From positions 2,160 to 64,368 of the forward strand of contig CAYZPO010000001.1 in the NCBI GenBank assembly GCA_964480695.1: a stretch of 62,209 nucleotides of DNA, read 5' to 3'. Under the pieces are notes generated by a model that saw only the letters and a list, made by a program, of their open reading frames with translations, ran no database searches and was not told where the DNA came from. Every line of letters starts with the position of its first letter. Within the stretch, counting starts at the first letter, position 1. Source of the stretch: an uncultured Gammaproteobacteria bacterium (GTDB lineage: Bacteria > Patescibacteriota > Patescibacteriia > UBA9934 > CAZDDW01). Of the stretch, positions 1-62,209 are shown piece by piece. The translations under genes and the position numbers were made by a program.

Positions 1-756
1 ATTTTCTGCCGCAAATATTCTCTGCCAAAGTTCCATGAACATAAACGCCGAAACGATACTCAGAAGCAGAGCCATGGCAAAAAATGGGACTCCAGCGAAG
101 GCGAATAGATCGAAATGAGTCGAAGGAAGAGTTGCGAAGTCTACTCTCCCGCTGGTAAAAATAATTGGTACAATAAGGATCAAGATAACAACCATTATTA
201 CAAAAGAAAGTGCATCAGCATAGAAATTGCTCCGAAGTCCACCTATTGCCGTGTATACAATCGTAACAATTCCAGCAATGAGCAATATCACATTGAAACT
301 AATACCAGAAATGACTGTTCCCACCGCACCGATACCAACAAATTGAAGTCCAGTAACAAATAGATACCCAAAAATAACTACGATGGCAGCGACTAGACCG
401 ACGGAAGGGGACCCATAGATTTCTGTTAGGAGTTCTGGGACGGTACTTGCCTTGAATTGGTCCCCAAGCCGTTTGATTCTTCCCGCAAGAATCGCTAGCG
501 TCAGTGAAGTTGCGATAGAAACAACTACCATCGTTGTACCGAAACTAATTCCGGTCTCGTATCCCTCAGCTGCTACCGAAAGGAAGAACCCGGCACCGAC
601 ATTGGTGCTTACTATGCTCGCCACAAGAAAAGCCAGTTTCGTCGCCCTACTATTAACCAGGAATCCTGCCGTTCCTTGTCCTTTAGAGAAGTAGGTTGCT
701 ACTCCAAAGACCGCAACCAGATATATGATGACGATAATAGTATCTGCGATGTTCAT
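1..756 (-). CDS. Sodium:solute symporter (SSS) family transporter, N-terminal 252 codons; 3' end lies outside the window
   Basis: Absent from the ORF track because it has no stop inside the window. The reverse strand from ATG 756-754 reads MNIADTIIVIIYLVAVFGVATYFSKGQGTAGFLVNSRATKLAFLVASIVSTNVGAGFF... uninterrupted to nt 1. It is multi-TM, and the N-terminal pattern is typical of PutP/PanF-like SSS transporters. Confidence 0.6.
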   Translation of the reverse strand, partial: MNIADTIIVIIYLVAVFGVATYFSKGQGTAGFLVNSRATKLAFLVASIVSTNVGAGFFLSVAAEGYETGISFGTTMVVVSIATSLTLAILAGRIKRLGDQFKASTVPELLTEIYGSPSVGLVAAIVVIFGYLFVTGLQFVGIGAVGTVISGISFNVILLIAGIVTIVYTAIGGLRSNFYADALSFVIMVVILILIVPIIFTSGRVDFATLPSTHFDLFAFAGVPFFAMALLLSIVSAFMFMELWQRIFAAEN

Positions 757-761
757 ATTTC

Positions 762-1889
762 TCACGCTCCTTTCGCGGCTTCTTGTTGGTGTATTAACGG
801 AGCAGGCGCACTCTCTGGTCGGAAGTTCTTCGTCATATATAGATTCACAAATATCTGTTGTGCAAACACGGTTATTGCAAGCCACTTTGCTGGCATGACC
901 AAGTAGAACACAATAACGGTGAAGAGTAGACCCCAAGAAGCAAGGCGCTCAAAGATCTTTCTACCCTTGGAATTTGGTCCAAAGTGGAAAGCGTATAAGA
1001 GAACGGAAACCGCTGCTGTTGCGAGCGCCCACAGAACCACTGGTACTGCTAGAAAATATACTGAAAATGGAAGGTGGCTTTCGACCAAACTGTTGCAGAG
1101 GATGCTGGCCTTTTCCAGCTTTGTAACCGAGACCAACAGTAGCAATCCAAGCGAATAGTTCAACAGCACAATATGCCACACAATAAAATAGGGTATAATT
1201 AAATGAAATGGACTTGTAGCGGCAAGGACGACAGCCTTGAACACGCCAGTTAGAACTTCCGCAAGTCGAAGTTCCTTTTCTTCTTCTGCGTTCTCAGCGT
1301 TCCTTCTTTTTTCCCTCAGGGTTTCCATGCTGACATTGTACTTTTTTTTCCAATAAGTTATCGATGGGAATAGTTCTACAATTTTCTCGTCGAGATGCCC
1401 CCCTACAAATGTACAAATGTGACTCGCTTGTACTTGTACAGACAGTTTGATCATCACATAGTTCCAGACCCCACAACATATAGCAAATGCCGCAATCTTG
1501 TAGTAGATTTCATATTCTGTAATTGCTAACACGGGAGGAACTTGCTCTCGACCCAATCCCATATTGTCTATCAATTGAAGGAAGACCAGAAGAAGTGAGA
1601 ATATAACCGTAATATCAATCAGGATTTTCCCTATCGCCCACAGAGGTGAGCTTTCGGTCCTTCCCGACATCCGCTTGAAGCCGAGGAAACGAACAACCCA
1701 GTCCTGCGCAAAGAAACCCAGGACTACCAGGAGTATTGTTGCCTGGAAAAAGGAGTGAAACAACTCCTCAAAATGTGCGACTTTCAGCAGCAATCCAATG
1801 GTAGCAGCGTAGATAAAGCCGACAAAAGCATCCAAGGAACTCAAAGAGGGAGGAGTTTTTTCATCTACTAATGCAGTAGTGCTGCTCAT
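762..1889 (-). CDS. Polytopic membrane protein, family not recognised
   Basis: ORF 762..2006. Preferred start is ATG 1889 (MSSTTALVDEK...), preceded by a GAGGGGGTGA SD-like box. Many hydrophobic segments. Its stop is 5 nt upstream of the symporter start. Low GC. Confidence 0.55.
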   Translation of the reverse strand: MSSTTALVDEKTPPSLSSLDAFVGFIYAATIGLLLKVAHFEELFHSFFQATILLVVLGFFAQDWVVRFLGFKRMSGRTESSPLWAIGKILIDITVIFSLLLVFLQLIDNMGLGREQVPPVLAITEYEIYYKIAAFAICCGVWNYVMIKLSVQVQASHICTFVGGHLDEKIVELFPSITYWKKKYNVSMETLREKRRNAENAEEEKELRLAEVLTGVFKAVVLAATSPFHLIIPYFIVWHIVLLNYSLGLLLLVSVTKLEKASILCNSLVESHLPFSVYFLAVPVVLWALATAAVSVLLYAFHFGPNSKGRKIFERLASWGLLFTVIVFYLVMPAKWLAITVFAQQIFVNLYMTKNFRPESAPAPLIHQQEAAKGA

Positions 1890-2173
1890 TGTCACCCCCT
1901 CAAATGCACCCTCAAGTGGCATGAAAGACAACCGCTGTGAGTTGATTCTAGACCCAACTCCACACCAATCTTCTTCCCAATCGGTACACTCGTCAAGGCA
2001 GTACAAGCAACTTCGTTTATTTTATAAGTACTTATTTCTGCAAAGGGACTCCCTGTTCGAATCTCATGAAACGTTGAGAGTAACGGGGCTTTCGTTTGGC
2101 GTCGCCTTCTCGTATATTTGGCGACGTCCAGCCCATCTGGACCGCTCAAGCGAAGGAACCCAAACGACGCCCC

Positions 2174-3079
2174 ATGACGCTGAACGACCTCATCGACGAC
2201 TACCTCGCTCATCTACGGGATGACCGTGCCCTGGCCGAGCGAACCTTGCGCTCCTATGGTCAGGAGTTGAGGTTGTTCGCCAGTGTCGTTGGCGAAGGTG
2301 TGGCTGCCGATGAACTCTCCAGGGATCACGTACTCGCCTACCTGAACAAGGAAGGCCCGGACGGAAAACCGCTGAATCCATCGAGCCGCAACCGCAAGCT
2401 CATCGTGGTCCGCGGCTTCTGCACTTTTCTGAAAGAACGTGCGCACGCGCGTAAAGACGCTTCGGATGGGATCTCCTGGGCGCGCGTACCCCGGCAGGAA
2501 CGGCCAAGCCTCTCGTTGGCCGACTACCGAGCACTGCTGGATGCCCTGGACGCCATGAGGCTCCCGGCCTGGCGCCAGGTACGAGATCGATGCTTGGTTC
2601 AGCTCCTTTTTCACACCGGCATCCGCGTGGCCGAGCTCGTCGCCATCCATGAGGACCAGATGGACCTCGAGCACGCCGTGATCACCGATCTTCCCCGTAA
2701 GGGTGGTGGTGCTCAGACCATCCCGCTCAACCACGTGGCGGTGACTGAACTGAGGCGCTGGCTATCGACGAGGAACAAGCGAGACGCGCAGGACGAACAC
2801 GTGTTCATCGGCCGTACCGGCTCGGGGCTCGGTGTACGCCAGGTGGAACGTGTGACCAAGGCCCTGGGCCAGCAAGCCGAGATCCCGTTCCCGGTGACGC
2901 CTCACGTCATCCGGCACACCTTTGCCTCGGAGTTGGCCCGGTTGGGCGTGAACATGGAGATCATCCGCAGGCTCATGAACCACCGCAACATCGCCACCAC
3001 GAGCCGGTACACCCACGTCGGGCTGGATGCGCTCAGGGAGGCTGTGGAGTTACTTGGAGAGAAAACCGTTGACGCCTGA
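2174..3079 (+). CDS. Tyrosine recombinase, XerC/XerD-like (integrase 1)
   Basis: ORF 2096..3079; likely start ATG 2174 (MTLNDLIDDYLAHLRDD, typical SAM-like N-domain). C-terminal catalytic signature HVIRHTFASELARLGVNMEIIRRLMNHRNIATTSRYTHV. High GC. Confidence 0.85.
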   Translation: MTLNDLIDDYLAHLRDDRALAERTLRSYGQELRLFASVVGEGVAADELSRDHVLAYLNKEGPDGKPLNPSSRNRKLIVVRGFCTFLKERAHARKDASDGISWARVPRQERPSLSLADYRALLDALDAMRLPAWRQVRDRCLVQLLFHTGIRVAELVAIHEDQMDLEHAVITDLPRKGGGAQTIPLNHVAVTELRRWLSTRNKRDAQDEHVFIGRTGSGLGVRQVERVTKALGQQAEIPFPVTPHVIRHTFASELARLGVNMEIIRRLMNHRNIATTSRYTHVGLDALREAVELLGEKTVDA

Positions 3080-3262
3080 AGGTCGCCTCATATACGATGA
3101 GGCGACATCCAGGCATGGGAGGACCGAGGCGAGCATGAGGAATCCGGAGATGATGAGTCTTCACCTTCCAGGGTAGCAGTTCAGCACAGCCTGACAAGGC
3201 TGGGTTTCTGTTGGGTTATCCACAGCTTCGTCCCCCTCGGAGAGCAACCACCACCGAACAAG

Positions 3263-4852
3263 ATGAGGGAGAAAGGGATGAGGGAGAACAACGTACGGAT
3301 CTTGAGAAATCGGGGACGATGCGCCTTGGGGCTTGTGGTCATCCTGGCGATCACGCCGATGCTCATGGGCATCACCGCTCAGCGGTTGTACAAGGACGGC
3401 CAATCGCTCGAGGAGCAGGACAACCTCTACGCGGCTGCCCTGAGCTACATGGACGCGCTGGACCAGAATCCCAACCACCGCAAGTCCCAGGAAGCGCTCA
3501 ACCGTGTGGCCGAGGGAGCCTACGAGGAAAAGCTGGCTATTGCTGCGGAGTACGAGGGCCAAGGGCGCTTCGAGGACGCCTTAGAGGAGTACAAGGACCT
3601 TGAAGCCTTGGTCAAAGACCTGCGCTACTTCAATGCCCTCAACTTCTCCACTATCAGCGTCAACGACAAGATCTTGGAGATGAACAGCTCCGCGGCCGAA
3701 CAAGCGTACCAGCAGGGCGAGCAAGCGTTTGCCCAGGGGGACTGGGACAAGGCCCTGGACCGCTACGACGAGGCCCTGTTCTTCACAGCGGGCTACAAGG
3801 ACGCCGTAGACAAGCTGGCGACTTGTCTGTACCGCCTAGCCGAGCAGGATCTGGAGTCCCACAACTACCGCCAGGCAGCCAAGGGATTTGTGGACTCGCA
3901 CAAGGCAAAGGTCGTCCCTCCTGGCGATGCCGCCATGCGCGCGGCTGAGATCCACGCAGCCCTCGGCAACCACTTCATCGAGGCAGGATCTTGCCGCCAG
4001 GCGGTTGAAGAACTGACCATGGCGGACCAGCTGTCTGGCGGCCGAGTCGCCGATGACTTGGTCCGTGCTCGAGACTGCGCCACCTTTTCTGTGGCCATGT
4101 TGCCCTTCGACAATCCCACGGGCCGCAACCTTGCCGGCATGGCACTGGGGGAGCGTCTTGCAGACGCAACCTCTTCGAGGGTGCGCAAGGATGTCAGTGA
4201 GTACGTCAAGATCATGGAGCGCAGCGCCCTGGATGCCGTGCTCGTGGAAAAGGGACTCAGTGCCGTGGGCGTGTCGTCTTCGGCGGGAACTCGCTTGGAA
4301 GGGGTGGACTACCTAGTCGTGGGCAAGCTCACCCAGGTCCAGGTCGAGCATCCTGGGGACCAGCCTCAGACGCGGTCAGTCATGACCCGGCAACGCTACG
4401 ACTGCGTCAAGACCTCGAGCAGTGGCAATACCTACAACGACCACTGCTTTCGCGATGTGCCCGTGGAGTACACCTACCACTCGGACCACCTGGCTATCCG
4501 AGTCGCCGGTTCAGTCACGGTCGTGGATGTGGAGACAGGTGAGCAGGTGGGCTCCAAAGCCCTCGACGCTTCGGCTCGCGACTCTGTCGAATGGGCAGAC
4601 GCTTTCCGCAGGGCATCCAACCAAGAGTCGGTCACCGTGGTAGAGATCAATCGGAGGGGTGGGCTGGAGACCAGCGACTACGCAGTGCTTCACCTGGCCG
4701 AAAGGACCAGGACGCTGAGAAGCGAGGGTGAGCTCGCGTCTGATGTGGTGGAGCAGATCGCGCGAGATGCTGCCGGGGTTGTCGTTGGTTCGGTGGATAA
4801 TCCCGGACCGCTGAAGGATCCTGCCGAACTGAGCATCGCTTCGTTGCGTTAG
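3263..4852 (+). CDS. Membrane-anchored TPR-repeat protein with a C-terminal CsgG/LpoB-like domain
   Basis: N-terminal hydrophobic anchor (CALGLVVILAITPMLMGI), then TPR-like helices (AAALSYMDALDQNPNHRKSQEAL..., AEYEGQGRFEDALEEY...). The stretch FSVAMLPFDNPTGRNLAGMALGERLAD...IMERSALDAVLVEKGL...GVDYLVVGKL resembles the CsgG/LpoB-type lipoprotein fold. Confidence 0.5.
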   Translation: MREKGMRENNVRILRNRGRCALGLVVILAITPMLMGITAQRLYKDGQSLEEQDNLYAAALSYMDALDQNPNHRKSQEALNRVAEGAYEEKLAIAAEYEGQGRFEDALEEYKDLEALVKDLRYFNALNFSTISVNDKILEMNSSAAEQAYQQGEQAFAQGDWDKALDRYDEALFFTAGYKDAVDKLATCLYRLAEQDLESHNYRQAAKGFVDSHKAKVVPPGDAAMRAAEIHAALGNHFIEAGSCRQAVEELTMADQLSGGRVADDLVRARDCATFSVAMLPFDNPTGRNLAGMALGERLADATSSRVRKDVSEYVKIMERSALDAVLVEKGLSAVGVSSSAGTRLEGVDYLVVGKLTQVQVEHPGDQPQTRSVMTRQRYDCVKTSSSGNTYNDHCFRDVPVEYTYHSDHLAIRVAGSVTVVDVETGEQVGSKALDASARDSVEWADAFRRASNQESVTVVEINRRGGLETSDYAVLHLAERTRTLRSEGELASDVVEQIARDAAGVVVGSVDNPGPLKDPAELSIASLR

Positions 4853-4999
4853 CTTGCCCTGTAGTCCCCAAACTCAGCAGCAAGAGGTAAACCGCATGTG
4901 CTTCTTGGAAGGTGGGCTTGCAGTCAACTGAGGATAGTCAGCGGAGCGAACACCCGTCTCTCCATTTCAAGCTTGCTTTAGATGTGTTTGTTTCAGAAA

Positions 5000-6454
5000 T
5001 CATCCGGCTTGTGTCTCAGAACCAAGGGTCCAAACGCCACCTTTCTTGATCGAACTTCCTACTTCACTCTTCTCAGACACGTACTTCTCGGTTCTTCTAG
5101 CCTCTCTGAAAAGTGCCCTTTCCTTGTAGTATTTTGACCCTGTTCGGAAGGCAGCTGCAAGCGTAGTGTTTACGGCCGCAGCGGACAAGTTCCAAACGGG
5201 ACTATTCAACAGCCTACCTATGATATGTGGGGCGCTATAAAACTCTAAAATACAGCGTATTAGGCCATCTTCTAGCTCATTTGACGTCATTCTTTTTGGC
5301 TCAAACACAGAGTGAGCTGTATCGTATTTGCTCCAAGGATAACGCAGTCCAAACTTCGACTCGTTGGAGGTTTCAATATAGAGGCGTCCTTCTCTCTGGT
5401 ACTTACTAAACAGATTTGTTCCTGGGTATGGGGTTAGAATATGAAATGCTGCGGCCTCAAGTTTGGATTTTTTACAGAAATCTAAAGTCACATCGAAGAC
5501 ACTGCTATCTTCATTGTCAAATCCGAAAACAAATGATCCTTCAACCATTATTCCCTGGTCATGAACACGTTGAACGCAATCAACCAGATCCTGAGGTATT
5601 GCGTTTTTCAACCTCCAAATGTGCGACAGAGAATCAAAACCAATCATCATTCCTTTGCAGCCACTCTTTCCTATCTGTACAAGTAGGTTCTTGTCACGAC
5701 ATACGTTAACGGGTAGTTGGGCATACCAATCAACACCTGTCACTCCTATTTCTTGGATAAATTGTGCGAAATGAGGATTCTCAAATAAATTGTCATCCAA
5801 AATAAATATTCGCTTCGTCCGCGTACTCTTAATTTCATTCACCACATCTACAATGTCTCGCGCACGCAGCCCCTTTCCTGCTGTAATAGGAACAGAACAA
5901 AAAGGACATGTGTTCGGGCATCCTCTACTTGTTTGAATGGAAGCCCCCTGAAAGAGACTTTTTCCTCGTAGTAGTTTCCTGGATTGCATAGGGAAGTCAC
6001 GCGGGGTAACAAGATCAGAGCCTCCCGATTCGTTTGTATATAGGCTTCTATAATCTCCAGATCGAATATCATCAAGCACTACGTTCCACAGGTACTCGGC
6101 TTCGCCTTTTACTACAACATCGCAATATTTTTGTGCCTCCTCCGAACACACCGTAGGATGAATTCCGCCCAGCACGACGATACTGCCTTTTCGTCGGAAT
6201 TCCGCAGAAAGCTCATATGCTCGCTCGGCCATACAAGTCGAGACGGTGATTCCTACCACATCCCAGTGGCCTTTTTTGGGGATTGTCTCAACGCTCTCGT
6301 CAATGATTTCAACGTCCCAACACTCCGGCGTGATGGACGCCAGAGAAGTGAGAGTGTTTCGATAGATGTGGAAAATGCGTTTGCCAGCACGCATCATCTT
6401 AACTGGGATTACAATTTCTTTAGCAGGTGAAACCAGTAGCAGTTTCATTTGCAT
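5000..6454 (-). CDS. B12-binding-domain radical SAM enzyme
   Basis: N-terminal Rossmann-like B12-binding region (KLLLVSP..., VVGITVSTCMAERAYELS, VVLGGIHPT) followed by the radical SAM cluster motif SRGCPNTCPFCSV. ATG 6454 overlaps the upstream TGA by 1 nt (GTGATG). Low GC. Confidence 0.8.
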   Translation of the reverse strand: MQMKLLLVSPAKEIVIPVKMMRAGKRIFHIYRNTLTSLASITPECWDVEIIDESVETIPKKGHWDVVGITVSTCMAERAYELSAEFRRKGSIVVLGGIHPTVCSEEAQKYCDVVVKGEAEYLWNVVLDDIRSGDYRSLYTNESGGSDLVTPRDFPMQSRKLLRGKSLFQGASIQTSRGCPNTCPFCSVPITAGKGLRARDIVDVVNEIKSTRTKRIFILDDNLFENPHFAQFIQEIGVTGVDWYAQLPVNVCRDKNLLVQIGKSGCKGMMIGFDSLSHIWRLKNAIPQDLVDCVQRVHDQGIMVEGSFVFGFDNEDSSVFDVTLDFCKKSKLEAAAFHILTPYPGTNLFSKYQREGRLYIETSNESKFGLRYPWSKYDTAHSVFEPKRMTSNELEDGLIRCILEFYSAPHIIGRLLNSPVWNLSAAAVNTTLAAAFRTGSKYYKERALFREARRTEKYVSEKSEVGSSIKKGGVWTLGSETQAG

Positions 6455-8493
6455 CACCCTGTGACCTGTTGGCCAGTGCCCGTGGTCGTTGGTGTTTCCT
6501 TTTTTGATAGTATTTTCATCTGTCTATCTAGGAAATAACAAAACACTGTAACATAAATGGACAGTACACCGTATCCAATGGACAGCACGCCGAAACCAAA
6601 CCCATCGATTTGATTGCTGAGCATATTGAAACCCTGTACCCATTGAAGTTGATATGCATTTGTGAGTAGGCTTTCGATGCTGTTGTGGATAAACCAAAAT
6701 ACAAATCCAAGAAAAATGGCTACGAAGTGGAAGACGTACCAAACCTTGTTTGGAACTATAGATGCTTGAAGTGCAAATATTATTGCTACGATAACCGTTA
6801 CAGCCCAACCAAAAAACACACCCAACGAACCAAGTTGTGTTCGGTTTTGCCCTGGCTTCTCTACGAGAGAAAACCAAGAGACATCAATGTCACTACTACC
6901 GGAAAAAGTAATTCTCGTTCCTTCAATCGTCTCGATTGCTTCAATCACCTCAAATGGGGTAGATCCGACGAATTCCGCTAGCTCACAAACTCTGACAATT
7001 TCGTGCTTGGTTTCTGAAATGAAACGGAGCACGTAGGCGACTTCGGCTTCCAACTCAGTGAGCTGCGCACTCTGTACTGCGTGTACTAGGTCGTTGTGTT
7101 CCCTCCATGAGCCTTCGACTTTCTGAATTGCGGGCTTCAAGTATGCCGCACCGATATGAACTTCTATTTCATTTCCTGTAGATATGTTGAGTTCATCGAT
7201 ATTTGTTGAAGTAAGAAGGACGAGGACTAGAAGTAGTATCGTCCCTGCACCTCTGGCCAGAAACAGCCGCCGCCGCCGATTCCAGAAGCGTTTTTTTGAC
7301 AAGAAGTACTCGAGAGGATAGAACATCGACTGCTTGAGTCTCGGAATAGACAACGAAGTGAAAAAGAAAAAGACAAAATCCAAGACCAAAAAAGCAAACA
7401 GTAAGCCTAGTCCAAGCTCGAGGTACACAGCGATGAGTGGCATTGTTAGTGTTGCGGCCAGTTGCCAGCCAAAGTAACGCCTAACGCTTGTCGAGTATGC
7501 CCTCGACAACTCACCATTTAGAGTACTACCGTCAAGAAACTTGAGCCTACCTAGCTTGGACTGGTAGTAGCCTTCAATGTACTTTAGTAGATTGAAAACA
7601 AAGAAGTGCAATACGACGACGGCAACAACACCAACGGTCCGAAAAGAGTAGCTGATGGATTCCCACGGGAGCCACTCGTAGTCAGAAAATATAAAACCTC
7701 CCATGAAAAATGGGCAAAGAAACAGAACCACCACCGCAAATCCCCATCTAACGGTGTTGCTCTCCCACAGCGAGAATCTTTCAAAGAACTTCCATCGATG
7801 CGATAGCAAACCATATATATAGTCAAACAATATCATTACTACCGCTAAAATAATAATTGCGCACAAGAGATAGACTATTGTAGTAAACACAGACGTCGCC
7901 TCAATCACTCCAAAGACATAATCTGCGATTGTTATTGAGACTAGACCAACGATTGAAAGAAGAATTGGTATGAGATAAAGGAGGTACGGTATCCCCAGAA
8001 AGGCTCTAGTGGGTTTCTCTCCTCGCAAGACAACAAGTCGCCTATATGCACTGTTGAACAGTGGTATATAGATGTAATATGGCAGGAGAGCTAGAACCAT
8101 GATTGTTGAGACAACATTTGTTGGCGTCTGAACAATGTACCAGCACGAAACACAGAACCCAGCAGCAGATAAAACTAGCAATACTGCAAAGAGATAGTAC
8201 TTCTTGAGAAAGTCTGTAAGAGGCAATTTTTGTTGGAAAATATCTGGAGTGGCAAATTCTAGCTGGTGAGAAATGATGTAGATGAAGGGAAGAAAGAGCC
8301 CAGCATGAATCAGTAGCTTGAGGAGATCAATATTTGAGAATGGGATACGAGCGAGTTCTGTTCCACCAAAGGCCAAAGACAGTACTATTACGACGAAATA
8401 AAAACTCGCTCCTGTGGCACCCGAAAAGCAAATGCGTATTTGTTTGCCAATTCCCAATTCAGAAGACACATGTCCCTCCCAGCCAATGTGCAC
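6454..8493 (-). CDS. Large (679 aa) polytopic membrane protein with an internal soluble, winged-helix-like insert
   Basis: About 12 N-terminal and about 4 C-terminal hydrophobic segments flank a ~130-aa soluble region (..LTELEAEVAYVLRFISETKHEIVRVCELAEFVGSTPFEVIEAIETIEG..). Translationally coupled to the radical SAM gene. No family recognised. Confidence 0.6.
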   Translation of the reverse strand: MHIGWEGHVSSELGIGKQIRICFSGATGASFYFVVIVLSLAFGGTELARIPFSNIDLLKLLIHAGLFLPFIYIISHQLEFATPDIFQQKLPLTDFLKKYYLFAVLLVLSAAGFCVSCWYIVQTPTNVVSTIMVLALLPYYIYIPLFNSAYRRLVVLRGEKPTRAFLGIPYLLYLIPILLSIVGLVSITIADYVFGVIEATSVFTTIVYLLCAIIILAVVMILFDYIYGLLSHRWKFFERFSLWESNTVRWGFAVVVLFLCPFFMGGFIFSDYEWLPWESISYSFRTVGVVAVVVLHFFVFNLLKYIEGYYQSKLGRLKFLDGSTLNGELSRAYSTSVRRYFGWQLAATLTMPLIAVYLELGLGLLFAFLVLDFVFFFFTSLSIPRLKQSMFYPLEYFLSKKRFWNRRRRLFLARGAGTILLLVLVLLTSTNIDELNISTGNEIEVHIGAAYLKPAIQKVEGSWREHNDLVHAVQSAQLTELEAEVAYVLRFISETKHEIVRVCELAEFVGSTPFEVIEAIETIEGTRITFSGSSDIDVSWFSLVEKPGQNRTQLGSLGVFFGWAVTVIVAIIFALQASIVPNKVWYVFHFVAIFLGFVFWFIHNSIESLLTNAYQLQWVQGFNMLSNQIDGFGFGVLSIGYGVLSIYVTVFCYFLDRQMKILSKKETPTTTGTGQQVTG

Positions 8494-8631
8494 TAGCTCA
8501 TCTCAATGTCGGCGAATACCTCTCCAGTAATGCTATTCACTACGCAGAACCAGACTAACACATCGCACAAGTGTGAACCAATCGTTGATGTGGATCTGGA
8601 AATGAAAGTTACAAATAATAACGGTTATGAA

Positions 8632-8654
8632 AGGCACCACGTCACGTGGTGCCT
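8632..8654 (-). terminator. Palindromic hairpin overlapping the stop of the nuclease gene
   Basis: AGGCACCACGT-C-ACGTGGTGCCT has perfect 11-bp arms. On the minus strand it is followed by TTTCATAACCGTTATTATTT. Confidence 0.35.
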
Positions 8655-9424
8655 AGCAGTGGATTGCATCGTTTGCATGCATCCTTGAACTCACACTTCG
8701 GACAAGCCCAGGAAGGAACAGGGAAGAAAGACCGATTGCAGATCGCCTGATAGACCTCGAACGCGAGCTTCACGAACCAGCCCTCCTCGCGCTGACTCTT
8801 GCTGATCTCGAACTCTTCGAGCGCTGGTTTCTTGGTCTTGAGCAGCTCGACCACTGAGATCCTCGGCTCAGTGCCTGAGATCTGCCGCCAGGCATAGGAG
8901 TATCCAGACAGCTGAACTAGCCATTGGTAGCCGTTGGGATCGACCTTCTTGGCGGCCGTCTTGATCTCCCCGACCACGCCATCGTCCTCGATGAAGTCGA
9001 TGTAGCCAACCAGAGGAACGGCTAGCTCTTCGCCGGTGTCGTGATCGATGATGGGCACCTCGAAGCGCTCTTCGACCACGCTGAACGTTCGGTGGGCGAA
9101 CTTGGTCACGAACAGGCCCACGAGCGTCTCTCCAAGCTCCTGCAGGCTCTCTGGGGTCTGCTTTCCATCGAACGTCAGCCCACCTGGCGCAGTCTGCGCC
9201 GTCCAGTCCGCCCGAAAGATGCACAAGGTGCGATCAAGCGAAGGATGAGAGCCTTCCAGCCGTCGTCGGCTCCACCACTCGATGGTCGTGTGCACGGCCG
9301 AACCGAACGCCATGGCTGCTGCTTTGCGCTCAGGCTCAATGTGGTCGATGTAGCGGAAGCGGTACTTGCGAGGGCAGATGAGAAAGGTGTTGAGCTGGGA
9401 TACCGAGAGGTACTCAGGTCCCAT
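8642..9424 (-). CDS. PD-(D/E)XK nuclease, Cas4/RecB-like exonuclease with a C-terminal Cys cluster
   Basis: ORF 8642..9508; likely start ATG 9424 (MGPEYLSVSQLNTFLICPRKYRFRYI). Nuclease core GYIDFIEDDGVVGEIKTAAK. C-terminal CPKCEFKDACKRC plus the N-terminal Cys form the 4-Cys pattern of Cas4/AddB-type nucleases. Confidence 0.75.
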   Translation of the reverse strand: MGPEYLSVSQLNTFLICPRKYRFRYIDHIEPERKAAAMAFGSAVHTTIEWWSRRRLEGSHPSLDRTLCIFRADWTAQTAPGGLTFDGKQTPESLQELGETLVGLFVTKFAHRTFSVVEERFEVPIIDHDTGEELAVPLVGYIDFIEDDGVVGEIKTAAKKVDPNGYQWLVQLSGYSYAWRQISGTEPRISVVELLKTKKPALEEFEISKSQREEGWFVKLAFEVYQAICNRSFFPVPSWACPKCEFKDACKRCNPLLGTT

Positions 9425-10097
9425 GCGCGCCCTCCTGTCCGTACTGACCGCGAAGGTTGTCGATGAGCCAGGAAGCCGTGTCCTTGCCGATGTCCGCAAG
9501 AGGCACACCAGCCTCTTCGGTGATCACGGTCGTGGCAGCGTCTCCCTCGATCCCGGCTTGCGCCAGGATGCGATAGAGCAACCGGCGCTGAGCGTCGGTC
9601 ATCCCGTCTCCGTTGGATCTAGACGAGGACCAGATGCCCTGGCCGTTTCCTCGACCGTTGCCGTTCGGCGGTCCTTGCGAACTACCATTCGATCCACCGT
9701 TGTAACCGTTGTTGAGCAACTCGGTGTTGTCACCGAGCTCCTCGAGTGCGACCAGGCCGATGTTCACCGCGTCTCGCAGAGCTCGCGCCTTGGCCCGGGT
9801 TTCGGCCATTCGGATCAGGTGCGGCACGATCTTGGCGTGCACGTTCCTCGGCGACGCGTCACCGATCCCGGTGAACACACCACGCTTTGTCTTCACGTCA
9901 GCCTTGGCGATGCACAGGAACTGGTTGTCGTCCGTTGGTATCTGCACCAACTCGGTGCGGATCTCGCACAGCTCGTCCTGGTGAGCACGAGCGAGCAGCC
10001 CGGCGTAGGTTGCGACCTCCTTTTCGGCTACCACGTTGCCGTGCTGGTCCTTGATCTTGATCCGAGTGGTCAGGGGGGTGTTGACTCCGTTGGGCAT
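9414..10097 (-). CDS. Putative recombination (single-strand annealing-type) protein; function inferred mainly from context
   Basis: Clean 227-aa ORF with GGAGGA SD. Overlaps the downstream nuclease gene by 11 nt. Contains GIGDASPRNV...IRMAETRAKARALRDAVNIG, a Gly/Asn-rich linker, and an HhH-like tail (MTDAQRRLLYRILAQAGIEG). Confidence 0.4.
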   Translation of the reverse strand: MPNGVNTPLTTRIKIKDQHGNVVAEKEVATYAGLLARAHQDELCEIRTELVQIPTDDNQFLCIAKADVKTKRGVFTGIGDASPRNVHAKIVPHLIRMAETRAKARALRDAVNIGLVALEELGDNTELLNNGYNGGSNGSSQGPPNGNGRGNGQGIWSSSRSNGDGMTDAQRRLLYRILAQAGIEGDAATTVITEEAGVPLADIGKDTASWLIDNLRGQYGQEGAHGT

Positions 10098-10249
10098 AGG
10101 GGTGTCCTCCGTGGCGTTTCTTGGTGAAGTTGTTTACGAGTAAGAAAAAGGTGCTTTCTTACACGTTGCCACGGAGAAGGAGTGCTGGGGAGGGGGGGTG
10201 GGGGAGCGGAACTGTTCAAACGAGGTGCTGTTTGATGGCGTATCTACGG

Positions 10250-11512
10250 CTATTCCTTTTTCATGTTGTCTTGATAAACTGTGGCGTTATCTTTCCACAC
10301 GCCATAGCCCTTCACACGAAGCTGAACCTCAATATCCAATCTCGCATCCGAGCTGGGATCTCCTATCATTCGAACATCTTCTACTTTCTCTACAGCCCTC
10401 AGTTGGAGGAACAGACCATCTGCATTAGATCTCCTCATGGGGATTGCTGCGAGACGAATAATCTCAGATTTCAACAGATCAGCAGGATCAACACCAGGCA
10501 TCGCGTTTGTCAGTTCGCTTGATCGAAGCCCCAGCTCGCGCCGAAAGAGCATTTCGCCTTTTGAAAGACCAATAGCAGTTCGGATATTTTGCGGAAGTGC
10601 CTCTAGCCCCCTTATCATTTTGAAGTTCGCAAATTCTTCGGTGCTTACAGTGCCACCAAATTGCCTGGCATCTTCCCGGTCGAAACGGGGTTCTACATGA
10701 AGGACAATCTGCGTTTTCCCATCAACGATTCTCCAGCTTGGAGGGCTCTCTAATTGTCTGCCATCCCCGAGTGTGTTTACCAATACATACTGTTCGTGTG
10801 TTTTGTAATTTCTAAATTCACTAGAGAAGTCAGTTAGACCGCCTATGTCCCCCGAAAGAATTTCATCAGCCCGAAACACCCATTCGTTTCCATTCGCGCT
10901 GACCTGCAGCCCTTGAAAGAAAAAGCTCGGTCCAATCGCGACGAGGCCGCCTTTTTCATTTCTGTTTGTAGATTCTTGAACTGTAGATGCGTGTTGACCC
11001 GCTGTCACTACGTGTAGCTCATCAACTATCTGGTTAGTTTTCTTTTCAATTGACTCCACCGCGTCAATTACTGTGCGCTGGAATAGAATGTCGTCATCAA
11101 TACAGATGTCGTGACATGCTTCCGCGAGCCGGAGAAGAAGCTCACGAGCTTCCACTTGATCAAGATTGTAGAGCGACGCACGCTCTCCTTCTTCCATAGA
11201 ATCGCGATTCTCGGTCCACGTTTCTACCAGAGCCTTGTGCCAGTTTTCCTTGCTCGGAATTCGCTTGCGGTTGAAGTCTCGGAGGATCGTCAGAACGGCC
11301 GGACCAAAGTCGTCTCTCCTCTCACCCTTTGGAGTAAGCCGGAACAGGGATTCTGGATTCGCAGCAACACCCATCGGCAATGAGTCAATCCAACCTGTGA
11401 TTTCTTTTCGAAGCTCGCTATTAAGTTGTTTATTGCTCAATCCGTTGACGGTGAAACCGGCGCACAGATTCACAATGAAGCCAAGCAGAGTAGTTGAGGG
11501 ATCAGGTAACAT
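10250..11512 (-). CDS. Hypothetical 420-aa protein (orphan), last gene of the Zn-ribbon/NYN cluster
   Basis: Long uninterrupted ORF 24 nt downstream of the NYN gene. GC ~45%. No motif recognised. Confidence 0.6.
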   Translation of the reverse strand: MLPDPSTTLLGFIVNLCAGFTVNGLSNKQLNSELRKEITGWIDSLPMGVAANPESLFRLTPKGERRDDFGPAVLTILRDFNRKRIPSKENWHKALVETWTENRDSMEEGERASLYNLDQVEARELLLRLAEACHDICIDDDILFQRTVIDAVESIEKKTNQIVDELHVVTAGQHASTVQESTNRNEKGGLVAIGPSFFFQGLQVSANGNEWVFRADEILSGDIGGLTDFSSEFRNYKTHEQYVLVNTLGDGRQLESPPSWRIVDGKTQIVLHVEPRFDREDARQFGGTVSTEEFANFKMIRGLEALPQNIRTAIGLSKGEMLFRRELGLRSSELTNAMPGVDPADLLKSEIIRLAAIPMRRSNADGLFLQLRAVEKVEDVRMIGDPSSDARLDIEVQLRVKGYGVWKDNATVYQDNMKKE

Positions 11513-11536
11513 TTGTGTTCCAATATCTGAAATTGC

Positions 11537-12301
11537 TCAGTCTAGTTTAGCCCTTCTAGCTTCGCCAGCCCTCAACCGCCCCTCCTCATCCTCACCCACC
11601 GTGAACTCCACCACCGTGTCCGGCCCCTTGAGCCGGGCGAACGCCTCGTTGCTCAACCGCCCACCCTCGAAGTCTGTTCCATGACAGAAGAGGGAACGGC
11701 CTGGGGTGTCCATCGACAGCTCGGTGTACTCAGTGATCCATCCGAAGTACTTCTCCTCGTTGATGGCGTGGAAGAAGCCGCGGTGCACGTCCTCGTCTGT
11801 AGGCATGAGGCCAGGGATGAGGAGACCCGATCGGAAGTTGTCAGCAGCTTCCCTCAGGTCGCGGGACACGTTGTGGAAGCCCATCACGTCCACACGACAT
11901 CCTTGGTTTTGCAGCGCCTCGACCAGGCGAACGAAGTCTCCATCGCCGCTGATCAGCACCAGGTAGTCCAGGTTGCGCGCTTGCAGGAGTGCGTCCACAG
12001 CCAGGTCAAGATCGCTGTTGGCCTTGTACACCAACTCACCGTCTTCGTTTCGATAGCGCTTGACCGTCTTCAGCCGCAAGCGAAAGCCACAGAACCTCAA
12101 GCTGGCTCGGTAGTCCTCCTTCGCGCGTCGGTACTCGGCATTGTCAGCCTCGCGCTGCTCGTTGATAGCCATGTAGGCATTGGCGCGAACCACAACAGCG
12201 CCTTGAGCCGCGACGAACTCCTTGAGCACATCGTAGCGCATGCCCCAGCCGCCACAGCGCATGATGTTCTCGGCGTCTACGTAGATGCCGGATTTAAGCA
12301 C
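11537..12301 (-). CDS. NYN/LabA-like RNase-domain protein fused to a cold-shock (OB/CSD)-like C-terminal domain
   Basis: NYN motifs GIYVDAENI, SDLDLAVDAL and LVLISGDGDFVRLVEAL. C-terminal HRGFFHAINEEKYFGWITE...SLFCHGTDF resembles the CSD pattern G.V.WFN..KGFGFI...D.F.H. GC ~60%+. Confidence 0.7.
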   Translation of the reverse strand: MLKSGIYVDAENIMRCGGWGMRYDVLKEFVAAQGAVVVRANAYMAINEQREADNAEYRRAKEDYRASLRFCGFRLRLKTVKRYRNEDGELVYKANSDLDLAVDALLQARNLDYLVLISGDGDFVRLVEALQNQGCRVDVMGFHNVSRDLREAADNFRSGLLIPGLMPTDEDVHRGFFHAINEEKYFGWITEYTELSMDTPGRSLFCHGTDFEGGRLSNEAFARLKGPDTVVEFTVGEDEEGRLRAGEARRAKLD

Positions 12302-12365
12302 AAGTTAACTCCTCTAGCTACGGATGGTAGTCATCCTTCCTTTGCGAGCACAGTTGGACCGAAGG

Positions 12366-13241
12366 TCAGTACCTTACCTCGCGGTATTCCCAGGCGATAC
12401 GTATCAGCTCCAATCCATCTGGCCCTGCGAATTTTCCGTAGACACCTCCCGTCGGAATGATGATTCCCACAGGTTCCGTTTTGGTAAGCTCTAGCGTCCT
12501 GGGTACTCTCCACTCCCGATCATGCAGGTAGTCGACCTTCTTCGCGGAGGCATGCGCCGGTGCAGTAGCAGGAATACGCACGACATTCACAAGTGGTTTT
12601 AGAGTTTCCGAAAAACCACCTGTATTTTTTTGTTCACGTATCACTTCGTCCGACAAGTAGACTGCCGGGCCGCCACCGGCAAGAATAATGTCTCGTTTCT
12701 TGAAGACGATGCCAAAAGGGCCATATCTAGATTTGAACTCTTCCCCATAAGCTATGGGGACATCGGTCAAGCATACGGCGGGCTTGTTGAAGTACCCCGT
12801 AGCGACGGCTTCGATACGCTTTGTCCTCATGATGTTCATGAAATTTTCTTGTTTCGTGTAATGTACGACCGTTTCAGTGTAGTCGGGCCTCCCTTCACGA
12901 ACAAACTGTCTACCATCTACGGATTCGCAGAAATTGTAGTACTCCTTTGCATGATAGAAGAAGGTGCCAACGATTTTAATGTCTCCGTCTGTTTGCGTGT
13001 TTTTCTGACACCGAGGGCAATCTGAGTAGAGCCACATCGCGGCGTCTTGCCAACTACACTGTTCCTCGAAACCACATTCCATACACTCGATTGCTACGAG
13101 GTCAGGCTCAACCGCGTCTATCTTGGATTCACAACCATCCTCAGGACAGATTTCATCTTCAAGTATCTCAGCAAGCCAATCAAGACCTACTTCAGTCTCA
13201 TGTCCGCTGATGCACTCGACGACGTATTTTTTGTCGTTCAT
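12366..13241 (-). CDS. Zinc-ribbon N-domain protein with a C-terminal region weakly reminiscent of AbiGi-type abortive-infection proteins
   Basis: N-terminal Cys pairs (CPEDGC, CMEC, CPRC). C-terminal ..VVHYTKQENFMNIMRTKRIEA..CLTDVP..YGPFGIVF..YLHDREWRVP. The AbiGi resemblance is from memory only. Confidence 0.35.
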   Translation of the reverse strand: MNDKKYVVECISGHETEVGLDWLAEILEDEICPEDGCESKIDAVEPDLVAIECMECGFEEQCSWQDAAMWLYSDCPRCQKNTQTDGDIKIVGTFFYHAKEYYNFCESVDGRQFVREGRPDYTETVVHYTKQENFMNIMRTKRIEAVATGYFNKPAVCLTDVPIAYGEEFKSRYGPFGIVFKKRDIILAGGGPAVYLSDEVIREQKNTGGFSETLKPLVNVVRIPATAPAHASAKKVDYLHDREWRVPRTLELTKTEPVGIIIPTGGVYGKFAGPDGLELIRIAWEYREVRY

Positions 13242-13349
13242 CTTCTACTCTCCCTTTGAGCACACGTCTCGCAACAACAGAAATATACACACTCGATCAC
13301 GGTAAGATCGCGTACAAGCACTCCCGAAAAAACACGTACAATAGAAAGT

Positions 13350-13375
13350 ACCCGCTCTCGATTCGAAGAGCGGGT
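13350..13375 (-). terminator. Hairpin downstream of the DUF932-like gene
   Basis: ACCCGCTCT-cgattcga-AGAGCGGGT, a 9-bp stem followed on the minus strand by ACTTTCTATT. Confidence 0.45.
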
Positions 13376-13401
13376 CATTGTCATGTTGTTACTCAAGAAG
13401 C

Positions 13402-14547
13402 CTACTGCGGCAGCGTGGCGGCGAGCAACCGCCCAGCTTGCGCCTCCAAGCCCTCGGCCGCAGCCACGCTGGGCCACGGGTACTCATGAGCCGACCTCGT
13501 GATCGCGTTGACCAGATCGGCCCGAGTGAGTCCCGGCTCTCGATCCCAGGCCGACAGCAGCGTCGGCACGGTTTCGGTCGCTCGGATGCCTGGCGTAGCC
13601 AGCAGCTTGCGCTCGAACAGCTTCTCCAGCAACTCGGTACGCTGGTGCGGCTCCTCCACAACCTGATCCTGCCGCGCATGGGTCCACAGCTCCGCGAAAG
13701 GCCCATTGGAGGCGCGAACCTCGCGGATACCCAGGAACAGCGCCGCGATCATGTCACTGGACCGTCCCTTGTGGATACGCTTGACCTTGGCCTGACGATC
13801 TACGCTGAACAGCATCAGGTTGGTGCACAGCACGCGCCACAGCACGGTTGCGATACGCAGGGCTCCGGTCCCGTCGTCGGCCGAGGAGATCTCGACCCCG
13901 AACCGGAACACCTCACCCTGGCCGTTGACCGGCATCTCGTCGGCAAACACTGCTCGGAACCGCAGGTGCAGGCCGTCGTAGCTGGCCTCGACGCGAGCGT
14001 CTGGGGGCAGCATGGTCAGGACCTCGGCGAGCATTTCGGGCACATCGTACACAGCGTAGCTCGGTGACACCGAGGCGAACAGCGACGACCGATCATGGAC
14101 GCGGCGCATCCGCAACTTCACCCTCAACTGGCGATCGGCTCTGCTGTTCACCTGGCCCTGGGTCCTACCCAGCCAGTGGCGGATGTTGCGGGCTCGGAGT
14201 TCCGGCGGACAGGCCATGAGGTAGGCGCTGCCGCCAGGGATCTGGGCGCGCTGGCACAGCTGGCGAAAGCCGTGCTGTTCCACACCGATCTGCTCGCCGT
14301 CGAGCACCAGATAGCCTTGCTCGTCCATGGTCAGGGCGTTGAGCGGTACGGTCTGGTCATAGCGGTTCTCGTCTCGGACGAGTTCGATGAGCTCGCCTAC
14401 GGCGTCCTCAAGCACCGGCAGCTCCTCCCACTGCTGGCGCGATCGGAGTACGCGCTTGCCTCGTGGCTCGAGGTGGATGCCGATGGGATGAATGGCCGGC
14501 GCTGGGGCGAAGCCGTTGACCAGCGAAGTCTCGGTGGTGGGATTCAT
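13402..14547 (-). CDS. DUF932-like phage/plasmid-associated protein
   Basis: 381-aa high-GC ORF. The core EISSADDGTGALRIATVLWRVLCTNLM matches my memory of the DUF932 pattern (SHDGS.a....R.vC.N). Confidence 0.5.
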   Translation of the reverse strand: MNPTTETSLVNGFAPAPAIHPIGIHLEPRGKRVLRSRQQWEELPVLEDAVGELIELVRDENRYDQTVPLNALTMDEQGYLVLDGEQIGVEQHGFRQLCQRAQIPGGSAYLMACPPELRARNIRHWLGRTQGQVNSRADRQLRVKLRMRRVHDRSSLFASVSPSYAVYDVPEMLAEVLTMLPPDARVEASYDGLHLRFRAVFADEMPVNGQGEVFRFGVEISSADDGTGALRIATVLWRVLCTNLMLFSVDRQAKVKRIHKGRSSDMIAALFLGIREVRASNGPFAELWTHARQDQVVEEPHQRTELLEKLFERKLLATPGIRATETVPTLLSAWDREPGLTRADLVNAITRSAHEYPWPSVAAAEGLEAQAGRLLAATLPQ

Positions 14548-14561
14548 GTTGGACCTCCAGA

Positions 14562-14855
14562 TCAGATGGGGTAGGAACCGTTGCGGGGACCGCCACCGTT
14601 GTTGCCGCGGTAGGACTGCTCACGGTGACCGCCCTGCGGTTCGTGGTAGCCGCCCTGGTCACCTTGGGGCTGACGTCGGCGATCCTGCTGGCGCTCACGC
14701 ACCTGCAAGGTGCCGGTGAGCGGCACCGCGTCCAGGCGGATGTTCAGCGATCCATCCTGGTTGACGAACGCTGCACCTACGCGAATCCAGATGGCCTTTT
14801 GGCCTTGGCCTCGTTCGACGATGGCGAACACGTCTTTGGGTTGGTTGTTGGGCAT
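14562..14855 (-). CDS. Small protein with a beta-rich N-domain (DUF736/OB-like?) and a Gly/Gln-rich tail
   Basis: 97 aa: KDVFAIVERGQGQKAIWIRVGAAFVNQDGSLNIRLDAVPL..., then ..GGYHEPQGGHREQSYRGNNGGGPRNGSYPI. Lies 14 nt upstream of the DUF932-like gene. Confidence 0.45.
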   Translation of the reverse strand: MPNNQPKDVFAIVERGQGQKAIWIRVGAAFVNQDGSLNIRLDAVPLTGTLQVRERQQDRRRQPQGDQGGYHEPQGGHREQSYRGNNGGGPRNGSYPI

Positions 14856-15090
14856 AGGGACCTCCTTGAGCTGGTTTCACAGCTCGGTTGGCTTGATGAG
14901 TTAGGGGGATTGCCGGCCGAAGAGACCGACGAGAAGGAACTTACACAACCAGCGTACCAACGCAACGAAAAGCCCAGAAGGCTGGGCCACGGAGCAGTTG
15001 CGCTCCCTTGACGTGAAGATCCGTCCCCAGGCGAGGGTTTCACCCCCTTTCCTCTTCCCCCCTGCACCCCCCATCTCCTATCCCTACTCA

Positions 15091-15127
15091 ATTAGCAAGA
15101 TATATATTTAATATCTAGATATATATA
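15091..15127. promoter_or_regulatory. AT-rich repeat/palindrome island in a divergent intergenic region
   Basis: attagcaAGATATATATttaatatctAGATATATATAc: 37 nt of almost pure A/T with AGATATATAT twice, embedded in >60% GC DNA between divergent gene sets. Confidence 0.4.
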
Positions 15128-15559
15128 CCCCGGTAGGTTGTATAGCCTACGGGTATTCAGTACGTCCCCGGTAGTACGGGGGAGGGAGAGTGTGAGAGGG
15201 AGGGGGATTCACGGGACACGGCAGTTATCCACCGCGGTCGTGGACAACCTGGGGGAGGACCTGCCTTGACGGATCGTCCGGGGGTGGTAAGGTGCGACCA
15301 ATTCCAATAGTAAAATACGTTGAATCGTTGCGAGTGCCGGCTTCGTCTGAGCTGGATCTACACCTCTCGCCGCAAGACGATTCGCCTGTTTCAGGTTGAC
15401 TCTGCTCAATAACAAGGGGGAGTAGAGGCCCGTCTGTTCACAGCACAGCGTGTGTAGCATTGTGCTCGTGGCAGGCGGGTTTTTGCTTTGGTTACTTCCC
15501 TTGCCTGCTGCCGCGCCCAGAGTCCACCGCTGGGGAAAACAACACGATCCAGGGAGCGT

Positions 15560-15582
15560 ACCTGTTCCCTTGCCCAGCCTCC
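15560..15582 (+). repeat. 23-nt motif ACCTGTTCCCTTGCCCAGCCTCC (copy 1 of 2)
   Basis: Matches 37901-37923 at 21/23 positions in the same orientation. Lies 56 nt upstream of the XRE gene start. Confidence 0.6.
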
Positions 15583-15638
15583 TCAAGGTGATCTGGGTCT
15601 GGCACCATGGAAAACAGAAACAAAAACTCCCAGTCATC

Positions 15639-15926
15639 ATGATCAAGCCACGCTATCCCAACAACATCGCTACTTGGCGCGAGCTGCGTCTTCTTTCGCA
15701 AGAGCAGGTCGCGGGTCTTGTGGGCTGTCACCCCAAGAGCGTGGCTCGGTACGAACAAGGCCGAGCCATGCCCGAGGTGTCTGTGGCGATCCGGTTGGCC
15801 CAGGCGCTCGGTGTGCAGGTCGAGGCTCTGTGGTCCGAGATGAGCGAGACCTGGCGCGAGCAGGTTCTCCAAAAAATCCGAGAGCACGGCTGGCTGCCTG
15901 GGTATCCACGAAAACAAACTCAATAA
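15639..15926 (+). CDS. XRE-family helix-turn-helix regulator
   Basis: ORF 15450..15926; real start likely ATG 15639 (MIKPRYPNNIATWRELRLLSQEQVAGLVGCHPKSVARYEQGRAMPEVSVAIRLAQALGV). Confidence 0.75.
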   Translation: MIKPRYPNNIATWRELRLLSQEQVAGLVGCHPKSVARYEQGRAMPEVSVAIRLAQALGVQVEALWSEMSETWREQVLQKIREHGWLPGYPRKQTQ

Positions 15927-15932
15927 TCGCCT

Positions 15933-16529
15933 ATGCCCCTTCAATCCGCCCTGTGCGAACAAGATGCGCACGACGAACAGCAAACTCTCCTGGCCGTGCT
16001 TGCTGAACTCAGCCCGGGATCGGGCAAGCTGTTCACCACCAGCATCGAGCAGCTCACCCAGCAGACCGAACTGAGCACCCGAGCCGTGACCTTCGGTCTC
16101 GTCCGGTTTCAGCAAGCTGGCGCGATCGAGCTGAAGCTGGCGTCCTCGCGTTCCGGCACCTGTCACATCCGGTTGCTCACTGGCGGGCGGAACGCGGAGC
16201 TGGCAAGACCAGCAGAGTCCACGCCGAACGAAGCCCCAGACTCGTCAAGCCTGGCCACGCGGATCGCCACGGACCTGGACGACCTCAAGCACCTGGACAA
16301 GTACCGCAAGCTCTTTGACCACTATCCCGAATCTGCCCTGCAGGACGCCTGGGAACGAACCACCCGCATCCCTCGTCACACGATTCGCAAGACGCCGTTC
16401 CACCTGTTCCGCTGGTTCCTGCGCACTCGTCACGGATCAGCCTCATCCCCCTCAACCTCTTCAAACCTATGCCCACCCACAAACCCAACTTCATCCCATC
16501 CAACCCCGTCAAGCAGCGCGCTTTCCTGA
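15933..16529 (+). CDS. Hypothetical protein with an N-terminal winged-helix-like region
   Basis: 198-aa ORF 6 nt after the XRE gene, with ..LFTTSIEQLTQQTELSTRAVTFGLVRFQQAGAIEL.. Pro/Ser-rich tail. Confidence 0.45.
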   Translation: MPLQSALCEQDAHDEQQTLLAVLAELSPGSGKLFTTSIEQLTQQTELSTRAVTFGLVRFQQAGAIELKLASSRSGTCHIRLLTGGRNAELARPAESTPNEAPDSSSLATRIATDLDDLKHLDKYRKLFDHYPESALQDAWERTTRIPRHTIRKTPFHLFRWFLRTRHGSASSPSTSSNLCPPTNPTSSHPTPSSSALS

Positions 16530-17035
16530 CCGTGCTTGCCGTGGTGCCCAATGCCCGCGAGGTCGGTCTGGCTGTGCTAGATCTCGGTGGACTGGTCCAC
16601 CACGCTGTGGTCGGTATCCGCAAACACCGCACCCCCGAAGGCCAGGAAGCCAAGTTCCGTCACGACGTGCAACGCGTGTGGGAAGAGCACCCGGGTATCA
16701 CGCATCTGGCCATCGCCCTGCCTCACAAAACGCAGCAGGACATCCCTTTGCTCGATGCCGAGCGCGCCTGGCTTGTTCAGGAAGCCGAACATCGCGATGT
16801 GTCCGTGGCTCAGCACGAGTTGGACGATGCCCGGCGCTGGTGCGCGGGTGATCGTGTCCAGCCCACCACTCGTGGGGTTGCCCAGGTCCTGGCCGAGGAG
16901 TTCCCGATTTTGCAGAAGGTCGCCCCCGGCCCCAAGGATCGTCTGGATTCACCACGTTTCCGCTACTGGGCTCAAGCGTTCTCGGCCGCAGCCCTAGCCA
17001 AGTACGAGTTGGAGCGAACCGTTGCAGGTCTATGA
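16469..17035 (+). CDS. Hypothetical protein, possibly RNase H/RuvC-like fold
   Basis: 188-aa ORF. FLTVLAVVPNAREVGLAVLDLGG..HLAIALP.. resembles the first strands of RuvC-like resolvases. Its stop overlaps the next gene's start (ATGA). Low certainty on function. Confidence 0.35.
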   Translation: MPTHKPNFIPSNPVKQRAFLTVLAVVPNAREVGLAVLDLGGLVHHAVVGIRKHRTPEGQEAKFRHDVQRVWEEHPGITHLAIALPHKTQQDIPLLDAERAWLVQEAEHRDVSVAQHELDDARRWCAGDRVQPTTRGVAQVLAEEFPILQKVAPGPKDRLDSPRFRYWAQAFSAAALAKYELERTVAGL

Positions 17036-17907
17036 GTAAATCCAAGAAAACAACCAAAACAACACCTGTAGTGCGACTTACCGATCGCGACATCGAGGTG
17101 TTCGAGGCACTGGCCTCGCACCGCTTGCTGTCCACAGCCCAGGTAGCGTGCCTGTTCACGCCGACCTACGACGCAGCGCGACGGCTCATGCGCCGACTGC
17201 ACAAGGCTGAGCTCGTCATCCGTGTGTTCCAGCCGGTAGGTGGCACCAAGAGCGCGAAGGAGTCGGTTTGGGCTCTGGCGCGCAAGGGAGCGGCCGAGGT
17301 CGCCCGGGCTCGCGAGTGTCCGCTACCCAGTCATCTGACCGCGCGAGACCGCCATTCCAACCTGTTCATCGATCACACGCTGGCACGCAACGACTTCCGG
17401 ATCTGTTTCGAGCTGCTGCATCGCTCCAAGAAGTTGGAGCTGCTGCGCTGGGAGCAGGCCAAGGACGAGGTCAAGTGCGTGGGCGAGATGCGCGGTCCGT
17501 TCGGCATTGGCGAACGCGTCTCCCTGATCGCCGACGGCTACCTTGTCGTCCGTTACCAGGGCAAGGCGTACCACCTGCTGCTCGAATCCGACATGGGCAC
17601 CACCTCGCTCAAGCGCATGGACGACAAGTTCAAGGGCTACTGGCGATGGTGGAAGTACAAAGGACCCAAGAAGTCGTTCGGAGCCACCAACGTGCGCGTG
17701 CTCACAGTGACCAGCTCGTATACGCGCTTGGGCAACCTGCGCAACCTGGCCATGCATGCTCCGGCTCAGACTCGAAGAGGAACTGGCCTGTTCTGGTTCA
17801 CCACGCTCGGGAACATCGATCCCACCGTGCCTGAGGATGTTTTACAGAAAATCTGGTGGTCGGCTCACGTGGGCAACGATGAACCTCTGAACCTATTCAA
17901 TAAATAA
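17032..17907 (+). CDS. Replication-relaxation family protein (paralogue 1)
   Basis: LTDRDIEVFEALASHRLLSTAQVACLF (wHTH), FIDHTLARNDFRICF, LIADGYLVVRYQGKAYHLLLESDMGT. Same architecture as 26694-27647. Confidence 0.65.
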   Translation: MSKSKKTTKTTPVVRLTDRDIEVFEALASHRLLSTAQVACLFTPTYDAARRLMRRLHKAELVIRVFQPVGGTKSAKESVWALARKGAAEVARARECPLPSHLTARDRHSNLFIDHTLARNDFRICFELLHRSKKLELLRWEQAKDEVKCVGEMRGPFGIGERVSLIADGYLVVRYQGKAYHLLLESDMGTTSLKRMDDKFKGYWRWWKYKGPKKSFGATNVRVLTVTSSYTRLGNLRNLAMHAPAQTRRGTGLFWFTTLGNIDPTVPEDVLQKIWWSAHVGNDEPLNLFNK

Positions 17908-17911
17908 ACCT

Positions 17912-18043
17912 ATGAAAAGAAAACCACGACGACGATTCAAACCCATCGCCTTGCGCAAGAAGCCAAAGTGCGAGGTGTGCAATCGCAAGCTCAACGGGCC
18001 GTTCGGCCTGTGCTACTGGTGCCGCAAGCGGCGCTTGGGCTGA
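17912..18043 (+). CDS. Small basic zinc-ribbon protein (43 aa), below the ORF-track cutoff
   Basis: MKRKPRRRFKPIALRKKPKCEVCNRKLNGPFGLCYWCRKRRLG: CxxC..CxxC. Starts 4 nt after the preceding stop and is followed by the 16-bp palindrome GTTGCCGCGCGGCAAC. Confidence 0.4.
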   Translation: MKRKPRRRFKPIALRKKPKCEVCNRKLNGPFGLCYWCRKRRLG

Positions 18044-18079
18044 ATACGGGAGTTGCCGCGCGGCAACACGCAAATCCTG

Positions 18080-18103
18080 GCTTGTTACCACGTGGTAACA
18101 AGC
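18080..18103. repeat. parS-like 24-bp perfect palindrome (copy 1)
   Basis: GCTTGTTACCAC|GTGGTAACAAGC; core GTTACCACGTGGTAAC. Confidence 0.9.
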
Positions 18104-18425
18104 GCGAGCTTGCTGACGCGGCTAAGAGTCCCGCGTTGCACCTGTTCTGACCGTGCGCACCCCCATGGAGCGTGGAGCGGAACGGTCAAGCCATCCGTGT
18201 GGTCATCCGTGTGGAGCTCGATGCGAACATGGAAGAAAAGTAGGCATGTCCTCGAAGGACAGATTCGTCGTTCCGGTCCCACCGATCCCTTAATGCGGAA
18301 CCGGGACCGATGGAGTACGACGCATCACAATCCGGGACGTGCAAAGACGCTCATCGCCTGGTTATCGAGCGTGCAACCGGAACAGCGAAACCATGACAAC
18401 GGGCGTGCTACGACACGTCCTGGCT

Positions 18426-18449
18426 GGGTGTTATCACGTGATAACACCC
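18426..18449. repeat. parS-like 24-bp perfect palindrome (copy 2)
   Basis: GGGTGTTATCAC|GTGATAACACCC; core GTTATCACGTGATAAC, identical to the core of copy 3. Confidence 0.9.
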
Positions 18450-18571
18450 GACAACCGCCAGCTGACCTGCTCGGACCACGACAGGATGGCTGGACTTCCC
18501 GCAAGCCCTGGCAACCTTGCTTCTTTGGGTTTGTTCGCTTGTCCTCTGGCCGTGCTCAACCTCGCGGCGCA

Positions 18572-18595
18572 CCTCACCGTCGCACGGGATGGTGA
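18572..18595 (+). repeat. 24-nt direct repeat, left copy, flanking a low-GC cassette
   Basis: CCTCACCGTCGCACGGGATGGTGA matches 19222-19245 at 23/24. It is itself a hairpin (CTCACC...GGTGAG). Confidence 0.85.
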
Positions 18596-18735
18596 GGGGT
18601 GGGGAGGAAGTAGAAGGGCGCCCTGACTATTTCATTCTGTATTCGATTTCTCTCTGCCCTTCTACTCGTGATATTCTCGTTTGTGGAATAATCACCTACT
18701 TCCGCCGTAGCTATTGAGCAGGAGGATTCATTATC

Positions 18736-19182
18736 ATGGCCGAATCGCCTGAGCCACACACAGTGTTTCAACCGGCAGCTTATTCCGAAGCAAGCCAGAC
18801 GATACGCCACTATTCAACACGCATCATGCAGATTCGCACACTTGCTGTGGTGCAGAATCTCGCTCTACTTGGTGTGATAGGCCTACTTATTAATGGCGAT
18901 CTTTTTATTGGAGTGGCGGCGTTTTCATTGTTCGGATTAGCTCTCTCAGTCGTTCTTCTGTTTCTTCACCACAATTACTACCTGATATTCGAAGACATGT
19001 TGGACTACGTCGTTCGTCACGAGCCTGAGCCAGGTCTGTGGCGACACTATCATGAACAACGGAACAAGCACGTCGGTAGACCGTGGTTCAGAGAGAGCCG
19101 TCACTACAGCCCGTTTATTCTAATGATCATAGCTATGATCATTCTATTCCTTTTCGGTCTCGCTACAGCGATCTATTTTTGA
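18736..19182 (+). CDS. Small membrane protein (148 aa, 3-4 TM), low-GC cassette gene
   Basis: Hydrophobic segments LAVVQNLALLGVIGLLI, FIGVAAFSLFGLALSVVLLFL and FILMIIAMIILFLFGLATAIYF. Bracketed by the 24-nt direct repeats. Confidence 0.55.
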   Translation: MAESPEPHTVFQPAAYSEASQTIRHYSTRIMQIRTLAVVQNLALLGVIGLLINGDLFIGVAAFSLFGLALSVVLLFLHHNYYLIFEDMLDYVVRHEPEPGLWRHYHEQRNKHVGRPWFRESRHYSPFILMIIAMIILFLFGLATAIYF

Positions 19183-19221
19183 TGTGACCAACGTTGCGAC
19201 GCACGCTGCGCGTGTGACGTC

Positions 19222-19245
19222 CCTCACCGCCGCACGGGATGGTGA
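19222..19245 (+). repeat. 24-nt direct repeat, right copy
   Basis: CCTCACCGCCGCACGGGATGGTGA. Confidence 0.85.
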
Positions 19246-19348
19246 TTAGACAAACAGCGGCTGACACTTCCCGTCAGATAATACTACCGGACTTCCGCAT
19301 GCGTCTGGGCCGTCCCGCTGCCGCAGCAGGGAATGAAACTGAAAACCC

Positions 19349-21274
19349 CTACTCCGGAACCAGTTCACGCGTCGAGGAATCTATCCAGTCTGTCGGGACC
19401 AATCCCTCATTCCCGTGCCAGTCGTGCGAAATACAAGCGTCTACCCATGGGAGGTCAGGACGCGCGTGGTCTACCACAATGATTTGTATGCGACGTTTCT
19501 TACAGTAGTCGTTCAGCACTTCATATAGATTTCGCACGGCTTGTCTCTCGTTGTCAGCTTGGGGTTCCAATCCGCGTTCCAGGACAATCTTCTCCGGCGG
19601 AAACCAGGCCTGGCTCGGTTGGTCGAGCATCAGAAACTGTGGAGCAGGGCCTCCTCCTGCCTGAAATGCCTCGTGCAACCCAAGCGTGCAAGCGACGTGA
19701 TAAGAGACCCAATTGGCACCACTTCCCAATTCGGACAATCTAGTCCACCGGCCATCTACTTGAACCCGGATGGACAAATCTCGAAGATCGAACTTGACTC
19801 GACTGTCACCGAATTCCGTTTTCAACTCCGAGGCGTAATGCGTCGCCATTTTCGAAACCCGCTTTTCAACTGCCAACAGACGTTCGCGCATCGCCGCATC
19901 ACCAACTTCACGTTCCAAGCTGGCAATCTCACGAACAAGTGACGACGTATCTGTGTCTGCGGTTGCAAAAGTCCCCGCCAATGCCCGTAGGTACTCCTGA
20001 ATACGACCGACTAGGCGAAAACGCTCGCTATCCCGTTCCCCCTCTGTTTGTCGCGCGGCAATAATTCGACGGAGATTTGCTATTTGTACCTGAATATCTC
20101 TGAGCTGCGAGGAGGTTTCTGCGTGCTGTCTTTCCACCCTAACTAACAGTCTCTCAAGCCTTGAGCCGACTCGTGGGTCAATGGTCGCTTCTTGTTGTAG
20201 AGACTCTTCAGCCAGACTCAGTTGCCTGTCCCACTCGGGATGTGGTAATGCACCCCCGCAAACCGGGCACTCACTTTCAGATGGTTGAGGTAGTAGGCTC
20301 CGAACTGAAATACGCTGCATGCTGTTTCGTGCCAGAGTGGCCGTGTCTTGAGACAGTCGAAGATAACGTTTTGTTGAGTCTCTTTCACGACGATGCGAAT
20401 CAAGATCCCGGAGCAATACACGCTCGCGGGCTTCAAGTTCCTCAAGTTGCGTAGCCAGGTCTGGCAAAGGAGGACCACTTGACCAAGAGGTCAAGCGCTC
20501 GAGTCCATCACGAAGCCGTGTCAACGCTGACGGCGTATCATGACTCACCATGCTTAGGCCGCGCGCTTCAAGCCACAGTGCACGTCCTCGAGCATAGCCG
20601 ACGGCTGACAACTTCCGGTGTTCGGCAGCCCTTCGTTGCTCGCTTGTTAGTTGGGCCTTCAACTGAAGCAGTCGGCTACGACTCTGGAGGACTTCGATGG
20701 AGATAGCGCCTAGAAAGTAGCCGATGCCCTCAACTACATGACGTCGCAACCAATAATCGTCCAAACCCGCAAAAGACAGATTTCTATTGGCGATGACGTC
20801 TTGGTGCTGGAACAGGAAAGGAGCGCAATGGCGAATACTCACGACACTGTTCTCATCAGAACGCTCGTTCGTAAGCACATCCACTGCCTCAATTCTAGTG
20901 AATCCTGACAGTTCCTCCTTCGCAGTTTCTCTCGATTGGTTGTCTTCCGGTAGAGTGTTCGGAAGCTCGGTTACTTCCTGTCCAAACCAACACGCTGAGC
21001 GTGTCTGGTTCCCCTGCTCCGGTAGACGACGAATAATCCCCAATCGTCTGCCATTGTTCTCGAGCAACAGGCCAACAGCGTCGATAGCGTCCCTCACGGC
21101 ACCCTGTGGAATTCGGCAGCTTCTTGACAACAAACAGTAGTCGACGATTTCAAGGAGAGTAGATTTTCCGCGCTGTGAACGACCCGTGACGATGTTCAGC
21201 TGCTTCTTTTCAAATGCAACACGGCGCACACCCCCAGCCCCGTATACACTGATTTCCAGAATTTGCAGACCCAT
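19349..21274 (-). CDS. ABC-3C system ATPase (DUF3732-type SMC-like ABC ATPase)
   Basis: ORF 19349..21391; start ATG 21274 overlaps the upstream TAA (TAATG). MGLQILEISVYGAGGVRRVAFEKKQLNIVTGRSQRGKSTLLEIVDYCL (Walker A), long coiled-coil middle, QFLMLDQPSQAWFPPE (Walker B) and IQIIVVDHA. Confidence 0.75.
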   Translation of the reverse strand: MGLQILEISVYGAGGVRRVAFEKKQLNIVTGRSQRGKSTLLEIVDYCLLSRSCRIPQGAVRDAIDAVGLLLENNGRRLGIIRRLPEQGNQTRSACWFGQEVTELPNTLPEDNQSRETAKEELSGFTRIEAVDVLTNERSDENSVVSIRHCAPFLFQHQDVIANRNLSFAGLDDYWLRRHVVEGIGYFLGAISIEVLQSRSRLLQLKAQLTSEQRRAAEHRKLSAVGYARGRALWLEARGLSMVSHDTPSALTRLRDGLERLTSWSSGPPLPDLATQLEELEARERVLLRDLDSHRRERDSTKRYLRLSQDTATLARNSMQRISVRSLLPQPSESECPVCGGALPHPEWDRQLSLAEESLQQEATIDPRVGSRLERLLVRVERQHAETSSQLRDIQVQIANLRRIIAARQTEGERDSERFRLVGRIQEYLRALAGTFATADTDTSSLVREIASLEREVGDAAMRERLLAVEKRVSKMATHYASELKTEFGDSRVKFDLRDLSIRVQVDGRWTRLSELGSGANWVSYHVACTLGLHEAFQAGGGPAPQFLMLDQPSQAWFPPEKIVLERGLEPQADNERQAVRNLYEVLNDYCKKRRIQIIVVDHARPDLPWVDACISHDWHGNEGLVPTDWIDSSTRELVPE

Positions 21275-21804
21275 TATCCTTCTCCTGGGAGCACTTCGTA
21301 CCCAAAGACCGCATGAATGGCACTCGCTGATGATTCTTTCGCGAATATTTTGCCGAGCGCGCGGGAGAGCTTGCGTGTCTCCTTCTCCCATTCATTGGAA
21401 GGGCTGGCGACTCCGCCATTTGCGATTATTTTTCCCTCAATCAATGTAATGGCACCACATGTCGAACCGTAGCCTAGTCCCTGCCAAAATGGACTCTGCC
21501 AAGCGCCAAGACCGTTCGCAATTCTCGGTCGCCAGGAAGGATGTCGATGGCAGAGAGTGGTAAGGCGACCTCGTGAGTTCTTCGGAAGTCTCCTTCGGAT
21601 GTCCCCCGTTAGCATCATCGCGGTTCCAACGATAGCCCAGAGCACAGGTACTCCCTGCTGTTCGCCGCTGCGGTCCTTGCGGCGTTGCTCTTGGTATCCA
21701 TCCGCAAGCCAATACACAACCAACGCAACTAGCGCCGGATTCGCGTGGGCAAATAGGTCGAGGCTGCCCATCTGATCTAGATAGCTATCACGCCTTTGAA
21801 CCAT
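21274..21804 (-). CDS. ABC-3C middle component (assigned by position)
   Basis: ORF 21274..21888; start ATG 21804 (MVQRRDSYLDQMGSLDLF) preceded by GGAGGGGGTGA. Sandwiched and overlapping between the effector-CTD gene and the ATPase gene, as in ABC-three-component operons. Confidence 0.55.
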   Translation of the reverse strand: MVQRRDSYLDQMGSLDLFAHANPALVALVVYWLADGYQEQRRKDRSGEQQGVPVLWAIVGTAMMLTGDIRRRLPKNSRGRLTTLCHRHPSWRPRIANGLGAWQSPFWQGLGYGSTCGAITLIEGKIIANGGVASPSNEWEKETRKLSRALGKIFAKESSASAIHAVFGYEVLPGEG

Positions 21805-23005
21805 CACCCCCTCCAGTTGATTTCGTGATGAGTTTTCGAAATCGCGGGTGCCATCCGATTTGTGGAGGCATTTCTGGGCCGTCAGCAAGGATATGGAATG
21901 TGCCGGCGTGCAAATGCGTAGGTGCGTGGTTCCCGCTGATCACTGAATTCTTGCCCATACAGTCGTAGTAAGTTCGTAGTCCGCACTCTTGGTCAGTGGA
22001 AGCTAGGTGCTCAGCGCGCGATTGAGCAATACTCCACTGGTTCCGCAACTCGCTTTCGTGGTCCTGAATATCCTGTCGTCCAACGAGATCTTCGTCGAGA
22101 AGTCGGCCGCGCTCCTGTTTTGCCTTGTGGAAGAAATCGATTGCCTCGAGACGTGCCTTCTCGGATGCATCTATCAGCTCAAGTTGTCTTTGATAGGTAC
22201 GGGATGCCTCGCCAGCAGCGATCAATTCGTTCGAGTCGATATGGGCATCCGCGTAGGCAAAGCGCAGGTCAACCTTCGAGCACGTCTGGAACAGCGAATA
22301 TAGCGCGCGTTTTTGTTCAAAGCCCCGTATCCTCATGCCTGAGTGCGTAAGCCTCTCGCTAACGCAGTCGATGTACCAACCCTGCAGCCTCTCTCTGAAC
22401 TCGACCAGTTTGTGGGCTGGCACAGCATCTCGAGCAAGCGCTCGCTCCATTGCGGTTGATAGAGCGGCGATACCGACCTCTTCGCAAATCTGCAAATGAC
22501 GTAGTAGTTCGAGCCGGTCCTCGTCTTCTAGACCAAGCCAGTACTCAAACCGAGTGACTAACTCCTTGTTGGCCTTTGTGGCAGCAATTGTATCTAACTT
22601 CACTAACAGCGACTGTATTTGTTCCTCGGAACCTGATTGTGTCGATGTCAGACATTGAAGATCGTCGCACACAACTCGATTCGTCGCCAACCGGAGGCGA
22701 GGCCAATAGGAGTATTTGTTCTTCTTGCTGGCCCAGAGCCCGAGTGCCTCCCATAGACAGCGTGTTTTTGTTGTCAGCGCGCCATCATTGAGCGAGTGCT
22801 TGTCTTGCTCCATGATGGAAACGTCACCGGGGGCTGTGAGCACGCCCAAGTCGTCGTGCTCTTCCAGAGTCAGGGTCTGCTCGGGGTCCATGTCCAACAG
22901 TCGTAGTAACCCGAGTTGAACTTGCCATATGTAACCAGCGAGTGGGCCCCCGGCTGAGTCTTTCCCCATGAACGCGATGTTGCCGACTCTGATTCGAGAG
23001 GTCAA
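21788..23005 (-). CDS. ABC-3C effector: N-terminal DUF4297/Cap4-like nuclease domain plus C-terminal ABC-3C-type domain
   Basis: GGPLAGYIWQVQLGLLRLL...TLEEHDDLGVL...IMEQDKHS fits the G.GY.YQ ... E..DD ... Q.K endonuclease pattern. The remainder is helical. Confidence 0.6.
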   Translation of the reverse strand: MTSRIRVGNIAFMGKDSAGGPLAGYIWQVQLGLLRLLDMDPEQTLTLEEHDDLGVLTAPGDVSIMEQDKHSLNDGALTTKTRCLWEALGLWASKKNKYSYWPRLRLATNRVVCDDLQCLTSTQSGSEEQIQSLLVKLDTIAATKANKELVTRFEYWLGLEDEDRLELLRHLQICEEVGIAALSTAMERALARDAVPAHKLVEFRERLQGWYIDCVSERLTHSGMRIRGFEQKRALYSLFQTCSKVDLRFAYADAHIDSNELIAAGEASRTYQRQLELIDASEKARLEAIDFFHKAKQERGRLLDEDLVGRQDIQDHESELRNQWSIAQSRAEHLASTDQECGLRTYYDCMGKNSVISGNHAPTHLHAGTFHILADGPEMPPQIGWHPRFRKLITKSTGGGDGSKA

Positions 23006-23147
23006 GGCCTACGCGCAGAGCCGAAACGAAGTTTGGTTTGCACCGAACCAGAGCGCATACAGTGCCCCCGGAAACAGCGAACTATCAGGTGTCTGTGGAA
23101 ACTCGAAAGCGGAAAGGCAACCGTGTGCCGCCCCTAAGCACGTCATC

Positions 23148-23170
23148 TGCAAGACAGTCTTGCAAGACAG
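23148..23170 (+). repeat. Two tandem TGCAAGACAG boxes (putative integrase arm-type sites, left arm)
   Basis: TGCAAGACAG at 23148-23157 and 23161-23170 (13-nt period), 70 nt from the tRNA-like core. Confidence 0.6.
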
Positions 23171-23239
23171 CGGCAATAAGGGCGGGTGAATAAACGGCCT
23201 TGAAATTCGCTAAACGCTTGTTATCTAAGGCTTTTTACC

Positions 23240-23284
23240 TGGAGCCGGGAAGCGGACTCGAACCGCCGACCTGCTGATTACGAA
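23240..23284 (-). other. tRNA-Thr(CGT) 3' fragment (anticodon loop to CCA): att core, not a functional tRNA
   Basis: The reverse strand reads TTCGTAA-TCAGC-AGGTC-GGCGG-TTCGAGT-CCGCT-TCCCGGC-T-CCA. That is anticodon loop, 3' anticodon stem, variable loop, T-arm, 3' acceptor strand and CCA. The upstream sequence (..GGGGCAC) cannot form the D-arm, 5' acceptor strand or 5' anticodon stem. Confidence 0.7.
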
Positions 23285-23338
23285 GTGCCCCATGGCGACG
23301 TTTTTACCTGTACTTACAGGTACTTAGCATGCACGGTT

Positions 23339-23379
23339 TGTCTTGCAAATGCACCGTTTTGCACCCATTTGCAAGACAG
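23339..23379. repeat. 13-bp inverted repeat carrying two more TGCAAGACA boxes (right arm)
   Basis: TGTCTTGCAAATG (23339-23351) and CATTTGCAAGACA (23366-23378) are separated by a 14-nt spacer. They lie between the tRNA-like core and the integrase gene's 3' end. Confidence 0.7.
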
Positions 23380-23459
23380 ATTTGTGACGACCTCTCTGTA
23401 TTCCACAATCCCGTTCTGCGATTTTCCTTACTCGTCTTCATCTCGATCTTCATACGAAA

Positions 23460-24677
23460 TCAACTCTGCGAAATCCCCACATCTTGGGCGCTGCCCTGGC
23501 GGTTCGAAGTCAGGCCCATCCGCAGCATGACTTCAGCCTTGTGCTCGTCGGTCACGTGAGCGTAGATCTCATCGAGCATCCGTCCTTCCTTCCATCCTCC
23601 CAATTCCATCAAGGTACGTCGGTCCACACCGGCCATGGCCAGGCGAGATGCCCAGGTGTGCCTCAGCCCATGAGGATGGATGACCGGCAGACCAGCCCGC
23701 TTGCAGGCCCGGCGAAGCGACTGACCGAAGTCGTTGCGCGGCTTGTCCGGATTGGTTGGGGCCGGGAAGATCCAACCGCTACCCGGTGCCCCTACCCTCT
23801 CGTGGGCCGCTCGGAGCTCATCGCGCAACTCCGGCGTCAATGGCACGACTCGGCTTCTTCTCGTCTTGACTTGGAAACCGGACTCCTGCTGCGGTCCGAT
23901 GAACAACGTCCCCACCGGCCCGTCGTTCCATCGGATGTCCTCCCAACGACGGGAGAGAATTTCTCCCTTGCGTGCCCCGGTGTTCAGCGCCATGAGCACG
24001 GCCAGGTAGGTGATCCGGTCCCGCGTGATGGGTGGCCGGCCACGCGTGACCCGGTGCGGCTGCTTCTTCAGCGGCCGCAGTTCGTCGAGCAGCTTCACGG
24101 ACTCGGCTTCGGTCAGGTATCGGTGCGGCTGCTGGTCGTTGATCTTGACCGTGGGCAGCTTGGGCACGTCCTCGATCACCTCACAAGCCTCGGCGTGTTT
24201 GAGCGCACCGCGCAGACACCACAACTCGATAGCCAGAGTCCGAGCCCTTCGCCCAGCGTCCCTTCGCTTGCTGAAGTACGCATCGACGACGGCATAGTTG
24301 ACCTTGTCGATGGGCAGCTTACCCATGATGTCGATGAGGGCATTGGCTGACGTGCGGGCGCTTCGCGCCGTGCTGGCTGCCTTGTCACGCTTGACCACGG
24401 GCAGATAGACGTTTTCGAGGTACTCGGCCAGAGTTGGCGTACTACTCGCTGGCACCGGAGAGGAAACGACGGAAGTCCTTGGCACGTCCATTTCGCCGGC
24501 GGCCATCTTTCCCTCGAACACCTTCAGCAGCCGTCTCGCCTCGGCTGCGTCCAAGAACCCGATAGCCCGGGTGTGGGTCTTGCTGCGTTCGCCCCTCCAA
24601 CAGATGGACCAGTAGTTCTCCTTGCTGTCCGTCTCCGGATTCTTGCGCTTCCTCTTGTGAAGCCAGGCCATCGCCAT
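23460..24677 (-). CDS. Tyrosine integrase, phage/ICE type (integrase 2)
   Basis: Arm-binding-like N-terminus (YWSICWRGERSKTHTRAIGFLDAAEARRLL), core-binding domain, and catalytic HGLRHTWASRLAMAGVDRRTLMELGGWKEGRMLDEIYAHV. Confidence 0.85.
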   Translation of the reverse strand: MAMAWLHKRKRKNPETDSKENYWSICWRGERSKTHTRAIGFLDAAEARRLLKVFEGKMAAGEMDVPRTSVVSSPVPASSTPTLAEYLENVYLPVVKRDKAASTARSARTSANALIDIMGKLPIDKVNYAVVDAYFSKRRDAGRRARTLAIELWCLRGALKHAEACEVIEDVPKLPTVKINDQQPHRYLTEAESVKLLDELRPLKKQPHRVTRGRPPITRDRITYLAVLMALNTGARKGEILSRRWEDIRWNDGPVGTLFIGPQQESGFQVKTRRSRVVPLTPELRDELRAAHERVGAPGSGWIFPAPTNPDKPRNDFGQSLRRACKRAGLPVIHPHGLRHTWASRLAMAGVDRRTLMELGGWKEGRMLDEIYAHVTDEHKAEVMLRMGLTSNRQGSAQDVGISQS

Positions 24678-25134
24678 TCTCCCTACTCAACCCCAATGCT
24701 GTTGCCAACCGCTCTCGATGCAACCTCCAGGTGCGCCCTGCGCGGATTGCGGCTGTTTCCAGCTTTCCTTCTGCGAGCAAGCGGCGCAGGAGCCTCTCGC
24801 TCACCTGAAGTTCTTCAGCGGCCTGACGAATGGTCAACCACTGCGAGCCATCGCGGTTTGCATCCCCATGATATCGAGATCTATGACCTTGTACGAGGTC
24901 TTTTTTGTGTTCTACGACTTCGCGCCTGGCGCCAATGGCGACCATGACCTCCCCCCAGGAGTAGATCGCTTCACCGGCAGCCTCTCCAACGGGCTCGACG
25001 GCGGCAGTCAGCCAGGCTCGTGCCTCTGTCGGTAGACCGGGCAGAGCCTCCACAGCCTCCTCCAGCGTCAACAACGACTGGGGCGTCAGCGATGCCCGCC
25101 ACATGCGGCGCAGGTAGGTGCGCAAGGAGGACAC
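24442..25134 (-). CDS. Excisionase/MerR-like HTH protein (3' end uncertain; the ORF runs 236 nt into the integrase gene)
   Basis: WLTIRQAAEELQVSERLLRRLLAEGKLETAAIRAGRTWRLHRERL is the Xis-type 'HTH_17' pattern. The Arg/Gly-rich tail that overlaps int may not be genuine protein. Confidence 0.5.
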   Translation of the reverse strand: MSSLRTYLRRMWRASLTPQSLLTLEEAVEALPGLPTEARAWLTAAVEPVGEAAGEAIYSWGEVMVAIGARREVVEHKKDLVQGHRSRYHGDANRDGSQWLTIRQAAEELQVSERLLRRLLAEGKLETAAIRAGRTWRLHRERLATALGLSRENGDGLASQEEAQESGDGQQGELLVHLLEGRTQQDPHPGYRVLGRSRGETAAEGVRGKDGRRRNGRAKDFRRFLSGASE

Positions 25135-25250
25135 AACCTACTCCAGGCTCCGGACTTCCAGGGCGGCCCAGCCCGCGCCGGCTCCCGAAGAAGCCGACGC
25201 TTTGGCGGCCGGAACCGCTTCTCGCAGAAATTGGGTGCAGAGTCTTGAAG

Positions 25251-25508
25251 TTACGAGACTCGCTTGGAGCGCTTTCGGCGCGACTTGACGAGCCTCCAGC
25301 AGTCTGGGTTCTCCTTGTCCTGGACGAACCAAGGACACTCGCGGAGTACCCGTTCCAGGAACTTCTCGAACGGTTCGCCCGTGTCTTCCACGGTTTCGAT
25401 CCAGAGAACTTCCCAGATCCACTGCTCGAGCTTGCCCCTGTGATGCGCCTTTTCGTCGGCCATCACGTCGGCCAACAGTTCCTCCAGGGTGAACATGGAT
25501 TCGGTCAT
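25251..25508 (-). CDS. Small acidic hypothetical protein (85 aa)
   Basis: MTESMFTLEELLADVMADEKAHHRGKLEQWIWEVLWIETVEDTGEPFEKFLERVLRECPWFV... Balanced composition, unlike the overlapping Arg/Gly-rich frame. Confidence 0.5.
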   Translation of the reverse strand: MTESMFTLEELLADVMADEKAHHRGKLEQWIWEVLWIETVEDTGEPFEKFLERVLRECPWFVQDKENPDCWRLVKSRRKRSKRVS

Positions 25509-26141
25509 AGATGATTGGGTTAGGTTGAGTAGCGATGCGGGGTCGCTCTTCGCTGCCTCCCACCTGTGCCGTATCCGACCTCACCGCGCGTTCACCACGA
25601 ACTCCGAAGACACTGCCTCCTTGCTGCGCAAACAACACGGCCCGGCCAGTGCAGACCCACCGCCCCTGTCCTGTCGTCTCGGATCGCCTCTCCTCGACCT
25701 CGGAAACACCCCAGAGCCCACCCCTCTCCTCGCCGCTCGCAACGCCCACGTCAGACGTGGCGCCATCGAGGACCAAGACCTTGCCCACGCCCAGGGTTTC
25801 CCCTGAACGTGAGTGACAAGACCTCGGACATCCCTCGACCACGACCAGGACGACGAACCCTCGCTTCCCTTCGGGTGGGGGTAGGTGCGTCCTGACCTCG
25901 TCGAAAGCAGTGCCGCAAAGCCCAGCCCCGCCGCTCTCCAGATGGCGACCATCTAAAGCACGAACGAGAATCTGGAACCCCGCAGCAACTCCGCCCAAAG
26001 GAGCGAAGCCGAGGAGGAAGGGGATGGCCCAGGGCAAGCCCGGTGCCGCAGGATGAGACGGACCTGAGCGCGGCAGGAGACAGGGCAAGCGACCCCGCAC
26101 CGACCGGACCGTGGCCCGAAACAGGAAGATGTCAGCGCAAG

Positions 26142-26402
26142 CTACACCTCGGTAATCAGAATGCGATCGCCACGACTTGTGACGAGATGCCAGACGCCAG
26201 AACCAGGATCGTCTTGAGCGATCCTTTTCGACTGCTGGCAAGTACGCCGAACGGTAGCCGTGAACGTCCGCGGAACGGTCAGTCCGAACTCTCTGCGCAC
26301 CCTCTCGACCTCTGGATAGAGATCGGAGAAGTGTGCTTTTCCGCCGAGGCGAAATAGAGCTTTGAGAACTGACTGTTCCCAGGTCTGCGTGGTCGTGGGC
26401 AT
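26142..26402 (-). CDS. Small winged-helix-like protein (86 aa), Mrr-N-like
   Basis: TWEQSVLKALFRLGGKAHFSDLYPEVERVRREFGLTVPRTFTATVRRTCQQSKRIAQD..GVWHL. Confidence 0.45.
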   Translation of the reverse strand: MPTTTQTWEQSVLKALFRLGGKAHFSDLYPEVERVRREFGLTVPRTFTATVRRTCQQSKRIAQDDPGSGVWHLVTSRGDRILITEV

Positions 26403-26408
26403 AGGGAG

Positions 26409-26519
26409 CTAACCCATCTGCCAAACCAGCAGCCCGTACATCGCCCAAAGGGCAGCGACGAATCCAACGCCTTCCAGAAGAAGATGCGTGGTGGACGTTT
26501 TCTTTCGGTACTTGGCCAT
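26409..26519 (-). CDS. Possible 36-aa single-TM peptide
   Basis: MAKYRKKTSTTHLLLEGVGFVAALWAMYGLLVWQMG. Ends 6 nt before the next start. No SD seen. Confidence 0.25.
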   Translation of the reverse strand: MAKYRKKTSTTHLLLEGVGFVAALWAMYGLLVWQMG

Positions 26520-26693
26520 AGGTATGGATGGTTACGACAAGGCGGGGTCGCCTGTCCCTACCTCCCGTACCGTCGCCCAAGCCCGAACTCACCTGACGGA
26601 TTACCGGAGCCTCCTGGCTGACACCTCCTGCTGCGAGATTCTGTCGAACGTGCCCACCAGCACGCTCGCCAACTACAAAAATCCCCAACCTCC

Positions 26694-27647
26694 TCATCGC
26701 GCATCTCCTCGCGCTAAGGACCGGGGATTGTGTTTTACAAAAAACCTTGGGTTCTGCGGGGTTGCGCGACTTTCCCTGGTACAACTGTTGTAGCAGTTCG
26801 TTGTACCAGGCAGGAGCGGGCTCTCCTCGGCGAGAACGGCCCGTTGCCCACCGTCCACAAGACGCGGTGTTCGCCACAGCTGGCCGAGGATGTTGCGGCT
26901 GGTGAGTTCCTGGGCCAGAGCGAAGTACCACAGCCCCTCGGGCGCGTCCGCATCCCACAGTGCGGTGACCAGGCGGTTTCTTCGCCGCACGGTCGGTACG
27001 GTGCAGCAAACCCGCCACTCGCTGCAGCCAAGAACGGTCTGCCCAGCTTCCTTCATCTGGGTGTAGGGCTCCACCTTGTGCGTGACCACGTAGCTGGGGG
27101 ACTCGTTGCCGCAGTCCACCTCGAAGGCGACTGCAACGCGTTCGGCGGCCTCCCGCGTGAGCACGGCGATGGCGTCGGGGACCTGCACCCCCTCGCCACG
27201 GCCTACCTGAGCGCGGATGTCCTTCTCCAGCAGAAACGTCTCGAGAGAAACGCGTTTGGACCGGGCAGTGGCCACCGTGAGCGCGGCGTACAGATCCACG
27301 GTGCGAGCATGGTGCTCGAGGTTCACCCGCCCGATGCCCCGCATGGAGCGATAGTCGGCAGGCGTGCGCCCGAACGCCCGGGCCAGAACCGGCTTGGCAG
27401 CGGGGGTCAAGGTGAACCAGGAGACCTCGTGTAGCGCTCGCACATGGACTTGGATGTAGCCGAGGTCTCGCAGCTTGCGCAGCGACCTTCGAGCGATGTG
27501 GGGGTTCACGTCCAGCAAAGCGGTGTAGTGCTGGGTCGAGATGGGCTGGGCGTGAGCGATGAAGGCCAGGGCCAGCTTCTCACGAAGCGTCAGCCGTGCG
27601 TTTCCCGGTGATCGGCGCTGGGTACGGCTGGGACTGTCCAGGGTCAT
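26694..27647 (-). CDS. Replication-relaxation family protein (paralogue 2)
   Basis: ORF 26694..27731; start ATG 27647 in an ATGA overlap with the upstream gene. LTLREKLALAFIAHAQPISTQHYTALL (wHTH), NLEHHARTVDLYAAL, VPDAIAVLTREAAERVAVAFEVDCGN. Confidence 0.65.
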   Translation of the reverse strand: MTLDSPSRTQRRSPGNARLTLREKLALAFIAHAQPISTQHYTALLDVNPHIARRSLRKLRDLGYIQVHVRALHEVSWFTLTPAAKPVLARAFGRTPADYRSMRGIGRVNLEHHARTVDLYAALTVATARSKRVSLETFLLEKDIRAQVGRGEGVQVPDAIAVLTREAAERVAVAFEVDCGNESPSYVVTHKVEPYTQMKEAGQTVLGCSEWRVCCTVPTVRRRNRLVTALWDADAPEGLWYFALAQELTSRNILGQLWRTPRLVDGGQRAVLAEESPLLPGTTNCYNSCTRESRATPQNPRFFVKHNPRSLARGDAR

Positions 27648-27991
27648 CGGTTCATCCCGCTCAAGGGGCTGGTGACCGCCAGTCCACAGGCGCAGTTGAC
27701 CGCGTGCGGCACCTCGCCGCAGTGCGGGCACTCCGCGAACCCGTGTCCCTCATGAACCAGGCGACAGACCGGGCAACGCCAGGCGCCGATCAGCTCGACG
27801 GCGTGACCTCGTGGGCAGTGTCCGACTCTTCGTCGAAACGCCCACTGGACGCTCAAGTAGGTCACGACCGCGCGGGAGGCGTCGAGGCCGAGCGTGAACG
27901 GCAGTACACCCAGGGCCAGCGTCGCGACGAACAACTGTAGCAGCAGCGATCCGCGCAGCGCACCTACGCCATCGAGTAGCCAGCGCGTCAT
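27644..27991 (-). CDS. Membrane-anchored zinc-ribbon protein (115 aa)
   Basis: TM segment LLLQLFVATLALGVLPFTLGL, then HCPRGH..CPVC..CPHC..CAC. ATGA overlaps at both ends. Confidence 0.55.
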   Translation of the reverse strand: MTRWLLDGVGALRGSLLLQLFVATLALGVLPFTLGLDASRAVVTYLSVQWAFRRRVGHCPRGHAVELIGAWRCPVCRLVHEGHGFAECPHCGEVPHAVNCACGLAVTSPLSGMNR

Positions 27992-29562
27992 TCGGGCAGC
28001 TCCAGACCGGGCCGAGCGGTCCTTCGGCGCCTCGAGCGCTTTGTCTTGCTCGCGCCAGGATTCGCGCTGCGAGTTTTTCGGGGTGTTCTTGGGCTCTGGC
28101 TGGCTCTCCTCTCCCGAGTTTGCGCTTGGGCGCCATCTTGACCTCCGCCCAGAACCTGGAACGTGGTGTTTGGCACTTCCGGGGCCTCGGGCGTGCCATC
28201 CGACACGGCCACTGGTGTGGCTGCCAGCTGGTCCACCGGCACTCCGAACCTGCCGCGTCGGAACTGTTCGATGGTGGCTGGATCGAGCTGTTCAGCCTCG
28301 CGACGGGCGCGCTCGAACGGCACGGACAGGGTTCTGATGACGCGAGCTTGGCCCGAGACCATGTCCCCGAGCAGGGCGTGCCGGGGAGGAAGTCGGGTCA
28401 GGGCGTCAAGCAGCATCGTCCGTTCCTGGTCCTTGGTCAGCAACTGGTCAGGAAGCTGCGGGTTCACGCGCCGACCCGTGATGGGCAGCAAGGGTAATAG
28501 GTGCTTGATGTCCCCCAGATCCGGCCGGAACGCCACATGCAGGGCGATGTTGGTGATGAGCGAGCGTGTCAAGGAGCTGGACACCGCGTCGATTTGGGCT
28601 GCAGCCTGGTTACACAACCACAAGCCCACCTTGCGGTAGCGCGCCTGGGACAACAAGCGCTCGAAGTCCTCAGCTGCTCCCGGAGAAGGCAGCAGCGTCT
28701 GCCACTCGTCCACCGCCAGGATCACGGGCCGGGTGTCTGGTTGCACCGGCCGGCTGAACACGGCGCCAGTGAGCAAGGAGAAGACGAACGAACCCACAAA
28801 CCGGCTCAGTGGTGCCATGCCCTGCGGAGCTCCGCCCAGATCCACGACGGTGATGCCGGACTCCAGCAGGTCCGAGCCACGCAGACACGTGGGTGCGCAC
28901 AGCATCCCGCGCATGGCCGGCAACAGCAGCAGCCACTCCAGCCGAGCGCGCAGGGAGTCGCGAGAGGCCTTGGGCTCGGTGGCGAACGTGCTGAGCAGGT
29001 AGTCGCGGACTTCCGGATCTCGCACACGGCGAGCGATGGCCTCGCGGTAGTCGTCGTCGTTGAGGATGTGGATCAGGTCGTGAAGACCTCCTCCCACCTC
29101 GATCACGGCCCGGGCGAGCCAGGCCAAGATGCCGCGCATCCGCGGTCCGAGCCCGCCATCCACCAGGCCGTCCACTTGCGAGCACAGCAGGTTGGCCTGG
29201 ACCTCGATAGGCAGACCGGGGATACGACACAGTGGATTGAGGCCACTGCCGAAGCGGCCGAACAGCTGCAGCGAAGATACGCGGGACGCTGCCAAGTGAG
29301 GATGACGCTGGGCCAGCAGAGGCAGGAACCTGTCGCGCAGCAGCTCTGCAGTCTCGCCTTTCGCATCCACCAGGACTACGCCGATCCCAGGATGTGCTGT
29401 GAGCAGCTTGAGCAGGATGCTGAGCAGGAATCCACTCTTTCCCCAACCCGTGGAGCCGGTCACCAAGGCGTGGCGGCAGAGGGTTGAAAGTGGCAGCTGC
29501 AGGGATTCCTCTCCCGCCGCCCCGCGAGTCATGCCCACCGCGATCTGTTCATGGCGCGCCAT
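27988..29562 (-). CDS. TraD/VirD4/FtsK-HerA-like P-loop ATPase (coupling-protein-type DNA translocase)
   Basis: ORF to 29727; start ATG 29562 with AGGAGGTG SD. Walker A LVTGSTGWGKS, Walker B VILAVDEWQTLL, RKVGLWLCNQAAAQI. Arg/Ser-rich C-terminal tail. Confidence 0.65.
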   Translation of the reverse strand: MARHEQIAVGMTRGAAGEESLQLPLSTLCRHALVTGSTGWGKSGFLLSILLKLLTAHPGIGVVLVDAKGETAELLRDRFLPLLAQRHPHLAASRVSSLQLFGRFGSGLNPLCRIPGLPIEVQANLLCSQVDGLVDGGLGPRMRGILAWLARAVIEVGGGLHDLIHILNDDDYREAIARRVRDPEVRDYLLSTFATEPKASRDSLRARLEWLLLLPAMRGMLCAPTCLRGSDLLESGITVVDLGGAPQGMAPLSRFVGSFVFSLLTGAVFSRPVQPDTRPVILAVDEWQTLLPSPGAAEDFERLLSQARYRKVGLWLCNQAAAQIDAVSSSLTRSLITNIALHVAFRPDLGDIKHLLPLLPITGRRVNPQLPDQLLTKDQERTMLLDALTRLPPRHALLGDMVSGQARVIRTLSVPFERARREAEQLDPATIEQFRRGRFGVPVDQLAATPVAVSDGTPEAPEVPNTTFQVLGGGQDGAQAQTRERRASQSPRTPRKTRSANPGASKTKRSRRRRTARPGLELPE

Positions 29563-30181
29563 GCCCACCTCCTGGGAACATCCCGATCTCATCCTCAGCT
29601 GGGGTGCCAGCGAGAAGTGGCTCAGGTGCCTGTGGCACTCCAGCTGGAACAGCCCCGTGCTCGAGTTGCGGTGTAGGTTGCATGGGCTCGGTGATTGGTG
29701 CGCGCACGCGGAAGGTCGGTCGGACACGCACCGCGGGAACCGGAAGCGCGGCTCGGACCTTAACCAACAACAGGAACACGCCGACCACGCATACGAGGAC
29801 GAGGACGACCATGGCGCAGGCGAGCAGCACGCCCAGAGGCACCATGACCCACGTCGGATCTACCTGCTGCAGCTCGCCTGGCACCTCGACTCCAGCCAGG
29901 TAGGCGCGTGCCAGCTGGATGGTCGCCTGGGTTGCCATGGCGGTGCCCATCCAGATCACGAACAACGCGGCCAGCCCGGCGCACACCTTCCACAGCGTGC
30001 TCGTGACCTTCTTGATCCCGAACAGGCTCAAGCCCACAGCGGCGAACGCACAGGCCGTGGCCAGCGGGATGAAGATCGGTCCGGCCGGAAACCCGACGAT
30101 CCCGGCGAGCGCGGTGAACGCAGCCAGCACACCCCAGACATGAATCGACTTCACCACAGCCTCCAGGACGCGTTGAGCCAA
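29549..30181 (-). CDS. Polytopic membrane protein with a Pro-rich C-terminal tail
   Basis: Five hydrophobic segments by eye. Start is either ATG 30181 or GTG 30154/30157 (GTGA overlap with the JAB stop). Confidence 0.55.
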   Translation of the reverse strand: MAQRVLEAVVKSIHVWGVLAAFTALAGIVGFPAGPIFIPLATACAFAAVGLSLFGIKKVTSTLWKVCAGLAALFVIWMGTAMATQATIQLARAYLAGVEVPGELQQVDPTWVMVPLGVLLACAMVVLVLVCVVGVFLLLVKVRAALPVPAVRVRPTFRVRAPITEPMQPTPQLEHGAVPAGVPQAPEPLLAGTPAEDEIGMFPGGGHGAP

Positions 30182-30840
30182 TCTTGCTTTTCAAGCTCGG
30201 AAAGCAGATCGAGGTGTTGGCTCACGTCCGGAATCTCGTCGTCGCCGGCTGCAACATCGAACTCGCAGCTCGCAACCTCTACCTCCCCGGAATGTCGGTC
30301 CACGAGTGCGAGCCGCTGGGCATCCGGTCCCAGGTACACGCCCAAGCCCTCGGTGTCATTTCGGGTCGGGTCCACTACGATCCCCACTGCGTTCGGCGAG
30401 GTAAAAGTGGCTTGCGTATCGCAGTCCGTGGCACTGTAGTGCGTCCCGTAGCCTGGGTGGCTGTGCCACCACCCAACGACCTCGGCAATGGGATGGGTTT
30501 GTCGAACCTCCTTTCGCAATGCGGCCATGACCGACAGATCCGCCCAAACGAACGCGCGCTGGGCATCTGCTCCCTGGGCCTCGATGGCAGCGACGACCAA
30601 GACGAACGGTCCTTGGCCGTCCTGGCAGGGCCGGCCGACCAGCAACCCGATCGTCTCGCGTAGGGCGCTAGCTCTGGCCCATCGCCACATGACCTCGACG
30701 ACCTTCGCAAGCACATAGATCTCGGCGCAAGAGCGATCATGGTCAAACGCCAGCCACTGCTCCTCCTCGGGCAGTGGACGGGGCCTTGCCAGCGGAGACG
30801 CTCGATGGATACCCATGGATTCGAACATGGCCATCATCAC
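30151..30840 (-). CDS. JAB/MPN (JAMM) metallopeptidase, deubiquitinase-like
   Basis: Complete JAMM motif: upstream Glu (ALRETIGLLVG) and WWHSHPGYGTHYSATD (H-x-H-x7-S-x2-D). The start overlaps the E2 stop (GGGAGGTGATG). Confidence 0.8.
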   Translation of the reverse strand: MMMAMFESMGIHRASPLARPRPLPEEEQWLAFDHDRSCAEIYVLAKVVEVMWRWARASALRETIGLLVGRPCQDGQGPFVLVVAAIEAQGADAQRAFVWADLSVMAALRKEVRQTHPIAEVVGWWHSHPGYGTHYSATDCDTQATFTSPNAVGIVVDPTRNDTEGLGVYLGPDAQRLALVDRHSGEVEVASCEFDVAAGDDEIPDVSQHLDLLSELEKQDWLNASWRLW

Positions 30841-31496
30841 CTCCCTTGGATTTGGAATCTGGCACTAGGTTGACTGGGCGCACACGCATGGGTGCGGACC
30901 TTGAACGCCGGGCGAACTTGTGCAGGTGTTGCTCCGTGAGTGATGTGCTGTGGAAGCTGGGGGTAGAGCAAATTGGGGGTAATTGGGCGGCAGTTCATGA
31001 CTTGTTCCCAGTACCGAGCCGCCGCACCGCACCAGCCTGCGTAGTTGGGCCGATGTGGCTCGTCCCAGTTGAGAAGCCGAGCCACATGCACGGCCAGCTG
31101 AGCGAACAGCATCCCGCGCTTTGCCCGGCTCCAGCCATCTCCCAGGCAGACCGCGCCACTTCTTTGGTGGAAGTGCGGCGACCAAGGAATCGGGCGGGAG
31201 ACGACGCCGGCTACGGGCTCACTGTACGGATAGTTGCCTTTGGCCAGCAGGTCGAAGACCACAGTTGTACCCACGTGCGTCTGCCCCGGACCGATCATCG
31301 TGGGGATCTGGTAGGTCACCGCGTACACGCGAGCCTGGTGGCCGCGGCGGAGTGATTGGATTGGGGAGCGCCCACAGGAGGCATCATCCATTGAGCGGTA
31401 GGCGCTGACGTTCATCAGCGCGCTGCACATGGGCATGACGACCTCGTAGTCGAATTGCAGGCGCTCCCGACGTTGGGATGGGTTCAGACGGGGCAT
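30837..31496 (-). CDS. E2 (UBC)-like ubiquitin-conjugating-type protein
   Basis: SPHFHQRSGAVCLGD resembles the E2 HPN...G.IC(L/I) active-site loop. Positioned between the Ubl and JAB genes. Confidence 0.55.
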   Translation of the reverse strand: MPRLNPSQRRERLQFDYEVVMPMCSALMNVSAYRSMDDASCGRSPIQSLRRGHQARVYAVTYQIPTMIGPGQTHVGTTVVFDLLAKGNYPYSEPVAGVVSRPIPWSPHFHQRSGAVCLGDGWSRAKRGMLFAQLAVHVARLLNWDEPHRPNYAGWCGAAARYWEQVMNCRPITPNLLYPQLPQHITHGATPAQVRPAFKVRTHACAPSQPSARFQIQGR

Positions 31497-31765
31497 GGCA
31501 CCTCCCCTCGGGCACCCCCGGTGACCTGGACCACTTCGAGGGTGTCCCCATCACGCACACCGGCATGGCCGAGCGTCTGCTGGGGCAGCAGCTGCTGGCC
31601 CGTGCGTGAAAGCACCAGCGTGTAGGGTCTTTGCGCGTCGGTGGGTTCCAAGAACTGGTAGTTGACCATCTCCTGGATGGCCTGCTGGGCGGTCACCTGT
31701 TGTTCCAGGGTGACGGGGAGCGAGTCACTGGTGTTCGGACTCGTGAAAAGGACGTTGCATCCCAT
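31484..31765 (-). CDS. Ubiquitin-like (beta-grasp) protein with an internal C-terminal Gly-Gly followed by a 9-aa tail
   Basis: 93 aa: ...GVRDGDTLEVVQVTGG-ARGEVPCPV. GAAGGAGG SD. Its last 13 nt overlap the E2 start. Confidence 0.6.
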   Translation of the reverse strand: MGCNVLFTSPNTSDSLPVTLEQQVTAQQAIQEMVNYQFLEPTDAQRPYTLVLSRTGQQLLPQQTLGHAGVRDGDTLEVVQVTGGARGEVPCPV

Positions 31766-31778
31766 GAAGTAGCCTCCT

Positions 31779-33002
31779 TCAGGCTGGAGAATCGGCCGGG
31801 AAGAGGCTCATGCCCCTCTCGACCGGGTTGAACACGTCTTCGAGGTTGCCGGCGAGGCGAATCCAGCGATCGTCGTTGTCCCAGCTCGCCTGGATGATGG
31901 CCCCTGGGCCAAGGCCCAGCTCGGCTAGTGAACGGACTCTGAGGTTCTCGGCACGCTCTACGGTCAGGTCCGGCAGAATCCCAGCCGCTACGCTTTCGAC
32001 GTTCTCGTCCTTGTGGCAGGGCGCAGAACAGCGTGGGGCTTCGTGAACGGCCCACAGTGGTCGGCCCACGCTCACGGACCTACCGCAACGCGCACACGGG
32101 AGAGACTCGACAAATGGCGCTGGCAGATGGAGTTCCACTGGATCGTCATGGAGCGCTGCGAGCTCGGCGAAGATGTCTGCAGCGGCACCTTCGCCACCAG
32201 TGCGAATCTCGTGAGGCTCTGTTTCGAGTGGGTGATGAATCCCGGCACAGTCCGGATTGCTCGTCAGCTTGGCCAGAACCGATCGGCCCGTGCGCAGGTT
32301 GAGCGTCCATCGCTTTCCGGCAAGAGGAAACTCGTCGTGTAGGGCTGCGATTGCGGCGTCGGCAACCATGGCGCCAGACACCTGGGCTACGGCCTGCACT
32401 GCGGGTACGACCCCGGCAGCTTCGGCTTTTTTCGCGTACAGGGTGCATAGTCCCCGCTCGGTGCCATCTACCAAAGTGCCCATCGGACAGCGCCAACAGG
32501 GTTCGTTTTCGTCGTGATTGCGGAAGACCGAAATGGATAGGTTGAGTCCGTCGAAGCCAGCTTCCACGAATGGTGTGTGCAGCAAGCGGCAGCGCTCGGC
32601 CAGATACCCCCGGCCAACCTGGCTGTCCACAGCCGATACCACCACGTCAGCCCAGGTGATCAGGAGGTCGCCAACTTCCTGGACCTTCCCTTGATAGAAG
32701 TACGCGCGTGAGCGCGGAGCAGTCGCCAAGGCCAGGAAGCCCCGAGCCACCGCGTCTGCCTTGGGCGCATCCGCAACAAAAAACGGACTTCGCGTCCGGT
32801 TGGACGGTTCGAAGTCGTCGTAGTCCACGATGGCCAGCGTGCCGACGCCAGACAGAGCCATGGCCAGCGCGGCGTTCTGTCCCAGAGCTCCGGCGCCGAT
32901 GAGGGCGACGCGGGAGCCGAACAGGATCTCAGGCTCGTAGCCAGCCAAGCGCTCGCGAGAGAAGTGGTCAGTCGTGGGTATGACCATCGTTGGGTCCTCC
33001 AC
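31779..33002 (-). CDS. E1-like adenylating enzyme (ThiF/MoeB/UBA family)
   Basis: RVALIGAGALGQNAALAMALSGVGTLAIVDYDDFEPSNRTR (nucleotide-binding and Arg-finger pattern). CxxC pairs CWRC and CARC..CSAPC. Confidence 0.8.
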   Translation of the reverse strand: MEDPTMVIPTTDHFSRERLAGYEPEILFGSRVALIGAGALGQNAALAMALSGVGTLAIVDYDDFEPSNRTRSPFFVADAPKADAVARGFLALATAPRSRAYFYQGKVQEVGDLLITWADVVVSAVDSQVGRGYLAERCRLLHTPFVEAGFDGLNLSISVFRNHDENEPCWRCPMGTLVDGTERGLCTLYAKKAEAAGVVPAVQAVAQVSGAMVADAAIAALHDEFPLAGKRWTLNLRTGRSVLAKLTSNPDCAGIHHPLETEPHEIRTGGEGAAADIFAELAALHDDPVELHLPAPFVESLPCARCGRSVSVGRPLWAVHEAPRCSAPCHKDENVESVAAGILPDLTVERAENLRVRSLAELGLGPGAIIQASWDNDDRWIRLAGNLEDVFNPVERGMSLFPADSPA

Positions 33003-33312
33003 AGATCCAGCAGCGCGTTCCCTTCTGAACCGTTCCAGTCAGAAGGCGCGGTGCGGTTTGAGGTTGGGGGTGATTCCGGATTTCGCGTCGGTTCGCGCTG
33101 ACCGGGCGGAAGTGAGGCTTGATCGCGGCGACATTCATGGTCGTATTCTCACCCAGGACAGAAACTAGACTGCATAGGATCCAAACGACATAGACGATCA
33201 GCCCGAGGGGCGGGTACACACAAATCATGGGCAAGAAGAGAATTGCCAAGCAGCCGATGCAGCTGACCTGGCAACCCGTCTTGATTTCCTCGATGGTGTT
33301 GTTTTGGTTCAT
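32968..33312 (-). CDS. Small membrane protein (114 aa), first gene of the Ubl chain
   Basis: TM segments CIGCLAILFLPMICVYPPLGLIVYVVWILCSLVSVL. C-terminal CWICGG. Overlaps the E1 start by 20-35 nt. Confidence 0.4.
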   Translation of the reverse strand: MNQNNTIEEIKTGCQVSCIGCLAILFLPMICVYPPLGLIVYVVWILCSLVSVLGENTTMNVAAIKPHFRPVSANRREIRNHPQPQTAPRLLTGTVQKGTRCWICGGPNDGHTHD

Positions 33313-33442
33313 TTTCCGCTCTTCATCCTATTCTGACCGTAGCCTCCGAGCCGCTACCCATCAAGTACAATTCGCATCTTCATGCGGATTTGACGTTTTT
33401 CTTGCGGTGTGAGACAGTACCTGCAGCAGGCAGGAGCATGAG

Positions 33443-34522
33443 ATGGCAGGCAAGAAGCCCGGCGCAGGACCCTCTGCACGTGTGAGTCGAAGCGAGATCC
33501 TCAAGGCCGCTCGTAGGTTCTATCTAGGGGGAGAGACTCAGACGCAGATAGCCAAAGACATGGGTATTAGCCCAAGCTACCTTGCACGTCGTCTCAAGAA
33601 GGCCGTGGAGGACGGTTGGGTTCGTATCTACGTGGACACCGACCGTCAGACCGAGCTGGCAGCTCAGATCATGGAGAAGTACCCGCATCTGGTGCATGTG
33701 GAGGTGGTTCCCAGTGGTCCGACCTATCAGCACACGGCCTGGGCTCTGGGAACGGCAATGGCTCGATGGTTGGACGATATACTCGACAAGGACGAATCCA
33801 CCGGTGATCCGTTGATTTCCAATGTGGCTATTGGTGGAGGGCTAGTGCACCAATCCATGGTGGAGCAGTTGGTTCGACGGAAGAACCGCCTCAGTGTGGG
33901 ACCTACTGCGCTCACACCCCAGATGGGGCGTGTCGAACGGTTCAATGCGATCTCGCTGGCCACAACCCTGGCTCTCAAGTGGGGAGCACTGCAGTCTGGC
34001 TCACGCGATCCAGAAGAACGCGCGGGATACCTGTACTCCGGTACAGTGGAGCCGCCAGGCGATAGTCTCGAAGAGCTACGAGCTTGGTATCAGCGGCTGC
34101 AGATGAGGCCGGGTTACCTGGACATCCTGCGGTTTTGGAACCAGTTGGACATCGTTTTTATTGGCGCCGTGGACCTGGACTGGCGCTACAAGGACGTGCA
34201 CGATCGCCTCAAGCGCCTTGGATTGTCCATGCAGGAAATGGAAGACCGAGGGGCGGTGGCTATGCTGGGGAATAGGTTTGTGGATGCAGAGGGAAACGAG
34301 GTGTCACTGGCCGAGGGATTGCCGAGCTATGAGCCGGTGATGCCTACTGAGGCGATTCAGTCAGCTGAGAAGCGGTACGAGGAGTCGAAGGGTAAGCGGG
34401 GATTTGTTGTGCTGGACTTGTGGGGCGAGCCGGGGGAGAAGGTTGTGCGGTTACTTCAACATATGGTTGTAAATGTCGTCTTTATAGATCTACTCACTGC
34501 GGAGAAGCTTGTCCATAAATAG
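33443..34522 (+). CDS. SorC/DeoR-type transcriptional regulator (HTH plus sugar-phosphate-binding-like domain)
   Basis: ILKAARRFYLGGETQTQIAKDMGISPSYLARRLKKAVEDGWVRIYV is the SorC N-terminal HTH pattern. Long C-terminal effector-like domain. Divergent from the Ubl operon. Confidence 0.6.
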   Translation: MAGKKPGAGPSARVSRSEILKAARRFYLGGETQTQIAKDMGISPSYLARRLKKAVEDGWVRIYVDTDRQTELAAQIMEKYPHLVHVEVVPSGPTYQHTAWALGTAMARWLDDILDKDESTGDPLISNVAIGGGLVHQSMVEQLVRRKNRLSVGPTALTPQMGRVERFNAISLATTLALKWGALQSGSRDPEERAGYLYSGTVEPPGDSLEELRAWYQRLQMRPGYLDILRFWNQLDIVFIGAVDLDWRYKDVHDRLKRLGLSMQEMEDRGAVAMLGNRFVDAEGNEVSLAEGLPSYEPVMPTEAIQSAEKRYEESKGKRGFVVLDLWGEPGEKVVRLLQHMVVNVVFIDLLTAEKLVHK

Positions 34523-34540
34523 CTGAATCGGATTTGTCTT

Positions 34541-34912
34541 GTGCTAGTAAAGCAACATGAGATTCCTGCCACTGTTAATACAACGCTAATACTACTAACT
34601 ATGAGGGATAATGAAGCATCAAACTGGACAAAAGGAGAGTTGCTTCCTTCCGAAATAAAAGACGCTAGGAGAGAGGAGAGCGAAGCAACGATAAAAGAAG
34701 TCTACGAACTGAGAGAAAAGAGTGCGACCATCATGAGGGAACTATCGGCCTTCACTTTGCATGACAATAATCTTGGGAAACTCGTTGAAGGAAAGCTCAG
34801 ACACCATCTGGATAGTTGGTTTACACTAGTTTCTGAAAGCGGCATAATTGAGGAGCAGGATTATCTTGGATATGCACTGCGCCAGGAGCCAATAGTAGAC
34901 ACCACCGAGTAG
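34541..34912 (+). CDS. Hypothetical protein (123 aa), low GC
   Basis: ORF 18 nt after the SorC stop. No motif recognised. Confidence 0.4.
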   Translation: MLVKQHEIPATVNTTLILLTMRDNEASNWTKGELLPSEIKDARREESEATIKEVYELREKSATIMRELSAFTLHDNNLGKLVEGKLRHHLDSWFTLVSESGIIEEQDYLGYALRQEPIVDTTE

Positions 34913-34927
34913 AACAAAGGAGCGGTA

Positions 34928-35680
34928 GTGGGAACGCTTGTGGCAACTAAATTGTGGCTCGAATTTTTTGAGTTGGCAAATGGCGATTGTGCTGAAAGGC
35001 GCAGCTCGATTCACCAGTCGTATAATGCTGTGGAAAGGTCCTTGATTGATTTTCTGCCTAATAATACAAAAATGGTTTTTAAGGCGGCACTTTTTGACTG
35101 TGCGCTGAAGGACCAAGTTTCCACAGTGCCGGTTCCATTCATCGAATTGGCAGCTCAATTCCGTCATGTACTGGTACATTGGACAACCTTCCGTCCGACG
35201 CAGGGCATGGCCGTGTTTTGTGTACTCGTTTGGTCCGAAGTCTGGAGCCAGCTTTATGAAACCGTAAACCCGCTTCCTGGTGCGAGTTCTCTTTTTGATC
35301 GTACCGACGAGTTTTCTATTGAAGAATGGAGGATGCTGATCCCAGGATATGTTGGTTTAATTGGTTGCCCAACTCCTGACGAGTTTCGCAGCATGCCGAG
35401 GTATCGGCAACTACTATGTCTTGCGAAAATGGCTATTGATGAAAATACGTTGTGCTTTGACGCCATCACTCCAACGACTCAATGGCTGAGAGCATTTTTG
35501 TATCAACTTAAATATAGCATACATAACGGCGATCCAAATCACCACACACCTCTCGTTCCAAGACAATGGAACGGGGAGACCCTAGCACCTGCCGTGCATA
35601 AGCACTGGACAGAGGAATCTGCAGCATTATTGAGTGATGATATTAAGAGAATAGGCAACAAAGCGGGAATCAAAATATAG
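34928..35680 (+). CDS. Hypothetical protein (250 aa), low GC
   Basis: ORF 15 nt after the previous stop. No motif recognised. Confidence 0.45.
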   Translation: MGTLVATKLWLEFFELANGDCAERRSSIHQSYNAVERSLIDFLPNNTKMVFKAALFDCALKDQVSTVPVPFIELAAQFRHVLVHWTTFRPTQGMAVFCVLVWSEVWSQLYETVNPLPGASSLFDRTDEFSIEEWRMLIPGYVGLIGCPTPDEFRSMPRYRQLLCLAKMAIDENTLCFDAITPTTQWLRAFLYQLKYSIHNGDPNHHTPLVPRQWNGETLAPAVHKHWTEESAALLSDDIKRIGNKAGIKI

Positions 35681-35689
35681 GGTTGGAAT

Positions 35690-36049
35690 ATGGCAGTGTC
35701 TACAAATCCACAAGCAAATGACATGGGACGGATTAAAGTTGTGGGCGATTGTTGTTTTGAAACACACACGATAGAGTTCTTGTTTTCTGGAAGGCATTGC
35801 GGCGTCTTGAGCGAGGAGACAGATCGCATCCCTGTTCAAGTTGAAATCGACATCACGCCACGTAGTGCAGTTAAAGGTCTCCGCTGTCCTAGTTCCTTCA
35901 CTTCTAATGGAAGGGAAAAGGTTTCTATTCCATACCGATGGGCCAAGGGCCATCGTTCAAGGATTAATGTGTCTCTAACGTGCCACCATCCCGGAAGGGA
36001 GTTGTTTCAATGTTATCAAATCAAATTTCTACGCAGTAATTTAGAATGA
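35690..36049 (+). CDS. Hypothetical Cys/His-rich protein (119 aa), low GC
   Basis: ORF 9 nt after the previous stop. No motif recognised. Confidence 0.4.
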   Translation: MAVSTNPQANDMGRIKVVGDCCFETHTIEFLFSGRHCGVLSEETDRIPVQVEIDITPRSAVKGLRCPSSFTSNGREKVSIPYRWAKGHRSRINVSLTCHHPGRELFQCYQIKFLRSNLE

Positions 36050-36167
36050 ACACTGCAGGCAGCTAGTCCTTTTCTTCTAGACTTTTCACGCCTTTCAAGA
36101 CCTTATCCAAATCAAACGTCTTTCCCCAGTTCCATTGAGGGTAAAGATCCTCTGTGACAACGCAAAC

Positions 36168-36284
36168 AAAGACGCACTACTCACCACTTCGGATCTTCCA
36201 GGTAGTGCTTCTGTCGATTACAGGTTGTTACGCGGAGTGGTCATCTACATGAAGAAGAAGCTGAACTCAAGCTTGACAAAATAG
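36168..36284 (+). pseudogene. Remnant of the 5' end of a second, lower-GC parB-like gene
   Basis: Frame reads KDALLTTSDLPGSASVDYRLLRGVVIYMKKKLNSSLTK*. Compare the intact gene's KGELITTTADLPGGASVDDKLLQQAVDEINDIYVRKGLE. About 75% nucleotide identity over ~70 nt. No start codon, and a premature stop. Confidence 0.6.
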
Positions 36285-36301
36285 CTCGCGAGGGATGAAA
36301 T
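36273..36301 (+). promoter_or_regulatory. Sigma70-like promoter of the parB-like gene
   Basis: TTGACA-17 nt-TGAAAT, 42 nt upstream of ATG 36344. Confidence 0.5.
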
Positions 36302-36343
36302 CACCTTTCTAATAAACTGCACACGAAGGCGGGATGATAGAAC

Positions 36344-37051
36344 ATGGCTGAATCCAAAGGCGAACTGATCACTACCACCGCGGATCTTCCCGGTGGTGCG
36401 TCTGTCGATGACAAGCTGCTCCAGCAGGCCGTGGACGAGATCAACGACATCTACGTGCGCAAAGGCCTGGAGATGTACCTGGACATGGGCAACTTCATCC
36501 TAGGCGCCTTCTTTGGCGGGGATACCGCCAAGTTCCTGGACGGTGCCAAGGACCACATGTCCTTCCGCGAGCTAGCCAACCGAGAGGACCTCATCCCCTC
36601 GTACTCCCACCTGTACAACGCGGTAGCCGTGGTCGGGCAGCTCCCCCAGATCCCCGAGGATCTCCGCGAGAGGCTCAGCGTGTCCCACCACAAGGCTCTT
36701 CTGCCGATGAAGGACGAGAAAGCCAAGGAACGGCTGGCCAAGAAGGCTGTGGACAAGGGACTGTCGGTGCCCGCCCTGCGCGCCGAAGTTCAAAAGGCCT
36801 TGTCCAAGCTGAAGGGCAAGAGTCGAGCTGGCCGCCCTCCCCTTCCGGGCTTCGTCAAGGGTATCCACAAGCTCGTCAAGGACATCGACGCCATCGAGGC
36901 GGTAGAGTTCGACGAGGACGAGTTCGAGCACTACTCGCCCACTGACGCCAAGAAGTTGCTGGTGGACCTCGAGGCCCAGGTCAAGGCTCTGGATACGTAC
37001 AGGCAGAAGGTCTACGAGCAGATCGAGGCGTGGGAGAAGGACAAGGAGTAG
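36344..37051 (+). CDS. ParB/KorB-like HTH partition-type protein (no obvious ParB/Srx N-domain)
   Basis: ..LSVSHHKALLPMKDEKAKERLAKKAVDKGLSVPALRAEVQKAL.. resembles the ParB HTH and following helices. The stop codon overlaps a parS-like palindrome. Confidence 0.45.
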   Translation: MAESKGELITTTADLPGGASVDDKLLQQAVDEINDIYVRKGLEMYLDMGNFILGAFFGGDTAKFLDGAKDHMSFRELANREDLIPSYSHLYNAVAVVGQLPQIPEDLRERLSVSHHKALLPMKDEKAKERLAKKAVDKGLSVPALRAEVQKALSKLKGKSRAGRPPLPGFVKGIHKLVKDIDAIEAVEFDEDEFEHYSPTDAKKLLVDLEAQVKALDTYRQKVYEQIEAWEKDKE

Positions 37052-37073
37052 CTGTTATCACGTGATAACAGCT
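37050..37073. repeat. parS-like 24-bp perfect palindrome (copy 3)
   Basis: AGCTGTTATCAC|GTGATAACAGCT. Overlaps the TAG stop of the parB-like gene by 2 nt. Confidence 0.9.
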
Positions 37074-37152
37074 GGGATTCAAGTTGCTGCAGCAAGCTCC
37101 TCTCCAGCCAGGAAATACCGAACTGCCTCAGTTGTCACCAACGGAATGACAG

Positions 37153-37809
37153 ATGAAGATCTATGTGATCGAGCAAGTCCCGCCTGACTCTTTCGAGTCC
37201 TTCCACAGAAAATGGCACCAAAAACACAGTCATCACCCTGATGTGGCGGCTGCTACCTCACAGTACATCCTCCGAACAGCTCCAACCCCAGAGGAATGGC
37301 ATGGCGCTATCCAGGAGTTCTTGAGCTGGTATGACGGAGTGAATTTGCTTGGTGACGACGTCATCGTCCTATGCCTCTCAGTTCATGGGGCGCCGACCAG
37401 TCAGGGAATTCGCTTCAGCGAGACAGAAATCCTCTCTACATGGGAAGCGGTCGGTGCACTGCATAAACGACTACGTAAAGACATTGTCATCATCCAGAGC
37501 ATCTGTTGGGGTGCCTACCCCGATATTTCCCGTTTCATGAGCAACCCAGATAGAGGCCCAGTCTTCACCTTTGGTCCGAGGATTGAAGTCGCAGTTGGAG
37601 CGATACACAACGCTGAAAGAGAGGTCTTGAAGTTCCTTGCCACTGGCGGATTTGGCAACAACTCTCGGGCATTGGATTTAGTCCGCCAGATCAACGAATA
37701 CGGAAGCAGGACGCCATACCAGGGACACGACAAGTTCTATCGCGTCTGGTACTTCGACAAGAATAGACTACACCGCGAGCCTGGTTATCAGACATCCCAT
37801 CCTGAGTAG
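37153..37809 (+). CDS. Hypothetical protein with a caspase-like His/Cys dyad pattern (minimal peptidase C14/CHAT-like?)
   Basis: Strand plus HG (DVIVLCLSVHGAPT) and strand plus C.G (DIVIIQSICWGAYP) about 45 aa apart, as in the caspase-hemoglobinase fold. Intermediate GC. Confidence 0.35.
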   Translation: MKIYVIEQVPPDSFESFHRKWHQKHSHHPDVAAATSQYILRTAPTPEEWHGAIQEFLSWYDGVNLLGDDVIVLCLSVHGAPTSQGIRFSETEILSTWEAVGALHKRLRKDIVIIQSICWGAYPDISRFMSNPDRGPVFTFGPRIEVAVGAIHNAEREVLKFLATGGFGNNSRALDLVRQINEYGSRTPYQGHDKFYRVWYFDKNRLHREPGYQTSHPE

Positions 37810-37900
37810 CCGTTTCTCCCAATTACGGTGTTCAAAGAAACGATCACATTTATCCAAAACAGTACTTTTACGTCTATTTTTTGAGGGATAGCGGGAACTA

Positions 37901-37923
37901 ACCTGTTCCCTCACCCAGCCTCC
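37901..37923 (+). repeat. 23-nt motif ACCTGTTCCCTCACCCAGCCTCC (copy 2 of 2)
   Basis: Matches 15560-15582 at 21/23. Lies 165 nt upstream of the xis-like gene. Confidence 0.6.
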
Positions 37924-38088
37924 CCAGCCCTTCCTTCCTGTCCTATGCTGGACAGGTATGAACAAGCCCAACAACTTTTCCCGTTATCCTAATTTGGAGG
38001 ATCACAGGAACAAACGGTATCCTGTAACCATCTGCTCATTACAACTGAAGAACAACTCAGACGTACTGTCCATGTTAATTCATCCAGT

Positions 38089-38334
38089 ATGCAGATAGCT
38101 TCGCAGGCACAACCCGATCAGGAAGCCAACCTGCTGAACGTCAAGGACCTGGGCGCCTACCTGGGCATCTCCCCCTCGGCCGTGTACCGCCTGGTCGAAC
38201 GCCGGGACATCCCGGTTTACCGCCTGCGCAGTGGCCTTCGGTTCAACAAGGCCGACGTGGAGGCCTACCTGAACTCGCGCCGCATCGAGGCTATCTCTGA
38301 TAACGAATCAACTTATGGCAGTACGAATCATTGA
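38089..38334 (+). CDS. Excisionase-family HTH protein
   Basis: LLNVKDLGAYLGISPSAVYRLVERRDIPVYRLRSGLRFNKADVEAYL. Overlaps the integrase start by 20 nt. Confidence 0.75.
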   Translation: MQIASQAQPDQEANLLNVKDLGAYLGISPSAVYRLVERRDIPVYRLRSGLRFNKADVEAYLNSRRIEAISDNESTYGSTNH

Positions 38335-39538
38335 CAATCACTGGTATGTGGACGTTCGGCACCTGGGCGTGCGACGACGGCTGAGAAGTCCGGAAGACTC
38401 GAAAAGAGGCGCGCAAGCCTACGAATCCGTCATCCGCCATCGACTGGCTTGTGGGTATAGCCTCTACAACTTCGGTCAGCACTGGGGCCAGGACGTGCCA
38501 CCTGACACGCCACATGAGCCCGCGAAGCGCGAGGAATCGCCAGAAGACGAGCCAACCACTCTCTCCAAGACCTTCAGAGTCTTTTCCGAGGAGTGGATGA
38601 ACACCTACGTGGCGACCAACAACAAGCCTTCTGAACAAAAAAAGAAGCGGCACGTCCTGAACAAGCACTTGCTTCCGGCATTTGGAGCTCTGGCGCTCCC
38701 GGACATCACCAACCTGACCATCGAGCACTACAAGGCCCAAAAACTCGTAGACAAGCTCTCAGCCAAGACCATCAACAACCAACTCTCCATTCTCCGCAAG
38801 GCGCTCACCTGCGCACGGAGTTGGGGCTTCTTGGAGACGGTCCCCGAGTTCATCTGGCTCAAGGCACAGCGGCCGGCCATCGAGTACCTCAGCGACGACG
38901 AGGTTGCTGCTCTGCAGGCGTATGGCGACGAGCCCCTCTGGTCCACCATGATTTTGCTAGGACTACGCGCAGGACTGCGGATTGGCGAACTCCTGGGCCT
39001 CCACTGGGAAGACGTGGACCTGCAGGCGAACACCCTCACTGTTCAGCGGAACCTGTCTGAGTACGACTTGGTCACGCCCAAGAACAACCGGATTCGCGTG
39101 ATTCCCCTCTCGGCTGATGTCGGCCTCGCACTCTCTGCGTGGAAGAAACGTAGTTCACCAAGACGTAAAGCAGGCTTTGTCTTTCTCAATGACGAAGGAA
39201 CTCCTCTGAACTGCTACCGAGCAGACTATGCCCTTAAGCGGATTTGTCGTCACGTCGGAATCAAGGAGTACAGTTGGCACAAACTACGGCACACCTTTGC
39301 CACACACCTCCTCGCTCGAGGAGGCGACATCCGCTACGTCCAGGAACTACTTGGACATTCAACCCTGGCCATGACCGAACGCTACACTCACGTCATGGGC
39401 TCCAAGCTGCGCAGCACAGTTGAACTACTCAGCAACAATCCACAGAATTCTGGGCAGCCCGTGGGCAGTGGAATTTCGACCATCTCCAAGGACACATCCA
39501 CCGTGTCAACCATGAGCCCCATTTCTGTGCCGTGTTAA
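38315..39538 (+). CDS. Tyrosine integrase (integrase 3), adjacent to tRNA-Glu
   Basis: N-terminal WYVDVRHLGVRRRLRSPEDSKRGAQAYE (arm-type domain). Catalytic LRIGELLGLHWEDV and HKLRHTFATHLLARGGDIRYVQELLGHSTLAMTERYTHV. Confidence 0.85.
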   Translation: MAVRIIDNHWYVDVRHLGVRRRLRSPEDSKRGAQAYESVIRHRLACGYSLYNFGQHWGQDVPPDTPHEPAKREESPEDEPTTLSKTFRVFSEEWMNTYVATNNKPSEQKKKRHVLNKHLLPAFGALALPDITNLTIEHYKAQKLVDKLSAKTINNQLSILRKALTCARSWGFLETVPEFIWLKAQRPAIEYLSDDEVAALQAYGDEPLWSTMILLGLRAGLRIGELLGLHWEDVDLQANTLTVQRNLSEYDLVTPKNNRIRVIPLSADVGLALSAWKKRSSPRRKAGFVFLNDEGTPLNCYRADYALKRICRHVGIKEYSWHKLRHTFATHLLARGGDIRYVQELLGHSTLAMTERYTHVMGSKLRSTVELLSNNPQNSGQPVGSGISTISKDTSTVSTMSPISVPC

Positions 39539-39566
39539 AAGAAAAAACGCATCCATATGGATGCGC
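39539..39566 (-). terminator. Rho-independent terminator of tRNA-Glu
   Basis: Minus strand: GCGCATCCATATGGATGCG followed by TTTTTTCTTTT. Confidence 0.7.
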
Positions 39567-39572
39567 CCTCTC

Positions 39573-39647
39573 TGGTGACCCCAGGGGGAATCGAACCCCC
39601 GTTACTAGGATGAAAACCTAGCGTCCTAACCACTAGACGATGGGGCC
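39573..39647 (-). tRNA. tRNA-Glu (anticodon TTC), CCA encoded
   Basis: The reverse strand GGCCCCATCGTCTAGTGGTTAGGACGCTAGGTTTTCATCCTAGTAACGGGGGTTCGATTCCCCCTGGGGTCACCA folds into a cloverleaf. Anticodon stem CTAGG/CCTAG, loop TTTTCAT. Confidence 0.9.
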
Positions 39648-39712
39648 GTGATATTTGGCCGGCTCAATCCCGTTCGACGGGATGGGGCCGTGGTTAGCTC
39701 TTTTGTGGCGGA

Positions 39713-39741
39713 ATAATATCAAGGTTAAGGGGAAATGTCAA
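39713..39741 (-). promoter_or_regulatory. Promoter of tRNA-Glu
   Basis: Minus strand: TTGACA-17 nt-TATTAT. Back-to-back with the csp promoter. Confidence 0.6.
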
Positions 39742-39750
39742 GGTCAAACC

Positions 39751-39779
39751 TTGACAAAAAGCCAGATATATAGTATCCT
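39751..39779 (+). promoter_or_regulatory. Promoter of csp
   Basis: TTGACA-17 nt-TATCCT. Predicts a ~110-nt 5' UTR, as is usual for cold-shock genes. Confidence 0.6.
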
Positions 39780-39895
39780 CACCGTGCAAAAGGAGTCTAA
39801 GTTAAGTAGAGATAAAGCCTGGCTAGTCTAGGCAAAAGTCGAGTTTCTCTGCAATTAGGTCAAGTTTTGCAGATTAATTCAATTTTATCTCTATT

Positions 39896-40093
39896 ATGAA
39901 AGGTAAAATTTCTCGTTTAATGGATCGTGGCTACGGCTTTATTGCTCCAGAAGATGGTGAGAAGGATATTTTCTTTCACTCTTCAGAGCTCGTAGGCGTA
40001 GAATTCAACGACCTGGCTGAAGGTGACGAAGTTACTTTCGAGCTCGTTGAGTCTGATAAAGGTCCTAAAGCTACAAAAGTTTCTCGCGCCTAA
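39896..40093 (+). CDS. csp: Cold-shock domain protein
   Basis: MKGKISRLMDRGYGFIAPEDGEKDIFFHSSEL...: RNP1/RNP2-like motifs, 65 aa. Confidence 0.9.
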   Translation: MKGKISRLMDRGYGFIAPEDGEKDIFFHSSELVGVEFNDLAEGDEVTFELVESDKGPKATKVSRA

Positions 40094-40116
40094 GCCACGC
40101 TTACGCTACAGAATTA

Positions 40117-40143
40117 AAAGTCCCCGCTTTTGCGGGGACTTTT
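40117..40143. terminator. Bidirectional terminator between csp and the ABC exporter
   Basis: AAAAGTCCCCGC-TTTT-GCGGGGACTTTT. Confidence 0.8.
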
Positions 40144-40162
40144 GGTTATCAAGGTGTTTCAT

Positions 40163-41923
40163 TTAGTCCAGGTATCCACCAGCCTGGAGGCTCCAGAGTT
40201 TGCGGTAGATCTTTCCAGACTTGGTTAGTTGCTGGTGAGTACCTCGTTCAACGATCCGACCTTTATCAAAAACAAGAATTTGGTCTGCGGCCATGATCGT
40301 GCTAAGTCGGTGGGCAATAACAACTGTTGTTCGGTCTTGCATGACCTGTTTCAAAGCTTCCTGGAGCTGATGTTCAGTCTTGCTGTCCAGAGCACTTGTT
40401 GCTTCGTCGAGCACCAGGATCGGTGGGTCCTTGAGCAGAGTGCGTGAGATCACGATGCGTTGCTTCTCGCCGCCAGACAATTTAACTCCGCGTTCGCCAA
40501 CAATGCTGTCGTATCCTTTTGGTAACTTTTTGATGAAGTCATGCGCCTGCGCGCGTTTACACGCTTCGATCACCTGCTTCTTGTTAGCCCCAGGCCGACC
40601 AAAACGAATATTATTGAGAATAGTGTCATGGAAGAGTAGGTTTTCTTGCAGGACAAACCCAATATTCGAGCGGACTGATTTAATGGCTAGGTCCTTGAGA
40701 TCATGCCCATCAATCATTATCTTTCCACGTCCAGGGTCGTACAGACGATTGATCAGAGCAGCTAGAGTTGATTTGCCAGATCCAGACTCACCAACCAGGG
40801 CTGTAGTTGATCCGACAGGGACTTTAAATGAAACGCTTCGCAGAGCACCTTCTTTTTGGTAAGAGAAGCTGACGTTCTTGAACTCAATCTCTCCGTGAAT
40901 GCGTCGAAGAGTGACCGGTTCCTCGGCTTCCTGAATTTCAGGCTCCAAGTTCCACCACGGCAAAATACGAGACAATCCAGTGTGGGCCTCGACCATTCTT
41001 GAAAGCTCATGTCCAAGGACTGTTTGCAGAGGAATGTAAATGAAAGTTGAGAATCCAAGGAAAGTGATTAATTCACCAATAGTAAGGCTTCCGTTAACTA
41101 CATAGATCACTCCAAAAAGGAAAATGAGCACTCGGGCAATGGTGGTAAAAGTTTCTTGTCCAGCAGACATTGTGGCCCACCATTTGTTTATAACTAGCTG
41201 ATCATCAAGAGCACTGCGCATTAGTTGTTTGATTGTTCTTTGAGTTTTAGCTTCGGCTGTATTGGTTTTAATTGAAACAATATTTGAAACAAAATCACCA
41301 GTTTTGGAGTTGATCTTTTCCCATTTTTTGTTAATTTTGTTTTGGCGTTTTCTAAGCCTTCTTGAAGTGTAAAGTGCTGCAACCACAGCGACCGGAATAG
41401 GGATCAGGGAGACCAATGTTAATTGCCAGTGAATAAAAAATCCTACTCCCAGGACAAAGATGAAGGATAGGACTGAAGGAAAAACACTTTGAGTAACTGC
41501 AAACTGGAAATTCCAAAGAGCGTCCCAAGCCTTATCAAAACGACGCAGGATTTCACCAGGCTTGGCCTCATGATGCCAGCGGACACCTAAACGAAGTACT
41601 CTTTGATAAAGTTTTTCAGCAAAAGTGTTAATAACAATATTGGCCGCCAGCCAGCCAGTGTATGATTTTAGTGCGTTGGCCACGAAGCCAATCACAAAGA
41701 AAATCGACCAAAGCAGGAGAAGGAAAGAGGTGGAAGCAATGGCTTCACTTGAAGTCATGGTAGCATTAACAGCTTCAGTGATTTTGTCAATTAAGCGTCC
41801 GTAGATTACTGGCTGAACAATGTTGGCTGCAGCCATGAGTAATGCAAGAAACAAAGAAAGGATGTGCCAACGCCACACACCTTTGAAACTCGGAGCAATC
41901 ATTTTCCAAACAGGACTTTTCAT
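40163..41923 (-). CDS. ABC transporter, fused permease/ATPase (MsbA/multidrug-exporter type)
   Basis: Six-TM N-domain. Walker A GESGSGKST, signature LSGGEKQRI, Walker B ILVLDEATSALD. Confidence 0.9.
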   Translation of the reverse strand: MKSPVWKMIAPSFKGVWRWHILSLFLALLMAAANIVQPVIYGRLIDKITEAVNATMTSSEAIASTSFLLLLWSIFFVIGFVANALKSYTGWLAANIVINTFAEKLYQRVLRLGVRWHHEAKPGEILRRFDKAWDALWNFQFAVTQSVFPSVLSFIFVLGVGFFIHWQLTLVSLIPIPVAVVAALYTSRRLRKRQNKINKKWEKINSKTGDFVSNIVSIKTNTAEAKTQRTIKQLMRSALDDQLVINKWWATMSAGQETFTTIARVLIFLFGVIYVVNGSLTIGELITFLGFSTFIYIPLQTVLGHELSRMVEAHTGLSRILPWWNLEPEIQEAEEPVTLRRIHGEIEFKNVSFSYQKEGALRSVSFKVPVGSTTALVGESGSGKSTLAALINRLYDPGRGKIMIDGHDLKDLAIKSVRSNIGFVLQENLLFHDTILNNIRFGRPGANKKQVIEACKRAQAHDFIKKLPKGYDSIVGERGVKLSGGEKQRIVISRTLLKDPPILVLDEATSALDSKTEHQLQEALKQVMQDRTTVVIAHRLSTIMAADQILVFDKGRIVERGTHQQLTKSGKIYRKLWSLQAGGYLD

Positions 41924-42001
41924 GGAGATATTATAGCATAAACGAAAAGGACGACCCGCTGGGTGGGGTCGTGCCTCGTGTACGAAGGTGAAGAAGGGTC
42001 G

Positions 42002-42553
42002 TTATGGTAGGGTGCTTGTGATCTTAAACGGCTGGTCTGGACGTGTTCGATCGATGTAGTCAACGACGTCGGAGAAGGTGCTCCTGACCTGCCAAAGACC
42101 CTGCTCCCAGTCGTAGTATATCTGGGCCATGTCGGTGTTGATATTGTCTTTCGGGAATTTGATCGTGACCGTCATCTTGGTTTTGGGGTAAGTCATGATC
42201 CAGGTGATGGTGGTCTTGCGTTGCAGAACCATCAGGTACTTGCTGTACTTCCAGTAGCACCAGTAACGTCTTGGGGATTGGACCTTGATGACTATTCCGT
42301 CGTGTACCTCCCAGACATTGTTCTGGCCGTTGGTCACGAAGTAGAGCATCGGGCCCAGGCCATGGAACAGGAAGCCGAGAAATACTGCAGCGATGATGCA
42401 GATTTCTACCACAGCGATGTGGCCTCGGGTAATCCATGGGATATCGATCAGGAGGAAGAGTACCAAGGACACCAGGACCATGGCCAGAAGGCTGAGGTAG
42501 GCGAAGAACCAGAACCAAGGACGGATCTTGTTGTTAGCGTGGGCGAGAATCAT
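42002..42553 (-). CDS. Membrane protein (183 aa), orphan, higher GC than its neighbours
   Basis: Three N-terminal TM segments plus a soluble C-domain. Followed on the minus strand by the hairpin ACGACCCCACCCAGCGGGTCGT plus CCTTTTCGTTT. Confidence 0.5.
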   Translation of the reverse strand: MILAHANNKIRPWFWFFAYLSLLAMVLVSLVLFLLIDIPWITRGHIAVVEICIIAAVFLGFLFHGLGPMLYFVTNGQNNVWEVHDGIVIKVQSPRRYWCYWKYSKYLMVLQRKTTITWIMTYPKTKMTVTIKFPKDNINTDMAQIYYDWEQGLWQVRSTFSDVVDYIDRTRPDQPFKITSTLP

Positions 42554-42657
42554 GAGTACCTCCCCTTGGGAATGAGCGTGGTTGACTAGCTTACACGAGC
42601 TTTAACCTAGAGTCAAGGGTAGATTTTTTAGGCTGACTTAGGTATGATGTCGCTGTT

Positions 42658-43704
42658 ATGAAAATTTTGGGAATTGAAACAAGTTGTGATGAGACTGCTG
42701 TGGCCTTGGTTGAGGGTGAAGGAGATCGAGTTAAGGTTGAGAAGTCATTAGTCGCATCACAAATTAAAGATCATGCTGAGTACGGTGGGGTAGTGCCAGA
42801 GATCGCGGCGCGGAAGCATGTTGATGTTTTATTTGGGTTGCTTGAGGCCTCTGAGATTTCGAAGAATGGAGACGGGATCGATGCGATCGCCGTGACTCGA
42901 GGTCCGGGTTTGGCTCCGGCGCTTCGTGTCGGAGTTGCTGCGGCTAAGACTCTAGCGACGCTATGGAAGAAACCACTGGTGGGAGCGAATCATCTTGAGG
43001 GGCATATTTATTCGACCCTGCTGGGACCGACCCCGCCAGCGGCGGGGTCAAAGGTGACAGACTTACGTCTGTCATTCCCCGCGGTGTGCCTTCTTGTATC
43101 CGGGGGTCACACTGAGATTGTATTGATGAAGGATCACGGAGTTTACGAGCATATTGGAGAGACGCGAGATGATGCTGCTGGTGAGGCTTTTGATAAAGTG
43201 GCTAAGCTACTTGGTTTGGAATATCCAGGTGGACCGATTGTTTCGAAGATGGCGGAAGATGGTGATCCAGCAGCAATCGATTTTCCTCGACCCATGATGG
43301 ACAGTGGAGATTTTGATTTCAGCTTCTCAGGTCTAAAGACAGCAGTCTTATACCATCTTCAGGCGTCGCAAAAAAAGTCCGATCGGACCAAAAGTGCGAC
43401 AACAAATGTGTGTGCGAGTTTTCAGGAGGCAGTGGTAGATGTGTTGGTGGGCAAAACAATGAAGGCTGTGGAAGAGCATCAACCAAAGTCGGTTATTCTC
43501 GGAGGTGGAGTGTCAGCTAACCAGCGTTTGCGATCTCGTTTGCAAGAAGAGGTGAAACAGGCCGGGCTTGAGTTCCTAGTAGCGCCGATTAAGTATACTG
43601 GTGACAACGCAGCCATGATTGCCGCGGCTGGATATTTTCGAGCACGCAACAAAGACTTCAGCGATCCGATGACCTTAGTCGCGGAGCCTAATTTAAAATT
43701 ATGA
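42658..43704 (+). CDS. tsaD: tRNA N6-adenosine threonylcarbamoyltransferase
   Basis: MKILGIETSCDETAVALVEG..., HLEGH, LLVSGGHTEI, GGGVSAN. Confidence 0.9.
   Translation: MKILGIETSCDETAVALVEGEGDRVKVEKSLVASQIKDHAEYGGVVPEIAARKHVDVLFGLLEASEISKNGDGIDAIAVTRGPGLAPALRVGVAAAKTLATLWKKPLVGANHLEGHIYSTLLGPTPPAAGSKVTDLRLSFPAVCLLVSGGHTEIVLMKDHGVYEHIGETRDDAAGEAFDKVAKLLGLEYPGGPIVSKMAEDGDPAAIDFPRPMMDSGDFDFSFSGLKTAVLYHLQASQKKSDRTKSATTNVCASFQEAVVDVLVGKTMKAVEEHQPKSVILGGGVSANQRLRSRLQEEVKQAGLEFLVAPIKYTGDNAAMIAAAGYFRARNKDFSDPMTLVAEPNLKL
43029..43049. repeat. GC-rich hairpin element inside the tsaD coding sequence
   Basis: GACCCCGCC-AGC-GGCGGGGTC. It is the reverse complement, at 20/21, of the hairpin at 59949-59969. 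Confidence 0.8.
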
Positions 43705-44135
43705 GCCATCAAACCAACAGCGCAGAAGCAACGCAACGACTTGGTCTAGAATTTGGCCAAGAACTTCAGGGTGGGGAAGTAATTCTTTTGGTCGGTGAGA
43801 TCGGATCAGGTAAGACAACGTTTACTCAAGGAATTGGACAGGCCCTAGGAGTTCCAGACCATATTAAAAGCCCGACCTTTGTTTTGGTTCACGAACACGA
43901 AGTTCACAAACACAAAACCGTCAAGCACTTAATTCATCTTGACGGTTATCGACTAGGAAAAACTCCGCTTTCCGAACTTGGGGTTGATCAACACTGTGGA
44001 CGAGCAGACACAATTATCGTGATTGAGTGGCCAGAGCAGGTTGAATTTGATCTAGAGAATTGTCAGGCCACGCACCGGATCGAGTTCGAACATCTAGAAG
44101 GTGATCAGCGTCAAATTACTCTGCAGCCACTTTAA
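43701..44135 (+). CDS. tsaE: tRNA threonylcarbamoyladenosine biosynthesis ATPase
   Basis: GEIGSGKTTFTQGI P-loop. ATGA overlap with tsaD. Confidence 0.85.
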   Translation: MSHQTNSAEATQRLGLEFGQELQGGEVILLVGEIGSGKTTFTQGIGQALGVPDHIKSPTFVLVHEHEVHKHKTVKHLIHLDGYRLGKTPLSELGVDQHCGRADTIIVIEWPEQVEFDLENCQATHRIEFEHLEGDQRQITLQPL

Positions 44136-45849
44136 AGACTTCGTTAACTGAGGTGACTCCTTCTACCGCTTTTAATAGACCATCCTGAACCATGGTGACC
44201 ATGCCCTGTTTTCCAGCAATCTCGCGCATCTGGAACTCAGAAACCGAACCTTCTCGCGTAGCGGTTTCCACATCCTCATTCATGATCAAAACTTCAAAGA
44301 TTCCGATCCGGCCCTTAAAGCCGGTATTGTTACAGATATCGCACCCAGCACCTTTTTGAAAAGTCACTGTATTTAGGTCTGGAACGGTCTCACCTGACTT
44401 TTCTGGAATCGCTGAAAGAATTTTTTGTACTCGTTCCAAAGCTTCTGGGCTAAGTTCATCAGCAGTCTTACATTTCTCACACACCTTGCGCACCAGACGT
44501 TGAGCAATCACCGCGTTTAACGCTGGAGCCAGCAGGAACGGCTTGACTCCCATGGAAATGAAACGTGGGATAGCGCCAGCAGCGTCATTGGTGTGGATCG
44601 TGGACAGGACCAAGTGTCCAGTTAGAGCAGCGTTAATCGAAGTCTCCGCGGTCTCAAGGTCACGGATCTCACCAACCATGATAATGTCTGGATCCTGGCG
44701 CAAGATAGAACGCAGCCCGTCTACAAAAGAGTAGTGCTTACTTGGATCGATCTGCGACTGATTGATTCCGGCCAGTTTGTACTCAACCGGATCTTCCAGA
44801 GTCAGGATTTTCACTCCTGGCTTGTTTAGTTTTTGCAAAGCAGCGTAGAGGGTGGTGGTTTTACCAGATCCAGTTGGTCCAGTACTGATGACCATGCCAT
44901 GCGGTTTCATAACTTCGGCATTTAATCTCTTGTAAACTGGTTCACGCAAACCAAGGGCAGAAAAATCAACATTAATCGCTGAGGGTTTAAGTAAGCGCAT
45001 AACAATCGACTCGCCCCAGGTGGTAGGAATGGTTGAAACACGGACTTCGGTTTTTCCTTCATCAATATAAATCGTCATGCGTCCATCTTGCGGTCGATCA
45101 ATAATATTAATCTTCAGCCCAGAAATTAGCTTGATCCGTCCGACCATCTGTTTCCACAGCTCTTTGTCCAGTTCAGCAATTTCCTGCAACTCACCGTCAA
45201 CTCGGAAACGAACAATAATACCACGCTCTTCAGCCTCAATGTGAATGTCAGAAGAATCTAGTTCCAAAGCTGCTGCGGTCAGGACAGACATCACATCTGT
45301 GACGTTTGTGTCAGCCATCATTTTTTGTACGTCAGCAAAAGAATTGATTTGTTTTCGATATTTCTTAAGTTCCTCGGCCGTGATTTCAACACCTTTAACA
45401 ATCTTTTTTATTTTTGGTAAAGCATCGTAAAGCTTATCAGCAATGCGGTAACTTTCTTCAGAGATCTGATAAATAATAACATTGGCTGAATGGCGTTCAC
45501 CCAGCTGGTAAGCTACCTCTTTGATTTCTTCCTCGGCTGGGTCAATGGCTCCAAGTCGAACTTCGCTGCCAACATGAAGGAAAACTACAGCTTTAAGTTC
45601 ACGGGATTGTTCTCGGGGAAGCAGAACTAAGGCCTCTGGAGCAACAGCAAAGCCTTTAAGATCAACGTAAGGGATGCCTGTTTTAGATGCGTGGCGTTGT
45701 GTATCGCGCTCCTTTTCTTTAAGCCCAATTTCTTGCATTTTTTCCTGAAGCTGGTCTTCAGCCCCTGGTTCTTGAGGGGTTTTGGCTCCGGTGTTTTTAA
45801 TCAGATTTTCAATTGATTGAAGTTCTTGCATATGCGGGCATTCTATCAT
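44116..45849 (-). CDS. pilB: Type II secretion/type IV pilus assembly ATPase (GspE/PilB family)
   Basis: GPTGSGKTTTLYAAL, ILTLEDPVE, IMVGEIRD, tetra-Cys CEKC..CDIC. Confidence 0.85.
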   Translation of the reverse strand: MIECPHMQELQSIENLIKNTGAKTPQEPGAEDQLQEKMQEIGLKEKERDTQRHASKTGIPYVDLKGFAVAPEALVLLPREQSRELKAVVFLHVGSEVRLGAIDPAEEEIKEVAYQLGERHSANVIIYQISEESYRIADKLYDALPKIKKIVKGVEITAEELKKYRKQINSFADVQKMMADTNVTDVMSVLTAAALELDSSDIHIEAEERGIIVRFRVDGELQEIAELDKELWKQMVGRIKLISGLKINIIDRPQDGRMTIYIDEGKTEVRVSTIPTTWGESIVMRLLKPSAINVDFSALGLREPVYKRLNAEVMKPHGMVISTGPTGSGKTTTLYAALQKLNKPGVKILTLEDPVEYKLAGINQSQIDPSKHYSFVDGLRSILRQDPDIIMVGEIRDLETAETSINAALTGHLVLSTIHTNDAAGAIPRFISMGVKPFLLAPALNAVIAQRLVRKVCEKCKTADELSPEALERVQKILSAIPEKSGETVPDLNTVTFQKGAGCDICNNTGFKGRIGIFEVLIMNEDVETATREGSVSEFQMREIAGKQGMVTMVQDGLLKAVEGVTSVNEVFKVAAE

Positions 45850-45940
45850 AAAACCCTGACGGTGTGCGAGTGGTGCACGGTGTCAGGGTTTTAAGTGGAG
45901 AGGGTTGAGGAGGTGGGGCGCGAGCTAGTCGCGTGGTTCC

Positions 45941-46336
45941 TCAGGAGGTAGGTGGAGCTAGTTCTCGGAGCCGGGCCTCGTAGGCTCGGATGAGGTTGGT
46001 CTCCTCCAGGGTGGGATCGACGAAGCATCGTCGGGCCTTGTCCAGCATGTGCTGGGCTTCCTGGACAGAAGTGAGGCACTTGGTCGGGCCGGTAGCCAAC
46101 TCATCTCGACGCTTTTGCATGGCGTCGATGTACTGGAGCTGACGCTGGCTGGCTCCTCCACGAAGAACGTCGTGGCTGATCATGAGCAGGATATCCAGCT
46201 CAGCGATCGCGCCACAGTCGTCTCCTGGCTGATGAGCACAGGGGTCGACCTCCTGGGCCGTGGCTACGGAGCTCACGAGCAGGATGATGAGGGTGGCCAG
46301 GGCGAAAACGACGGAAACAACGATAGAACGGTACAT
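45941..46336 (-). CDS. Small secreted orphan protein, cassette 1 of a tandem array
   Basis: Signal peptide MYRSIVVSVVFALATLIILLVSSVATAQE. GGAGGT SD. High GC. C-terminus ..APPTS. Confidence 0.55.
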   Translation of the reverse strand: MYRSIVVSVVFALATLIILLVSSVATAQEVDPCAHQPGDDCGAIAELDILLMISHDVLRGGASQRQLQYIDAMQKRRDELATGPTKCLTSVQEAQHMLDKARRCFVDPTLEETNLIRAYEARLRELAPPTS

Positions 46337-46455
46337 GATATACCTCCAAAGCGGTCCTCCATGGACCTACAATTGAACGGCGCCGCGAACGTGCGGCAGG
46401 TGAAGAGAACGGATTTGATTACCTCGAGCGAGATAAGCAAGTCTGCTCTTTTCAA

Positions 46456-46570
46456 AGAGTCGGTGTGGGTCCTGACAGCGTTCGTGAAGGCGAACGTGCC
46501 AGGACCCGCGACGTGAGTGGGGAGTGGGTGAGGAGGTGGGAGCGTCAGTCCTGACGCGGTTCCTCAGGGG
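46456..46570 (-). repeat. ~115-nt inter-cassette repeat R1
   Basis: About 85% identical to 47259-47372. Contains the hairpin GGGTCCTGGCACGTTCG-CCTTCA-CGAACGCTGTCAGGACCC and the GAGGAGGTGGG box. Confidence 0.8.
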
Positions 46571-47256
46571 GTGGGGTAGGTGGCCACAAGGTCGTCTTCG
46601 AGCACGGCCAGGAAGGCGACCCGAGCCAGATCGAGCCGTTGCTGATCGAGCCGCTCTTCCAGGCTCTGGATCAGATCCTGGTAGATACGTTGCTCGGGGT
46701 AGGTCTCTCTGGCTTTGGCTAGGCTCTGCTCAAGGATCCAGATTCGGACTGCGATTCGATCGCGCCAGATTTCCTTGCTCCACCATCCGTTCGGGCAACG
46801 CTGGTACTGATGCAGAGCCAGAACCTCGGGGGCCGGGTTGCTCCAGTCGTTGATCTGTCGCTCGAGGTACTGGACGAACTCCTCGCCCGGGTCGCCGTAG
46901 TCGGCCACGTGCTCGCGGACCAAGTCGAGCTCGTCCCGGAGCTCCGAGACCGCCTCATCCCAGATCAGGTCCTGGTACGAACAGGGGCCGGGCTCGGTCT
47001 GGCGGAACTCGACAGTGGCCGTGTCGAGCGGGTCGACCATCTCCTGGGCGGAGGCCTGATCGATGATCAGGTAGGCGGCCACCAGCGAAAGGACGGCCAG
47101 GAGGGTCGCGTGGAGAGTGTGCTGGGACATTGTATTCAACTCCTCGTGTGATTGAATGTCCGATCGTTGTGTGGGCGAAAATTTTTCGATGGTGCCCACG
47201 GTGAAGGAAACAGGTTTAGCTATCTCTAACGAGTTAAACAAATCCGTTTCTTTCAA
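46564..47256 (-). CDS. Secreted/membrane-anchored orphan protein, cassette 2 (start either TTG 47256 or ATG 47130)
   Basis: From ATG 47130 (AGGAG SD): MSQHTLHATLLAVLSLVAAYLIIDQASAQE..., a signal peptide. The in-frame 42-codon upstream extension starts at TTG. C-terminus ..TYPTP. Confidence 0.55.
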   Translation of the reverse strand: MKETDLFNSLEIAKPVSFTVGTIEKFSPTQRSDIQSHEELNTMSQHTLHATLLAVLSLVAAYLIIDQASAQEMVDPLDTATVEFRQTEPGPCSYQDLIWDEAVSELRDELDLVREHVADYGDPGEEFVQYLERQINDWSNPAPEVLALHQYQRCPNGWWSKEIWRDRIAVRIWILEQSLAKARETYPEQRIYQDLIQSLEERLDQQRLDLARVAFLAVLEDDLVATYPTP

Positions 47257-47258
47257 CT

Positions 47259-47372
47259 AAGAGTCGGTGTGGGCCCTGGCAGTGTTCGTGAAGGCGAACG
47301 TGCCAGGACCCGCGACGGGTTGGGAAGAAGTGAGGAGGTGGGAACACGACTCAGTCGCGCGATTCCTCGATG
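47259..47372 (-). repeat. ~115-nt inter-cassette repeat R2
   Basis: See R1. A third, more diverged copy lies at about 45850-45945. Confidence 0.8.
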
Positions 47373-47740
47373 GGGGGAAGCGGGGGGTTCCAGAAGGTGT
47401 CGATCTCCTTCCGTGGCGCCCCATCCATGACGGAACGCATGTACCTGACACCGTCGGTCACCCCGCTGATCAGGCAGTCGGTTCCCGGACACTCGATGAA
47501 GCACGAGGTCTCGGATTTCAACCCGCTGTCGCAGATCAGACCGGCGGACAAGACGGCATCGCTGATTGCCTCGATCTCGATCTCCTGGTCAGCGACCTGG
47601 GTCTCAAGCTCGGCGATCTCGGCCTTAGCAGCCTGGACACGTGCTGTCATCAGCTAGTAGGTCGGTGCGGCTCCGGTGAGAACAACAGCGATCACGATGG
47701 CGGAGAAACCAGCGTAGTACCAGAATCTTTTCATGTTCAT
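47351..47740 (-). pseudogene. Cassette 3: signal-peptide ORF interrupted by an in-frame TAG (47654-47656)
   Basis: AGGAGA SD, then ATG 47740: MNMKRFWYYAGFSAIVIAVVLTGAAPTY-TAG-L-MTARVQAAKAEIAELE... (the 99-aa track ORF 47351..47650 is in the same frame). Confidence 0.5.
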
Positions 47741-47988
47741 GGAAATGTCTCCTATTGGACGTTGATGCGTGCCACAAAGGCGGAAAAAGAAAACCAGGTC
47801 TATTCATCTCTTAAGGGAGAGGTAAATAAACCTGGTTCTCCGAATAAAAATTAGGTTAGTTCTCTCTCCCAAGATTAGCTATATAATACCATATTTTAGC
47901 CAATTTGTCAATGGGGGAGGAAACAAAAAATTGACTCAATTTAGGTAAAAAGAAGAGTCAATTTTTTACTAAATTTACAGCGTTGAGC

Positions 47989-48960
47989 TTAAATAAGCCT
48001 CAGGGTCTGAGCGAACCGGCGCAGCTTTGGAGTCAGGCCTTTAGTGCGTAATTTTTCATAAACCAGGGTCCAGACAACGTATTGATAGGCTGTGAGTATG
48101 CCGCCGATCAGGATCGAGAGCAGGGTTCCGATAAGGGTTACAATCATACTGACAACCGAGGTGGCGTAAGTGTAACTGGTCATGACCGCGGCTGTGAAGA
48201 TCAGACTGTAAGGGAGCCAGAGCAGAATCCAGATCAGGAAGACTATGAGCGCTCCGACCAGACCAATTAGGAACAGAAGCAGAGCTGTTTCAAAACAGAC
48301 TAGCGGGTGATGGCGAACTACGTTCCAGGTTTCTTCGATCGCTTCATGTAAGTTGTGCCGTCCGCGGACAACCGAGGCAATAGTTAGAATCGAGAACAGG
48401 GAAATAGCCAGGACCAAGATAATCATGGCCACCAGAATAACAAAAGAAGCCACGGTGTCGCCAGTGGTTGAGCCCTGGAACAGAGCCAAAGGCAGGGCAG
48501 AGAAAGCAAGCAAGGCCCCGACCAGGATTTTGGCTATTAGATCAATGACTAAGATTTGGAAAAAGATTTTCTTTGGAGCTTGGAGCAGTTTTTTAGTCTT
48601 GAGTTTGTTTCGTGATAGAGCTCCTTTGAATAATCCGTATTGCGAGAGAATGGCCAGGATCAAAAGAACTAGAATGACCAGGCTGATCAAGGTGATCGTG
48701 ATAATAGTGCGTGTTGGGGAAAGGGTACTGAACTGATTAAAAAATAAACGGATTGAATCTAGTCCAGGGATGGCGTTATTAAGGAAGAGCTTGGTTAAGG
48801 ATACAGTCGGATCAGCCGGAGTTAAAGCCCGAAAACCGATTTCTAAAACCGCTCCAGTGTTGATTAGTCCTGCCAGGATACCCAAAAACCACAGACGTGG
48901 TTGTTGCCTGAGCAGTTTGGTCGCCTTACTGAAAAGCGGACGATAAATTGGTTTTGACAT
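47989..48960 (-). CDS. Polytopic membrane protein, family not recognised
   Basis: 323 aa, about 6 TM segments, low GC. Upstream of ftsH on the same strand. Confidence 0.6.
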   Translation of the reverse strand: MSKPIYRPLFSKATKLLRQQPRLWFLGILAGLINTGAVLEIGFRALTPADPTVSLTKLFLNNAIPGLDSIRLFFNQFSTLSPTRTIITITLISLVILVLLILAILSQYGLFKGALSRNKLKTKKLLQAPKKIFFQILVIDLIAKILVGALLAFSALPLALFQGSTTGDTVASFVILVAMIILVLAISLFSILTIASVVRGRHNLHEAIEETWNVVRHHPLVCFETALLLFLIGLVGALIVFLIWILLWLPYSLIFTAAVMTSYTYATSVVSMIVTLIGTLLSILIGGILTAYQYVVWTLVYEKLRTKGLTPKLRRFAQTLRLI

Positions 48961-48977
48961 ATCCTCCTTTTAGTCTC

Positions 48978-50783
48978 TTATTTAAAGAGTGCTTCGAACT
49001 GTTCACGTTCGATTGTTTCTTTTTCTAGAAGCTCCTTAACAATGGCTTCTAGTTTGTCTTTGTGATCAGTGATAGTTTTCTGAGCTGTTTGTTGGGCGTT
49101 GTTAATCAGGCTAGTAACTTCTTGGTCAATGTCTTGAGCAGTGGCTTCTGAATAATCTCGCTGTTCACGAATTTCCTTGCCTAAGAAAACCATTTCTTCA
49201 CGTTCGCCAAAAGTACGTGGTCCAAGTTTTTCTGACATGCCGTAACGAGTAACCAGATCACGAGCTAAATGTGTGGCCCGTTTTAGATCATCTGAAGCAC
49301 CAGTTGTAACGTCTTTGAAAATGTCCATTTCTGCTACATGACCTCCGAGCAACACAGCCATGTCGTCAAGGAACTCAGATCGAGAGTGTAGTTTGCGATC
49401 TTGGGTCGGCAGCTTCAAAGTGTATCCAGCAGCTTGACCTCGGCCAATGATTGAGATCTTGTGGACCGGATCAGCGTTTGGGAGCATGTGAGCCACCAAA
49501 GCGTGTCCAGCTTCATGGTAGGCAGTAATCTTTTTCTCCTGGTCTGAGAGTACGTGGCTTTTGCGTTCTGGTCCGAGCAAGACTTTTTCAACTGACTCTA
49601 ACACTTCGTCAGCATGGATTACCTTTTTGTCACGTCGGGCAGCCAGGATAGCCGCTTCGTTCAACAGGTTGGCTAAATCAGCTCCGGAAAAACCAGGCGT
49701 GCGCTCAGCTACTTTGCGTAGTTCCACTTTTTCAAGTGGCTTGTTCTCACCATGAATTTTTAGAATAGCTTCACGATCGTTAATGTCTGGGAGGTCTAAG
49801 ATCACACGACGATCAAAACGTCCTGGTCGCAACAACGCTGGGTCAAGAACATCAGGGCGGTTGGTGGCGGCAATAACGATCACGCCGAGATGAGGATCAA
49901 ATCCATCCATCTCCACCAGAATTTGGTTCAGAGTCTGCTCACGTTCATCATGACTTCCACCAAGACCAGCTCCACGCTGTCGTCCGACTGCATCAATCTC
50001 ATCGATAAAGACGATGCACGGTGCGTTCTTTTTGGCCTCATTAAATAGATCACGCACACGAGAGGCTCCAACACCAACGAACATCTCGACAAACTCAGAT
50101 CCAGAGATGTGATAGAACGGCACATCAGCTTCACCGGCTACAGCTCGTCCGAGCAAGGTCTTACCAGTTCCTGGAGGGCCCATGAGCAAAACGCCTTTAG
50201 GAATTTTGGCTCCTAACTCAACAAATTTTTTCGGGGTCTGTAGAAACTCAACTACTTCGTGCAGCTCTTCTTTGGCTTCTTTAACTCCGGCCACATTTTT
50301 GAAAGTGATCTTGTCTTTGTTTTTCTCAGCCTTCTTAGCTCCGGATTGACCGAACTGCATCGCTTTCATGTTCGCTCCTTGGAACTGACGCATGAAAAAG
50401 AAGATGATCACGATCAGAAGCAGAAGAGGGATCAGGCTTGGTAAGATAATACCCATGAAGTAACTCCGCCCGCTGGCCCCTTCGATATCAATGGCAATGC
50501 CAGCCAGTTCGTCTGGCTCAACTCCGTAGTTAGTCAGCAACTCAGATAAGGACTCACCGCCTTCTTTACGAGTGATGGCTTCGCTACCATCGGTTTGAGT
50601 AATTGTGACCTCGTTCTCTTTTACTAAGATGCGATCGACTTGACCATTATGAACTCGTTCGACCAAAGTTCCGATTCCGATTTCTTCTGGTTTGTCTGTA
50701 GTCATGTTATAGGTCGATAAAATCGCACCAACAACCAAGATGGTGATCACAAAGAGAATAATATTTTTTGAAAGTGGTTTCAT
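48978..50783 (-). CDS. ftsH: ATP-dependent zinc metalloprotease FtsH
   Basis: [34 protein letters not shown]. Confidence 0.95.
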
Positions 50784-50833
50784 AGTATGTCAATTATAGC
50801 CGAAAACCGCCTGGAGTTCCAGGCGGCCTTGGT

Positions 50834-52021
50834 TTATTCTTTAGTCTCCCCGGCGGAGCTAGGTCCGGCTTCGCCGGATTCTATTTCCTTTTCCTTTTCT
50901 TCATCCGCCTTTGGCTTATCTACCGGTGTTTCTTCATCAAGTTTTAATGACAAGCCCAGTCGATGCTCTTGAGGTTCAATTGAGACAATGCGGAACTTCT
51001 TAGTTTCTCCGATCTTACCTAGCTGACTAATATCAGCTCCTGGTGCTTTGTCCATTTCGCTAACGTGAGCTAGACCGTGGATATCCTGATCAAGTTCAAC
51101 AAAGAAACCAAAAGGATTAATCTTCAGAATCGTTCCTTCTACAATATCGTTGATCTTGTATTTTTCAGCCACATTAGTCCATGGGTCAGCAATTAGTTTT
51201 TTCATTGAGAGAAAAATCTTAGAACCTTCAATGCCGATAATTTCTGCATCAACCTCATCACTTACTTTAATTAGATCACGGGGATGATCAATACGCTGCC
51301 AAGCAATTTCTGAGATGTGGACCAGGCCTTCCAGAGAATCGAATTTAACGAAAGCTCCGAAGTCAGCTACCGCAGTAACAGTACCTTTAACTTTATTACC
51401 GACCTTGTATTGGGAGATAACGTCTTTCTGGCGCTCTTCCCAAACCGCTTTTTCAGAAACGATTAATTTTTCCTCTGGTTCATTAACATCAATTACTCGA
51501 GCGTCGATATTTGATCCAACAAAGCTCTTGAGCTTGTCCAGAATTTTCTGTTTGTCACCACCACTAACTCGTGGATAGTTTTCTGGAGACAGTTGAGAAA
51601 CTGGCAAGAATCCAGTGATGTGCTTGAGTTTGATAATCAAACCACCCTTGTTAGCTTCAACAACTTTAACTGGGAGAACTTCACCAGAAACAAATAGCTT
51701 GCGCAACTCTTCCCAAGCTTTCTGTTGACCAGCAAAACGGAAAGAAAGTTCCATTTCACCGTTCTCATTTTCTAGATCGATCACAGTTGCCTCAACCTCT
51801 TCGCCTGGCTGGGCTCCATCATCTTCTGCAGCTTCAGCAAAAAGTTCGCGACCCCGGACAACACCAGTGGTCACGCCTTCAATTTCAACTCGCACCTCAC
51901 GTCGGCTAGCACTGATCACTTTTCCTTTGACCACGTCTCCAACCTGAGGAATTTTTTTAAGATAGTCGCCTTCAACCAGCAGTTTTTCAAACTGGGTGGT
52001 GGGCTGGGTTACTTTTGTCAT
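50834..52021 (-). CDS. rpsA: 30S ribosomal protein S1 (four S1 domains, acidic/Lys-rich tail)
   Basis: Four repeats of the G..V.G.V......G..V.. type (GDVVKGKVISAS.., GEVLPVKVVEAN.., GNKVKGTVTAVA.., NDIVEGTILKIN..). Confidence 0.85.
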   Translation of the reverse strand: MTKVTQPTTQFEKLLVEGDYLKKIPQVGDVVKGKVISASRREVRVEIEGVTTGVVRGRELFAEAAEDDGAQPGEEVEATVIDLENENGEMELSFRFAGQQKAWEELRKLFVSGEVLPVKVVEANKGGLIIKLKHITGFLPVSQLSPENYPRVSGGDKQKILDKLKSFVGSNIDARVIDVNEPEEKLIVSEKAVWEERQKDVISQYKVGNKVKGTVTAVADFGAFVKFDSLEGLVHISEIAWQRIDHPRDLIKVSDEVDAEIIGIEGSKIFLSMKKLIADPWTNVAEKYKINDIVEGTILKINPFGFFVELDQDIHGLAHVSEMDKAPGADISQLGKIGETKKFRIVSIEPQEHRLGLSLKLDEETPVDKPKADEEKEKEIESGEAGPSSAGETKE

Positions 52022-52164
52022 AGTTATTTTCCGCTAGCAGTCTGGGTCAGAATCGACCTGGAGGCCAACGGGGCTAATAATTAATGAAGTTTATAGCGGC
52101 CGAAGTATAGCAGAGGGACTAAAAAGCGTCAAGATTTAGCCTTAAAATAAGGGGGTATTTTTGC

Positions 52165-52193
52165 TTGTCAAATAAGCTTGGGCATGGTAGAAT
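52165..52193 (+). promoter_or_regulatory. Promoter of the MBL-fold hydrolase gene
   Basis: TTGTCA-17 nt-TAGAAT with a TGG extended -10. Confidence 0.55.
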
Positions 52194-52218
52194 ATTGGCG
52201 TTATTTATCTTAGATTTT

Positions 52219-52875
52219 ATGCAGATTTCTTGGCACGGATTGTCGTGTTTTTCTATCACTACCAAAGGATCGCAGGGCGATGTGACCGTGGTGGTTGATC
52301 CATATCAGAACGCAACCGGGTTGCGGTTTCCGCGAACTCTTGAGTCTGGCTTAGTCCTTTCTAGTCACAATGAAGCTGATGCGAATAACGTGGAAGCAGT
52401 GCAAGGTTCCCCGTTTATTGTTAAAACCCCTGGCGAATATGAGGTCAAGGGTGTTTTTGTTTATGCTATCCCAGCTCCACTCAAACCAGAGAAAGAAGGG
52501 GGTAAGGTCACAGAGAATTATATTTTCAGGATCGCGGTTGAGGATATTACCATCGCTCATCTAGGTGCTTTGAATCGGGAGTTGACTGATGATGAGTTGA
52601 AAGAATTGAAAGACGTTGATATTTTAATGATTCCCGTTGGTGGAGGGCGAGTCATGCTACCTAAGACCGCTGTTAAGGCAATCAGTCAGATTGATCCGCG
52701 AGTAGTTATGCCTATGTCCCACGCTATTCCTAATTTGAAAGAGAAGTTTGCCAAAGTTGATGGTTTTTGCAAAGAGATCGGGGTATGTCGTCGGGAAGAT
52801 ATTGCTAAATACAAAATTACTCGAAGTAGTTTACCAGAAGAAGAGACAGTCATTGTTGTCCTGTCTCGATCATAA
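52219..52875 (+). CDS. Metallo-beta-lactamase-fold hydrolase (UPF0173-like)
   Basis: The track ORF starts at TTG 52165, which is the -35 box. ATG 52219 gives MQISWHGLSCFSITT...VVVDPY, the family's N-terminus. Confidence 0.7.
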   Translation: MQISWHGLSCFSITTKGSQGDVTVVVDPYQNATGLRFPRTLESGLVLSSHNEADANNVEAVQGSPFIVKTPGEYEVKGVFVYAIPAPLKPEKEGGKVTENYIFRIAVEDITIAHLGALNRELTDDELKELKDVDILMIPVGGGRVMLPKTAVKAISQIDPRVVMPMSHAIPNLKEKFAKVDGFCKEIGVCRREDIAKYKITRSSLPEEETVIVVLSRS

Positions 52876-52877
52876 AT

Positions 52878-53252
52878 ATGACTGAGGAAGAGCGCCAGCA
52901 ACGAAAGATTTGGTTCTGGATCATCTTTGTTCTGGCCATGCTCGTGATTTTGTACGGGTGGTATCGAATTAATTGGATTACCTGGCGAGACGGTTTTAAT
53001 GGAGTGATCGAGATTCAAGAACAAGGTGAAGAGCTGATGGAAGAGTTCGGTGAGATTGAAGACGAAGCTACAGAGCAGATGATCGAGTTGCGAGATCAGG
53101 CTATAGAAACCGCCCAACCAACAGAGGAGATTTCAGAAGAAAACGTAGATGAAGTCATAGAAATATTAAAGGAAAATATTGAAGAGCAATATGCCGAAGA
53201 AGAAAGTAATCAAGAAGAAGCCGGTGAAGAAAACGGCCAAGAAGAAAACTAA
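52878..53252 (+). CDS. Small membrane-anchored, highly acidic protein
   Basis: One TM segment ([19 protein letters not shown]) followed by a Glu-rich tail. Confidence 0.5.
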
Positions 53253-53277
53253 AGAACAGGTGGTGGAAGTTCCAGAG

Positions 53278-55716
53278 ATGACTTTGAGAAAAGTTGTGCC
53301 GCAAAGTATTGTGTCAGAAATGGAGACAAGTTATTTGGATTACGCCATGTCTGTAATTGTGATGCGAGCCTTGCCTGATATTCGTGACGGTCTAAAACCA
53401 GTGCATCGTCGAATTTTGTACTCTATGTGGCAGACTGGGCTGCGTTCCAGTGCTAAGTATAAGAAGTGTGCCACGGTTGTCGGAGACGTGCTGGGTAAAT
53501 ATCACCCTCATGGTGACAATGCTGTGTACGATTCTTTGGTGCGTATGGCTCAGGATTTCTCTTTCCGCTATCCGCTGGTTCGTGGTCAAGGAAACTTTGG
53601 TTCACTTGATGGTGATCGAGCCGCTGCTTATCGTTACACTGAGGCCAAGTTGGAAACATTGTCAGAGGAACTGCTTTTAGATATTGAAAAACAGACTGTT
53701 GATTTCCGACCAAACTTTGATGGTAGTCACAAAGAGCCGTCAGTGCTTCCGGCTAGATTGCCAAACCTTCTTTTGAATGGAACCTTAGGCATTGCTGTGG
53801 GAATGGCTACAAACATTCCACCACATAATTTAACCGAGCTTTGTGATGGGGTGATCCATCTGATTGATAATCCAGACGCTACCATTGATGATTTGACCGG
53901 ATTTATTAAAGGGCCGGATTTTCCAACCGGAGGAATTATTTATGATATTAAAGAGATCAAACAAGCTTACGCCACAGGAAAAGGACCGGTAGTGACACGA
54001 GCCAAGACTGAGATCATGGAGCGCAAAGGTGGTTTCAATATTATCATCACGGAGATTCCATATTTAGTGAATAAAGCCAGTTTGTTAGAGAAAATTGCTA
54101 ACTTGGTGCGAGAGAAAAAGATTGATGGGATTAAGGATTTGCGCGATGAGTCAACTAAGGATGGGGTTCGAGTGGTGATTGAACTCAAGCGTGACGCTTT
54201 TCCTAAAAAAGTTTTGAACCGTTTGTATCAGCTGACCCAACTTCAGGATACTTTCCACGTTAACATGGTAGCTCTGGTTGATAATGGATTGCAGCCGCGG
54301 TTGGTCAACCTGAAGACCATGCTTGAGGAGTATGTAAAGCATCGTGAAGAAGTGGTGCGTCGTCGCACCCAGTTTGATCTGGATCGAGCCAAGGAACGAG
54401 CTCATATTCTCGAAGGTTTGCGCATCGCTATTTTGAAGATCGACAAAATCATTGCCACGATTAAGAAATCTAAAGACAAGGACGAGGCCCGTAAGAATTT
54501 GATGAAGAAATTCAAGCTGACTGAGCGTCAGGCCGTGGCCATTTTGGAGATGAAGCTGCAACAGCTGGCTAACCTGGAACGCCTGAAGGTTGAGCAGGAG
54601 TATAAAGAAAAGCAGAAACTGATCAAACAACTGGAGCTGATTCTGAAATCCAAGAAGAAACGAATGAATATTGTTAAAACCGAAGTTGAAGAGATTAAAG
54701 AAAAGTATGGTGATGAGCGCCGGACTGAGGTTGTGGCTCATGGAGTTAAAAATTTCAAGATGGAAGATGTGATCCCGGACTCACCGACTGTAGTTATGAT
54801 TACTAGAGATGGTTACATCAAGCGTTTGCCACCAGATACCTTTAAGAAACAGGCCCGTGGTGGTAAAGGTGTGACTGGTTTATCAACCAAGGAAGAAGAT
54901 ATAGTTGATAAGGTTTTCACCACCTCGACTCATAAGGATCTGTTATTCTTTACTAACCGTGGTCGCGTGTTCAAGCTCAAGGCTTACGAAGTTCCAGAGT
55001 CCACGCGCACAGCCAAGGGTCAGGCTATGGTTAACTTTTTGCAGTTGGCTCCAGGCGAAGTGGTTGAGGCCACCTTCTCGATTGAGGACATCGAAGACTG
55101 CAAGTATCTGACCATGATTACTAGAAAAGGAACGATTAAGAAGACCGAGCTCAAAGAATTCGATAATGTTCGACGTTCTGGTTTGATCGCTATTAAACTT
55201 AAAGACGGAGACAGCTTGTGGGCTGTTCGTATTACCACTGGAAAGAACAATGTCATTCTGGCCACTCAGAAAGGACAAGCAATTCATTTTAAGGAATCAA
55301 ATATTCGTGCCATGGGTCGAACTGCAGCTGGAGTGCGAGCGATTAAATTGAAGGGCGAAGATATTGTTGTGGGAATGGATGTGCTGCCAGAGAAGATCAA
55401 AAAGGGTGAGTATCAGTTACTGGTGATTATGCGCAATGGATATGGTAAACGAACTGATTTGACCGAATACAAAGTTCAGGGTCGTGGAGGGTCTGGAATT
55501 AAGACTGCTAATGTTACTGCTAAAACTGGAGACATTGTGACTGCTCGAGTCGTGAAGCATAAAGACGAACGAGATCTGATCGTTATGTCCGAAGCTGCTC
55601 AGGTAATTCGAATGTCTCTTAGCTCAGTCTCAGTTCTTGGTCGGGCCACACAAGGAGTTAAAGTAATGGGCTTTAAGAAAGACAAGGATCAGATTGCTTC
55701 GGTGACGTTGGTGTAA
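53278..55716 (+). CDS. gyrA: DNA gyrase subunit A
   Basis: [45 protein letters not shown] aligns with canonical GyrA N-termini. The active-site region [10 protein letters not shown] is present. The track ORF extends to 53179 (see findings). Confidence 0.95.
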
Positions 55717-55740
55717 AAATAACAAGGATCAAATAACAAA

Positions 55741-55772
55741 AACCAAGCAGGGTCGCAGGATCCTGCTTTTGG
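55741..55772 (+). terminator. gyrA terminator
   Basis: AAGCAGG-gtcgcaggat-CCTGCTT followed by TTTGG. Confidence 0.6.
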
Positions 55773-55801
55773 TTGACAGAGTGATCAGGTCACGCTAAGT
55801 T
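55773..55801 (+). promoter_or_regulatory. Promoter in front of the high-GC islet gene
   Basis: TTGACA-17 nt-TAAGTT. Confidence 0.5.
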
Positions 55802-55972
55802 AATTTAAGATCATTGAAAACGTCTTACTCTCGCCTCGAAGCTGGGGAACAGGTTCCTAGTGGCAGGGCGGGCCAAAACCGTGCACTGCGGAAGCGTCAG
55901 GATCGATGCCGCCCGAAGGGGTGGATTCGTGCCTTATACGCCAGGCTGTGGTGGTCGAAGGGTCAAGTCAGA

Positions 55973-56914
55973 ATGAGCGTGTCTCCAAGAGAACAAAGGA
56001 AAAGAGAGTTTGGGATGCTCGGACGGTTGATGCAGCTATTCGGAGGGCCGTCAGAGCTGTTCCGATCAGCTGCTCTTCAGGGTTTCGTGGATATCTCATA
56101 CGCACGGGATGTGTGCGAGGCTATTGATGGTCGGCATCTGAGCCAACCCGAACTTCAGGTCCTCAGACGGCAGGTGCGCCTGCGCATGCAAGATCCAAGG
56201 TGGGGGGACTCGTCAAAGGATCAGGTCGAGGTCTCGTACGCGATTCCTGGGAGATACATTTCTCCAAAGGCTCTCCGTGCTGCTTTGTTTGGACACATCG
56301 ACTACACTCCGGAACAGCTCGAAGCTCTGGCCGAGATCCCGTACACTCGAAAAGAGGTGATAGAGGAGGTTGGTGGAAAAGACGGCCAAGAGGCCATCCT
56401 GTTCCCAGGGCATCCGTCAATCAACGCCAAGCGTCTGTACGATATCTTCTGGCATGATCGACACAGAACTCCCTATTTCGGTGGGGTTAGTCAGAATGGG
56501 CTGACGTTCAAACACGGCTCCTTCTGGTGGTTCGACGATCGATGCAAGGAGATCGCTGAACGACCCTTGGAGCTGCGGTGGTATCTGGTCCGTACCTCCT
56601 GTGAGCCGTACGACACTTGTGACACTGACACTCATCGTCAAACCTGGTTGATCGAAGCCTTGATGGCGGCTTTGTTGCTCTACTCTGTGGGGCAACGCGG
56701 GTTCGTTCAGCGCAGGGTTGGAACGAACGTGGTCAACGGGGATGCCACGATTGAGTGCCGTGAGCGCAGTGTCCATCTTGATTCAGGAGATGTCTATCCT
56801 GAACACGGTGTTGGTCTTGATATGAACGAACACGGTCAAGTCGATATCAAGACTTCGTCTGGTCATGGGTCTCACGGCCCCTTGTGGGTAAGACGACTTC
56901 CTGATGGCTCTTAG
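55973..56914 (+). CDS. Hypothetical protein (orphan), high-GC islet
   Basis: ORF 55814..56914 (TTG). The first ATG, 55973, gives MSVSPREQRKREFGMLGRLMQLFGG... No motif recognised. Confidence 0.5.
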   Translation: MSVSPREQRKREFGMLGRLMQLFGGPSELFRSAALQGFVDISYARDVCEAIDGRHLSQPELQVLRRQVRLRMQDPRWGDSSKDQVEVSYAIPGRYISPKALRAALFGHIDYTPEQLEALAEIPYTRKEVIEEVGGKDGQEAILFPGHPSINAKRLYDIFWHDRHRTPYFGGVSQNGLTFKHGSFWWFDDRCKEIAERPLELRWYLVRTSCEPYDTCDTDTHRQTWLIEALMAALLLYSVGQRGFVQRRVGTNVVNGDATIECRERSVHLDSGDVYPEHGVGLDMNEHGQVDIKTSSGHGSHGPLWVRRLPDGS

Positions 56915-56969
56915 TTGAGCCGTTTCCTTCGGGCGCCTGCGATCCAGCCGGCGCTCTTTCCATTTCTAA

Positions 56970-57015
56970 AAGAAAACCACCCCGATCGTGAGGACCGAGT
57001 GTGGTCTGATCGGGG
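56970..57015 (-). terminator. Terminator between convergent islet genes
   Basis: CCCCGATC...GATCGGGG stem, followed on the minus strand by TGGTTTTCTTTT. Confidence 0.45.
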
Positions 57016-57037
57016 GGGGTGAAGGTTGAGTGGCTAG

Positions 57038-57664
57038 CTAACCGCTCTGGGTGTGCTGGGCTTCGGTCTGGGCCTTGGCCAGCTCTGCGTCGAAGTAGGC
57101 CTGGGCCGCATCCAGGAGTCGGTCGTTGCAGGAGGCGAACTCACCCATGTCCAGATTGCACCGGTAGTCGGCAACGTCGACCCAGTACACGTTGCCGGTG
57201 ATGTTGAACAGGGTCTGCTCTTCTGCCGTTCGGCTACCGTCTTCCCAACGGTCGACCATCGACCAGCTGGTCTGGCTCGAACGCTTGCTGCTGATGTATG
57301 TCCTGGTACCCATGGCGGTCTGGTCACGCGTGTCCAGTACGATCCGGCGAGCCCAGATTCCGAGGTTGCCCAGCTCGGGCAGGTCACAGGCCAGCAGGCC
57401 ATGGCCCAGGTTCTGGAGTTCACAGACGTGCGACTCATGGACCTCGCTCACGTCCGGCTTCTCCAGCCGTTCGAAAGCCTCCCGACTCGGGTAGGTGAAC
57501 GTGGTCGTTTCCACGGTGTACACCAGCGCCGGGGCCGGCGTCCAGCGGATCACGACCTCGTCCTCCACGGTCTGGGAGCTGTGGGTGTAGGGCTCGGCCA
57601 TGGCTGGCAGAGCGAACAGGACGCTGATCAGCGGGAACAGGTAGAACAGGCGGAAAAAGGACAT
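57038..57664 (-). CDS. Secreted orphan protein, high-GC islet
   Basis: ORF to 57715. ATG 57664 gives the signal peptide MSFFRLFYLFPLISVLFALPAMAEP. Confidence 0.55.
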   Translation of the reverse strand: MSFFRLFYLFPLISVLFALPAMAEPYTHSSQTVEDEVVIRWTPAPALVYTVETTTFTYPSREAFERLEKPDVSEVHESHVCELQNLGHGLLACDLPELGNLGIWARRIVLDTRDQTAMGTRTYISSKRSSQTSWSMVDRWEDGSRTAEEQTLFNITGNVYWVDVADYRCNLDMGEFASCNDRLLDAAQAYFDAELAKAQTEAQHTQSG

Positions 57665-57773
57665 GGGACCTCCGTGATGGTTTGGGTGATGGTTAGGCGA
57701 CGTTGTTTGTGCCACCGAACAACTAAAGAATATAGTCGAAAGTTCTTAATTTGTCAAGATTCACCTCTCCTGG

Positions 57774-57802
57774 TTGACACTTTTAAGCTAATTTGGTATC
57801 CT
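57774..57802 (+). promoter_or_regulatory. Promoter of rpmF
   Basis: TTGACA-17 nt-TATCCT, the same -10 as the csp promoter. Confidence 0.6.
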
Positions 57803-57827
57803 TTCGCCACGATTTAATGTTTATTTA

Positions 57828-57843
57828 ACGCCCTTACGGGCGT
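57828..57843. repeat. 16-nt GC hairpin in the rpmF 5' UTR
   Basis: ACGCCC-TTAC-GGGCGT. Its exact reverse complement occurs at 59624-59639, inside queH. Confidence 0.8.
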
Positions 57844-57856
57844 CATTCCCTTCGAT

Positions 57857-58147
57857 ATGTCCGTACCAGTCCGACGACAAACTCATGGCAAGACTCGACG
57901 ACGACGAGCTCATCACGCTCTGAAAAAAGTGGTTTTGTCCGTGTGTTCAAAATGTAAAAAAGCGGTTCAGCCGCATCGAGCTTGTGGATTCTGTGGTCAC
58001 TACGGTGACAAACAGGTGATTGATACAGCTCGTAAGAGTGAGCGCGCTTTGCGCAAAGCCCAGGCTGAGGCTCAAGCCAAAGAAGCTGCCAAAGAAGAGA
58101 CTAAAGCTTCGGAGGACAAAAAAACCAAAACCAAGAAAGAGGCCTAG
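57857..58147 (+). CDS. rpmF: 50S ribosomal protein L32 with a long Lys/Ala/Glu-rich C-terminal extension
   Basis: MSVPVRRQTHGKTRRRRAHHAL...CSKCKKAVQPHRACGFCGHY. Confidence 0.9.
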   Translation: MSVPVRRQTHGKTRRRRAHHALKKVVLSVCSKCKKAVQPHRACGFCGHYGDKQVIDTARKSERALRKAQAEAQAKEAAKEETKASEDKKTKTKKEA

Positions 58148-58217
58148 TGCCTCTTTTTGGAATGTGCTAATCTATAAGTACGTTCCTTAGTTCTTAAGTT
58201 CTTAAGTTCCTTAGTCT

Positions 58218-58691
58218 ATGTCAAATCGACACTTAGCGAGAACGATCGCTTTACAAACACTGTATCAATGGGATTTTTTGGAGCAGCCTGAAGGCCGCAT
58301 CGAAGAGCTTATTGGGTACAGTAAAGAAGAGTTTGCCCCGCAGTTTGATGACGGCGGTTTTATTAAAGAATTAGTTGATGGCGTGCTCAAGCATCAGGAC
58401 GAGATCGATGAGACGATCACTACCTTTGCCCCGGACTGGCCATTGGAAACGATTACTATTGTTGATCGTAACGTGTTGCGTTTAGGAACATATGAGTTGA
58501 AGTTTTCCGAGAACGTGCCTTCTAAGGTAGCGATTAACGAAGCGATTGAGTTGGCCAAAGGGTTTGGAGGACAGGCTTCTGGTCGTTTTGTTAACGGCGT
58601 GCTCGGCGCGATCTATAAAAACATGATTGCACGAGGGGAAGAAAAAGAAGTCGACAAGAATCCACCGAAGAAAGATAAACCTAAAGAATAA
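58218..58691 (+). CDS. nusB: Transcription antitermination factor NusB
   Basis: RHLARTIALQTLYQWDF..., VDRNVLRLGTYEL, AINEAIELAK. Confidence 0.85.
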   Translation: MSNRHLARTIALQTLYQWDFLEQPEGRIEELIGYSKEEFAPQFDDGGFIKELVDGVLKHQDEIDETITTFAPDWPLETITIVDRNVLRLGTYELKFSENVPSKVAINEAIELAKGFGGQASGRFVNGVLGAIYKNMIARGEEKEVDKNPPKKDKPKE

Positions 58692-58694
58692 TTT

Positions 58695-59393
58695 ATGACC
58701 CAAGATGCAGATTTGTCCAAACTGGAAGAAACGCTCGGCGTGAAGTTTCAGGAGGTTGATACCTTGCGCCAAGCGCTTGTTCACCGCAGCTATATCAATG
58801 AGCATCCAGATTTTCGGCTCGGTCACAACGAGCGTCTGGAGTTCTTAGGTGATGCTGTTTTGGAACTGGTGGTTACAGAAAACCTGTACCACAATTTTGA
58901 TAATCCTGAAGGGGAGTTAACTAACTGGCGAGCAGCTTTGGTCAACGCTGAGATGAACGCGGACCTTTGTATCAAGTTGGACGTTGATGATTATCTGTAT
59001 CTTTCCAAAGGTGAATCTAAGGATACAAGCTCTAAGGCCCGACGTTATATTTTAGCTAATGCTTTTGAAGCGATTATTGGGGCGATTTATATAGATCAAG
59101 GTTGGGATGCATCTAAGGATTTTATTGAGCGGACTAACCTGGCGGAACTGCCACGTGTGTTGGAGCAGAAGCTGTACATTGATCCAAAGAGTCGGTTCCA
59201 GGAAGCAGCTCAGGATCGGTTTAGTTTGACACCGAGCTATAAAGTCCTGGAAGAATCTGGTCCAGACCATAATAAGAAATTTATTGTTGGGGTGTATCTT
59301 GGAAAAGAGCTGGTTGCTGAAGGTGAGGGGACCAGTAAACATGAAGGTCAGGTGGCTGCAGCCCAGGCCGCGATTGAGAAAAAAGGATGGTAA
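58695..59393 (+). CDS. rnc: Ribonuclease III
   Basis: NERLEFLGDAVLELVV signature plus a C-terminal dsRBD. Confidence 0.9.
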   Translation: MTQDADLSKLEETLGVKFQEVDTLRQALVHRSYINEHPDFRLGHNERLEFLGDAVLELVVTENLYHNFDNPEGELTNWRAALVNAEMNADLCIKLDVDDYLYLSKGESKDTSSKARRYILANAFEAIIGAIYIDQGWDASKDFIERTNLAELPRVLEQKLYIDPKSRFQEAAQDRFSLTPSYKVLEESGPDHNKKFIVGVYLGKELVAEGEGTSKHEGQVAAAQAAIEKKGW

Positions 59394-59950
59394 AGTTGTT
59401 ATTACATGTTTGTTGTGGGACCTGCGGTTCGTGGGTTCCAAAGCGTCTTAGTCATGAATATGACGTGACGCTTTTTTATTTCAATCCTAACGTTCATCCA
59501 GAAGAGGAGTATCAGCGACGCCTCGAAGGAGCCCGGCTGATGGCTGATGAACTCGGATTGGATCTGGTCGAAGGTGGCTATGATCCTGAAGCTTGGTTTA
59601 AGTTTGTTCTTCAGTCGGGAGTGACGCCCGTAAGGGCGTTACAGTCAGAACCAGAAGGCGGACAGCGCTGCCAACTTTGTTTTGAGCACCGACTTCGAGC
59701 CACTGCCGAGCATGCTCGTGATAACGACTTTGATTGTTTTGCTACAACATTGACTGTGGGTCGACGAAAAAAAGCCAGCGATGTTAATCCGGTTGGTGAG
59801 CGTATTGCTGATGAAGTTGGGGTCAAATTTTTATCTCGCGATTTTAAAAAAGCTGGGGGAGAAGACCTATCACAAATCCGAGCCCAAGAGCTCGGAGTGT
59901 ACCGACAAGAATACTGTGGGTGTATTTATTCGCATTCTTGTCGGGAGTGA
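59387..59950 (+). CDS. queH: Epoxyqueuosine reductase QueH (DUF208)
   Basis: LLLHVCCGTCG, YFFNPNVHPEEEYQRR, RCQLCFEHRL, YRQEYCGCIYS. Confidence 0.8.
   Translation: MVKLLLHVCCGTCGSWVPKRLSHEYDVTLFYFNPNVHPEEEYQRRLEGARLMADELGLDLVEGGYDPEAWFKFVLQSGVTPVRALQSEPEGGQRCQLCFEHRLRATAEHARDNDFDCFATTLTVGRRKKASDVNPVGERIADEVGVKFLSRDFKKAGGEDLSQIRAQELGVYRQEYCGCIYSHSCRE
59624..59639. repeat. 16-nt GC hairpin inside the queH coding sequence
   Basis: ACGCCC-GTAA-GGGCGT (encodes ..VTPVRAL..). Confidence 0.8.
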
Positions 59951-59969
59951 CCCCGCCGCTGGCGGGGTT
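59949..59969. repeat. GC-rich hairpin at the queH stop (terminator-like)
   Basis: GACCCCGCC-GCT-GGCGGGGTT. Partner of 43029-43049. Confidence 0.8.
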
Positions 59970-60055
59970 ATCTTGTTGTGTAGCGGAACCCTTTAGGGTT
60001 CCATTTTGAAACGGGGAACCGCACAGGTCGCAAGGGACGTGTGCGGCAGGTGAGG

Positions 60056-60808
60056 TTAGTTGCGCGAGGGGAGCAACCTCTCGATCAGAACATCAGTAGC
60101 TTCACTGGGAGGCAAAACTCGAGCTGGTGGATCCGGTCGGTGTTCCTTCCAGTGGTCTTCGAGCTGCTCCAGGACCTTGACCAGTTGTTTGGATCGGTCC
60201 GAGGCCCGAAAGAAGATCTGGGTGATAGCCCACGAGCGATCTCGGCCATAGCGCTGGAAGATCTTGAATCCGCGCTCCCAGAGTACCCCCAGGCGACCTC
60301 TCATCAGGTGCTGGAAGCTGCCTCTAGTTACGGTTTTGTCTGGAGACTTCATGATCAGTCCTTTGGCCAGAGCGTAGCTCAGGAGCGGGTTGTGAATTTG
60401 GTCCGGTTGGACCGGTGGTCCAGCGAGCTGGTCGAACCCTAACAGGATCGGTTCTAAGGCGAGCCCGTTGTTGACCGATTCCAGAACTTCAGTACTGCGT
60501 TCTGTTGGGATAGCTCGGACCCCAGGAGCATACACCCGAAGCGAATGTTCAACTGGACCTTCAGGTCCATCAAGAACGATGGTTAGGAAAAGGTGTCCTT
60601 CTACACCGTTAACGAAACGTATCTGACCCAAGCTTCCAGCCGGGAGGTGAATCGTGACGAACGTAGGTAGTCCTGGTAGTCTGATCTGGAAACGCGTGCG
60701 GAAGCGTACAACTTGGCCTGCTTCCAGCGTGATCAGTTGCACCTCAGCCCCCGAACAGCCAGGGGAAGAAGTTCTTGAGAACAAGCTGAGCAAGAATCGC
60801 GATGGCAC
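60056..60808 (-). CDS. Hypothetical protein (orphan), higher-GC islet; start uncertain
   Basis: 250-aa ORF. A GTG at ~60741, just after the stop of a 28-aa upstream peptide ORF, is an alternative start. Confidence 0.45.
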   Translation of the reverse strand: MPSRFLLSLFSRTSSPGCSGAEVQLITLEAGQVVRFRTRFQIRLPGLPTFVTIHLPAGSLGQIRFVNGVEGHLFLTIVLDGPEGPVEHSLRVYAPGVRAIPTERSTEVLESVNNGLALEPILLGFDQLAGPPVQPDQIHNPLLSYALAKGLIMKSPDKTVTRGSFQHLMRGRLGVLWERGFKIFQRYGRDRSWAITQIFFRASDRSKQLVKVLEQLEDHWKEHRPDPPARVLPPSEATDVLIERLLPSRN

Positions 60809-60830
60809 ACAGGCCAGCTAGGTAGTTCAT
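60744..60830 (-). CDS. Possible 28-aa hydrophobic peptide
   Basis: MNYLAGLCAIAILAQLVLKNFFPWLFGG. Overlaps the annotated N-terminus of the 250-aa ORF in another frame. Confidence 0.25.
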   Translation of the reverse strand: MNYLAGLCAIAILAQLVLKNFFPWLFGG

Positions 60831-60960
60831 GCGGCCTCGGGGAAGCCGCGGTTTGACTCGCTTCCCGATGAGTTCCAGACCGATGATCATGACGACCCCC
60901 TGGTTGACGTTTGTGAGACTGTAGTTTAAAAAACGGTTTTTGTCAATTGTTTAAAAAACA

Positions 60961-60990
60961 AAAACTCCCTGGAAAAATCCAAGGAGTTTT
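60961..60990 (-). terminator. Terminator of tRNA-Arg
   Basis: Minus strand: AAAACTCCTTGG-ATTTTT-CCAGGGAGTTTT, then TGTTTTTT. Confidence 0.65.
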
Positions 60991-61067
60991 TGGTGCGGGC
61001 GGGAGGACTCGAACCCCCGACCTTCTGGTCCGAAGCCAGACGCTCTATCCAGCTGAGCTACACCCGC
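60991..61067 (-). tRNA. tRNA-Arg (anticodon TCG), CCA encoded
   Basis: The reverse strand GCGGGTGTAGCTCAGCTGGATAGAGCGTCTGGCTTCGGACCAGAAGGTCGGGGGTTCGAGTCCTCCCGCCCGCACCA forms a cloverleaf with loop CTTCGGA. Confidence 0.9.
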
Positions 61068-61076
61068 ATGAGCTGG

Positions 61077-61105
61077 ATCGTATCAAGAATCTTGACTTTT
61101 GTCAA
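61077..61105 (-). promoter_or_regulatory. Promoter of tRNA-Arg
   Basis: Minus strand: TTGACA-17 nt-TACGAT, 9 nt before the mature 5' end. Its -35 interlocks with the tRNA-Lys -35. Confidence 0.6.
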
Positions 61106-61120
61106 TCATCTTAGTATAAT
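61092..61120 (+). promoter_or_regulatory. Promoter of tRNA-Lys
   Basis: TTGACT-17 nt-TATAAT, 19 nt before the mature 5' end. Confidence 0.7.
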
Positions 61121-61139
61121 TCCGACGCAAAAATAATAT

Positions 61140-61216
61140 GCCCCGTTAGCTCAGCCCGGCAGAGCAGTTGGCTCTTAACCAAACGGTCGCAGGTTCGAGT
61201 CCTGCACGGGGCACCA
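61140..61216 (+). tRNA. tRNA-Lys (anticodon CTT), CCA encoded
   Basis: GCCCCGTTAGCTCAGCCCGGCAGAGCAGTTGGCTCTTAACCAAACGGTCGCAGGTTCGAGTCCTGCACGGGGCACCA. Loop CTCTTAA, with one G-A mismatch at the top of the anticodon stem. Confidence 0.85.
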
Positions 61217-61219
61217 CAG

Positions 61220-61253
61220 AACTCCGAGATCCGTCTCGGGGTTTTGTGTTTTC
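61220..61253 (+). terminator. Terminator of tRNA-Lys
   Basis: AACTCCGAGA-TCCG-TCTCGGGGTT followed by TTGTGTTTTC. Confidence 0.7.
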
Positions 61254-61283
61254 TTGGTAAGCATCATGTGATAAAATATAATC

Positions 61284-62156
61284 ATGAGTATTAAATGGTT
61301 GAACAAAAGATATATTTTTGCCATTCAAGGCGGAATCATTGCTTTGATTATTTTTGCTATTGCCACTATTTTTATTCCTGGACAGGGGCCACTAGCTGAT
61401 GTTCAGATCATTCTAACTGCTAGCACCTTCCTCTTTGCCATCCTAGCTGGATTTTTTATTTCCCGTTCTAACAATCGTTATGATGAGATCAGGTCTGAGG
61501 TGGCTGAAGAAGATGCTCTGATCTTGTCGATTTATCGCATGAGTGATTTCTTCGGAGATTCTTTTCAAAAAAAGATTTCCGGACACATTGATGACTATTA
61601 TATTGAGGCAATGGATTTTGATGTCGGAGCTGGCTATAAAAATACTACTCCACATATGGAGAAAATTTATCAAGCTTTTCACGCACTGAAGAAGATTAAA
61701 GATAGTAAAATTGAGGACCTATATGATGATATCTTTATGTTGCTCTCAGATTTGGAAGAAAGTCGTAACAAAGCCTCAGTTCTTCGGCATGAAAAAATGA
61801 CCTATGGTCAATGGGCTATTTTGATTGTTCTGGTTTCTATAATAATTTTCTGCCTTTTCTTTCTTAAGATTCCAGCAGTGTACTCTCAAGTAATCACAGT
61901 TATGCTTTCAACAACCCTGGTTCTAGTGTTGTTGTTTTTACGAGATATTCAGAATCTTAGATTGTATGGGGAGCATTTTTTACTTGAGTCTGCTGAAGAG
62001 GTCTTTGAGTCTATTGGAAAGGAGCGTTATTACCCAGAATATTATTTTAATGAAGGGTTTTTAAAAGAGGTTCCAGAGCATGTTAAACAATATCGTTTGG
62101 GTACACACCAGCCAGGAGAAAAGCATAAAATTAAATTGATTAAAGTGAAGAGGTAG
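61284..62156 (+). CDS. Membrane protein (290 aa), family not recognised
   Basis: Two N-terminal and two C-terminal TM segments around a soluble helical domain. Low GC. Confidence 0.6.
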   Translation: MSIKWLNKRYIFAIQGGIIALIIFAIATIFIPGQGPLADVQIILTASTFLFAILAGFFISRSNNRYDEIRSEVAEEDALILSIYRMSDFFGDSFQKKISGHIDDYYIEAMDFDVGAGYKNTTPHMEKIYQAFHALKKIKDSKIEDLYDDIFMLLSDLEESRNKASVLRHEKMTYGQWAILIVLVSIIIFCLFFLKIPAVYSQVITVMLSTTLVLVLLFLRDIQNLRLYGEHFLLESAEEVFESIGKERYYPEYYFNEGFLKEVPEHVKQYRLGTHQPGEKHKIKLIKVKR

Positions 62157-62170
62157 TTTTAGAAAAAATA

Positions 62171-62204
62171 AACTCTGAGATTCTTCTCGGAGTTTTGTGT
62201 TTGT
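62171..62204 (+). terminator. Terminator, paralogous to the tRNA-Lys terminator
   Basis: AACTCTGAGA-TTCT-TCTCGGAGTT followed by TTGTGTTTGT. 28/34 identical to 61220-61253. Confidence 0.7.
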
Positions 62205-62209
62205 TAAAT

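Follow-up and report, generated by a model that had tools for sequence, protein, structure and literature searches.

Patescibacteria are already known to carry GC-rich accessory genes amid AT-richer housekeeping genes, and a published account (PMC12455944) describes both genomic islands and singly transferred genes in this group. Here we examined a 62,209-nt stretch of DNA, which we call the window, from a marine Patescibacteria-type bacterium with a genome of 1.05 Mb and 47% GC, in which high- and low-GC blocks alternate at the scale of genes. The original prediction regarded such a patchwork as unusual for natural horizontal transfer, a view that fails for Patescibacteria. The pattern is genuine biology, and we consider it probable that a low-GC, vertically inherited core is combined here with GC-rich, horizontally acquired flexible genes.

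Composition steps and assembly integrity

The GC steps along the window are genuine, sharp, and far above chance. GC measured in 600-nt windows has a standard deviation of 0.076, compared with a binomial expectation of 0.020 and with 0.019 (maximum 0.024) in 200 triplet shuffles. Computed GC bears out the composition of every block first listed by eye: the low-GC blocks have values of 0.443–0.488, the high-GC blocks 0.562–0.621, and the two intermediate blocks 0.520 and 0.539, while positions 39540–62209 have a GC of 0.451 once three high-GC blocks are removed. That list was nevertheless incomplete, as it omitted GC-rich pieces at 37810–39540 (GC 0.551), which holds an integrase, and at 42002–42553 (GC3 0.74). 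The gene classes differ chiefly at the third codon position, with GC3 of 0.36–0.53 vs 0.64–0.84. Between the flanking 300 nt, GC changes by 0.10–0.25 at 19 of the 20 junctions tested; the smallest change, 0.08, occurs at junction 12330.

Short gaps between co-directional genes were found as originally described (18, 15, and 9 nt in the SorC-like series; 24 and 64 nt in the NYN trio), but the proposal that the switches fall within these gaps did not survive change-point analysis. In both examples, composition changes inside the 3′ part of an ORF. The change from the SorC-like gene to low GC lies at about 34436–34450, some 75–85 nt before ORF 33443–34522 ends, and the NYN segment has its upstream border near 12565, within the 3′ portion of ORF 12366–13241. 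At least two joints lie in the 3′ end of the gene upstream, and operon-like spacing would be kept because gene end, spacer, and next gene arrived as one piece.

Chimeric assembly and a mixed-population consensus had both been raised as explanations. We compared the window with Logan contigs, which come from a different assembler and from four runs in three studies (X2 and X4 from study P2, X6 from P1, and X8 from P3). Contigs from all four runs match positions 1–20000 at at least 99% identity (99–100%), and over this range they contain no joints, indels, or variant letters. They bridge six to seven of the nine junctions in 1–20000, including those at 2040, 11530, 12330, 13300, 18610, and 19200, although none of the matches listed (32 of 128 contig records) bridges 4870, 8640, or 10100. 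Record 6 of X2 covers 11101–13425, and record 18 of X6 spans the 10100–11530 block internally only. Depth is alike in high-GC (n = 15) and low-GC (n = 10) bins (6.4 vs 6.6 in X2; 2.9 vs 2.9 in X6). The same GC bimodality is present in a better-assembled congener (G001) and in G003, a closed genome from the same family. Given these unbroken contigs, the equal depth, and the bimodality of both relatives, a chimeric assembly is not supported; nor is a mixed-population consensus, against which the lack of variant letters in contigs from four runs adds to the same grounds. The GC patchwork is not an artefact of assembly or consensus.

A composite island at tRNA-Glu

Positions 1–39572 are the in-window part of a composite genomic island, about 41.5 kb long, that adjoins a tRNA-Glu(UUC) gene (39573–39647, minus strand; ARAGORN and Rfam). 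The att core is the 3′ 25 nt of this gene (39573–39597), and this direct repeat occurs at just two places in the host contig. The other, left copy (G000:C1:159–183) lies outside the window past a 100-N scaffold gap, and the continuity of the island at this end rests on scaffolding across the gap. A tyrosine integrase gene of 0.56 GC (38315–39538, plus strand; Pfam Phage_integrase, 3e-34, with a SAM-like N domain) abuts the 3′ end of the intact tRNA gene. The island encodes three integrases, two Replic_Relax proteins, and a coupling ATPase; Pfam searches of it revealed neither mating-pore genes nor a canonical MOB relaxase. As judged by sequence comparison, sister genome G001 has no such island adjoining its tRNA-Glu and no homologues of the island genes, integrases excepted. 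The island probably integrated by site-specific recombination at tRNA-Glu and may still be able to move, and its backbone is an integrative element, probably mobilizable or conjugative.

This backbone (60–66% GC) comprises int, xis, two replication-relaxation genes, and genes for a T4SS coupling ATPase, DUF932, and a Cas4-like nuclease. A block of 0.61 GC at 2096–4852 (plus strand; Pfam, GC) encodes a second tyrosine integrase (2096–3079; 37% identity to the integrase of the G364 element described below) and a TPR/CsgG-like protein (3263–4852). The piece at 8642–10097 (minus strand) consists of a PD-(D/E)XK/Cas4-like nuclease gene (8642–9508; Pfam, PADLOC) and ORF 9414–10097. Further backbone at 13402–18595 includes genes for DUF932 (13402–14547, minus strand) and replication-relaxation protein 1 (17032–17907), both assigned by Pfam, and ORFs 16469–17035 and 18053–18595. 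The high-GC transfer/integration module (23460–29727, minus strand; Pfam) contains the integrase (23460–24677), an HTH_17 excisionase-like ORF with a putative start (24442–25134), ORF 25138–27018, replication-relaxation protein 2 (26694–27731), a small ORF (27644–27991), and the coupling ATPase (27988–29727; Atlas TrwB/TraG-D/DUF87).

We detected further members of this element family in G349 and G364, two genomes from the same order, and on one metagenome contig (L181). Homologues of 11 window genes lie in one stretch of G349 (contig C2), and homologues of eight lie in one stretch of G364 (contig C1). The 11 are both genes of the 8642–10097 piece, those at 13402–14547, 16469–17035, and 17032–17907, and all six of the transfer/integration module, whose genes recur in G364 as well. 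Identities to G349 are 50% and 48% for the nuclease and ORF 9414–10097, whose counterparts adjoin each other, 61% for the integrase, 45% for xis, 40% for replication-relaxation protein 2, and 38% for the coupling ATPase; across 13402–18595, G349 and G364 homologues match at 26–42%. The G349 element has a GC of 0.55–0.67 between flanks of 0.41–0.51, with a tRNA-Ile alongside. On L181 the order coupling ATPase, small ORF, relaxation protein, xis matches, and the coupling ATPase is 56% identical. No close relative of this ATPase was detected in 185,579 species genomes; the best metagenome match is 66% identical, and among 300 sampled Patescibacteria nothing exceeds 30% identity. Its best named matches are a Deltaproteobacteria MAG of 71% GC (38%) and Solirubrobacteraceae (26–27%). 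We read the element family as one that circulates within this Patescibacteria order.

Modules of other composition, among them low-GC ORFs, a Lamassu system, and a ubiquitin-like cassette, would have recombined into and beside the backbone. A low-GC module (5000–8493, minus strand; GC 0.44) consists of two genes with a 4-nt overlap, for a B12-binding radical-SAM protein (5000–6457; Pfam) and a 679-aa protein of no family (6454–8493); it has a weak PADLOC PDC-M51A match (3e-7) and no homologue in G001. The co-directional trio (10250–13241, minus strand) contains a low-GC 420-aa ORF (10250–11512), a high-GC NYN nuclease gene (11537–12301; Pfam NYN, 3.9e-28), and an AbiGi-like ORF (12366–13241; Pfam AbiGi, 1.7e-4), with a GC-rich segment from about 11558 that runs into the 3′ end of this last, upstream ORF. 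The Lamassu-type defence module (19349–23005, minus strand; GC 0.54; Pfam DUF3732 and ABC-3C CTD7) encodes LmuB (19349–21391; PADLOC, 1.8e-92), a small ORF (21437–21712), and LmuA (21788–23005; PADLOC, 2.3e-30). High-GC cargo at 29549–33312 (minus strand) is a ubiquitin-like conjugation cassette, with a ThiF-type E1 (31779–33002), a YukD-like Ubl (31484–31765), ORF 30837–31496, a JAB peptidase (30151–30840), and flanking small ORFs (Pfam; PADLOC E1-E2 models, 1.9e-12); it was not found in the G349 and G364 elements. A SorC-like regulator gene of 0.57 GC (Pfam Sugar-bind at 26.1 bits, under the cut-off of 27; HTH_24 over its cut-off) is followed by three low-GC ORFs (33443–36049, plus strand). 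Finally, a high-GC ParB-HTH protein gene (Pfam) and an 18-nt perfect palindrome directly after it (37053–37070) occupy 36344–37070 (plus strand). The palindrome recurs at 18429–18446, with a variant at 18083–18100, and these three copies are the only ones in the genome.

A low-GC single-gene cassette (18572–19245, plus strand; ORF 18736–19182) has a 24/28-nt direct repeat on both sides (18572–18595 and 19222–19245), which takes in the stop codon that ends the upstream ORF and scores 20; in random window pairs, the 95th percentile is 10. Of the 15 block borders, no other has a flanking direct repeat, nor did any repeated attC-like site appear. Of the cassette-type recombination first proposed, a mosaic built by horizontal transfer and recombination stands, but an integron-like cassette system does not.

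Islets in the core chromosome

The rest of the window (39648–62209) is low-GC core chromosome (0.45 without its islets). Its genes (Pfam) include an ABC exporter, tsaD, tsaE, pilB, ftsH, S1, an MBL-fold hydrolase, gyrA, rpmF, nusB, rnc, queH, tRNA-Arg, tRNA-Lys, and a bestrophin-like gene. From tsaD (42658) to queH (59950), syntenic orthologues are present in G001, G002, and G003 at 44–95% amino acid identity, most at 60–90%; the ABC exporter has a match in G002 only (59.6%). ORFs 42002–42553 and 52878–53252 and the bestrophin-like gene (61284–62156) have no match in the compared stretches of the relatives. The GC-rich ORFs between core genes lack syntenic orthologues in G001–G003, with the exception of 46564–47256, which is 34% identical to a homologue within a GC-rich stretch at the corresponding site of G001.

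Each of the three islets is a self-contained promoter–SD–ORF–terminator unit at a variable site. The islet at 45890–47760 (minus strand; GC 0.60), which separates pilB from a conserved gene, holds three tandem SD-led small-protein genes (45941–46336, 46564–47130, and about 47354–47740) and a repeated 3′ end/terminator (59+25 nt). Of the three genes, the first two encode signal peptides, the third has an in-frame TAG (47654–47656), and the islet has no DNA match in the relatives. Between gyrA and rpmF, which are separated by just 56 bp in G001, the islet at 55800–57720 (GC 0.58) holds two convergent ORFans, 55814–56914 (plus) and 57038–57664 (minus), each served by a separate sigma-70-like promoter that lies in AT-rich DNA. 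A GGAGG site and an intrinsic terminator accompany the latter, which encodes a signal peptide. We found four homologues of ORF 55814–56914 among 5.8 billion proteins and three of ORF 57038–57664 among 1.84 billion representatives. The islet at 60000–60900 (GC 0.56), between queH and tRNA-Arg, has candidate ORFs on either strand, 60056–60808 (minus) or 60041–60442 (plus), with no match in the relatives and no Pfam family.

Two gene classes and the origin of the GC-rich genes

The two-class structure extends across the genome. ORFs of at least 0.55 GC make up 158 of 957 (16%), on 51 of 91 contigs, and 92 GC-rich islets total 171 kb (median 1.35 kb). G001 is similar (14.5% of 970 ORFs), and closed G003 shows the same structure. 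Of 719 low-GC genes, 496 have a reciprocal best match in G001, whereas only 4 of 161 high-GC genes do. High-GC genes also bear signs of a different genomic background, as they differ from low-GC genes in GARP/FYMINK ratio (1.77 vs 0.90), R/(R+K) (0.73 vs 0.44), first starts led by a strong SD (23% vs 4%), and presence of a Pfam family (13 vs 73 of 85 each). This last gap is not a frame artefact, as only 2 of 118 overlapping alternative ORFs contain a family.

Where traceable, the GC-rich pool is best read as largely internal to Patescibacteria. The best matches of a second, GC-rich trpS are CPR-named, and among the homologues of the islet ORFans only one is named, a match to 55814–56914 from Uhrbacteria. 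The second trpS has a GC of 0.61–0.68 in all four genomes that hold it, and the native type is present in 30 of 30 relatives. Against acquisition from such a pool, no close donor emerged from the coupling-ATPase searches, and G364 (64% GC), the sole GC-rich relative covered, is not a source: none of the small-islet genes occurs in its 435 kb sampled.

A rival explanation is that the GC-rich genes form a resident compartment, descending vertically in the host and G001. GC-rich stretches occupy the same sites in G001 at 30–32 of 48 sites, compared with about 7 expected by chance, and the few GC-rich genes common to both are GC-rich in each while having diverged far more than the core (59% and 51% identical, compared with 86% for native trpS). 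Simple recent import does not predict this combination. With horizontal acquisition, which we prefer, the islets could have entered by recombination at hotspots, and their GC may remain high if turnover outpaces amelioration. A further sign of a different background is the tetranucleotide signature of the window backbone, which correlates with that of the islets at r = 0.80–0.88 and with that of the core at 0.59; pointing the other way, the islets correlate more closely with their own core (r = 0.77) than with G364 (0.69). The GC-rich genes are also enriched for secreted proteins.

GC steps in the window and integrity of the assembly

The GC profile computed along the window steps between ~0.44–0.49 and 0.56–0.66 at the places where the original prediction, which described a patchwork of GC-poor and GC-rich blocks, had put the changes. 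Across 600-nt windows, GC varies with a standard deviation of 0.076, compared to 0.019 after triplet shuffling (200 shuffles, maximum 0.024), and 19 of 20 tested junctions show a GC change of 0.10–0.25 between the flanking 300 nt, confirming the patchwork. Gene by gene, GC3 is 0.36–0.53 in the low class and 0.64–0.84 in the high class. Third codon positions account for the largest difference between the classes, and first positions also differ. Two additional GC-rich pieces, at 37810–39540 and 42002–42553, were absent from the prediction.

The accompanying claim that the composition switches in the gaps between genes while operon-like spacing is kept proved correct for the spacing, but not for the examples given of the switch. 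At both junctions named as examples, the switch lies inside the upstream ORF: at ~34436–34450 it falls within the 3' end of ORF 33443–34522, and at ~12565 within the 3' end of ORF 12366–13241, rather than in intergenic sequence. The end of the upstream gene, the spacer, and the next gene are therefore of a single composition, and operon-like spacing is retained.

We weighed whether the mosaic could be a product of chimeric assembly, mis-binning, or mixed-population consensus. The source genome (1.05 Mb, 46.9% GC) is a metagenome-type bin of 91 contigs with N-gaps, and the scaffold carrying the window, C1, has a 100-N gap directly left of it; both properties would favor an artifact. Thirteen public seawater or marine sequencing runs from four studies contain a 10-kb stretch that spans five junctions, six of these runs with at least half of its words. 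Run X1 is possibly the source run and run X3 is of the same size, so that the runs are perhaps not all independent, and these two were left out. Logan contigs, built with a different assembler, were then compared with window 1–20000 for runs X2 and X4 (study P2), X6 (P1), and X8 (P3). All 128 contig records are at least 99% alike to the window and contain zero other letters, indels, or joints; a lone X6 contig has a loose end, an adapter-like 23-mer at 14401.

Among the 32 of 128 records listed, contigs bridge the junctions at 2040 (X2 r2, X8 r26), 11530 (X2 r6, X4 r13), 12330 (X2 r6, X8 r28), 13300 (X2 r6, X6 r20), 18610 (X2 r8, X6 r24), and 19200 (X2 r8, X4 r16, X6 r24, X8 r32), and none bridges 4870, 8640, or 10100. 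All 30 depth bins, including the area of these last three junctions, are covered in X2, X4, and X6, which is not in itself proof of a bridge; X8 covers 21 of the 30 bins at low depth. Depth in the 15 high-GC versus the 10 low-GC bins is 6.36 versus 6.61 in X2, 2.86 versus 2.85 in X6, and 3.47 versus 4.55 in X4.

This evidence comes from assembled contigs rather than from raw reads, and the campaigns behind the studies may be related; even so, it is very unlikely that the mosaic arose through an assembler chimera or a mixed consensus. The contigs of four runs from three studies (2018, 2023, and 2025) match at 100% identity, most junctions are bridged, neither joints nor variant letters occur, and depth is equal across the GC classes. 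Most of the small GC-rich islets of the genome lie inside contigs, flanked by core genes with orthologues, and the same pattern is seen in the 20-contig congener G001 and in a closed, one-contig relative. Taken together, these observations leave the artifact readings, mis-binning included, almost no probability, and we reject them. The mosaic looks artificial for a metagenome-assembled genome, but it is trustworthy sequence that can be explained. The observation is thus confirmed, and of the proposed origins only recombination is partly right. Separately, window 1–20000 of the island is matched at 100% identity, with no variant letters, by contigs of the 2018, 2023, and 2025 runs, and both population and island look very uniform.

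A composite island at tRNA-Glu and its element family

An exact 25-nt repeat of the tRNA-Glu 3' end occurs at window 39573–39597 and at C1:159–183, in the same orientation and nowhere else in C1; the 100-N scaffold gap separates the left copy from the window. The intact tRNA-Glu gene (39573–39647) is abutted by an integrase gene (38315–39538) whose end lies 35 nt from the tRNA 3' end. These borders place the island at C1:184–41731, ~41.5 kb including the N gap. In the congener, the tRNA-Glu is 97% identical, its neighbors are other, low-GC genes, and no integrase is present; within the 1.065 Mb of G001 compared, none of the non-integrase genes of the island has a homologue. The island shows the marks of a tRNA-integrated island of the ICE/IME type: a recombinase beside its target tRNA, a repeat at the far border, and absence from the corresponding site of the congener. 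Between tRNA-Glu and tsaD, the congener carries ~9.6 kb of different accessory genes (C9:30774–40490) compared to 3.0 kb in the source genome; the surroundings of tRNA-Glu are therefore variable on both sides.

Pfam searches located two further, inner integrases in the island (2096–3079 and 23460–24677), for which no internal att copies were found at 16–24 nt with 1–2 mismatches. They also revealed an excisionase-like HTH protein, two Replic_Relax-family proteins (17032–17907 and 26694–27731), an NYN nuclease, and a type IV secretion system coupling ATPase (27988–29727; Atlas families TrwB/TraG-D/DUF87); several low-GC ORFs were assigned to no family. Pfam and PADLOC together identified a DUF932 gene, a Cas4-like nuclease, and a ThiF-E1/Ubl/JAB cassette (29549–33312). 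Lamassu systems consist of the SMC-like ATPase LmuB and the effector LmuA, usually with LmuC. The block of intermediate GC at 19349–23005 contains LmuB (PADLOC, 1.8e-92) and LmuA (2.3e-30), and its middle ORF (21437–21712) has no PADLOC match, leaving LmuC unconfirmed. The ubiquitin-like cassette, with E1, Ubl, JAB, and small ORFs, looks complete and is chained to the coupling-ATPase module. An 18-nt perfect palindrome is found three times genome-wide, each time in the island (18083–18100, a variant copy; 18429–18446; and 37053–37070, directly 3' of a ParB-HTH gene), and has the look of an operator or a site for partition.

Integrative elements of the ICE/IME class include the actinomycete AICEs, which have an int-xis-rep-tra layout and an FtsK-like translocase, TraB. 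The island resembles this class in its integrase at a tRNA, the far repeat of the tRNA 3' end, the xis-like HTH protein, the relaxation proteins, a single coupling ATPase, and a deviant composition. It differs in that its coupling ATPase is TrwB/TraG-like rather than FtsK-like as in AICEs, that Pfam searches of the island ORFs examined (at least 100 aa) yielded no VirB4 or other mating-pore family, and that no canonical MOB relaxase was detected in the island by Pfam. Of the genes expected in a self-transmissible ICE, it has the coupling ATPase, and the two Replic_Relax-family proteins are putative relaxases. Unlike a clean ICE, it carries three integrases and a gene order that is rearranged relative to the related element in G349, another genome of the same order. 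The island is thus a composite or decayed array, not a single clean element.

Relaxases are reported to be rare in Patescibacteria, with 109 counted across 103 genomes and 39 of these adjoining a coupling-protein gene, and the phylum is concluded to have obtained mobile elements from different sources (Microb Genom 2025, PMC12102498). Unlike in those elements, the coupling ATPase of the island is paired with Replic_Relax-family proteins and is at most 30% identical to anything in 300 sampled Patescibacteria, including unpublished genome G183.

Relatives of the island are found within the order. The DUF932 gene is present in two of 80 other genomes of the order, and around one of these two hits C2 of G349 contains homologues of eleven window genes within one ~20 kb stretch. 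These are the integrase at 23460–24677 (61% identity), the nuclease at 8642–9508 (50%), ORF 9414–10097 (48%), xis (45%), relaxation protein 1 at 17032–17907 (42%), ORF 27644–27991 (42%), relaxation protein 2 at 26694–27731 (40%), the coupling ATPase at 27988–29727 (38%), ORF 25138–27018 (36%), DUF932 (33%), and ORF 16469–17035 (26%). The G349 element lies beside tRNA-Ile and has a GC content of 0.55–0.67, with flanks of 0.41–0.51. Eight of the eleven homologues are also present on C1 of G364, a genome of the order that is itself 64% GC. In metagenome contig L181, the coupling ATPase (56%), a small ORF, a relaxation protein (48%), and xis follow one another as they do in the window. Since the homologues lie together in G349, G364, and L181, the separated GC-rich blocks of the window belong to one family. 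The blocks at 8.6–10.1, 13.4–18.6, and 23.2–29.7 kb are its rearranged backbone. Found in three genomes that belong to a single order, this element family offers a handle on DNA movement among uncultured bacteria. The 18-nt palindrome was considered as a conserved site of the family and rejected, as it is absent from the G349, G364, and L181 elements.

The low-GC pieces, the Lamassu system, and the ubiquitin-like cassette are missing in the relatives (the last from both the G349 and the G364 elements) and are additions to the backbone. Their route of entry is mostly not visible. A flanking direct repeat of 24/28 nt surrounds only the low-GC cassette at 18596–19221; the other 14 of the 15 borders have no such repeat, and flanking direct repeats or target-site duplications were therefore discarded as a general signature. 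Two joints lie inside ORFs, as recombination between related modules would leave them. The suggestion of cassette-type recombination thus survives as far as recombination is concerned, whereas integron-like cassettes do not fit. The packing of single genes that differ in composition, separated by short spacers and here and there running in one direction, does recall integron cassettes; unlike integron arrays, however, the window shows no repeated attC-like sites and no repeat family recurring at the borders, and has in-ORF joints and genes with their own promoters.

GC-rich islets and two gene classes across the genome

From 39.6 to 62.2 kb, the window consists of core sequence encoding an ABC exporter, tsaD, tsaE, pilB, ftsH, S1, gyrA, rpmF, nusB, rnc, queH, and tRNAs. 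The stretch from tsaD to queH is syntenic with the congener and with two relatives, G002 and G003, at amino acid identities of ~44–95%, mostly 60–90%. The ABC exporter was matched in G002 only (59.6%), and three ORFs of the core stretch were unmatched in the parts compared. GC-rich islets interrupt this core at 45.9–47.8, 55.8–57.7, and 60.0–60.9 kb, and none of them has a DNA match in 30 relatives. In the congener, the spacing between gyrA and rpmF is only 56 bp.

On direct reading of the sequence, the islets are self-contained units. The ORF at 55814–56914 is preceded by a terminator hairpin and a predicted promoter (TTGACA-N17-TAAGTT). On the minus strand, 57038–57664 has a predicted TTGACA-N17-TATATT promoter with 11 of 12 matches, a GGAGG motif, a signal peptide, and an intrinsic terminator. 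The minus-strand islet at 45.9–47.8 kb comprises three tandem small-protein genes, all led by Shine–Dalgarno (SD) sequences, among which a 59+25-nt 3' end/terminator is repeated; genes one and two encode a signal peptide. With their own promoter and SD sequence, terminators in several cases, and a deviant composition, the genes at 45.9–47.8 and 55.8–57.7 kb resemble phage "morons." They differ from these in lying between chromosomal housekeeping genes, with no prophage and no phage gene nearby by Pfam.

The third tandem gene (minus strand, from 47740) has an in-frame TAG at 47654–47656 after 28 codons, directly past the hydrophobic N-terminus, and an ATG two codons further on; it may be a pseudogene or encode a shorter protein without a signal peptide. 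GC-rich inverted hairpin repeats recur at the ends of core genes, at 43030–43050 and 59948–59968 (21 nt, 100%) and at 57826–57850 and 59617–59641 (25 nt, 96%), and look like REP-type or terminator elements.

The two compositions extend across the genome. Gene GC in the source genome is bimodal, with modes at 0.44–0.46 and 0.56–0.60 among 957 ORFs of at least 100 aa, and the 158 ORFs with at least 0.55 GC are spread over 51 of the 91 contigs. Sliding-window segmentation yields 92 GC-rich islets totaling 171 kb (16%), mostly contig-internal and with a median length of 1.35 kb. The congener (20 contigs, 1.065 Mb fetched) is also bimodal, with 14.5% of 970 ORFs at or above 0.55 GC, and in a 400-kb sample of G003, the closed member of the same family, 5–6.5% of 1-kb windows exceed 0.55 GC compared to 11% in the source genome. 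A single proliferating element can be dismissed as the cause of this spread, since only five BLASTP pairs link GC-rich genes among the 158.

The GC-rich genes also differ in kind. A Pfam family (E 1e-5) was assigned to 13 of 85 GC-rich genes versus 73 of 85 low-GC genes sampled at random from the same loci. ORFs called in the wrong frame do not account for the missing matches, as only two of 118 overlapping alternative ORFs have a family. A strong SD 5-mer precedes the first start in 23% of GC-rich versus 4% of low-GC genes (control motifs, 1% versus 1%). By a crude heuristic of our own, an N-terminus resembling a signal peptide is present in 29 of 158 GC-rich versus 47 of 731 low-GC genes (odds ratio 3.3, p = 1e-5). 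The GARP/FYMINK ratio is 1.77 versus 0.90 and R/(R+K) is 0.73 versus 0.44, and the values of the GC-rich genes match proteins encoded by GC-rich organisms. Reciprocal best hits link the congener to 496 of 719 low-GC genes (median 73.6% identity) but to only four of 161 GC-rich genes, the latter number being 161 rather than 158 because GC was rounded to two decimals. The GC-rich genes show the marks of horizontally acquired "atypical" genes, which are deviant composition at all codon positions, patchy distribution, and, for nearly all of them, absence from the sister species. The 16S 3' end, located with an Rfam model, retains the canonical anti-SD sequence in the source genome (C80), the congener (C17), and G003 (C1); it is kept despite only 4% of low-GC genes having a strong SD at the first start.

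These numbers quantify a split of a 1-Mb symbiont-type genome into a stable low-GC core and a flexible complement of ~16% with distinct codon use, protein make-up, and translation signals, which is nearly wholly replaced between congeners at the same insertion sites. Islands and singly transferred genes amounting to up to 13% of genome length, mostly exchanged within Patescibacteria, are reported for this group in a survey (mSystems 2025, PMC12455944). Like the genomes treated there, the present one is a small CPR genome with islands and single genes, here with 16% in GC-rich islets and with its traceable homologues in Patescibacteria. The surveyed genomes come from aquifers and were analyzed with prediction tools, whereas the classes here are separated by bimodal GC, SD use, and amino acid composition, and the complement is turned over almost entirely from one congener to the other at unchanged sites. 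The phenomenon itself is known; what is added is the att-bounded composite island, an element family in three genomes, and numbers for turnover and site reuse.

Site reuse and origin of the GC-rich genes

Hypervariable hotspots flanked by core genes are a familiar concept in horizontal transfer. Across 398 collinear core-gene gaps, a GC-rich stretch occurs in 48 in the source genome and in 60 in the congener. The two sets overlap at 30 sites, or at 32 when a 400-bp criterion is applied, compared to ~7 expected, and part of this overlap may arise because certain gaps tend in general to harbor accessory DNA of whatever kind. As at transfer hotspots, 30–32 of the 48 core-flanked sites hold different accessory content in the two species; unlike what that concept alone would predict, the content is uniformly GC-rich in both. 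Thirteen of 31 syntenic islet pairs have no tblastx similarity, and the remainder have weak, short matches or matches to flanking core genes. Those few genes of the GC-rich class that the two species share have a high GC content on both sides, and their divergence far exceeds that of the core. Pooled, composition-normalized tetranucleotide profiles of the islets correlate at r 0.96 between the species, at 0.77 with their own core, and at 0.69 with the GC-rich relative G364; the backbone blocks of the window correlate at r 0.80–0.88 with the islets and at 0.59 with the core.

One shared gene is trpS-2 (C36:2583–3659, locus L038), a GC-rich second tryptophanyl-tRNA synthetase gene beside GGDEF and PLP-decarboxylase genes. 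Its best match is in the congener (59%), where a neighbor (51%) follows in the same order, and the next matches are proteins named Portnoy-, Magasanik-, Falkow-, and Uhrbacteria at 43–49%. The extra copy is present in four of 31 relatives, with 0.61–0.68 GC in all four, and the native trpS is present in all and 86% identical between the source genome and the congener.

Reused sites, a shared signature, and the composition and divergence of the shared genes do not agree with simple recent import. They fit both a common GC-rich pool feeding hotspots and a maintained resident compartment, and the data do not separate the two. We keep the latter as the main rival. It would hold that the GC-rich genes are old, lineage-specific, fast-evolving accessory genes at fixed hotspots and that an active process keeps their GC high, such as GC-biased gene conversion in hotspots of recombination or selection connected with SD-led expression. 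The coinciding sites, often of similar length, are what it would predict, as are the weak same-site homologues that are GC-rich in both species (34% identity beside pilB, and trpS-2 with its neighbor), an islet signature closer to the own core than to a GC-rich relative, and the finding that the named homologues are Patescibacteria. The r of 0.96, however, would also follow from a single external pool that supplies the two species, and the near absence of reciprocal best hits, the 13 islet pairs without any similarity, and the patchiness of trpS-2 argue against long residence. All three codon positions and the amino acids are shifted as in truly GC-rich organisms, and the same composition class includes the integrases, the coupling ATPase, and the att-bounded island, which are plainly mobile. 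On balance, we consider the resident reading unlikely.

A broader generalization, which we offer tentatively and as something still to be doubted, is that Patescibacteria of this order keep a distinct second compartment of one composition: GC-rich, SD-led, mostly ORFan, enriched in secreted proteins, located at fixed hotspots, and almost completely turned over between species. If true, it would imply either a shared vector or gene pool, with the int/xis/relaxation/coupling-ATPase family as a candidate carrier, or a locus-specific process holding GC high against the AT-biased drift of the genome. Whether the uniform GC-richness of flexible genes reflects their source or a maintaining force is a useful puzzle.

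No near-identical donor of the GC-rich genes was found, the best matches being in unnamed metagenome sequences, other Patescibacteria, and distant GC-rich bacteria. The coupling ATPase has no near donor in 185,579 species genomes and no match in viral contigs. Its best metagenome protein match is unnamed (66% identity), and metagenome contigs gave two loci, one of them useful (L181). A search with a 9-sequence alignment returned only three distant loci, including a 71% GC Deltaproteobacteria MAG and Solirubrobacteraceae. The islet ORF at 55814–56914 has four homologues in 5.8 billion proteins, of which the sole named one is from Uhrbacteria, and ORF 57038–57664 has three in 1.84 billion representatives. 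The traceable homologues of the GC-rich genes thus point to a Patescibacteria lineage. Core loci of the order span 0.40–0.62 GC, so GC-rich kin exist within it. One such genome, G364, was rejected as donor of the small islets: in the 435 kb of its ~1 Mb compared, only the island element genes and two short repeat-type matches were found for the 158 genes.

Uptake of DNA during an epibiotic life from a GC-rich host or neighbor outside the Patescibacteria, Myxococcota/Deltaproteobacteria-like or actinobacterial, appears quite improbable. Such a donor would agree with the best named species matches of the coupling ATPase, which are the Deltaproteobacteria MAG (38%) and Solirubrobacteraceae, with one 49% match named Deltaproteobacteria, with Atlas clusters leaning to Actinomycetota and Acidobacteriota, and with MopE-type metal-binding repeats in three GC-rich ORFs elsewhere in the genome. 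The identities to non-Patescibacteria are low, however, and the same element family occurs in two genomes of the own order with identities that are as high or higher (integrase 61%, nuclease 50%, ATPase 38%). The named matches of trpS-2 and of the islet ORFan lie in Patescibacteria, and 70 of 85 GC-rich positions lack a Pfam family in any overlapping frame, unlike what would be expected for well-sampled phyla.

Few of the GC-rich genes have an evident function. Among those that do are two adjacent GC-rich peptide transporter genes (POT and OPT) in a low-GC contig of the source genome (C9; 10555–14208 of locus L043). A GC-rich islet of C12 codes for an ECF-type sigma-70 factor (locus L034:10104–10715, plus strand), whose gene and the longest ORF of the islet lie on opposite strands.

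What the first reader, a model, noticed from the sequence alone, without database searches (positions are those of the whole stretch)
26694..33312. E1 / ubiquitin-like / E2 / JAB cassette translationally chained to a DNA-transfer module (membrane protein, TraD/FtsK-like ATPase, Zn-ribbon, replication-relaxation)
Eight consecutive minus-strand genes run from 33312 down to 26694 with no room for independent promoters or terminators.

Junctions, read directly:
- The E1 TGA (31779-31781) sits inside the GAAGGAGG SD of the Ubl gene.
- Ubl and E2 overlap by 13 nt.
- E2 and JAB share GGGAGGTGATG.
- The JAB stop can overlap a GTG start of the membrane protein (GTGA).
- The membrane protein and the ATPase overlap by 14 nt, with an AGGAGGTG SD.
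- ATPase/Zn-ribbon and Zn-ribbon/replication-relaxation are both ATGA overlaps.

Motifs, read directly:
- E1: GAGALGQ...VDYDDFEPSNRTR plus CxxC pairs.
- Ubl: 93 aa ending VQVTGG+9.
- E2-like: SPHFHQRSGAVCLGD.
- JAB: HSHPGYGTHYSATD.
- ATPase: GSTGWGKS / VILAVDEW.

A Ubl+E2+JAB+E1 gene set is the composition of the described anti-phage Bil-type (bacterial ISG15-like) systems and of the Ub/E1/E2/JAB operons predicted by comparative genomics. In this window, however, it is not a stand-alone cassette. It is hard-wired into what looks like the transfer/establishment operon of a mobile element, which continues into small genes, Xis, integrase and an attP-like site at 23.1-25.1 kb. A SorC-type regulator is divergent from it.

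This suggests protein conjugation used by the element itself, for example to modify relaxosome or transfer proteins, for entry exclusion, or as anti-phage defence coupled to transfer. I do not know that arrangement as a described system.
Basis: partly seen in the sequence, partly recalled or inferred. Interest (0 to 1): 0.9.

Follow-up and report, generated by a model that had tools for sequence, protein, structure and literature searches.

The report
Ubiquitin-like cassette fused to DNA-mobilisation operon
A small integrating mobile element carries, in one tightly packed operon, a complete ubiquitin-like protein-tagging kit (E1, tag, E2, JAB protease) followed directly by its DNA-mobilisation genes; this pairing recurs in other uncultured bacteria and I found no description of it in the paper library I could search.

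Summary
Every domain call holds: ThiF-type E1; beta-grasp pro-Ubl; an E2 with a eukaryote-like fold and an H..C active site; a JAMM protease closest to CSN5/Rpn11; a TrwB-like coupling-protein ATPase; a membrane Zn-ribbon; and a Replic_Relax/MOBC relaxase.

The chain is really two modules.
- A five-gene Ubl cassette: membrane Zn-knuckle protein, E1, Ubl, E2, JAB.
- A four-gene mobilisation core: membrane anchor, ATPase, Zn-ribbon protein, relaxase.

Downstream come Xis, an integrase and a tRNA-Thr-like half-site. A divergent HTH regulator lies upstream. Together they form an ~11-kb high-GC island in a chromosome.

The juxtaposition is not a one-off. Eight of ten E2 lineages with known context carry the same mobilisation core, once in a rearranged order. 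The window's core belongs to a different ATPase clade from the other seven. Each module also occurs alone, and some E2 relatives are fused to TIR domains.

Best reading: an integrative mobilisable element with a resident Bil-like cassette that is not homologous to Bil, probably a conflict or defence function co-expressed with transfer. A direct role in transfer remains open. It is a new variant of a known kind.

The parts
33443..34522 (+). Divergent HTH regulator (SorC/DeoR-like), probably the element's own switch
   Evidence: HTH_24 6e-6 and Sugar-bind 5.8e-6 (26.1 bits, just under the cut-off of 27). GC is 56-59% and drops to 43% right after the gene, so the island probably ends near 34.55 kb. 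Clade A relatives have a different divergent gene of about 230 aa with a Sigma70_r4-like HTH at the same place.
33313..33442 (.). 130-bp divergent control region with an imperfect palindrome at 33369-33390
   Evidence: The sequence and a hairpin listed by the scan. No sigma-70 consensus promoter was found. Its function is inferred.
32968..33312 (-). TM0: small membrane protein with a C-terminal CWICG..HTH zinc knuckle, the first gene of the Ubl cassette
   Evidence: Hydrophobic segment at residues 12-57; knuckle at residues 101-113. The same layout (N-terminal TM helix plus C[WF][VI]CG..H.H) sits upstream of E1 in L001, L008 and L007, with a degenerate ICW form in L004. Weak matches occur in L017 and L018. 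It is therefore present in the stand-alone cassettes too. No Pfam, PADLOC or NCBIfam hit.
31779..32987 (-). E1 (ThiF/MoeB-type adenylating enzyme, 402 aa, one adenylation domain plus a C-terminal extension of about 150 aa with a CxxC)
   Evidence: ThiF 8.8e-26. Nearest PDB sequences are ThiF, MoeB and the UBA7, Uba4 and SAE2 adenylation domains. GAGALG at residue 31; CWRC at 164; CARC at 298.
31484..31765 (-). Pro-Ubl, 93 aa, a single beta-grasp; predicted cleavage after G84 (VQVTGG|ARGEVPCPV)
   Evidence: YukD 7.5e-7 (above cut-off); weaker Rad60-SLD and ubiquitin hits. The G-A motif is conserved in all relatives. Natural Ubl-E2 fusions are joined exactly at G-A.
30837..31496 (-). E2 (UBC fold; His108 and Cys117 in PWSPHF..G.VCLG); a family without a Pfam model
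   Evidence: Cys117 is invariant in alignments of 13 and of 60 family members; His108 is invariant in the 13 and nearly invariant (at least 90%) in the 60. The profile hits only eukaryotic E2s in PDB. AF2 pLDDT 85.3. The Foldseek top 50 are all UBC/UEV-fold chains (E2s, two UEV variants, one E2-like FTS). 221 representative clusters at E<=1e-3.
30151..30837 (-). JAB/JAMM metalloprotease (pro-Ubl maturase and deconjugase)
   Evidence: Prok-JAB 2.7e-10 and JAB 1e-8. Closest PDB sequences are CSN5, Rpn11 and the archaeal Rpn11-like 6fju (about 1e-11). E61 and HSHPGYGTHYSATD are intact.
29549..30154 (-). TM1: polytopic membrane protein with a Pro/Arg-rich cytoplasmic tail; first gene of the mobilisation core and probable membrane anchor for the ATPase
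   Evidence: Three hydrophobic segments. The tail motif RPTFRVRAP...DE[IL]G[ML]F is shared with L014, which lacks a Ubl cassette; analogous proteins precede the ATPase in every relative.
27988..29562 (-). Soluble TrwB/VirD4-like coupling-protein ATPase (FtsK-HerA superfamily)
   Evidence: Walker A at residue 36 and Walker B at 281. DUF87 3.8e-5. Homologues carry precomputed TrwB_AAD_bind, T4SS-DNA_transf and FtsK hits. AF2 pLDDT 86.3, with an all-helical insertion at about residues 119-235. Foldseek: DndH C-domain first, then TrwB chains in 27 of the next 28 ranks, with Cag-beta, HerA, VirB4 and DotL lower in the list.
27644..27991 (-). Membrane-anchored Zn-ribbon protein (CPRGH, CPVC, HEGH, CPHC, CAC); part of the mobilisation core
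   Evidence: TM segment at residues 9-38 and Cys/His pairs. Homologues lie between ATPase and relaxase in L001, L008-L010, L014, L015 and L017-L019, with or without the Ubl cassette.
26694..27647 (-). Replic_Relax (MOBC-type, wHTH plus PD-(D/E)xK) putative relaxase
   Evidence: PF13814 7.8e-11, 42.8 bits against a cut-off of 25.3. Invariant R54, R57, H112, P157, D158, E176 and K191 across 8 relatives. PF13814 equals the MobC relaxase superfamily (PMC5357655) and has the PD-(D/E)xK fold (PMC3424549).
26142..26402 (-). Small conserved gene (86 aa) downstream of the relaxase
   Evidence: 51% identical to the ORF just after Replic_Relax in L010; weak match in L017. No family hit.
25251..25508 (-). 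Small gene (85 aa), function unknown
   Evidence: ORF only. No family hit.
24442..25134 (-). Excisionase-like HTH (true start probably internal)
   Evidence: HTH_17 2.1e-7. PHROG excisionase 9.1e-6. Homologue downstream of the relaxase in L012.
23460..24677 (-). Tyrosine integrase
   Evidence: Phage_integrase 1.2e-28.
23147..23379 (-). att-like region: the 3' half of a tRNA-Thr(CGT)-like gene (23290-23240, ending CCA), flanked by two palindromes that contain TTGCAAGACAG
   Evidence: The sequence. The T-arm/acceptor 25-mer is unique in the window. All 5 motif copies in the window lie here, against 1.7 expected for the whole window. No second copy of the core anywhere in the window.

Best explanation
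The region 23.24 to about 34.55 kb is a small, high-GC, tRNA-targeting integrative mobilisable element lodged in a chromosomal island. From a control region shared with a divergent HTH regulator, one long translationally coupled operon is read. It consists of two modules.

(1) A self-contained five-gene ubiquitin-like conjugation cassette:
- A membrane Zn-knuckle protein (TM0).
- A ThiF-type E1.
- A pro-Ubl.
- A UBC-fold E2.
- A JAMM protease.

(2) The element's four-gene mobilisation core:
- A membrane anchor (TM1).
- A soluble TrwB-like coupling-protein ATPase.
- A membrane Zn-ribbon protein.
- A MOBC/Replic_Relax nuclease-type relaxase.

Two small genes, Xis and Int follow.

Inferred chemistry. 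JAB trims the pro-Ubl after the conserved Gly (G84|A85). E1 adenylates that Gly. The Ubl passes as a thioester to E2 Cys117, with His108 nearby, and then to lysines of targets. There is no E3. JAB also reverses the tags. TM0 probably holds the machinery at the membrane.

Inferred biology. The relaxase nicks the excised element, and the coupling ATPase, tethered by TM1 and the Zn-ribbon protein, hands it to a helper type IV secretion system. No such system is encoded here.

The Ubl cassette is most likely a resident conflict function, anti-phage or anti-rival-element, analogous to Bil systems. It would be switched on together with the element's transfer genes. I do not think it is a mechanical part of the transfer machine.
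For: Shown:
- The gene chain and its overlaps.
- All domain identities.
- The order coupling protein - relaxase - Xis - Int is the compact architecture described for integrative mobilisable elements, and PF13814 is the MobC relaxase superfamily (PMC5357655).
- Relatives of the mobilisation core sit next to integrases, and some next to tRNA genes: L010 has Int plus tRNA-Arg, L015/16 have Int, L001 has HTH_17 plus Int plus tRNA-Asp.
- The island stands out by GC (62-66% against about 45-55%) in a chromosome that carries gyrA and ftsH.

Evidence that the two modules are separable:
- The cassette occurs alone in L004 and L007.
- The core occurs alone in L014, L015/16/12 and L010, with other genes in the same upstream slot.
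- The window's ATPase nests among Ubl-less elements (66% identity to L014). The other Ubl-linked ATPases form a separate deep clade.
- The cassette tree agrees (99.7% bootstrap for L001+L008+L009, with the window outside).

Evidence for a conflict role:
- The component set and the Ubl C-terminal logic (conserved Gly plus up to 9 residues, pre-processing by the DUB) match the experimentally anti-phage Bil systems (bioRxiv 10.1101/2023.09.26.559546; PMC11601603).
- The same E2 family includes E2-TIR and Ubl-E2-TIR fusions (TIR_2 1e-24 and 8e-27).
- Neighbours are defence genes: ABC-3C/DUF3732 in the window, CBASS with HORMA in L017, and a STAND-like NTPase in L007.
Against: - The linkage is much tighter and older than is usual for cargo. 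Eight of ten E2 lineages with known context carry the mobilisation core.
- In one clade the cassette and the core have diverged together to about 50% identity (r=0.46, Mantel p about 0.013).
- The linkage survived a rearrangement in L019, which left JAB in the transfer operon and E1-Ubl-E2 divergent from it.
- The cassette has joined two different ATPase clades at exactly the same position.
- No PADLOC model of a Ubl-type system matches beyond generic E1-E2 and JAB hits.
- The alternative occupants of the slot are not recognisable defence systems.
- Mobility is unproven. Only one att half-site is present, there is no second copy, and no oriT was found.
- No homologue of the ATPase or the relaxase occurs on any PLSDB plasmid.
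- The ATPase's best structural hit is the defence protein DndH, and it also matches PADLOC mad8 at 3e-16.
Confidence: 0.5

Rival explanations
1. Transfer-coupled tagging. The membrane-tethered E1/E2/JAB machinery modifies components or substrates of the element's own mobilisation apparatus: TM1, the coupling ATPase with its Lys/Arg-rich tail, the Zn-ribbon protein or the relaxase. Alternatively it modifies proteins of an incoming rival or of the recipient. In either case it would gate, time or exclude DNA transfer.
For: - Eight of ten lineages carry both modules.
- They have been co-inherited to about 50% identity, with correlated distances.
- The linkage is kept after the rearrangement in L019, where JAB stays with TM1-ATPase.
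- There are two unions with different ATPase clades, always directly upstream of TM1.
- Stop/start overlaps occur at the module junction in the window, L001 and L009.
- TM0 places the cassette at the membrane, where TM1 and the Zn-ribbon protein sit.
Against: - Both modules function-wise stand alone elsewhere.
- The window's nearest core relatives lack the cassette.
- TIR fusions in the E2 family point to immunity.
- Seven of the eight linked lineages are one clade, so the count is not eight independent events.
- No target is identified.
Confidence: 0.27
2. The whole nine-gene set is one defence system and not a transfer operon. A membrane-tethered T4CP-like DNA translocase and a PD-(D/E)xK nuclease (the 'Replic_Relax' protein) would act as the effector against invading DNA, as T4CP-like domains do in DndFGH and MADS. 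The Ubl cassette, or another upstream module, would act as sensor or regulator. The integrase would merely belong to the island that carries the system.
For: - The top structural hit of the ATPase is the DndH C-domain.
- PADLOC mad8 3e-16 and HerA hits.
- The nuclease catalytic residues are conserved.
- The setting is a defence island.
- No integrase lies within the fetched flanks of L017, L018 and L019.
- No relatives on known plasmids.
Against: - The order ATPase-relaxase-(small genes)-Xis-Int on one strand, next to tRNA sites, recurs in the window, L010, L012, L015/16 and L001. It is the described architecture of integrative mobilisable elements (PMC5357655).
- PF13814 is typed as a MobC relaxase by CONJscan (PMC5357655).
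- TrwB chains dominate the fold matches.
Confidence: 0.15
3. The juxtaposition is accidental or an assembly chimera, and the eight genes are not one unit.
For: The element's GC differs from its flanks and only one att half-site is present.
Against: The same gene set occurs on independent contigs from at least seven other samples, including NCBI genome assemblies. Overlapping stop and start codons span every junction.
Confidence: 0.02

Closest known systems
Bil (bacterial ISG15-like) operons, Type I and II BilABCD
   Same: - The same four activities sit in one operon: Ubl, E2, JAB deubiquitinase and E1, with no E3.
- The Ubl is a single beta-grasp, as in most Type II systems.
- The Ubl ends in a conserved Gly followed by up to 9 non-conserved residues, which implies pre-processing by the JAB enzyme.
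- Both occur in defence islands (PMC11601603; bioRxiv 10.1101/2023.09.26.559546).
   Different: - No detectable sequence relationship of the E2 to E. aridi BilB (hhalign probability 0.4%).
- The E2 active site is the canonical eukaryote-like type, with His before Cys (PWSPHF..G.VCLG). BilB has the C-E-H-H pattern.
- The E1 has 402 aa with one adenylation domain, whereas BilD has 535 aa with IAD+AAD+CYS.
- The gene order differs: TM0-E1-Ubl-E2-JAB.
- There is an extra conserved membrane Zn-knuckle gene.
- The cassette is chained to a coupling-protein/relaxase module.
- Anti-phage activity has not been tested.
Integrative mobilisable elements with a compact CP-relaxase-Xis-Int module (for example streptococcal IME class 8, with a MobC relaxase and a VirD4 coupling protein; CloDF13-type MobB/MobC from my own knowledge)
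   Same: A coupling-protein ATPase is followed by a PF13814/MobC relaxase, an excisionase and an integrase on one strand. There is no mating-pore genes of its own (PMC5357655).
   Different: - The integrase is a tyrosine recombinase; IME class 8 uses a serine recombinase.
- The coupling protein lacks its own transmembrane domain and is flanked by two dedicated membrane proteins, TM1 and the Zn-ribbon protein.
- The core family is absent from PLSDB plasmids.
- A complete Ubl conjugation cassette is translationally chained upstream.
Prokaryotic E1/E2/JAB/Ubl operon types 6a-6e of Iyer, Burroughs and Aravind 2006 (including Bub/6E)
   Same: Mobile, sporadically distributed operons that combine E1-like, E2-like, JAB and beta-grasp proteins. 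Some are noted to ride on conjugative elements. Ubl-E2 fusions exist, as in Type I Bub (PMC1779556; PMC11601603).
   Different: None of the five described types includes a coupling-protein ATPase or a relaxase as a conserved partner. Here E1, E2 and JAB are separate proteins. The E2 keeps both His and Cys. It matches no Pfam family at E<=0.1, so none of any Prok-E2 models that library holds.
Archaeal/eukaryote-like ubiquitin operon of Caldiarchaeum (Ub, E1, E2, RING, Rpn11)
   Same: The JAB is about as close to the Caldiarchaeum Rpn11-like protein (6fju, 1.2e-11) as to eukaryotic CSN5 and Rpn11. The E2 profile and model match eukaryotic E2s best.
   Different: There is no RING E3. The Ubl is not ubiquitin-like in sequence (best PDB E-value 0.5). 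The E2 falls below the Pfam UQ_con threshold. The context is a mobile element.

Membership tests
Bil (BilABCD) ubiquitin-like anti-phage operon | One operon encodes a Ubl, an E2, a JAB/JAMM peptidase and an E1 | tested here: met
   Definition from PMC11601603.
Bil (BilABCD) ubiquitin-like anti-phage operon | The Ubl has a conserved reactive Gly followed by a short non-conserved tail that is removed by the DUB | tested here: met
   Met at sequence level only. G-A is conserved, with tails of 1-9 residues, in nine of the ten relatives aligned; the L004 gene call is much longer (137 aa), perhaps a read-through. Fusions are joined at G-A. The cleavage itself was not tested.
Bil (BilABCD) ubiquitin-like anti-phage operon | The E2 is homologous to BilB (catalytic Cys followed by a conserved His; CEHH in Type II) | tested here: not met
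   A profile of 60 family members against E. aridi BilB gives hhalign probability 0.4% and E=0.16. Here the conserved His108 precedes Cys117.
Bil (BilABCD) ubiquitin-like anti-phage operon | The E1 has the BilD architecture (inactive plus active adenylation domains and a CYS insertion) | tested here: not met
   402 aa with a single ThiF domain at residues 27-252. Only the GxGxxG region aligns to BilD, E=0.006 over 40 aa.
Bil (BilABCD) ubiquitin-like anti-phage operon | Protects against phage by conjugating the Ubl to phage structural proteins | not testable with these tools
   Needs phage challenge and mass spectrometry.
UBC/E2 fold enzymes | UBC fold with a catalytic Cys in the conserved loop after an HP[NH]-like motif | tested here: met
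   AF2 pLDDT 85.3. The Foldseek top 50 are all UBC/UEV-fold chains, with TM up to 0.71 normalised to the target. The motif aligns to UBE2W and UBE2K. Pfam UQ_con itself is not reached.
JAMM/MPN+ metalloproteases | An E ... HxHx7Sx2D zinc site | tested here: met
   E61 and H125-S-H...S135..D138. Prok-JAB and JAB both score above their cut-offs.
Type IV coupling proteins (TrwB/VirD4/TraD) | RecA-like NBD with Walker A/B and an inserted all-alpha domain | tested here: met
   Walker motifs. Helical insertion at about residues 119-235 in the AF2 model. TrwB chains dominate the Foldseek hits, E about 1e-11 to 1e-10. By sequence, only homologues and not the window protein reach the TrwB_AAD_bind and T4SS-DNA_transf models.
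Type IV coupling proteins (TrwB/VirD4/TraD) | An N-terminal transmembrane domain in the same polypeptide | tested here: not met
   There is no N-terminal hydrophobic segment. The one segment, at residues 45-67, lies inside the NBD. The anchor is possibly supplied by the upstream TM1 (inference).
Type IV coupling proteins (TrwB/VirD4/TraD) | Works with a cognate type IV secretion system | tested here: not met
   No VirB4 or mating-pore genes were seen in the element or in the ORFs of the window that I scanned. Hence 'mobilisable' rather than 'conjugative'. A helper elsewhere in the genome cannot be excluded.
MOBC relaxases / Replic_Relax (PF13814) | A match to PF13814 above the gathering score | tested here: met
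   42.8 bits against 25.3. The Pfam-to-MobC equivalence comes from PMC5357655.
MOBC relaxases / Replic_Relax (PF13814) | Conserved PD-(D/E)xK catalytic residues behind an N-terminal wHTH | tested here: met
   Invariant P157-D158, E176 and K191, plus R54, R57 and H112, in 8 relatives. Fold assignment from PMC3424549.
MOBC relaxases / Replic_Relax (PF13814) | Site-specific nicking at an oriT | not testable with these tools
   No oriT-like inverted repeat was found in 25.1-26.75 kb. Biochemistry is needed.
Integrative mobilisable element | Integrase, excisionase and mobilisation genes in one compact block | tested here: met
   The same layout occurs in relatives.
Integrative mobilisable element | Bounded by a pair of att repeats | tested here: not met
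   Only one tRNA-Thr-like half-site is present, at 23240-23290. There is no second copy in the 62-kb window. The element may be decayed, or the repeat may be too short to see.

The most novel reading that the evidence does not exclude
Ubiquitin-like protein conjugation is a working part of a bacterial DNA-transfer device. A membrane-tethered E1/E2/JAB set, expressed from the same transcript as a coupling-protein ATPase and a MOBC relaxase, reversibly tags the relaxosome or coupling complex, or proteins of a competing element or of the recipient cell. In this way it licenses, times or excludes mobilisation. This would be the first link between a ubiquitin-type modification and horizontal gene transfer in bacteria.
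Probability: 0.25. Interest if true: 0.9.

Novelty: new variant of a known kind. Interest (0 to 1): 0.66.

Why it matters
Bacterial ubiquitin-like conjugation systems (Cap2/CBASS, Bil, Bub) have only recently been shown to be real. So far all of them are tied to phage defence or stress.

This locus adds three things:
- A further E1/Ubl/E2/JAB family. Its E2 and JAB are unusually eukaryote-like (His-before-Cys E2 loop; CSN5/Rpn11-like JAMM). No Pfam, NCBIfam or PADLOC model covers the E2.
- A conserved extra gene, a membrane Zn-knuckle protein. It may be the missing localiser or specificity factor.
- A recurrent operon-level fusion with a coupling-protein/relaxase mobilisation core.

If the cassette is defence cargo, this is an example of an immune module fixed in one lineage of mobilisable elements and co-expressed with transfer. 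If it acts on transfer itself, it opens a new kind of control over horizontal gene transfer.

Either way the element is small, about 11 kb, and should be easy to handle experimentally. Clear point mutants are available: Ubl G84, E2 C117, JAB H125/H127, ATPase K42 and relaxase D158.

Tried and rejected
- Scans of GTDB genomes and JGI metagenomes with the ATPase alignment each returned only 2 loci. The first attempt failed because the alignment was too diverse. The census therefore rests on 12 exact-protein look-ups.
- Scans of IMG/VR viral contigs with the E2 and ATPase alignments found no relative. A phage or satellite origin is thus not supported.
- tblastn of the relaxase and the ATPase against PLSDB plasmids found no match.
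- The look-up of the window's own E2 to name the organism failed. The host remains unidentified. Relatives come from 'Deltaproteobacteria' MAGs.
- The search for the second att site found none, whether by 25-mer with 3 mismatches, direct-repeat search or local alignment. tRNA-Glu at 39.6 kb is unrelated to the half-site.
- The inverted-repeat search for an oriT or an operator found nothing at the chosen thresholds. The promoter scan found none. Rfam found only three tRNAs.
- Pfam and PADLOC scans of the alternative occupants of the upstream slot gave no hits. These were the 650-700-aa proteins of L010 and L015 and several L014 proteins. I could not show that the slot is a defence hotspot.
- A T7SS-like reading was considered, because the Ubl hits YukD and the ATPase P-loop hits EccC. 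I rejected it: no other T7SS component is present, the Ubl has a processed Gly with E1/E2/JAB, and the ATPase fold is TrwB-like.
- I considered the Zn-ribbon protein as a RING-type E3 and rejected this. It is conserved in elements that lack the Ubl cassette.
- Literature searches for this arrangement returned nothing relevant. Absence from the held library is not proof of novelty.

Full report

Yes. The ORF list and the minus-strand sequence show an unbroken chain of genes from 33312 down to 26694.

| Gene | Coordinates | Size |
|---|---|---|
| Small membrane protein (TM0) | 33312-32968 | 114 aa |
| E1 | ATG 32987 (or GTG 33002) to 31779 | 402 aa |
| Ubl | 31765-31484 | 93 aa |
| E2 | 31496-30837 | 219 aa |
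| JAB | 30837/30840-30151 | 228 aa |
| Membrane protein (TM1) | GTG 30154-29549 | 201 aa |
| ATPase | ATG 29562-27988 | 524 aa |
| Zn-ribbon protein | 27991-27644 | 115 aa |
| Replic_Relax | ATG 27647-26694 | 317 aa |

- The E1 stop lies inside GAAGGAGG.
- Ubl and E2 overlap by 13 nt.
- E2 and JAB share TGATG.
- JAB and TM1 share GTGA.
- TM1 and the ATPase overlap by 14 nt.
- There are two ATGA overlaps.

All quoted motifs are present. No sigma-70-type promoter is predicted between 23.0 and 33.7 kb. The few terminator-like hairpins are weak and lie inside genes.

**2. Domain identities**

- **E1.** ThiF 8.8e-26. Its nearest solved sequences are ThiF, MoeB and the adenylation domains of UBA7, Uba4 and SAE2.
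- **Ubl.** It passes the Pfam threshold for the YukD beta-grasp family and weakly hits Rad60-SLD and ubiquitin.
- **JAB.** It passes Prok-JAB and JAB. It has an intact E...HxHx7Sx2D site. By sequence it is closest to eukaryotic CSN5 and Rpn11 and to the archaeal Rpn11-like protein 6fju, all at about 1e-11.
- **E2.** It matches no Pfam or NCBIfam model.
  - An alignment of 13 homologues has an invariant H108 and C117 inside PWSPHF..G.VCLG.
  - A profile of that alignment hits only eukaryotic E2s among PDB sequences, aligned on exactly this loop.
  - An AlphaFold2 model (pLDDT 85.3) gives UBC/UEV-fold chains as all top 50 Foldseek matches.
- **ATPase.**
  - By sequence alone it is a diverged FtsK-HerA-superfamily protein.
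  - Its AlphaFold2 model (pLDDT 86.3) has an all-helical insertion between the Walker motifs.
  - The model matches the DndH C-domain first. TrwB chains (the R388 coupling protein) then fill 27 of the next 28 ranks. Cag-beta, HerA, VirB4 and DotL come lower in the list.
  - Homologues carry precomputed TrwB_AAD_bind and T4SS-DNA_transf hits.
  - It has no transmembrane segment of its own.
- **Replic_Relax.**
  - It scores 42.8 bits against a cut-off of 25.3.
  - Eight relatives keep R54, R57, H112, P157-D158, E176 and K191.
  - That fits the published assignment of PF13814 to the PD-(D/E)xK fold (PMC3424549) and to the MobC relaxase superfamily (PMC5357655).

**3. Surroundings**

- Downstream lie an 86-aa and an 85-aa gene. 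Next come an excisionase-like HTH (HTH_17 2e-7; PHROG excisionase 9e-6) and a tyrosine integrase (1.2e-28).
- About 170 nt past the integrase stop is the 3' half of a tRNA-Thr(CGT)-like gene ending in CCA (23290-23240). Two palindromes built on TTGCAAGACAG bracket it.
- I found no second copy of this core in the window. The element's far boundary and its present mobility are therefore unproven.
- Upstream, a divergent HTH/sugar-binding-type regulator (33443-34522) shares a 130-bp control region with the operon.
- GC is 62-66% across the operon and 56-59% in the regulator. It falls to 43% at about 34.55 kb.
- The window is chromosomal, with gyrA and ftsH. The element lies in a mosaic island with:
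  - ABC-3C/DUF3732 genes on one side;
  - a ParB-like gene, a second integrase and tRNA-Glu on the other.

**4. Relatives and the anatomy of the unit**

The word-indexed search found 13 E2 homologues. A full HMM scan found 221 representative clusters at E<=1e-3 and 112 at E<=1e-30 among 1.84 billion.

Ten E2 lineages have known context: the window plus nine reached by exact-protein look-ups.
- Eight carry TM-ATPase-Znr-Replic_Relax next to the cassette. These are the window, L001-3, L008, L009, the P0010 contig, L017, L018 and L019.
- Two carry the cassette alone: L004-6 and L007.

In the reverse direction, the closest relatives of the window's ATPase lack any Ubl cassette:

| Locus | ATPase identity to window | Genes in the upstream slot |
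|---|---|---|
| L014 | 66% | A 13-gene array with SprT-like, trypsin-like, VWA, Tubulin_2 and CAP proteins |
| L012/L015/L016 | 56% | An unknown 650-700-aa protein |
| L010 | 38% | An unknown 650-700-aa protein |

All four keep TM1-ATPase-Znr-Replic_Relax. L010 and L015/L016 have an integrase close downstream, L012 an Xis-like gene, and L014 an integrase about 7 kb further on. L010 also has tRNA-Arg.

Comparing the small proteins shows where the module boundary lies.
- The gene before E1 is conserved in layout in every cassette, including the stand-alone ones. It has an N-terminal TM helix and a C-terminal C[WF][VI]CG..H.H knuckle (degenerate in L004).
- The membrane protein after JAB shares its tail motifs with the Ubl-less L014, so it belongs with the ATPase.

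The chain is therefore a five-gene Ubl cassette plus a four-gene mobilisation core.

**5. History of the association**

- In a neighbour-joining tree of ATPases the window nests among Ubl-less elements. L001, L008 and L009 form a separate deep clade. L017-L019 belong with that clade by BLAST.
- A concatenated E1+Ubl+E2+JAB tree gives 99.7% bootstrap for L001+L008+L009, with the window, L004 and L007 outside.
- So the cassette has joined the core at least twice, or has moved between element lineages. Each time it sits immediately upstream of TM1.
- Within the large clade, cassette and core have diverged to about 50% identity with correlated distances (r=0.46, Mantel p about 0.013).
- In L019 the linkage survives a rearrangement. 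E1-Ubl-E2 point one way, and JAB-TM1-ATPase-Znr-Replic_Relax point the other.

Caveat: seven of the eight linked lineages are one clade, so they are not independent events. The trees are simple distance trees.

**6. What the E2 family says about function**

Among the HMM hits:
- Some are natural Ubl-E2 fusions joined exactly at the conserved G-A (P0071, P0076, P0086, P0102).
- Some are di-Ubl-E2 proteins (P0188, P0196).
- Some are E2-TIR and Ubl-E2-TIR fusions (P0091 and P0070; TIR_2 1e-24 and 8e-27).

The fusions at G-A, and the 1-9-residue tails after the conserved Gly in nearly all stand-alone Ubls, imply that the JAB enzyme must cut after Gly before E1 can act. This logic was demonstrated for Type II Bil (bioRxiv 10.1101/2023.09.26.559546). 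TIR fusions are a hallmark of immune and conflict systems.

**7. Comparison with known systems**

The cassette has the Bil composition: Ubl, E2, JAB and E1, with no E3 (PMC11601603). It is not a sequence relative of the one Bil system I could test.
- The 60-member E2 profile against E. aridi BilB gives hhalign probability 0.4%.
- The E1 shares only the GxGxxG stretch with BilD. It has one adenylation domain in 402 aa, against IAD+AAD+CYS in 535 aa.
- The conserved His precedes the catalytic Cys, as in eukaryotic E2s. It does not follow it as in BilB.

None of the five operon types of Iyer et al. 2006 has a coupling protein or a relaxase as a partner.

The back half has the compact coupling protein-relaxase-Xis-Int layout described for integrative mobilisable elements, including the pairing of a MobC relaxase with a VirD4-type coupling protein (PMC5357655). 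Three things differ here:
- The integrase is a tyrosine recombinase.
- The coupling protein lacks its own membrane domain.
- The family has no relative in PLSDB plasmids or IMG/VR.

I found no paper in the held library that describes the combined arrangement.

**8. Mechanism and verdict**

Shown:
- The gene chain.
- The domain identities.
- The intact catalytic motifs.
- The conserved synteny.
- The separability of the two modules.

Inferred:
- JAB matures the pro-Ubl at G84|A85 and reverses the tags.
- E1 activates the Ubl and passes it to E2 Cys117, which modifies lysines without an E3.
- TM0 localises the system to the membrane.
- Replic_Relax nicks the excised element.
- The TrwB-like ATPase, held at the membrane by TM1 and the Zn-ribbon protein, delivers the element to a helper secretion system.

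I rank the explanations as follows.

| Explanation | Confidence |
|---|---|
| Resident conflict or defence cassette on a mobilisable element, co-expressed with transfer | about 0.5 |
| Cassette acts directly on the transfer process | about 0.27 |
| All nine genes form one defence system with a translocase-nuclease effector | about 0.15 |
| Artefact | about 0.02 |

The finding is real. It is a new variant of a known kind and not a new category. It is worth an experiment, because the element is small and the discriminating mutants are obvious.

Noticed in passing
window 19349-23005 (minus strand): Directly beyond the att-like site lie a DUF3732 protein (680 aa, 1.3e-40) and a protein with the CTD7 domain of ABC-three-component (ABC-3C) systems (405 aa, 1.8e-13). 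This is a separate conflict system next to the element.
   Followed up: partly
window 36344-39647: A ParB-HTH protein (36344-37051), a second tyrosine integrase (38315-39538) and tRNA-Glu (39573-39647) suggest another integrated element abutting this one. The whole stretch from about 13 to 39.6 kb looks like a mosaic island. It also holds DUF932 at 13402-14547.
   Followed up: partly
window 23147-23170 and 23338-23379: Two palindromes share the motif TTGCAAGACAG. All 5 copies in the window lie here, against 1.7 expected for the whole window. They sit on both sides of the tRNA-Thr-like half-site. That would fit an intact attP-like site better than an attL or attR junction. I have no explanation.
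   Followed up: partly
proteins P0070, P0091 (E2 family, other metagenomes): An E2-TIR fusion and a Ubl-E2-TIR fusion occur in the same E2 family. In P0070 the loop reads GCPVH instead of G.VC, so the catalytic Cys may be shifted or lost.
   Followed up: partly
proteins P0071, P0076, P0086, P0102, P0188, P0196: Natural Ubl-E2 and di-Ubl-E2 fusion proteins, with the join exactly at the conserved G-A. They resemble the BubAB-type Ubl-E2 fusions but lie in a different E2 family.
   Followed up: partly
L014 1-10014: In the closest relative of the window's transfer core, the slot upstream of TM1 holds a 13-gene co-directional array. It includes SprT-like, trypsin-like/glutaredoxin, VWA, Tubulin_2 (FtsZ-like) and CAP-domain proteins. 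None matches a PADLOC model.
   Followed up: partly
L010 7574-9523; L015 7441-9495: Homologous proteins of 650-700 aa (27.5% identity over 610 aa) occupy the same slot in two other element lineages. They have no Pfam or PADLOC match.
   Followed up: partly
L017 1819-4252: A CBASS-type set (SMODS cyclase, bacterial HORMA and an AAA/TRIP13-like ATPase) lies 4 kb from the Ubl/transfer operon in an NCBI genome assembly (GCA_047291895.1).
   Followed up: no
L008 1-6257; L015/L016 1-6752: Elements with and without the Ubl cassette share divergent neighbours. These are giant CHAT-protease/AAA_16-TPR proteins and a pair of genes of about 215-290 aa, one of them weakly PemK-like. They hint at a larger conserved backbone.
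   Followed up: no
window 36183-36227 and 36374-36418: A 45-nt direct repeat (82% identity, spacing 191 nt) straddles the start of the ParB-like gene.
   Followed up: no
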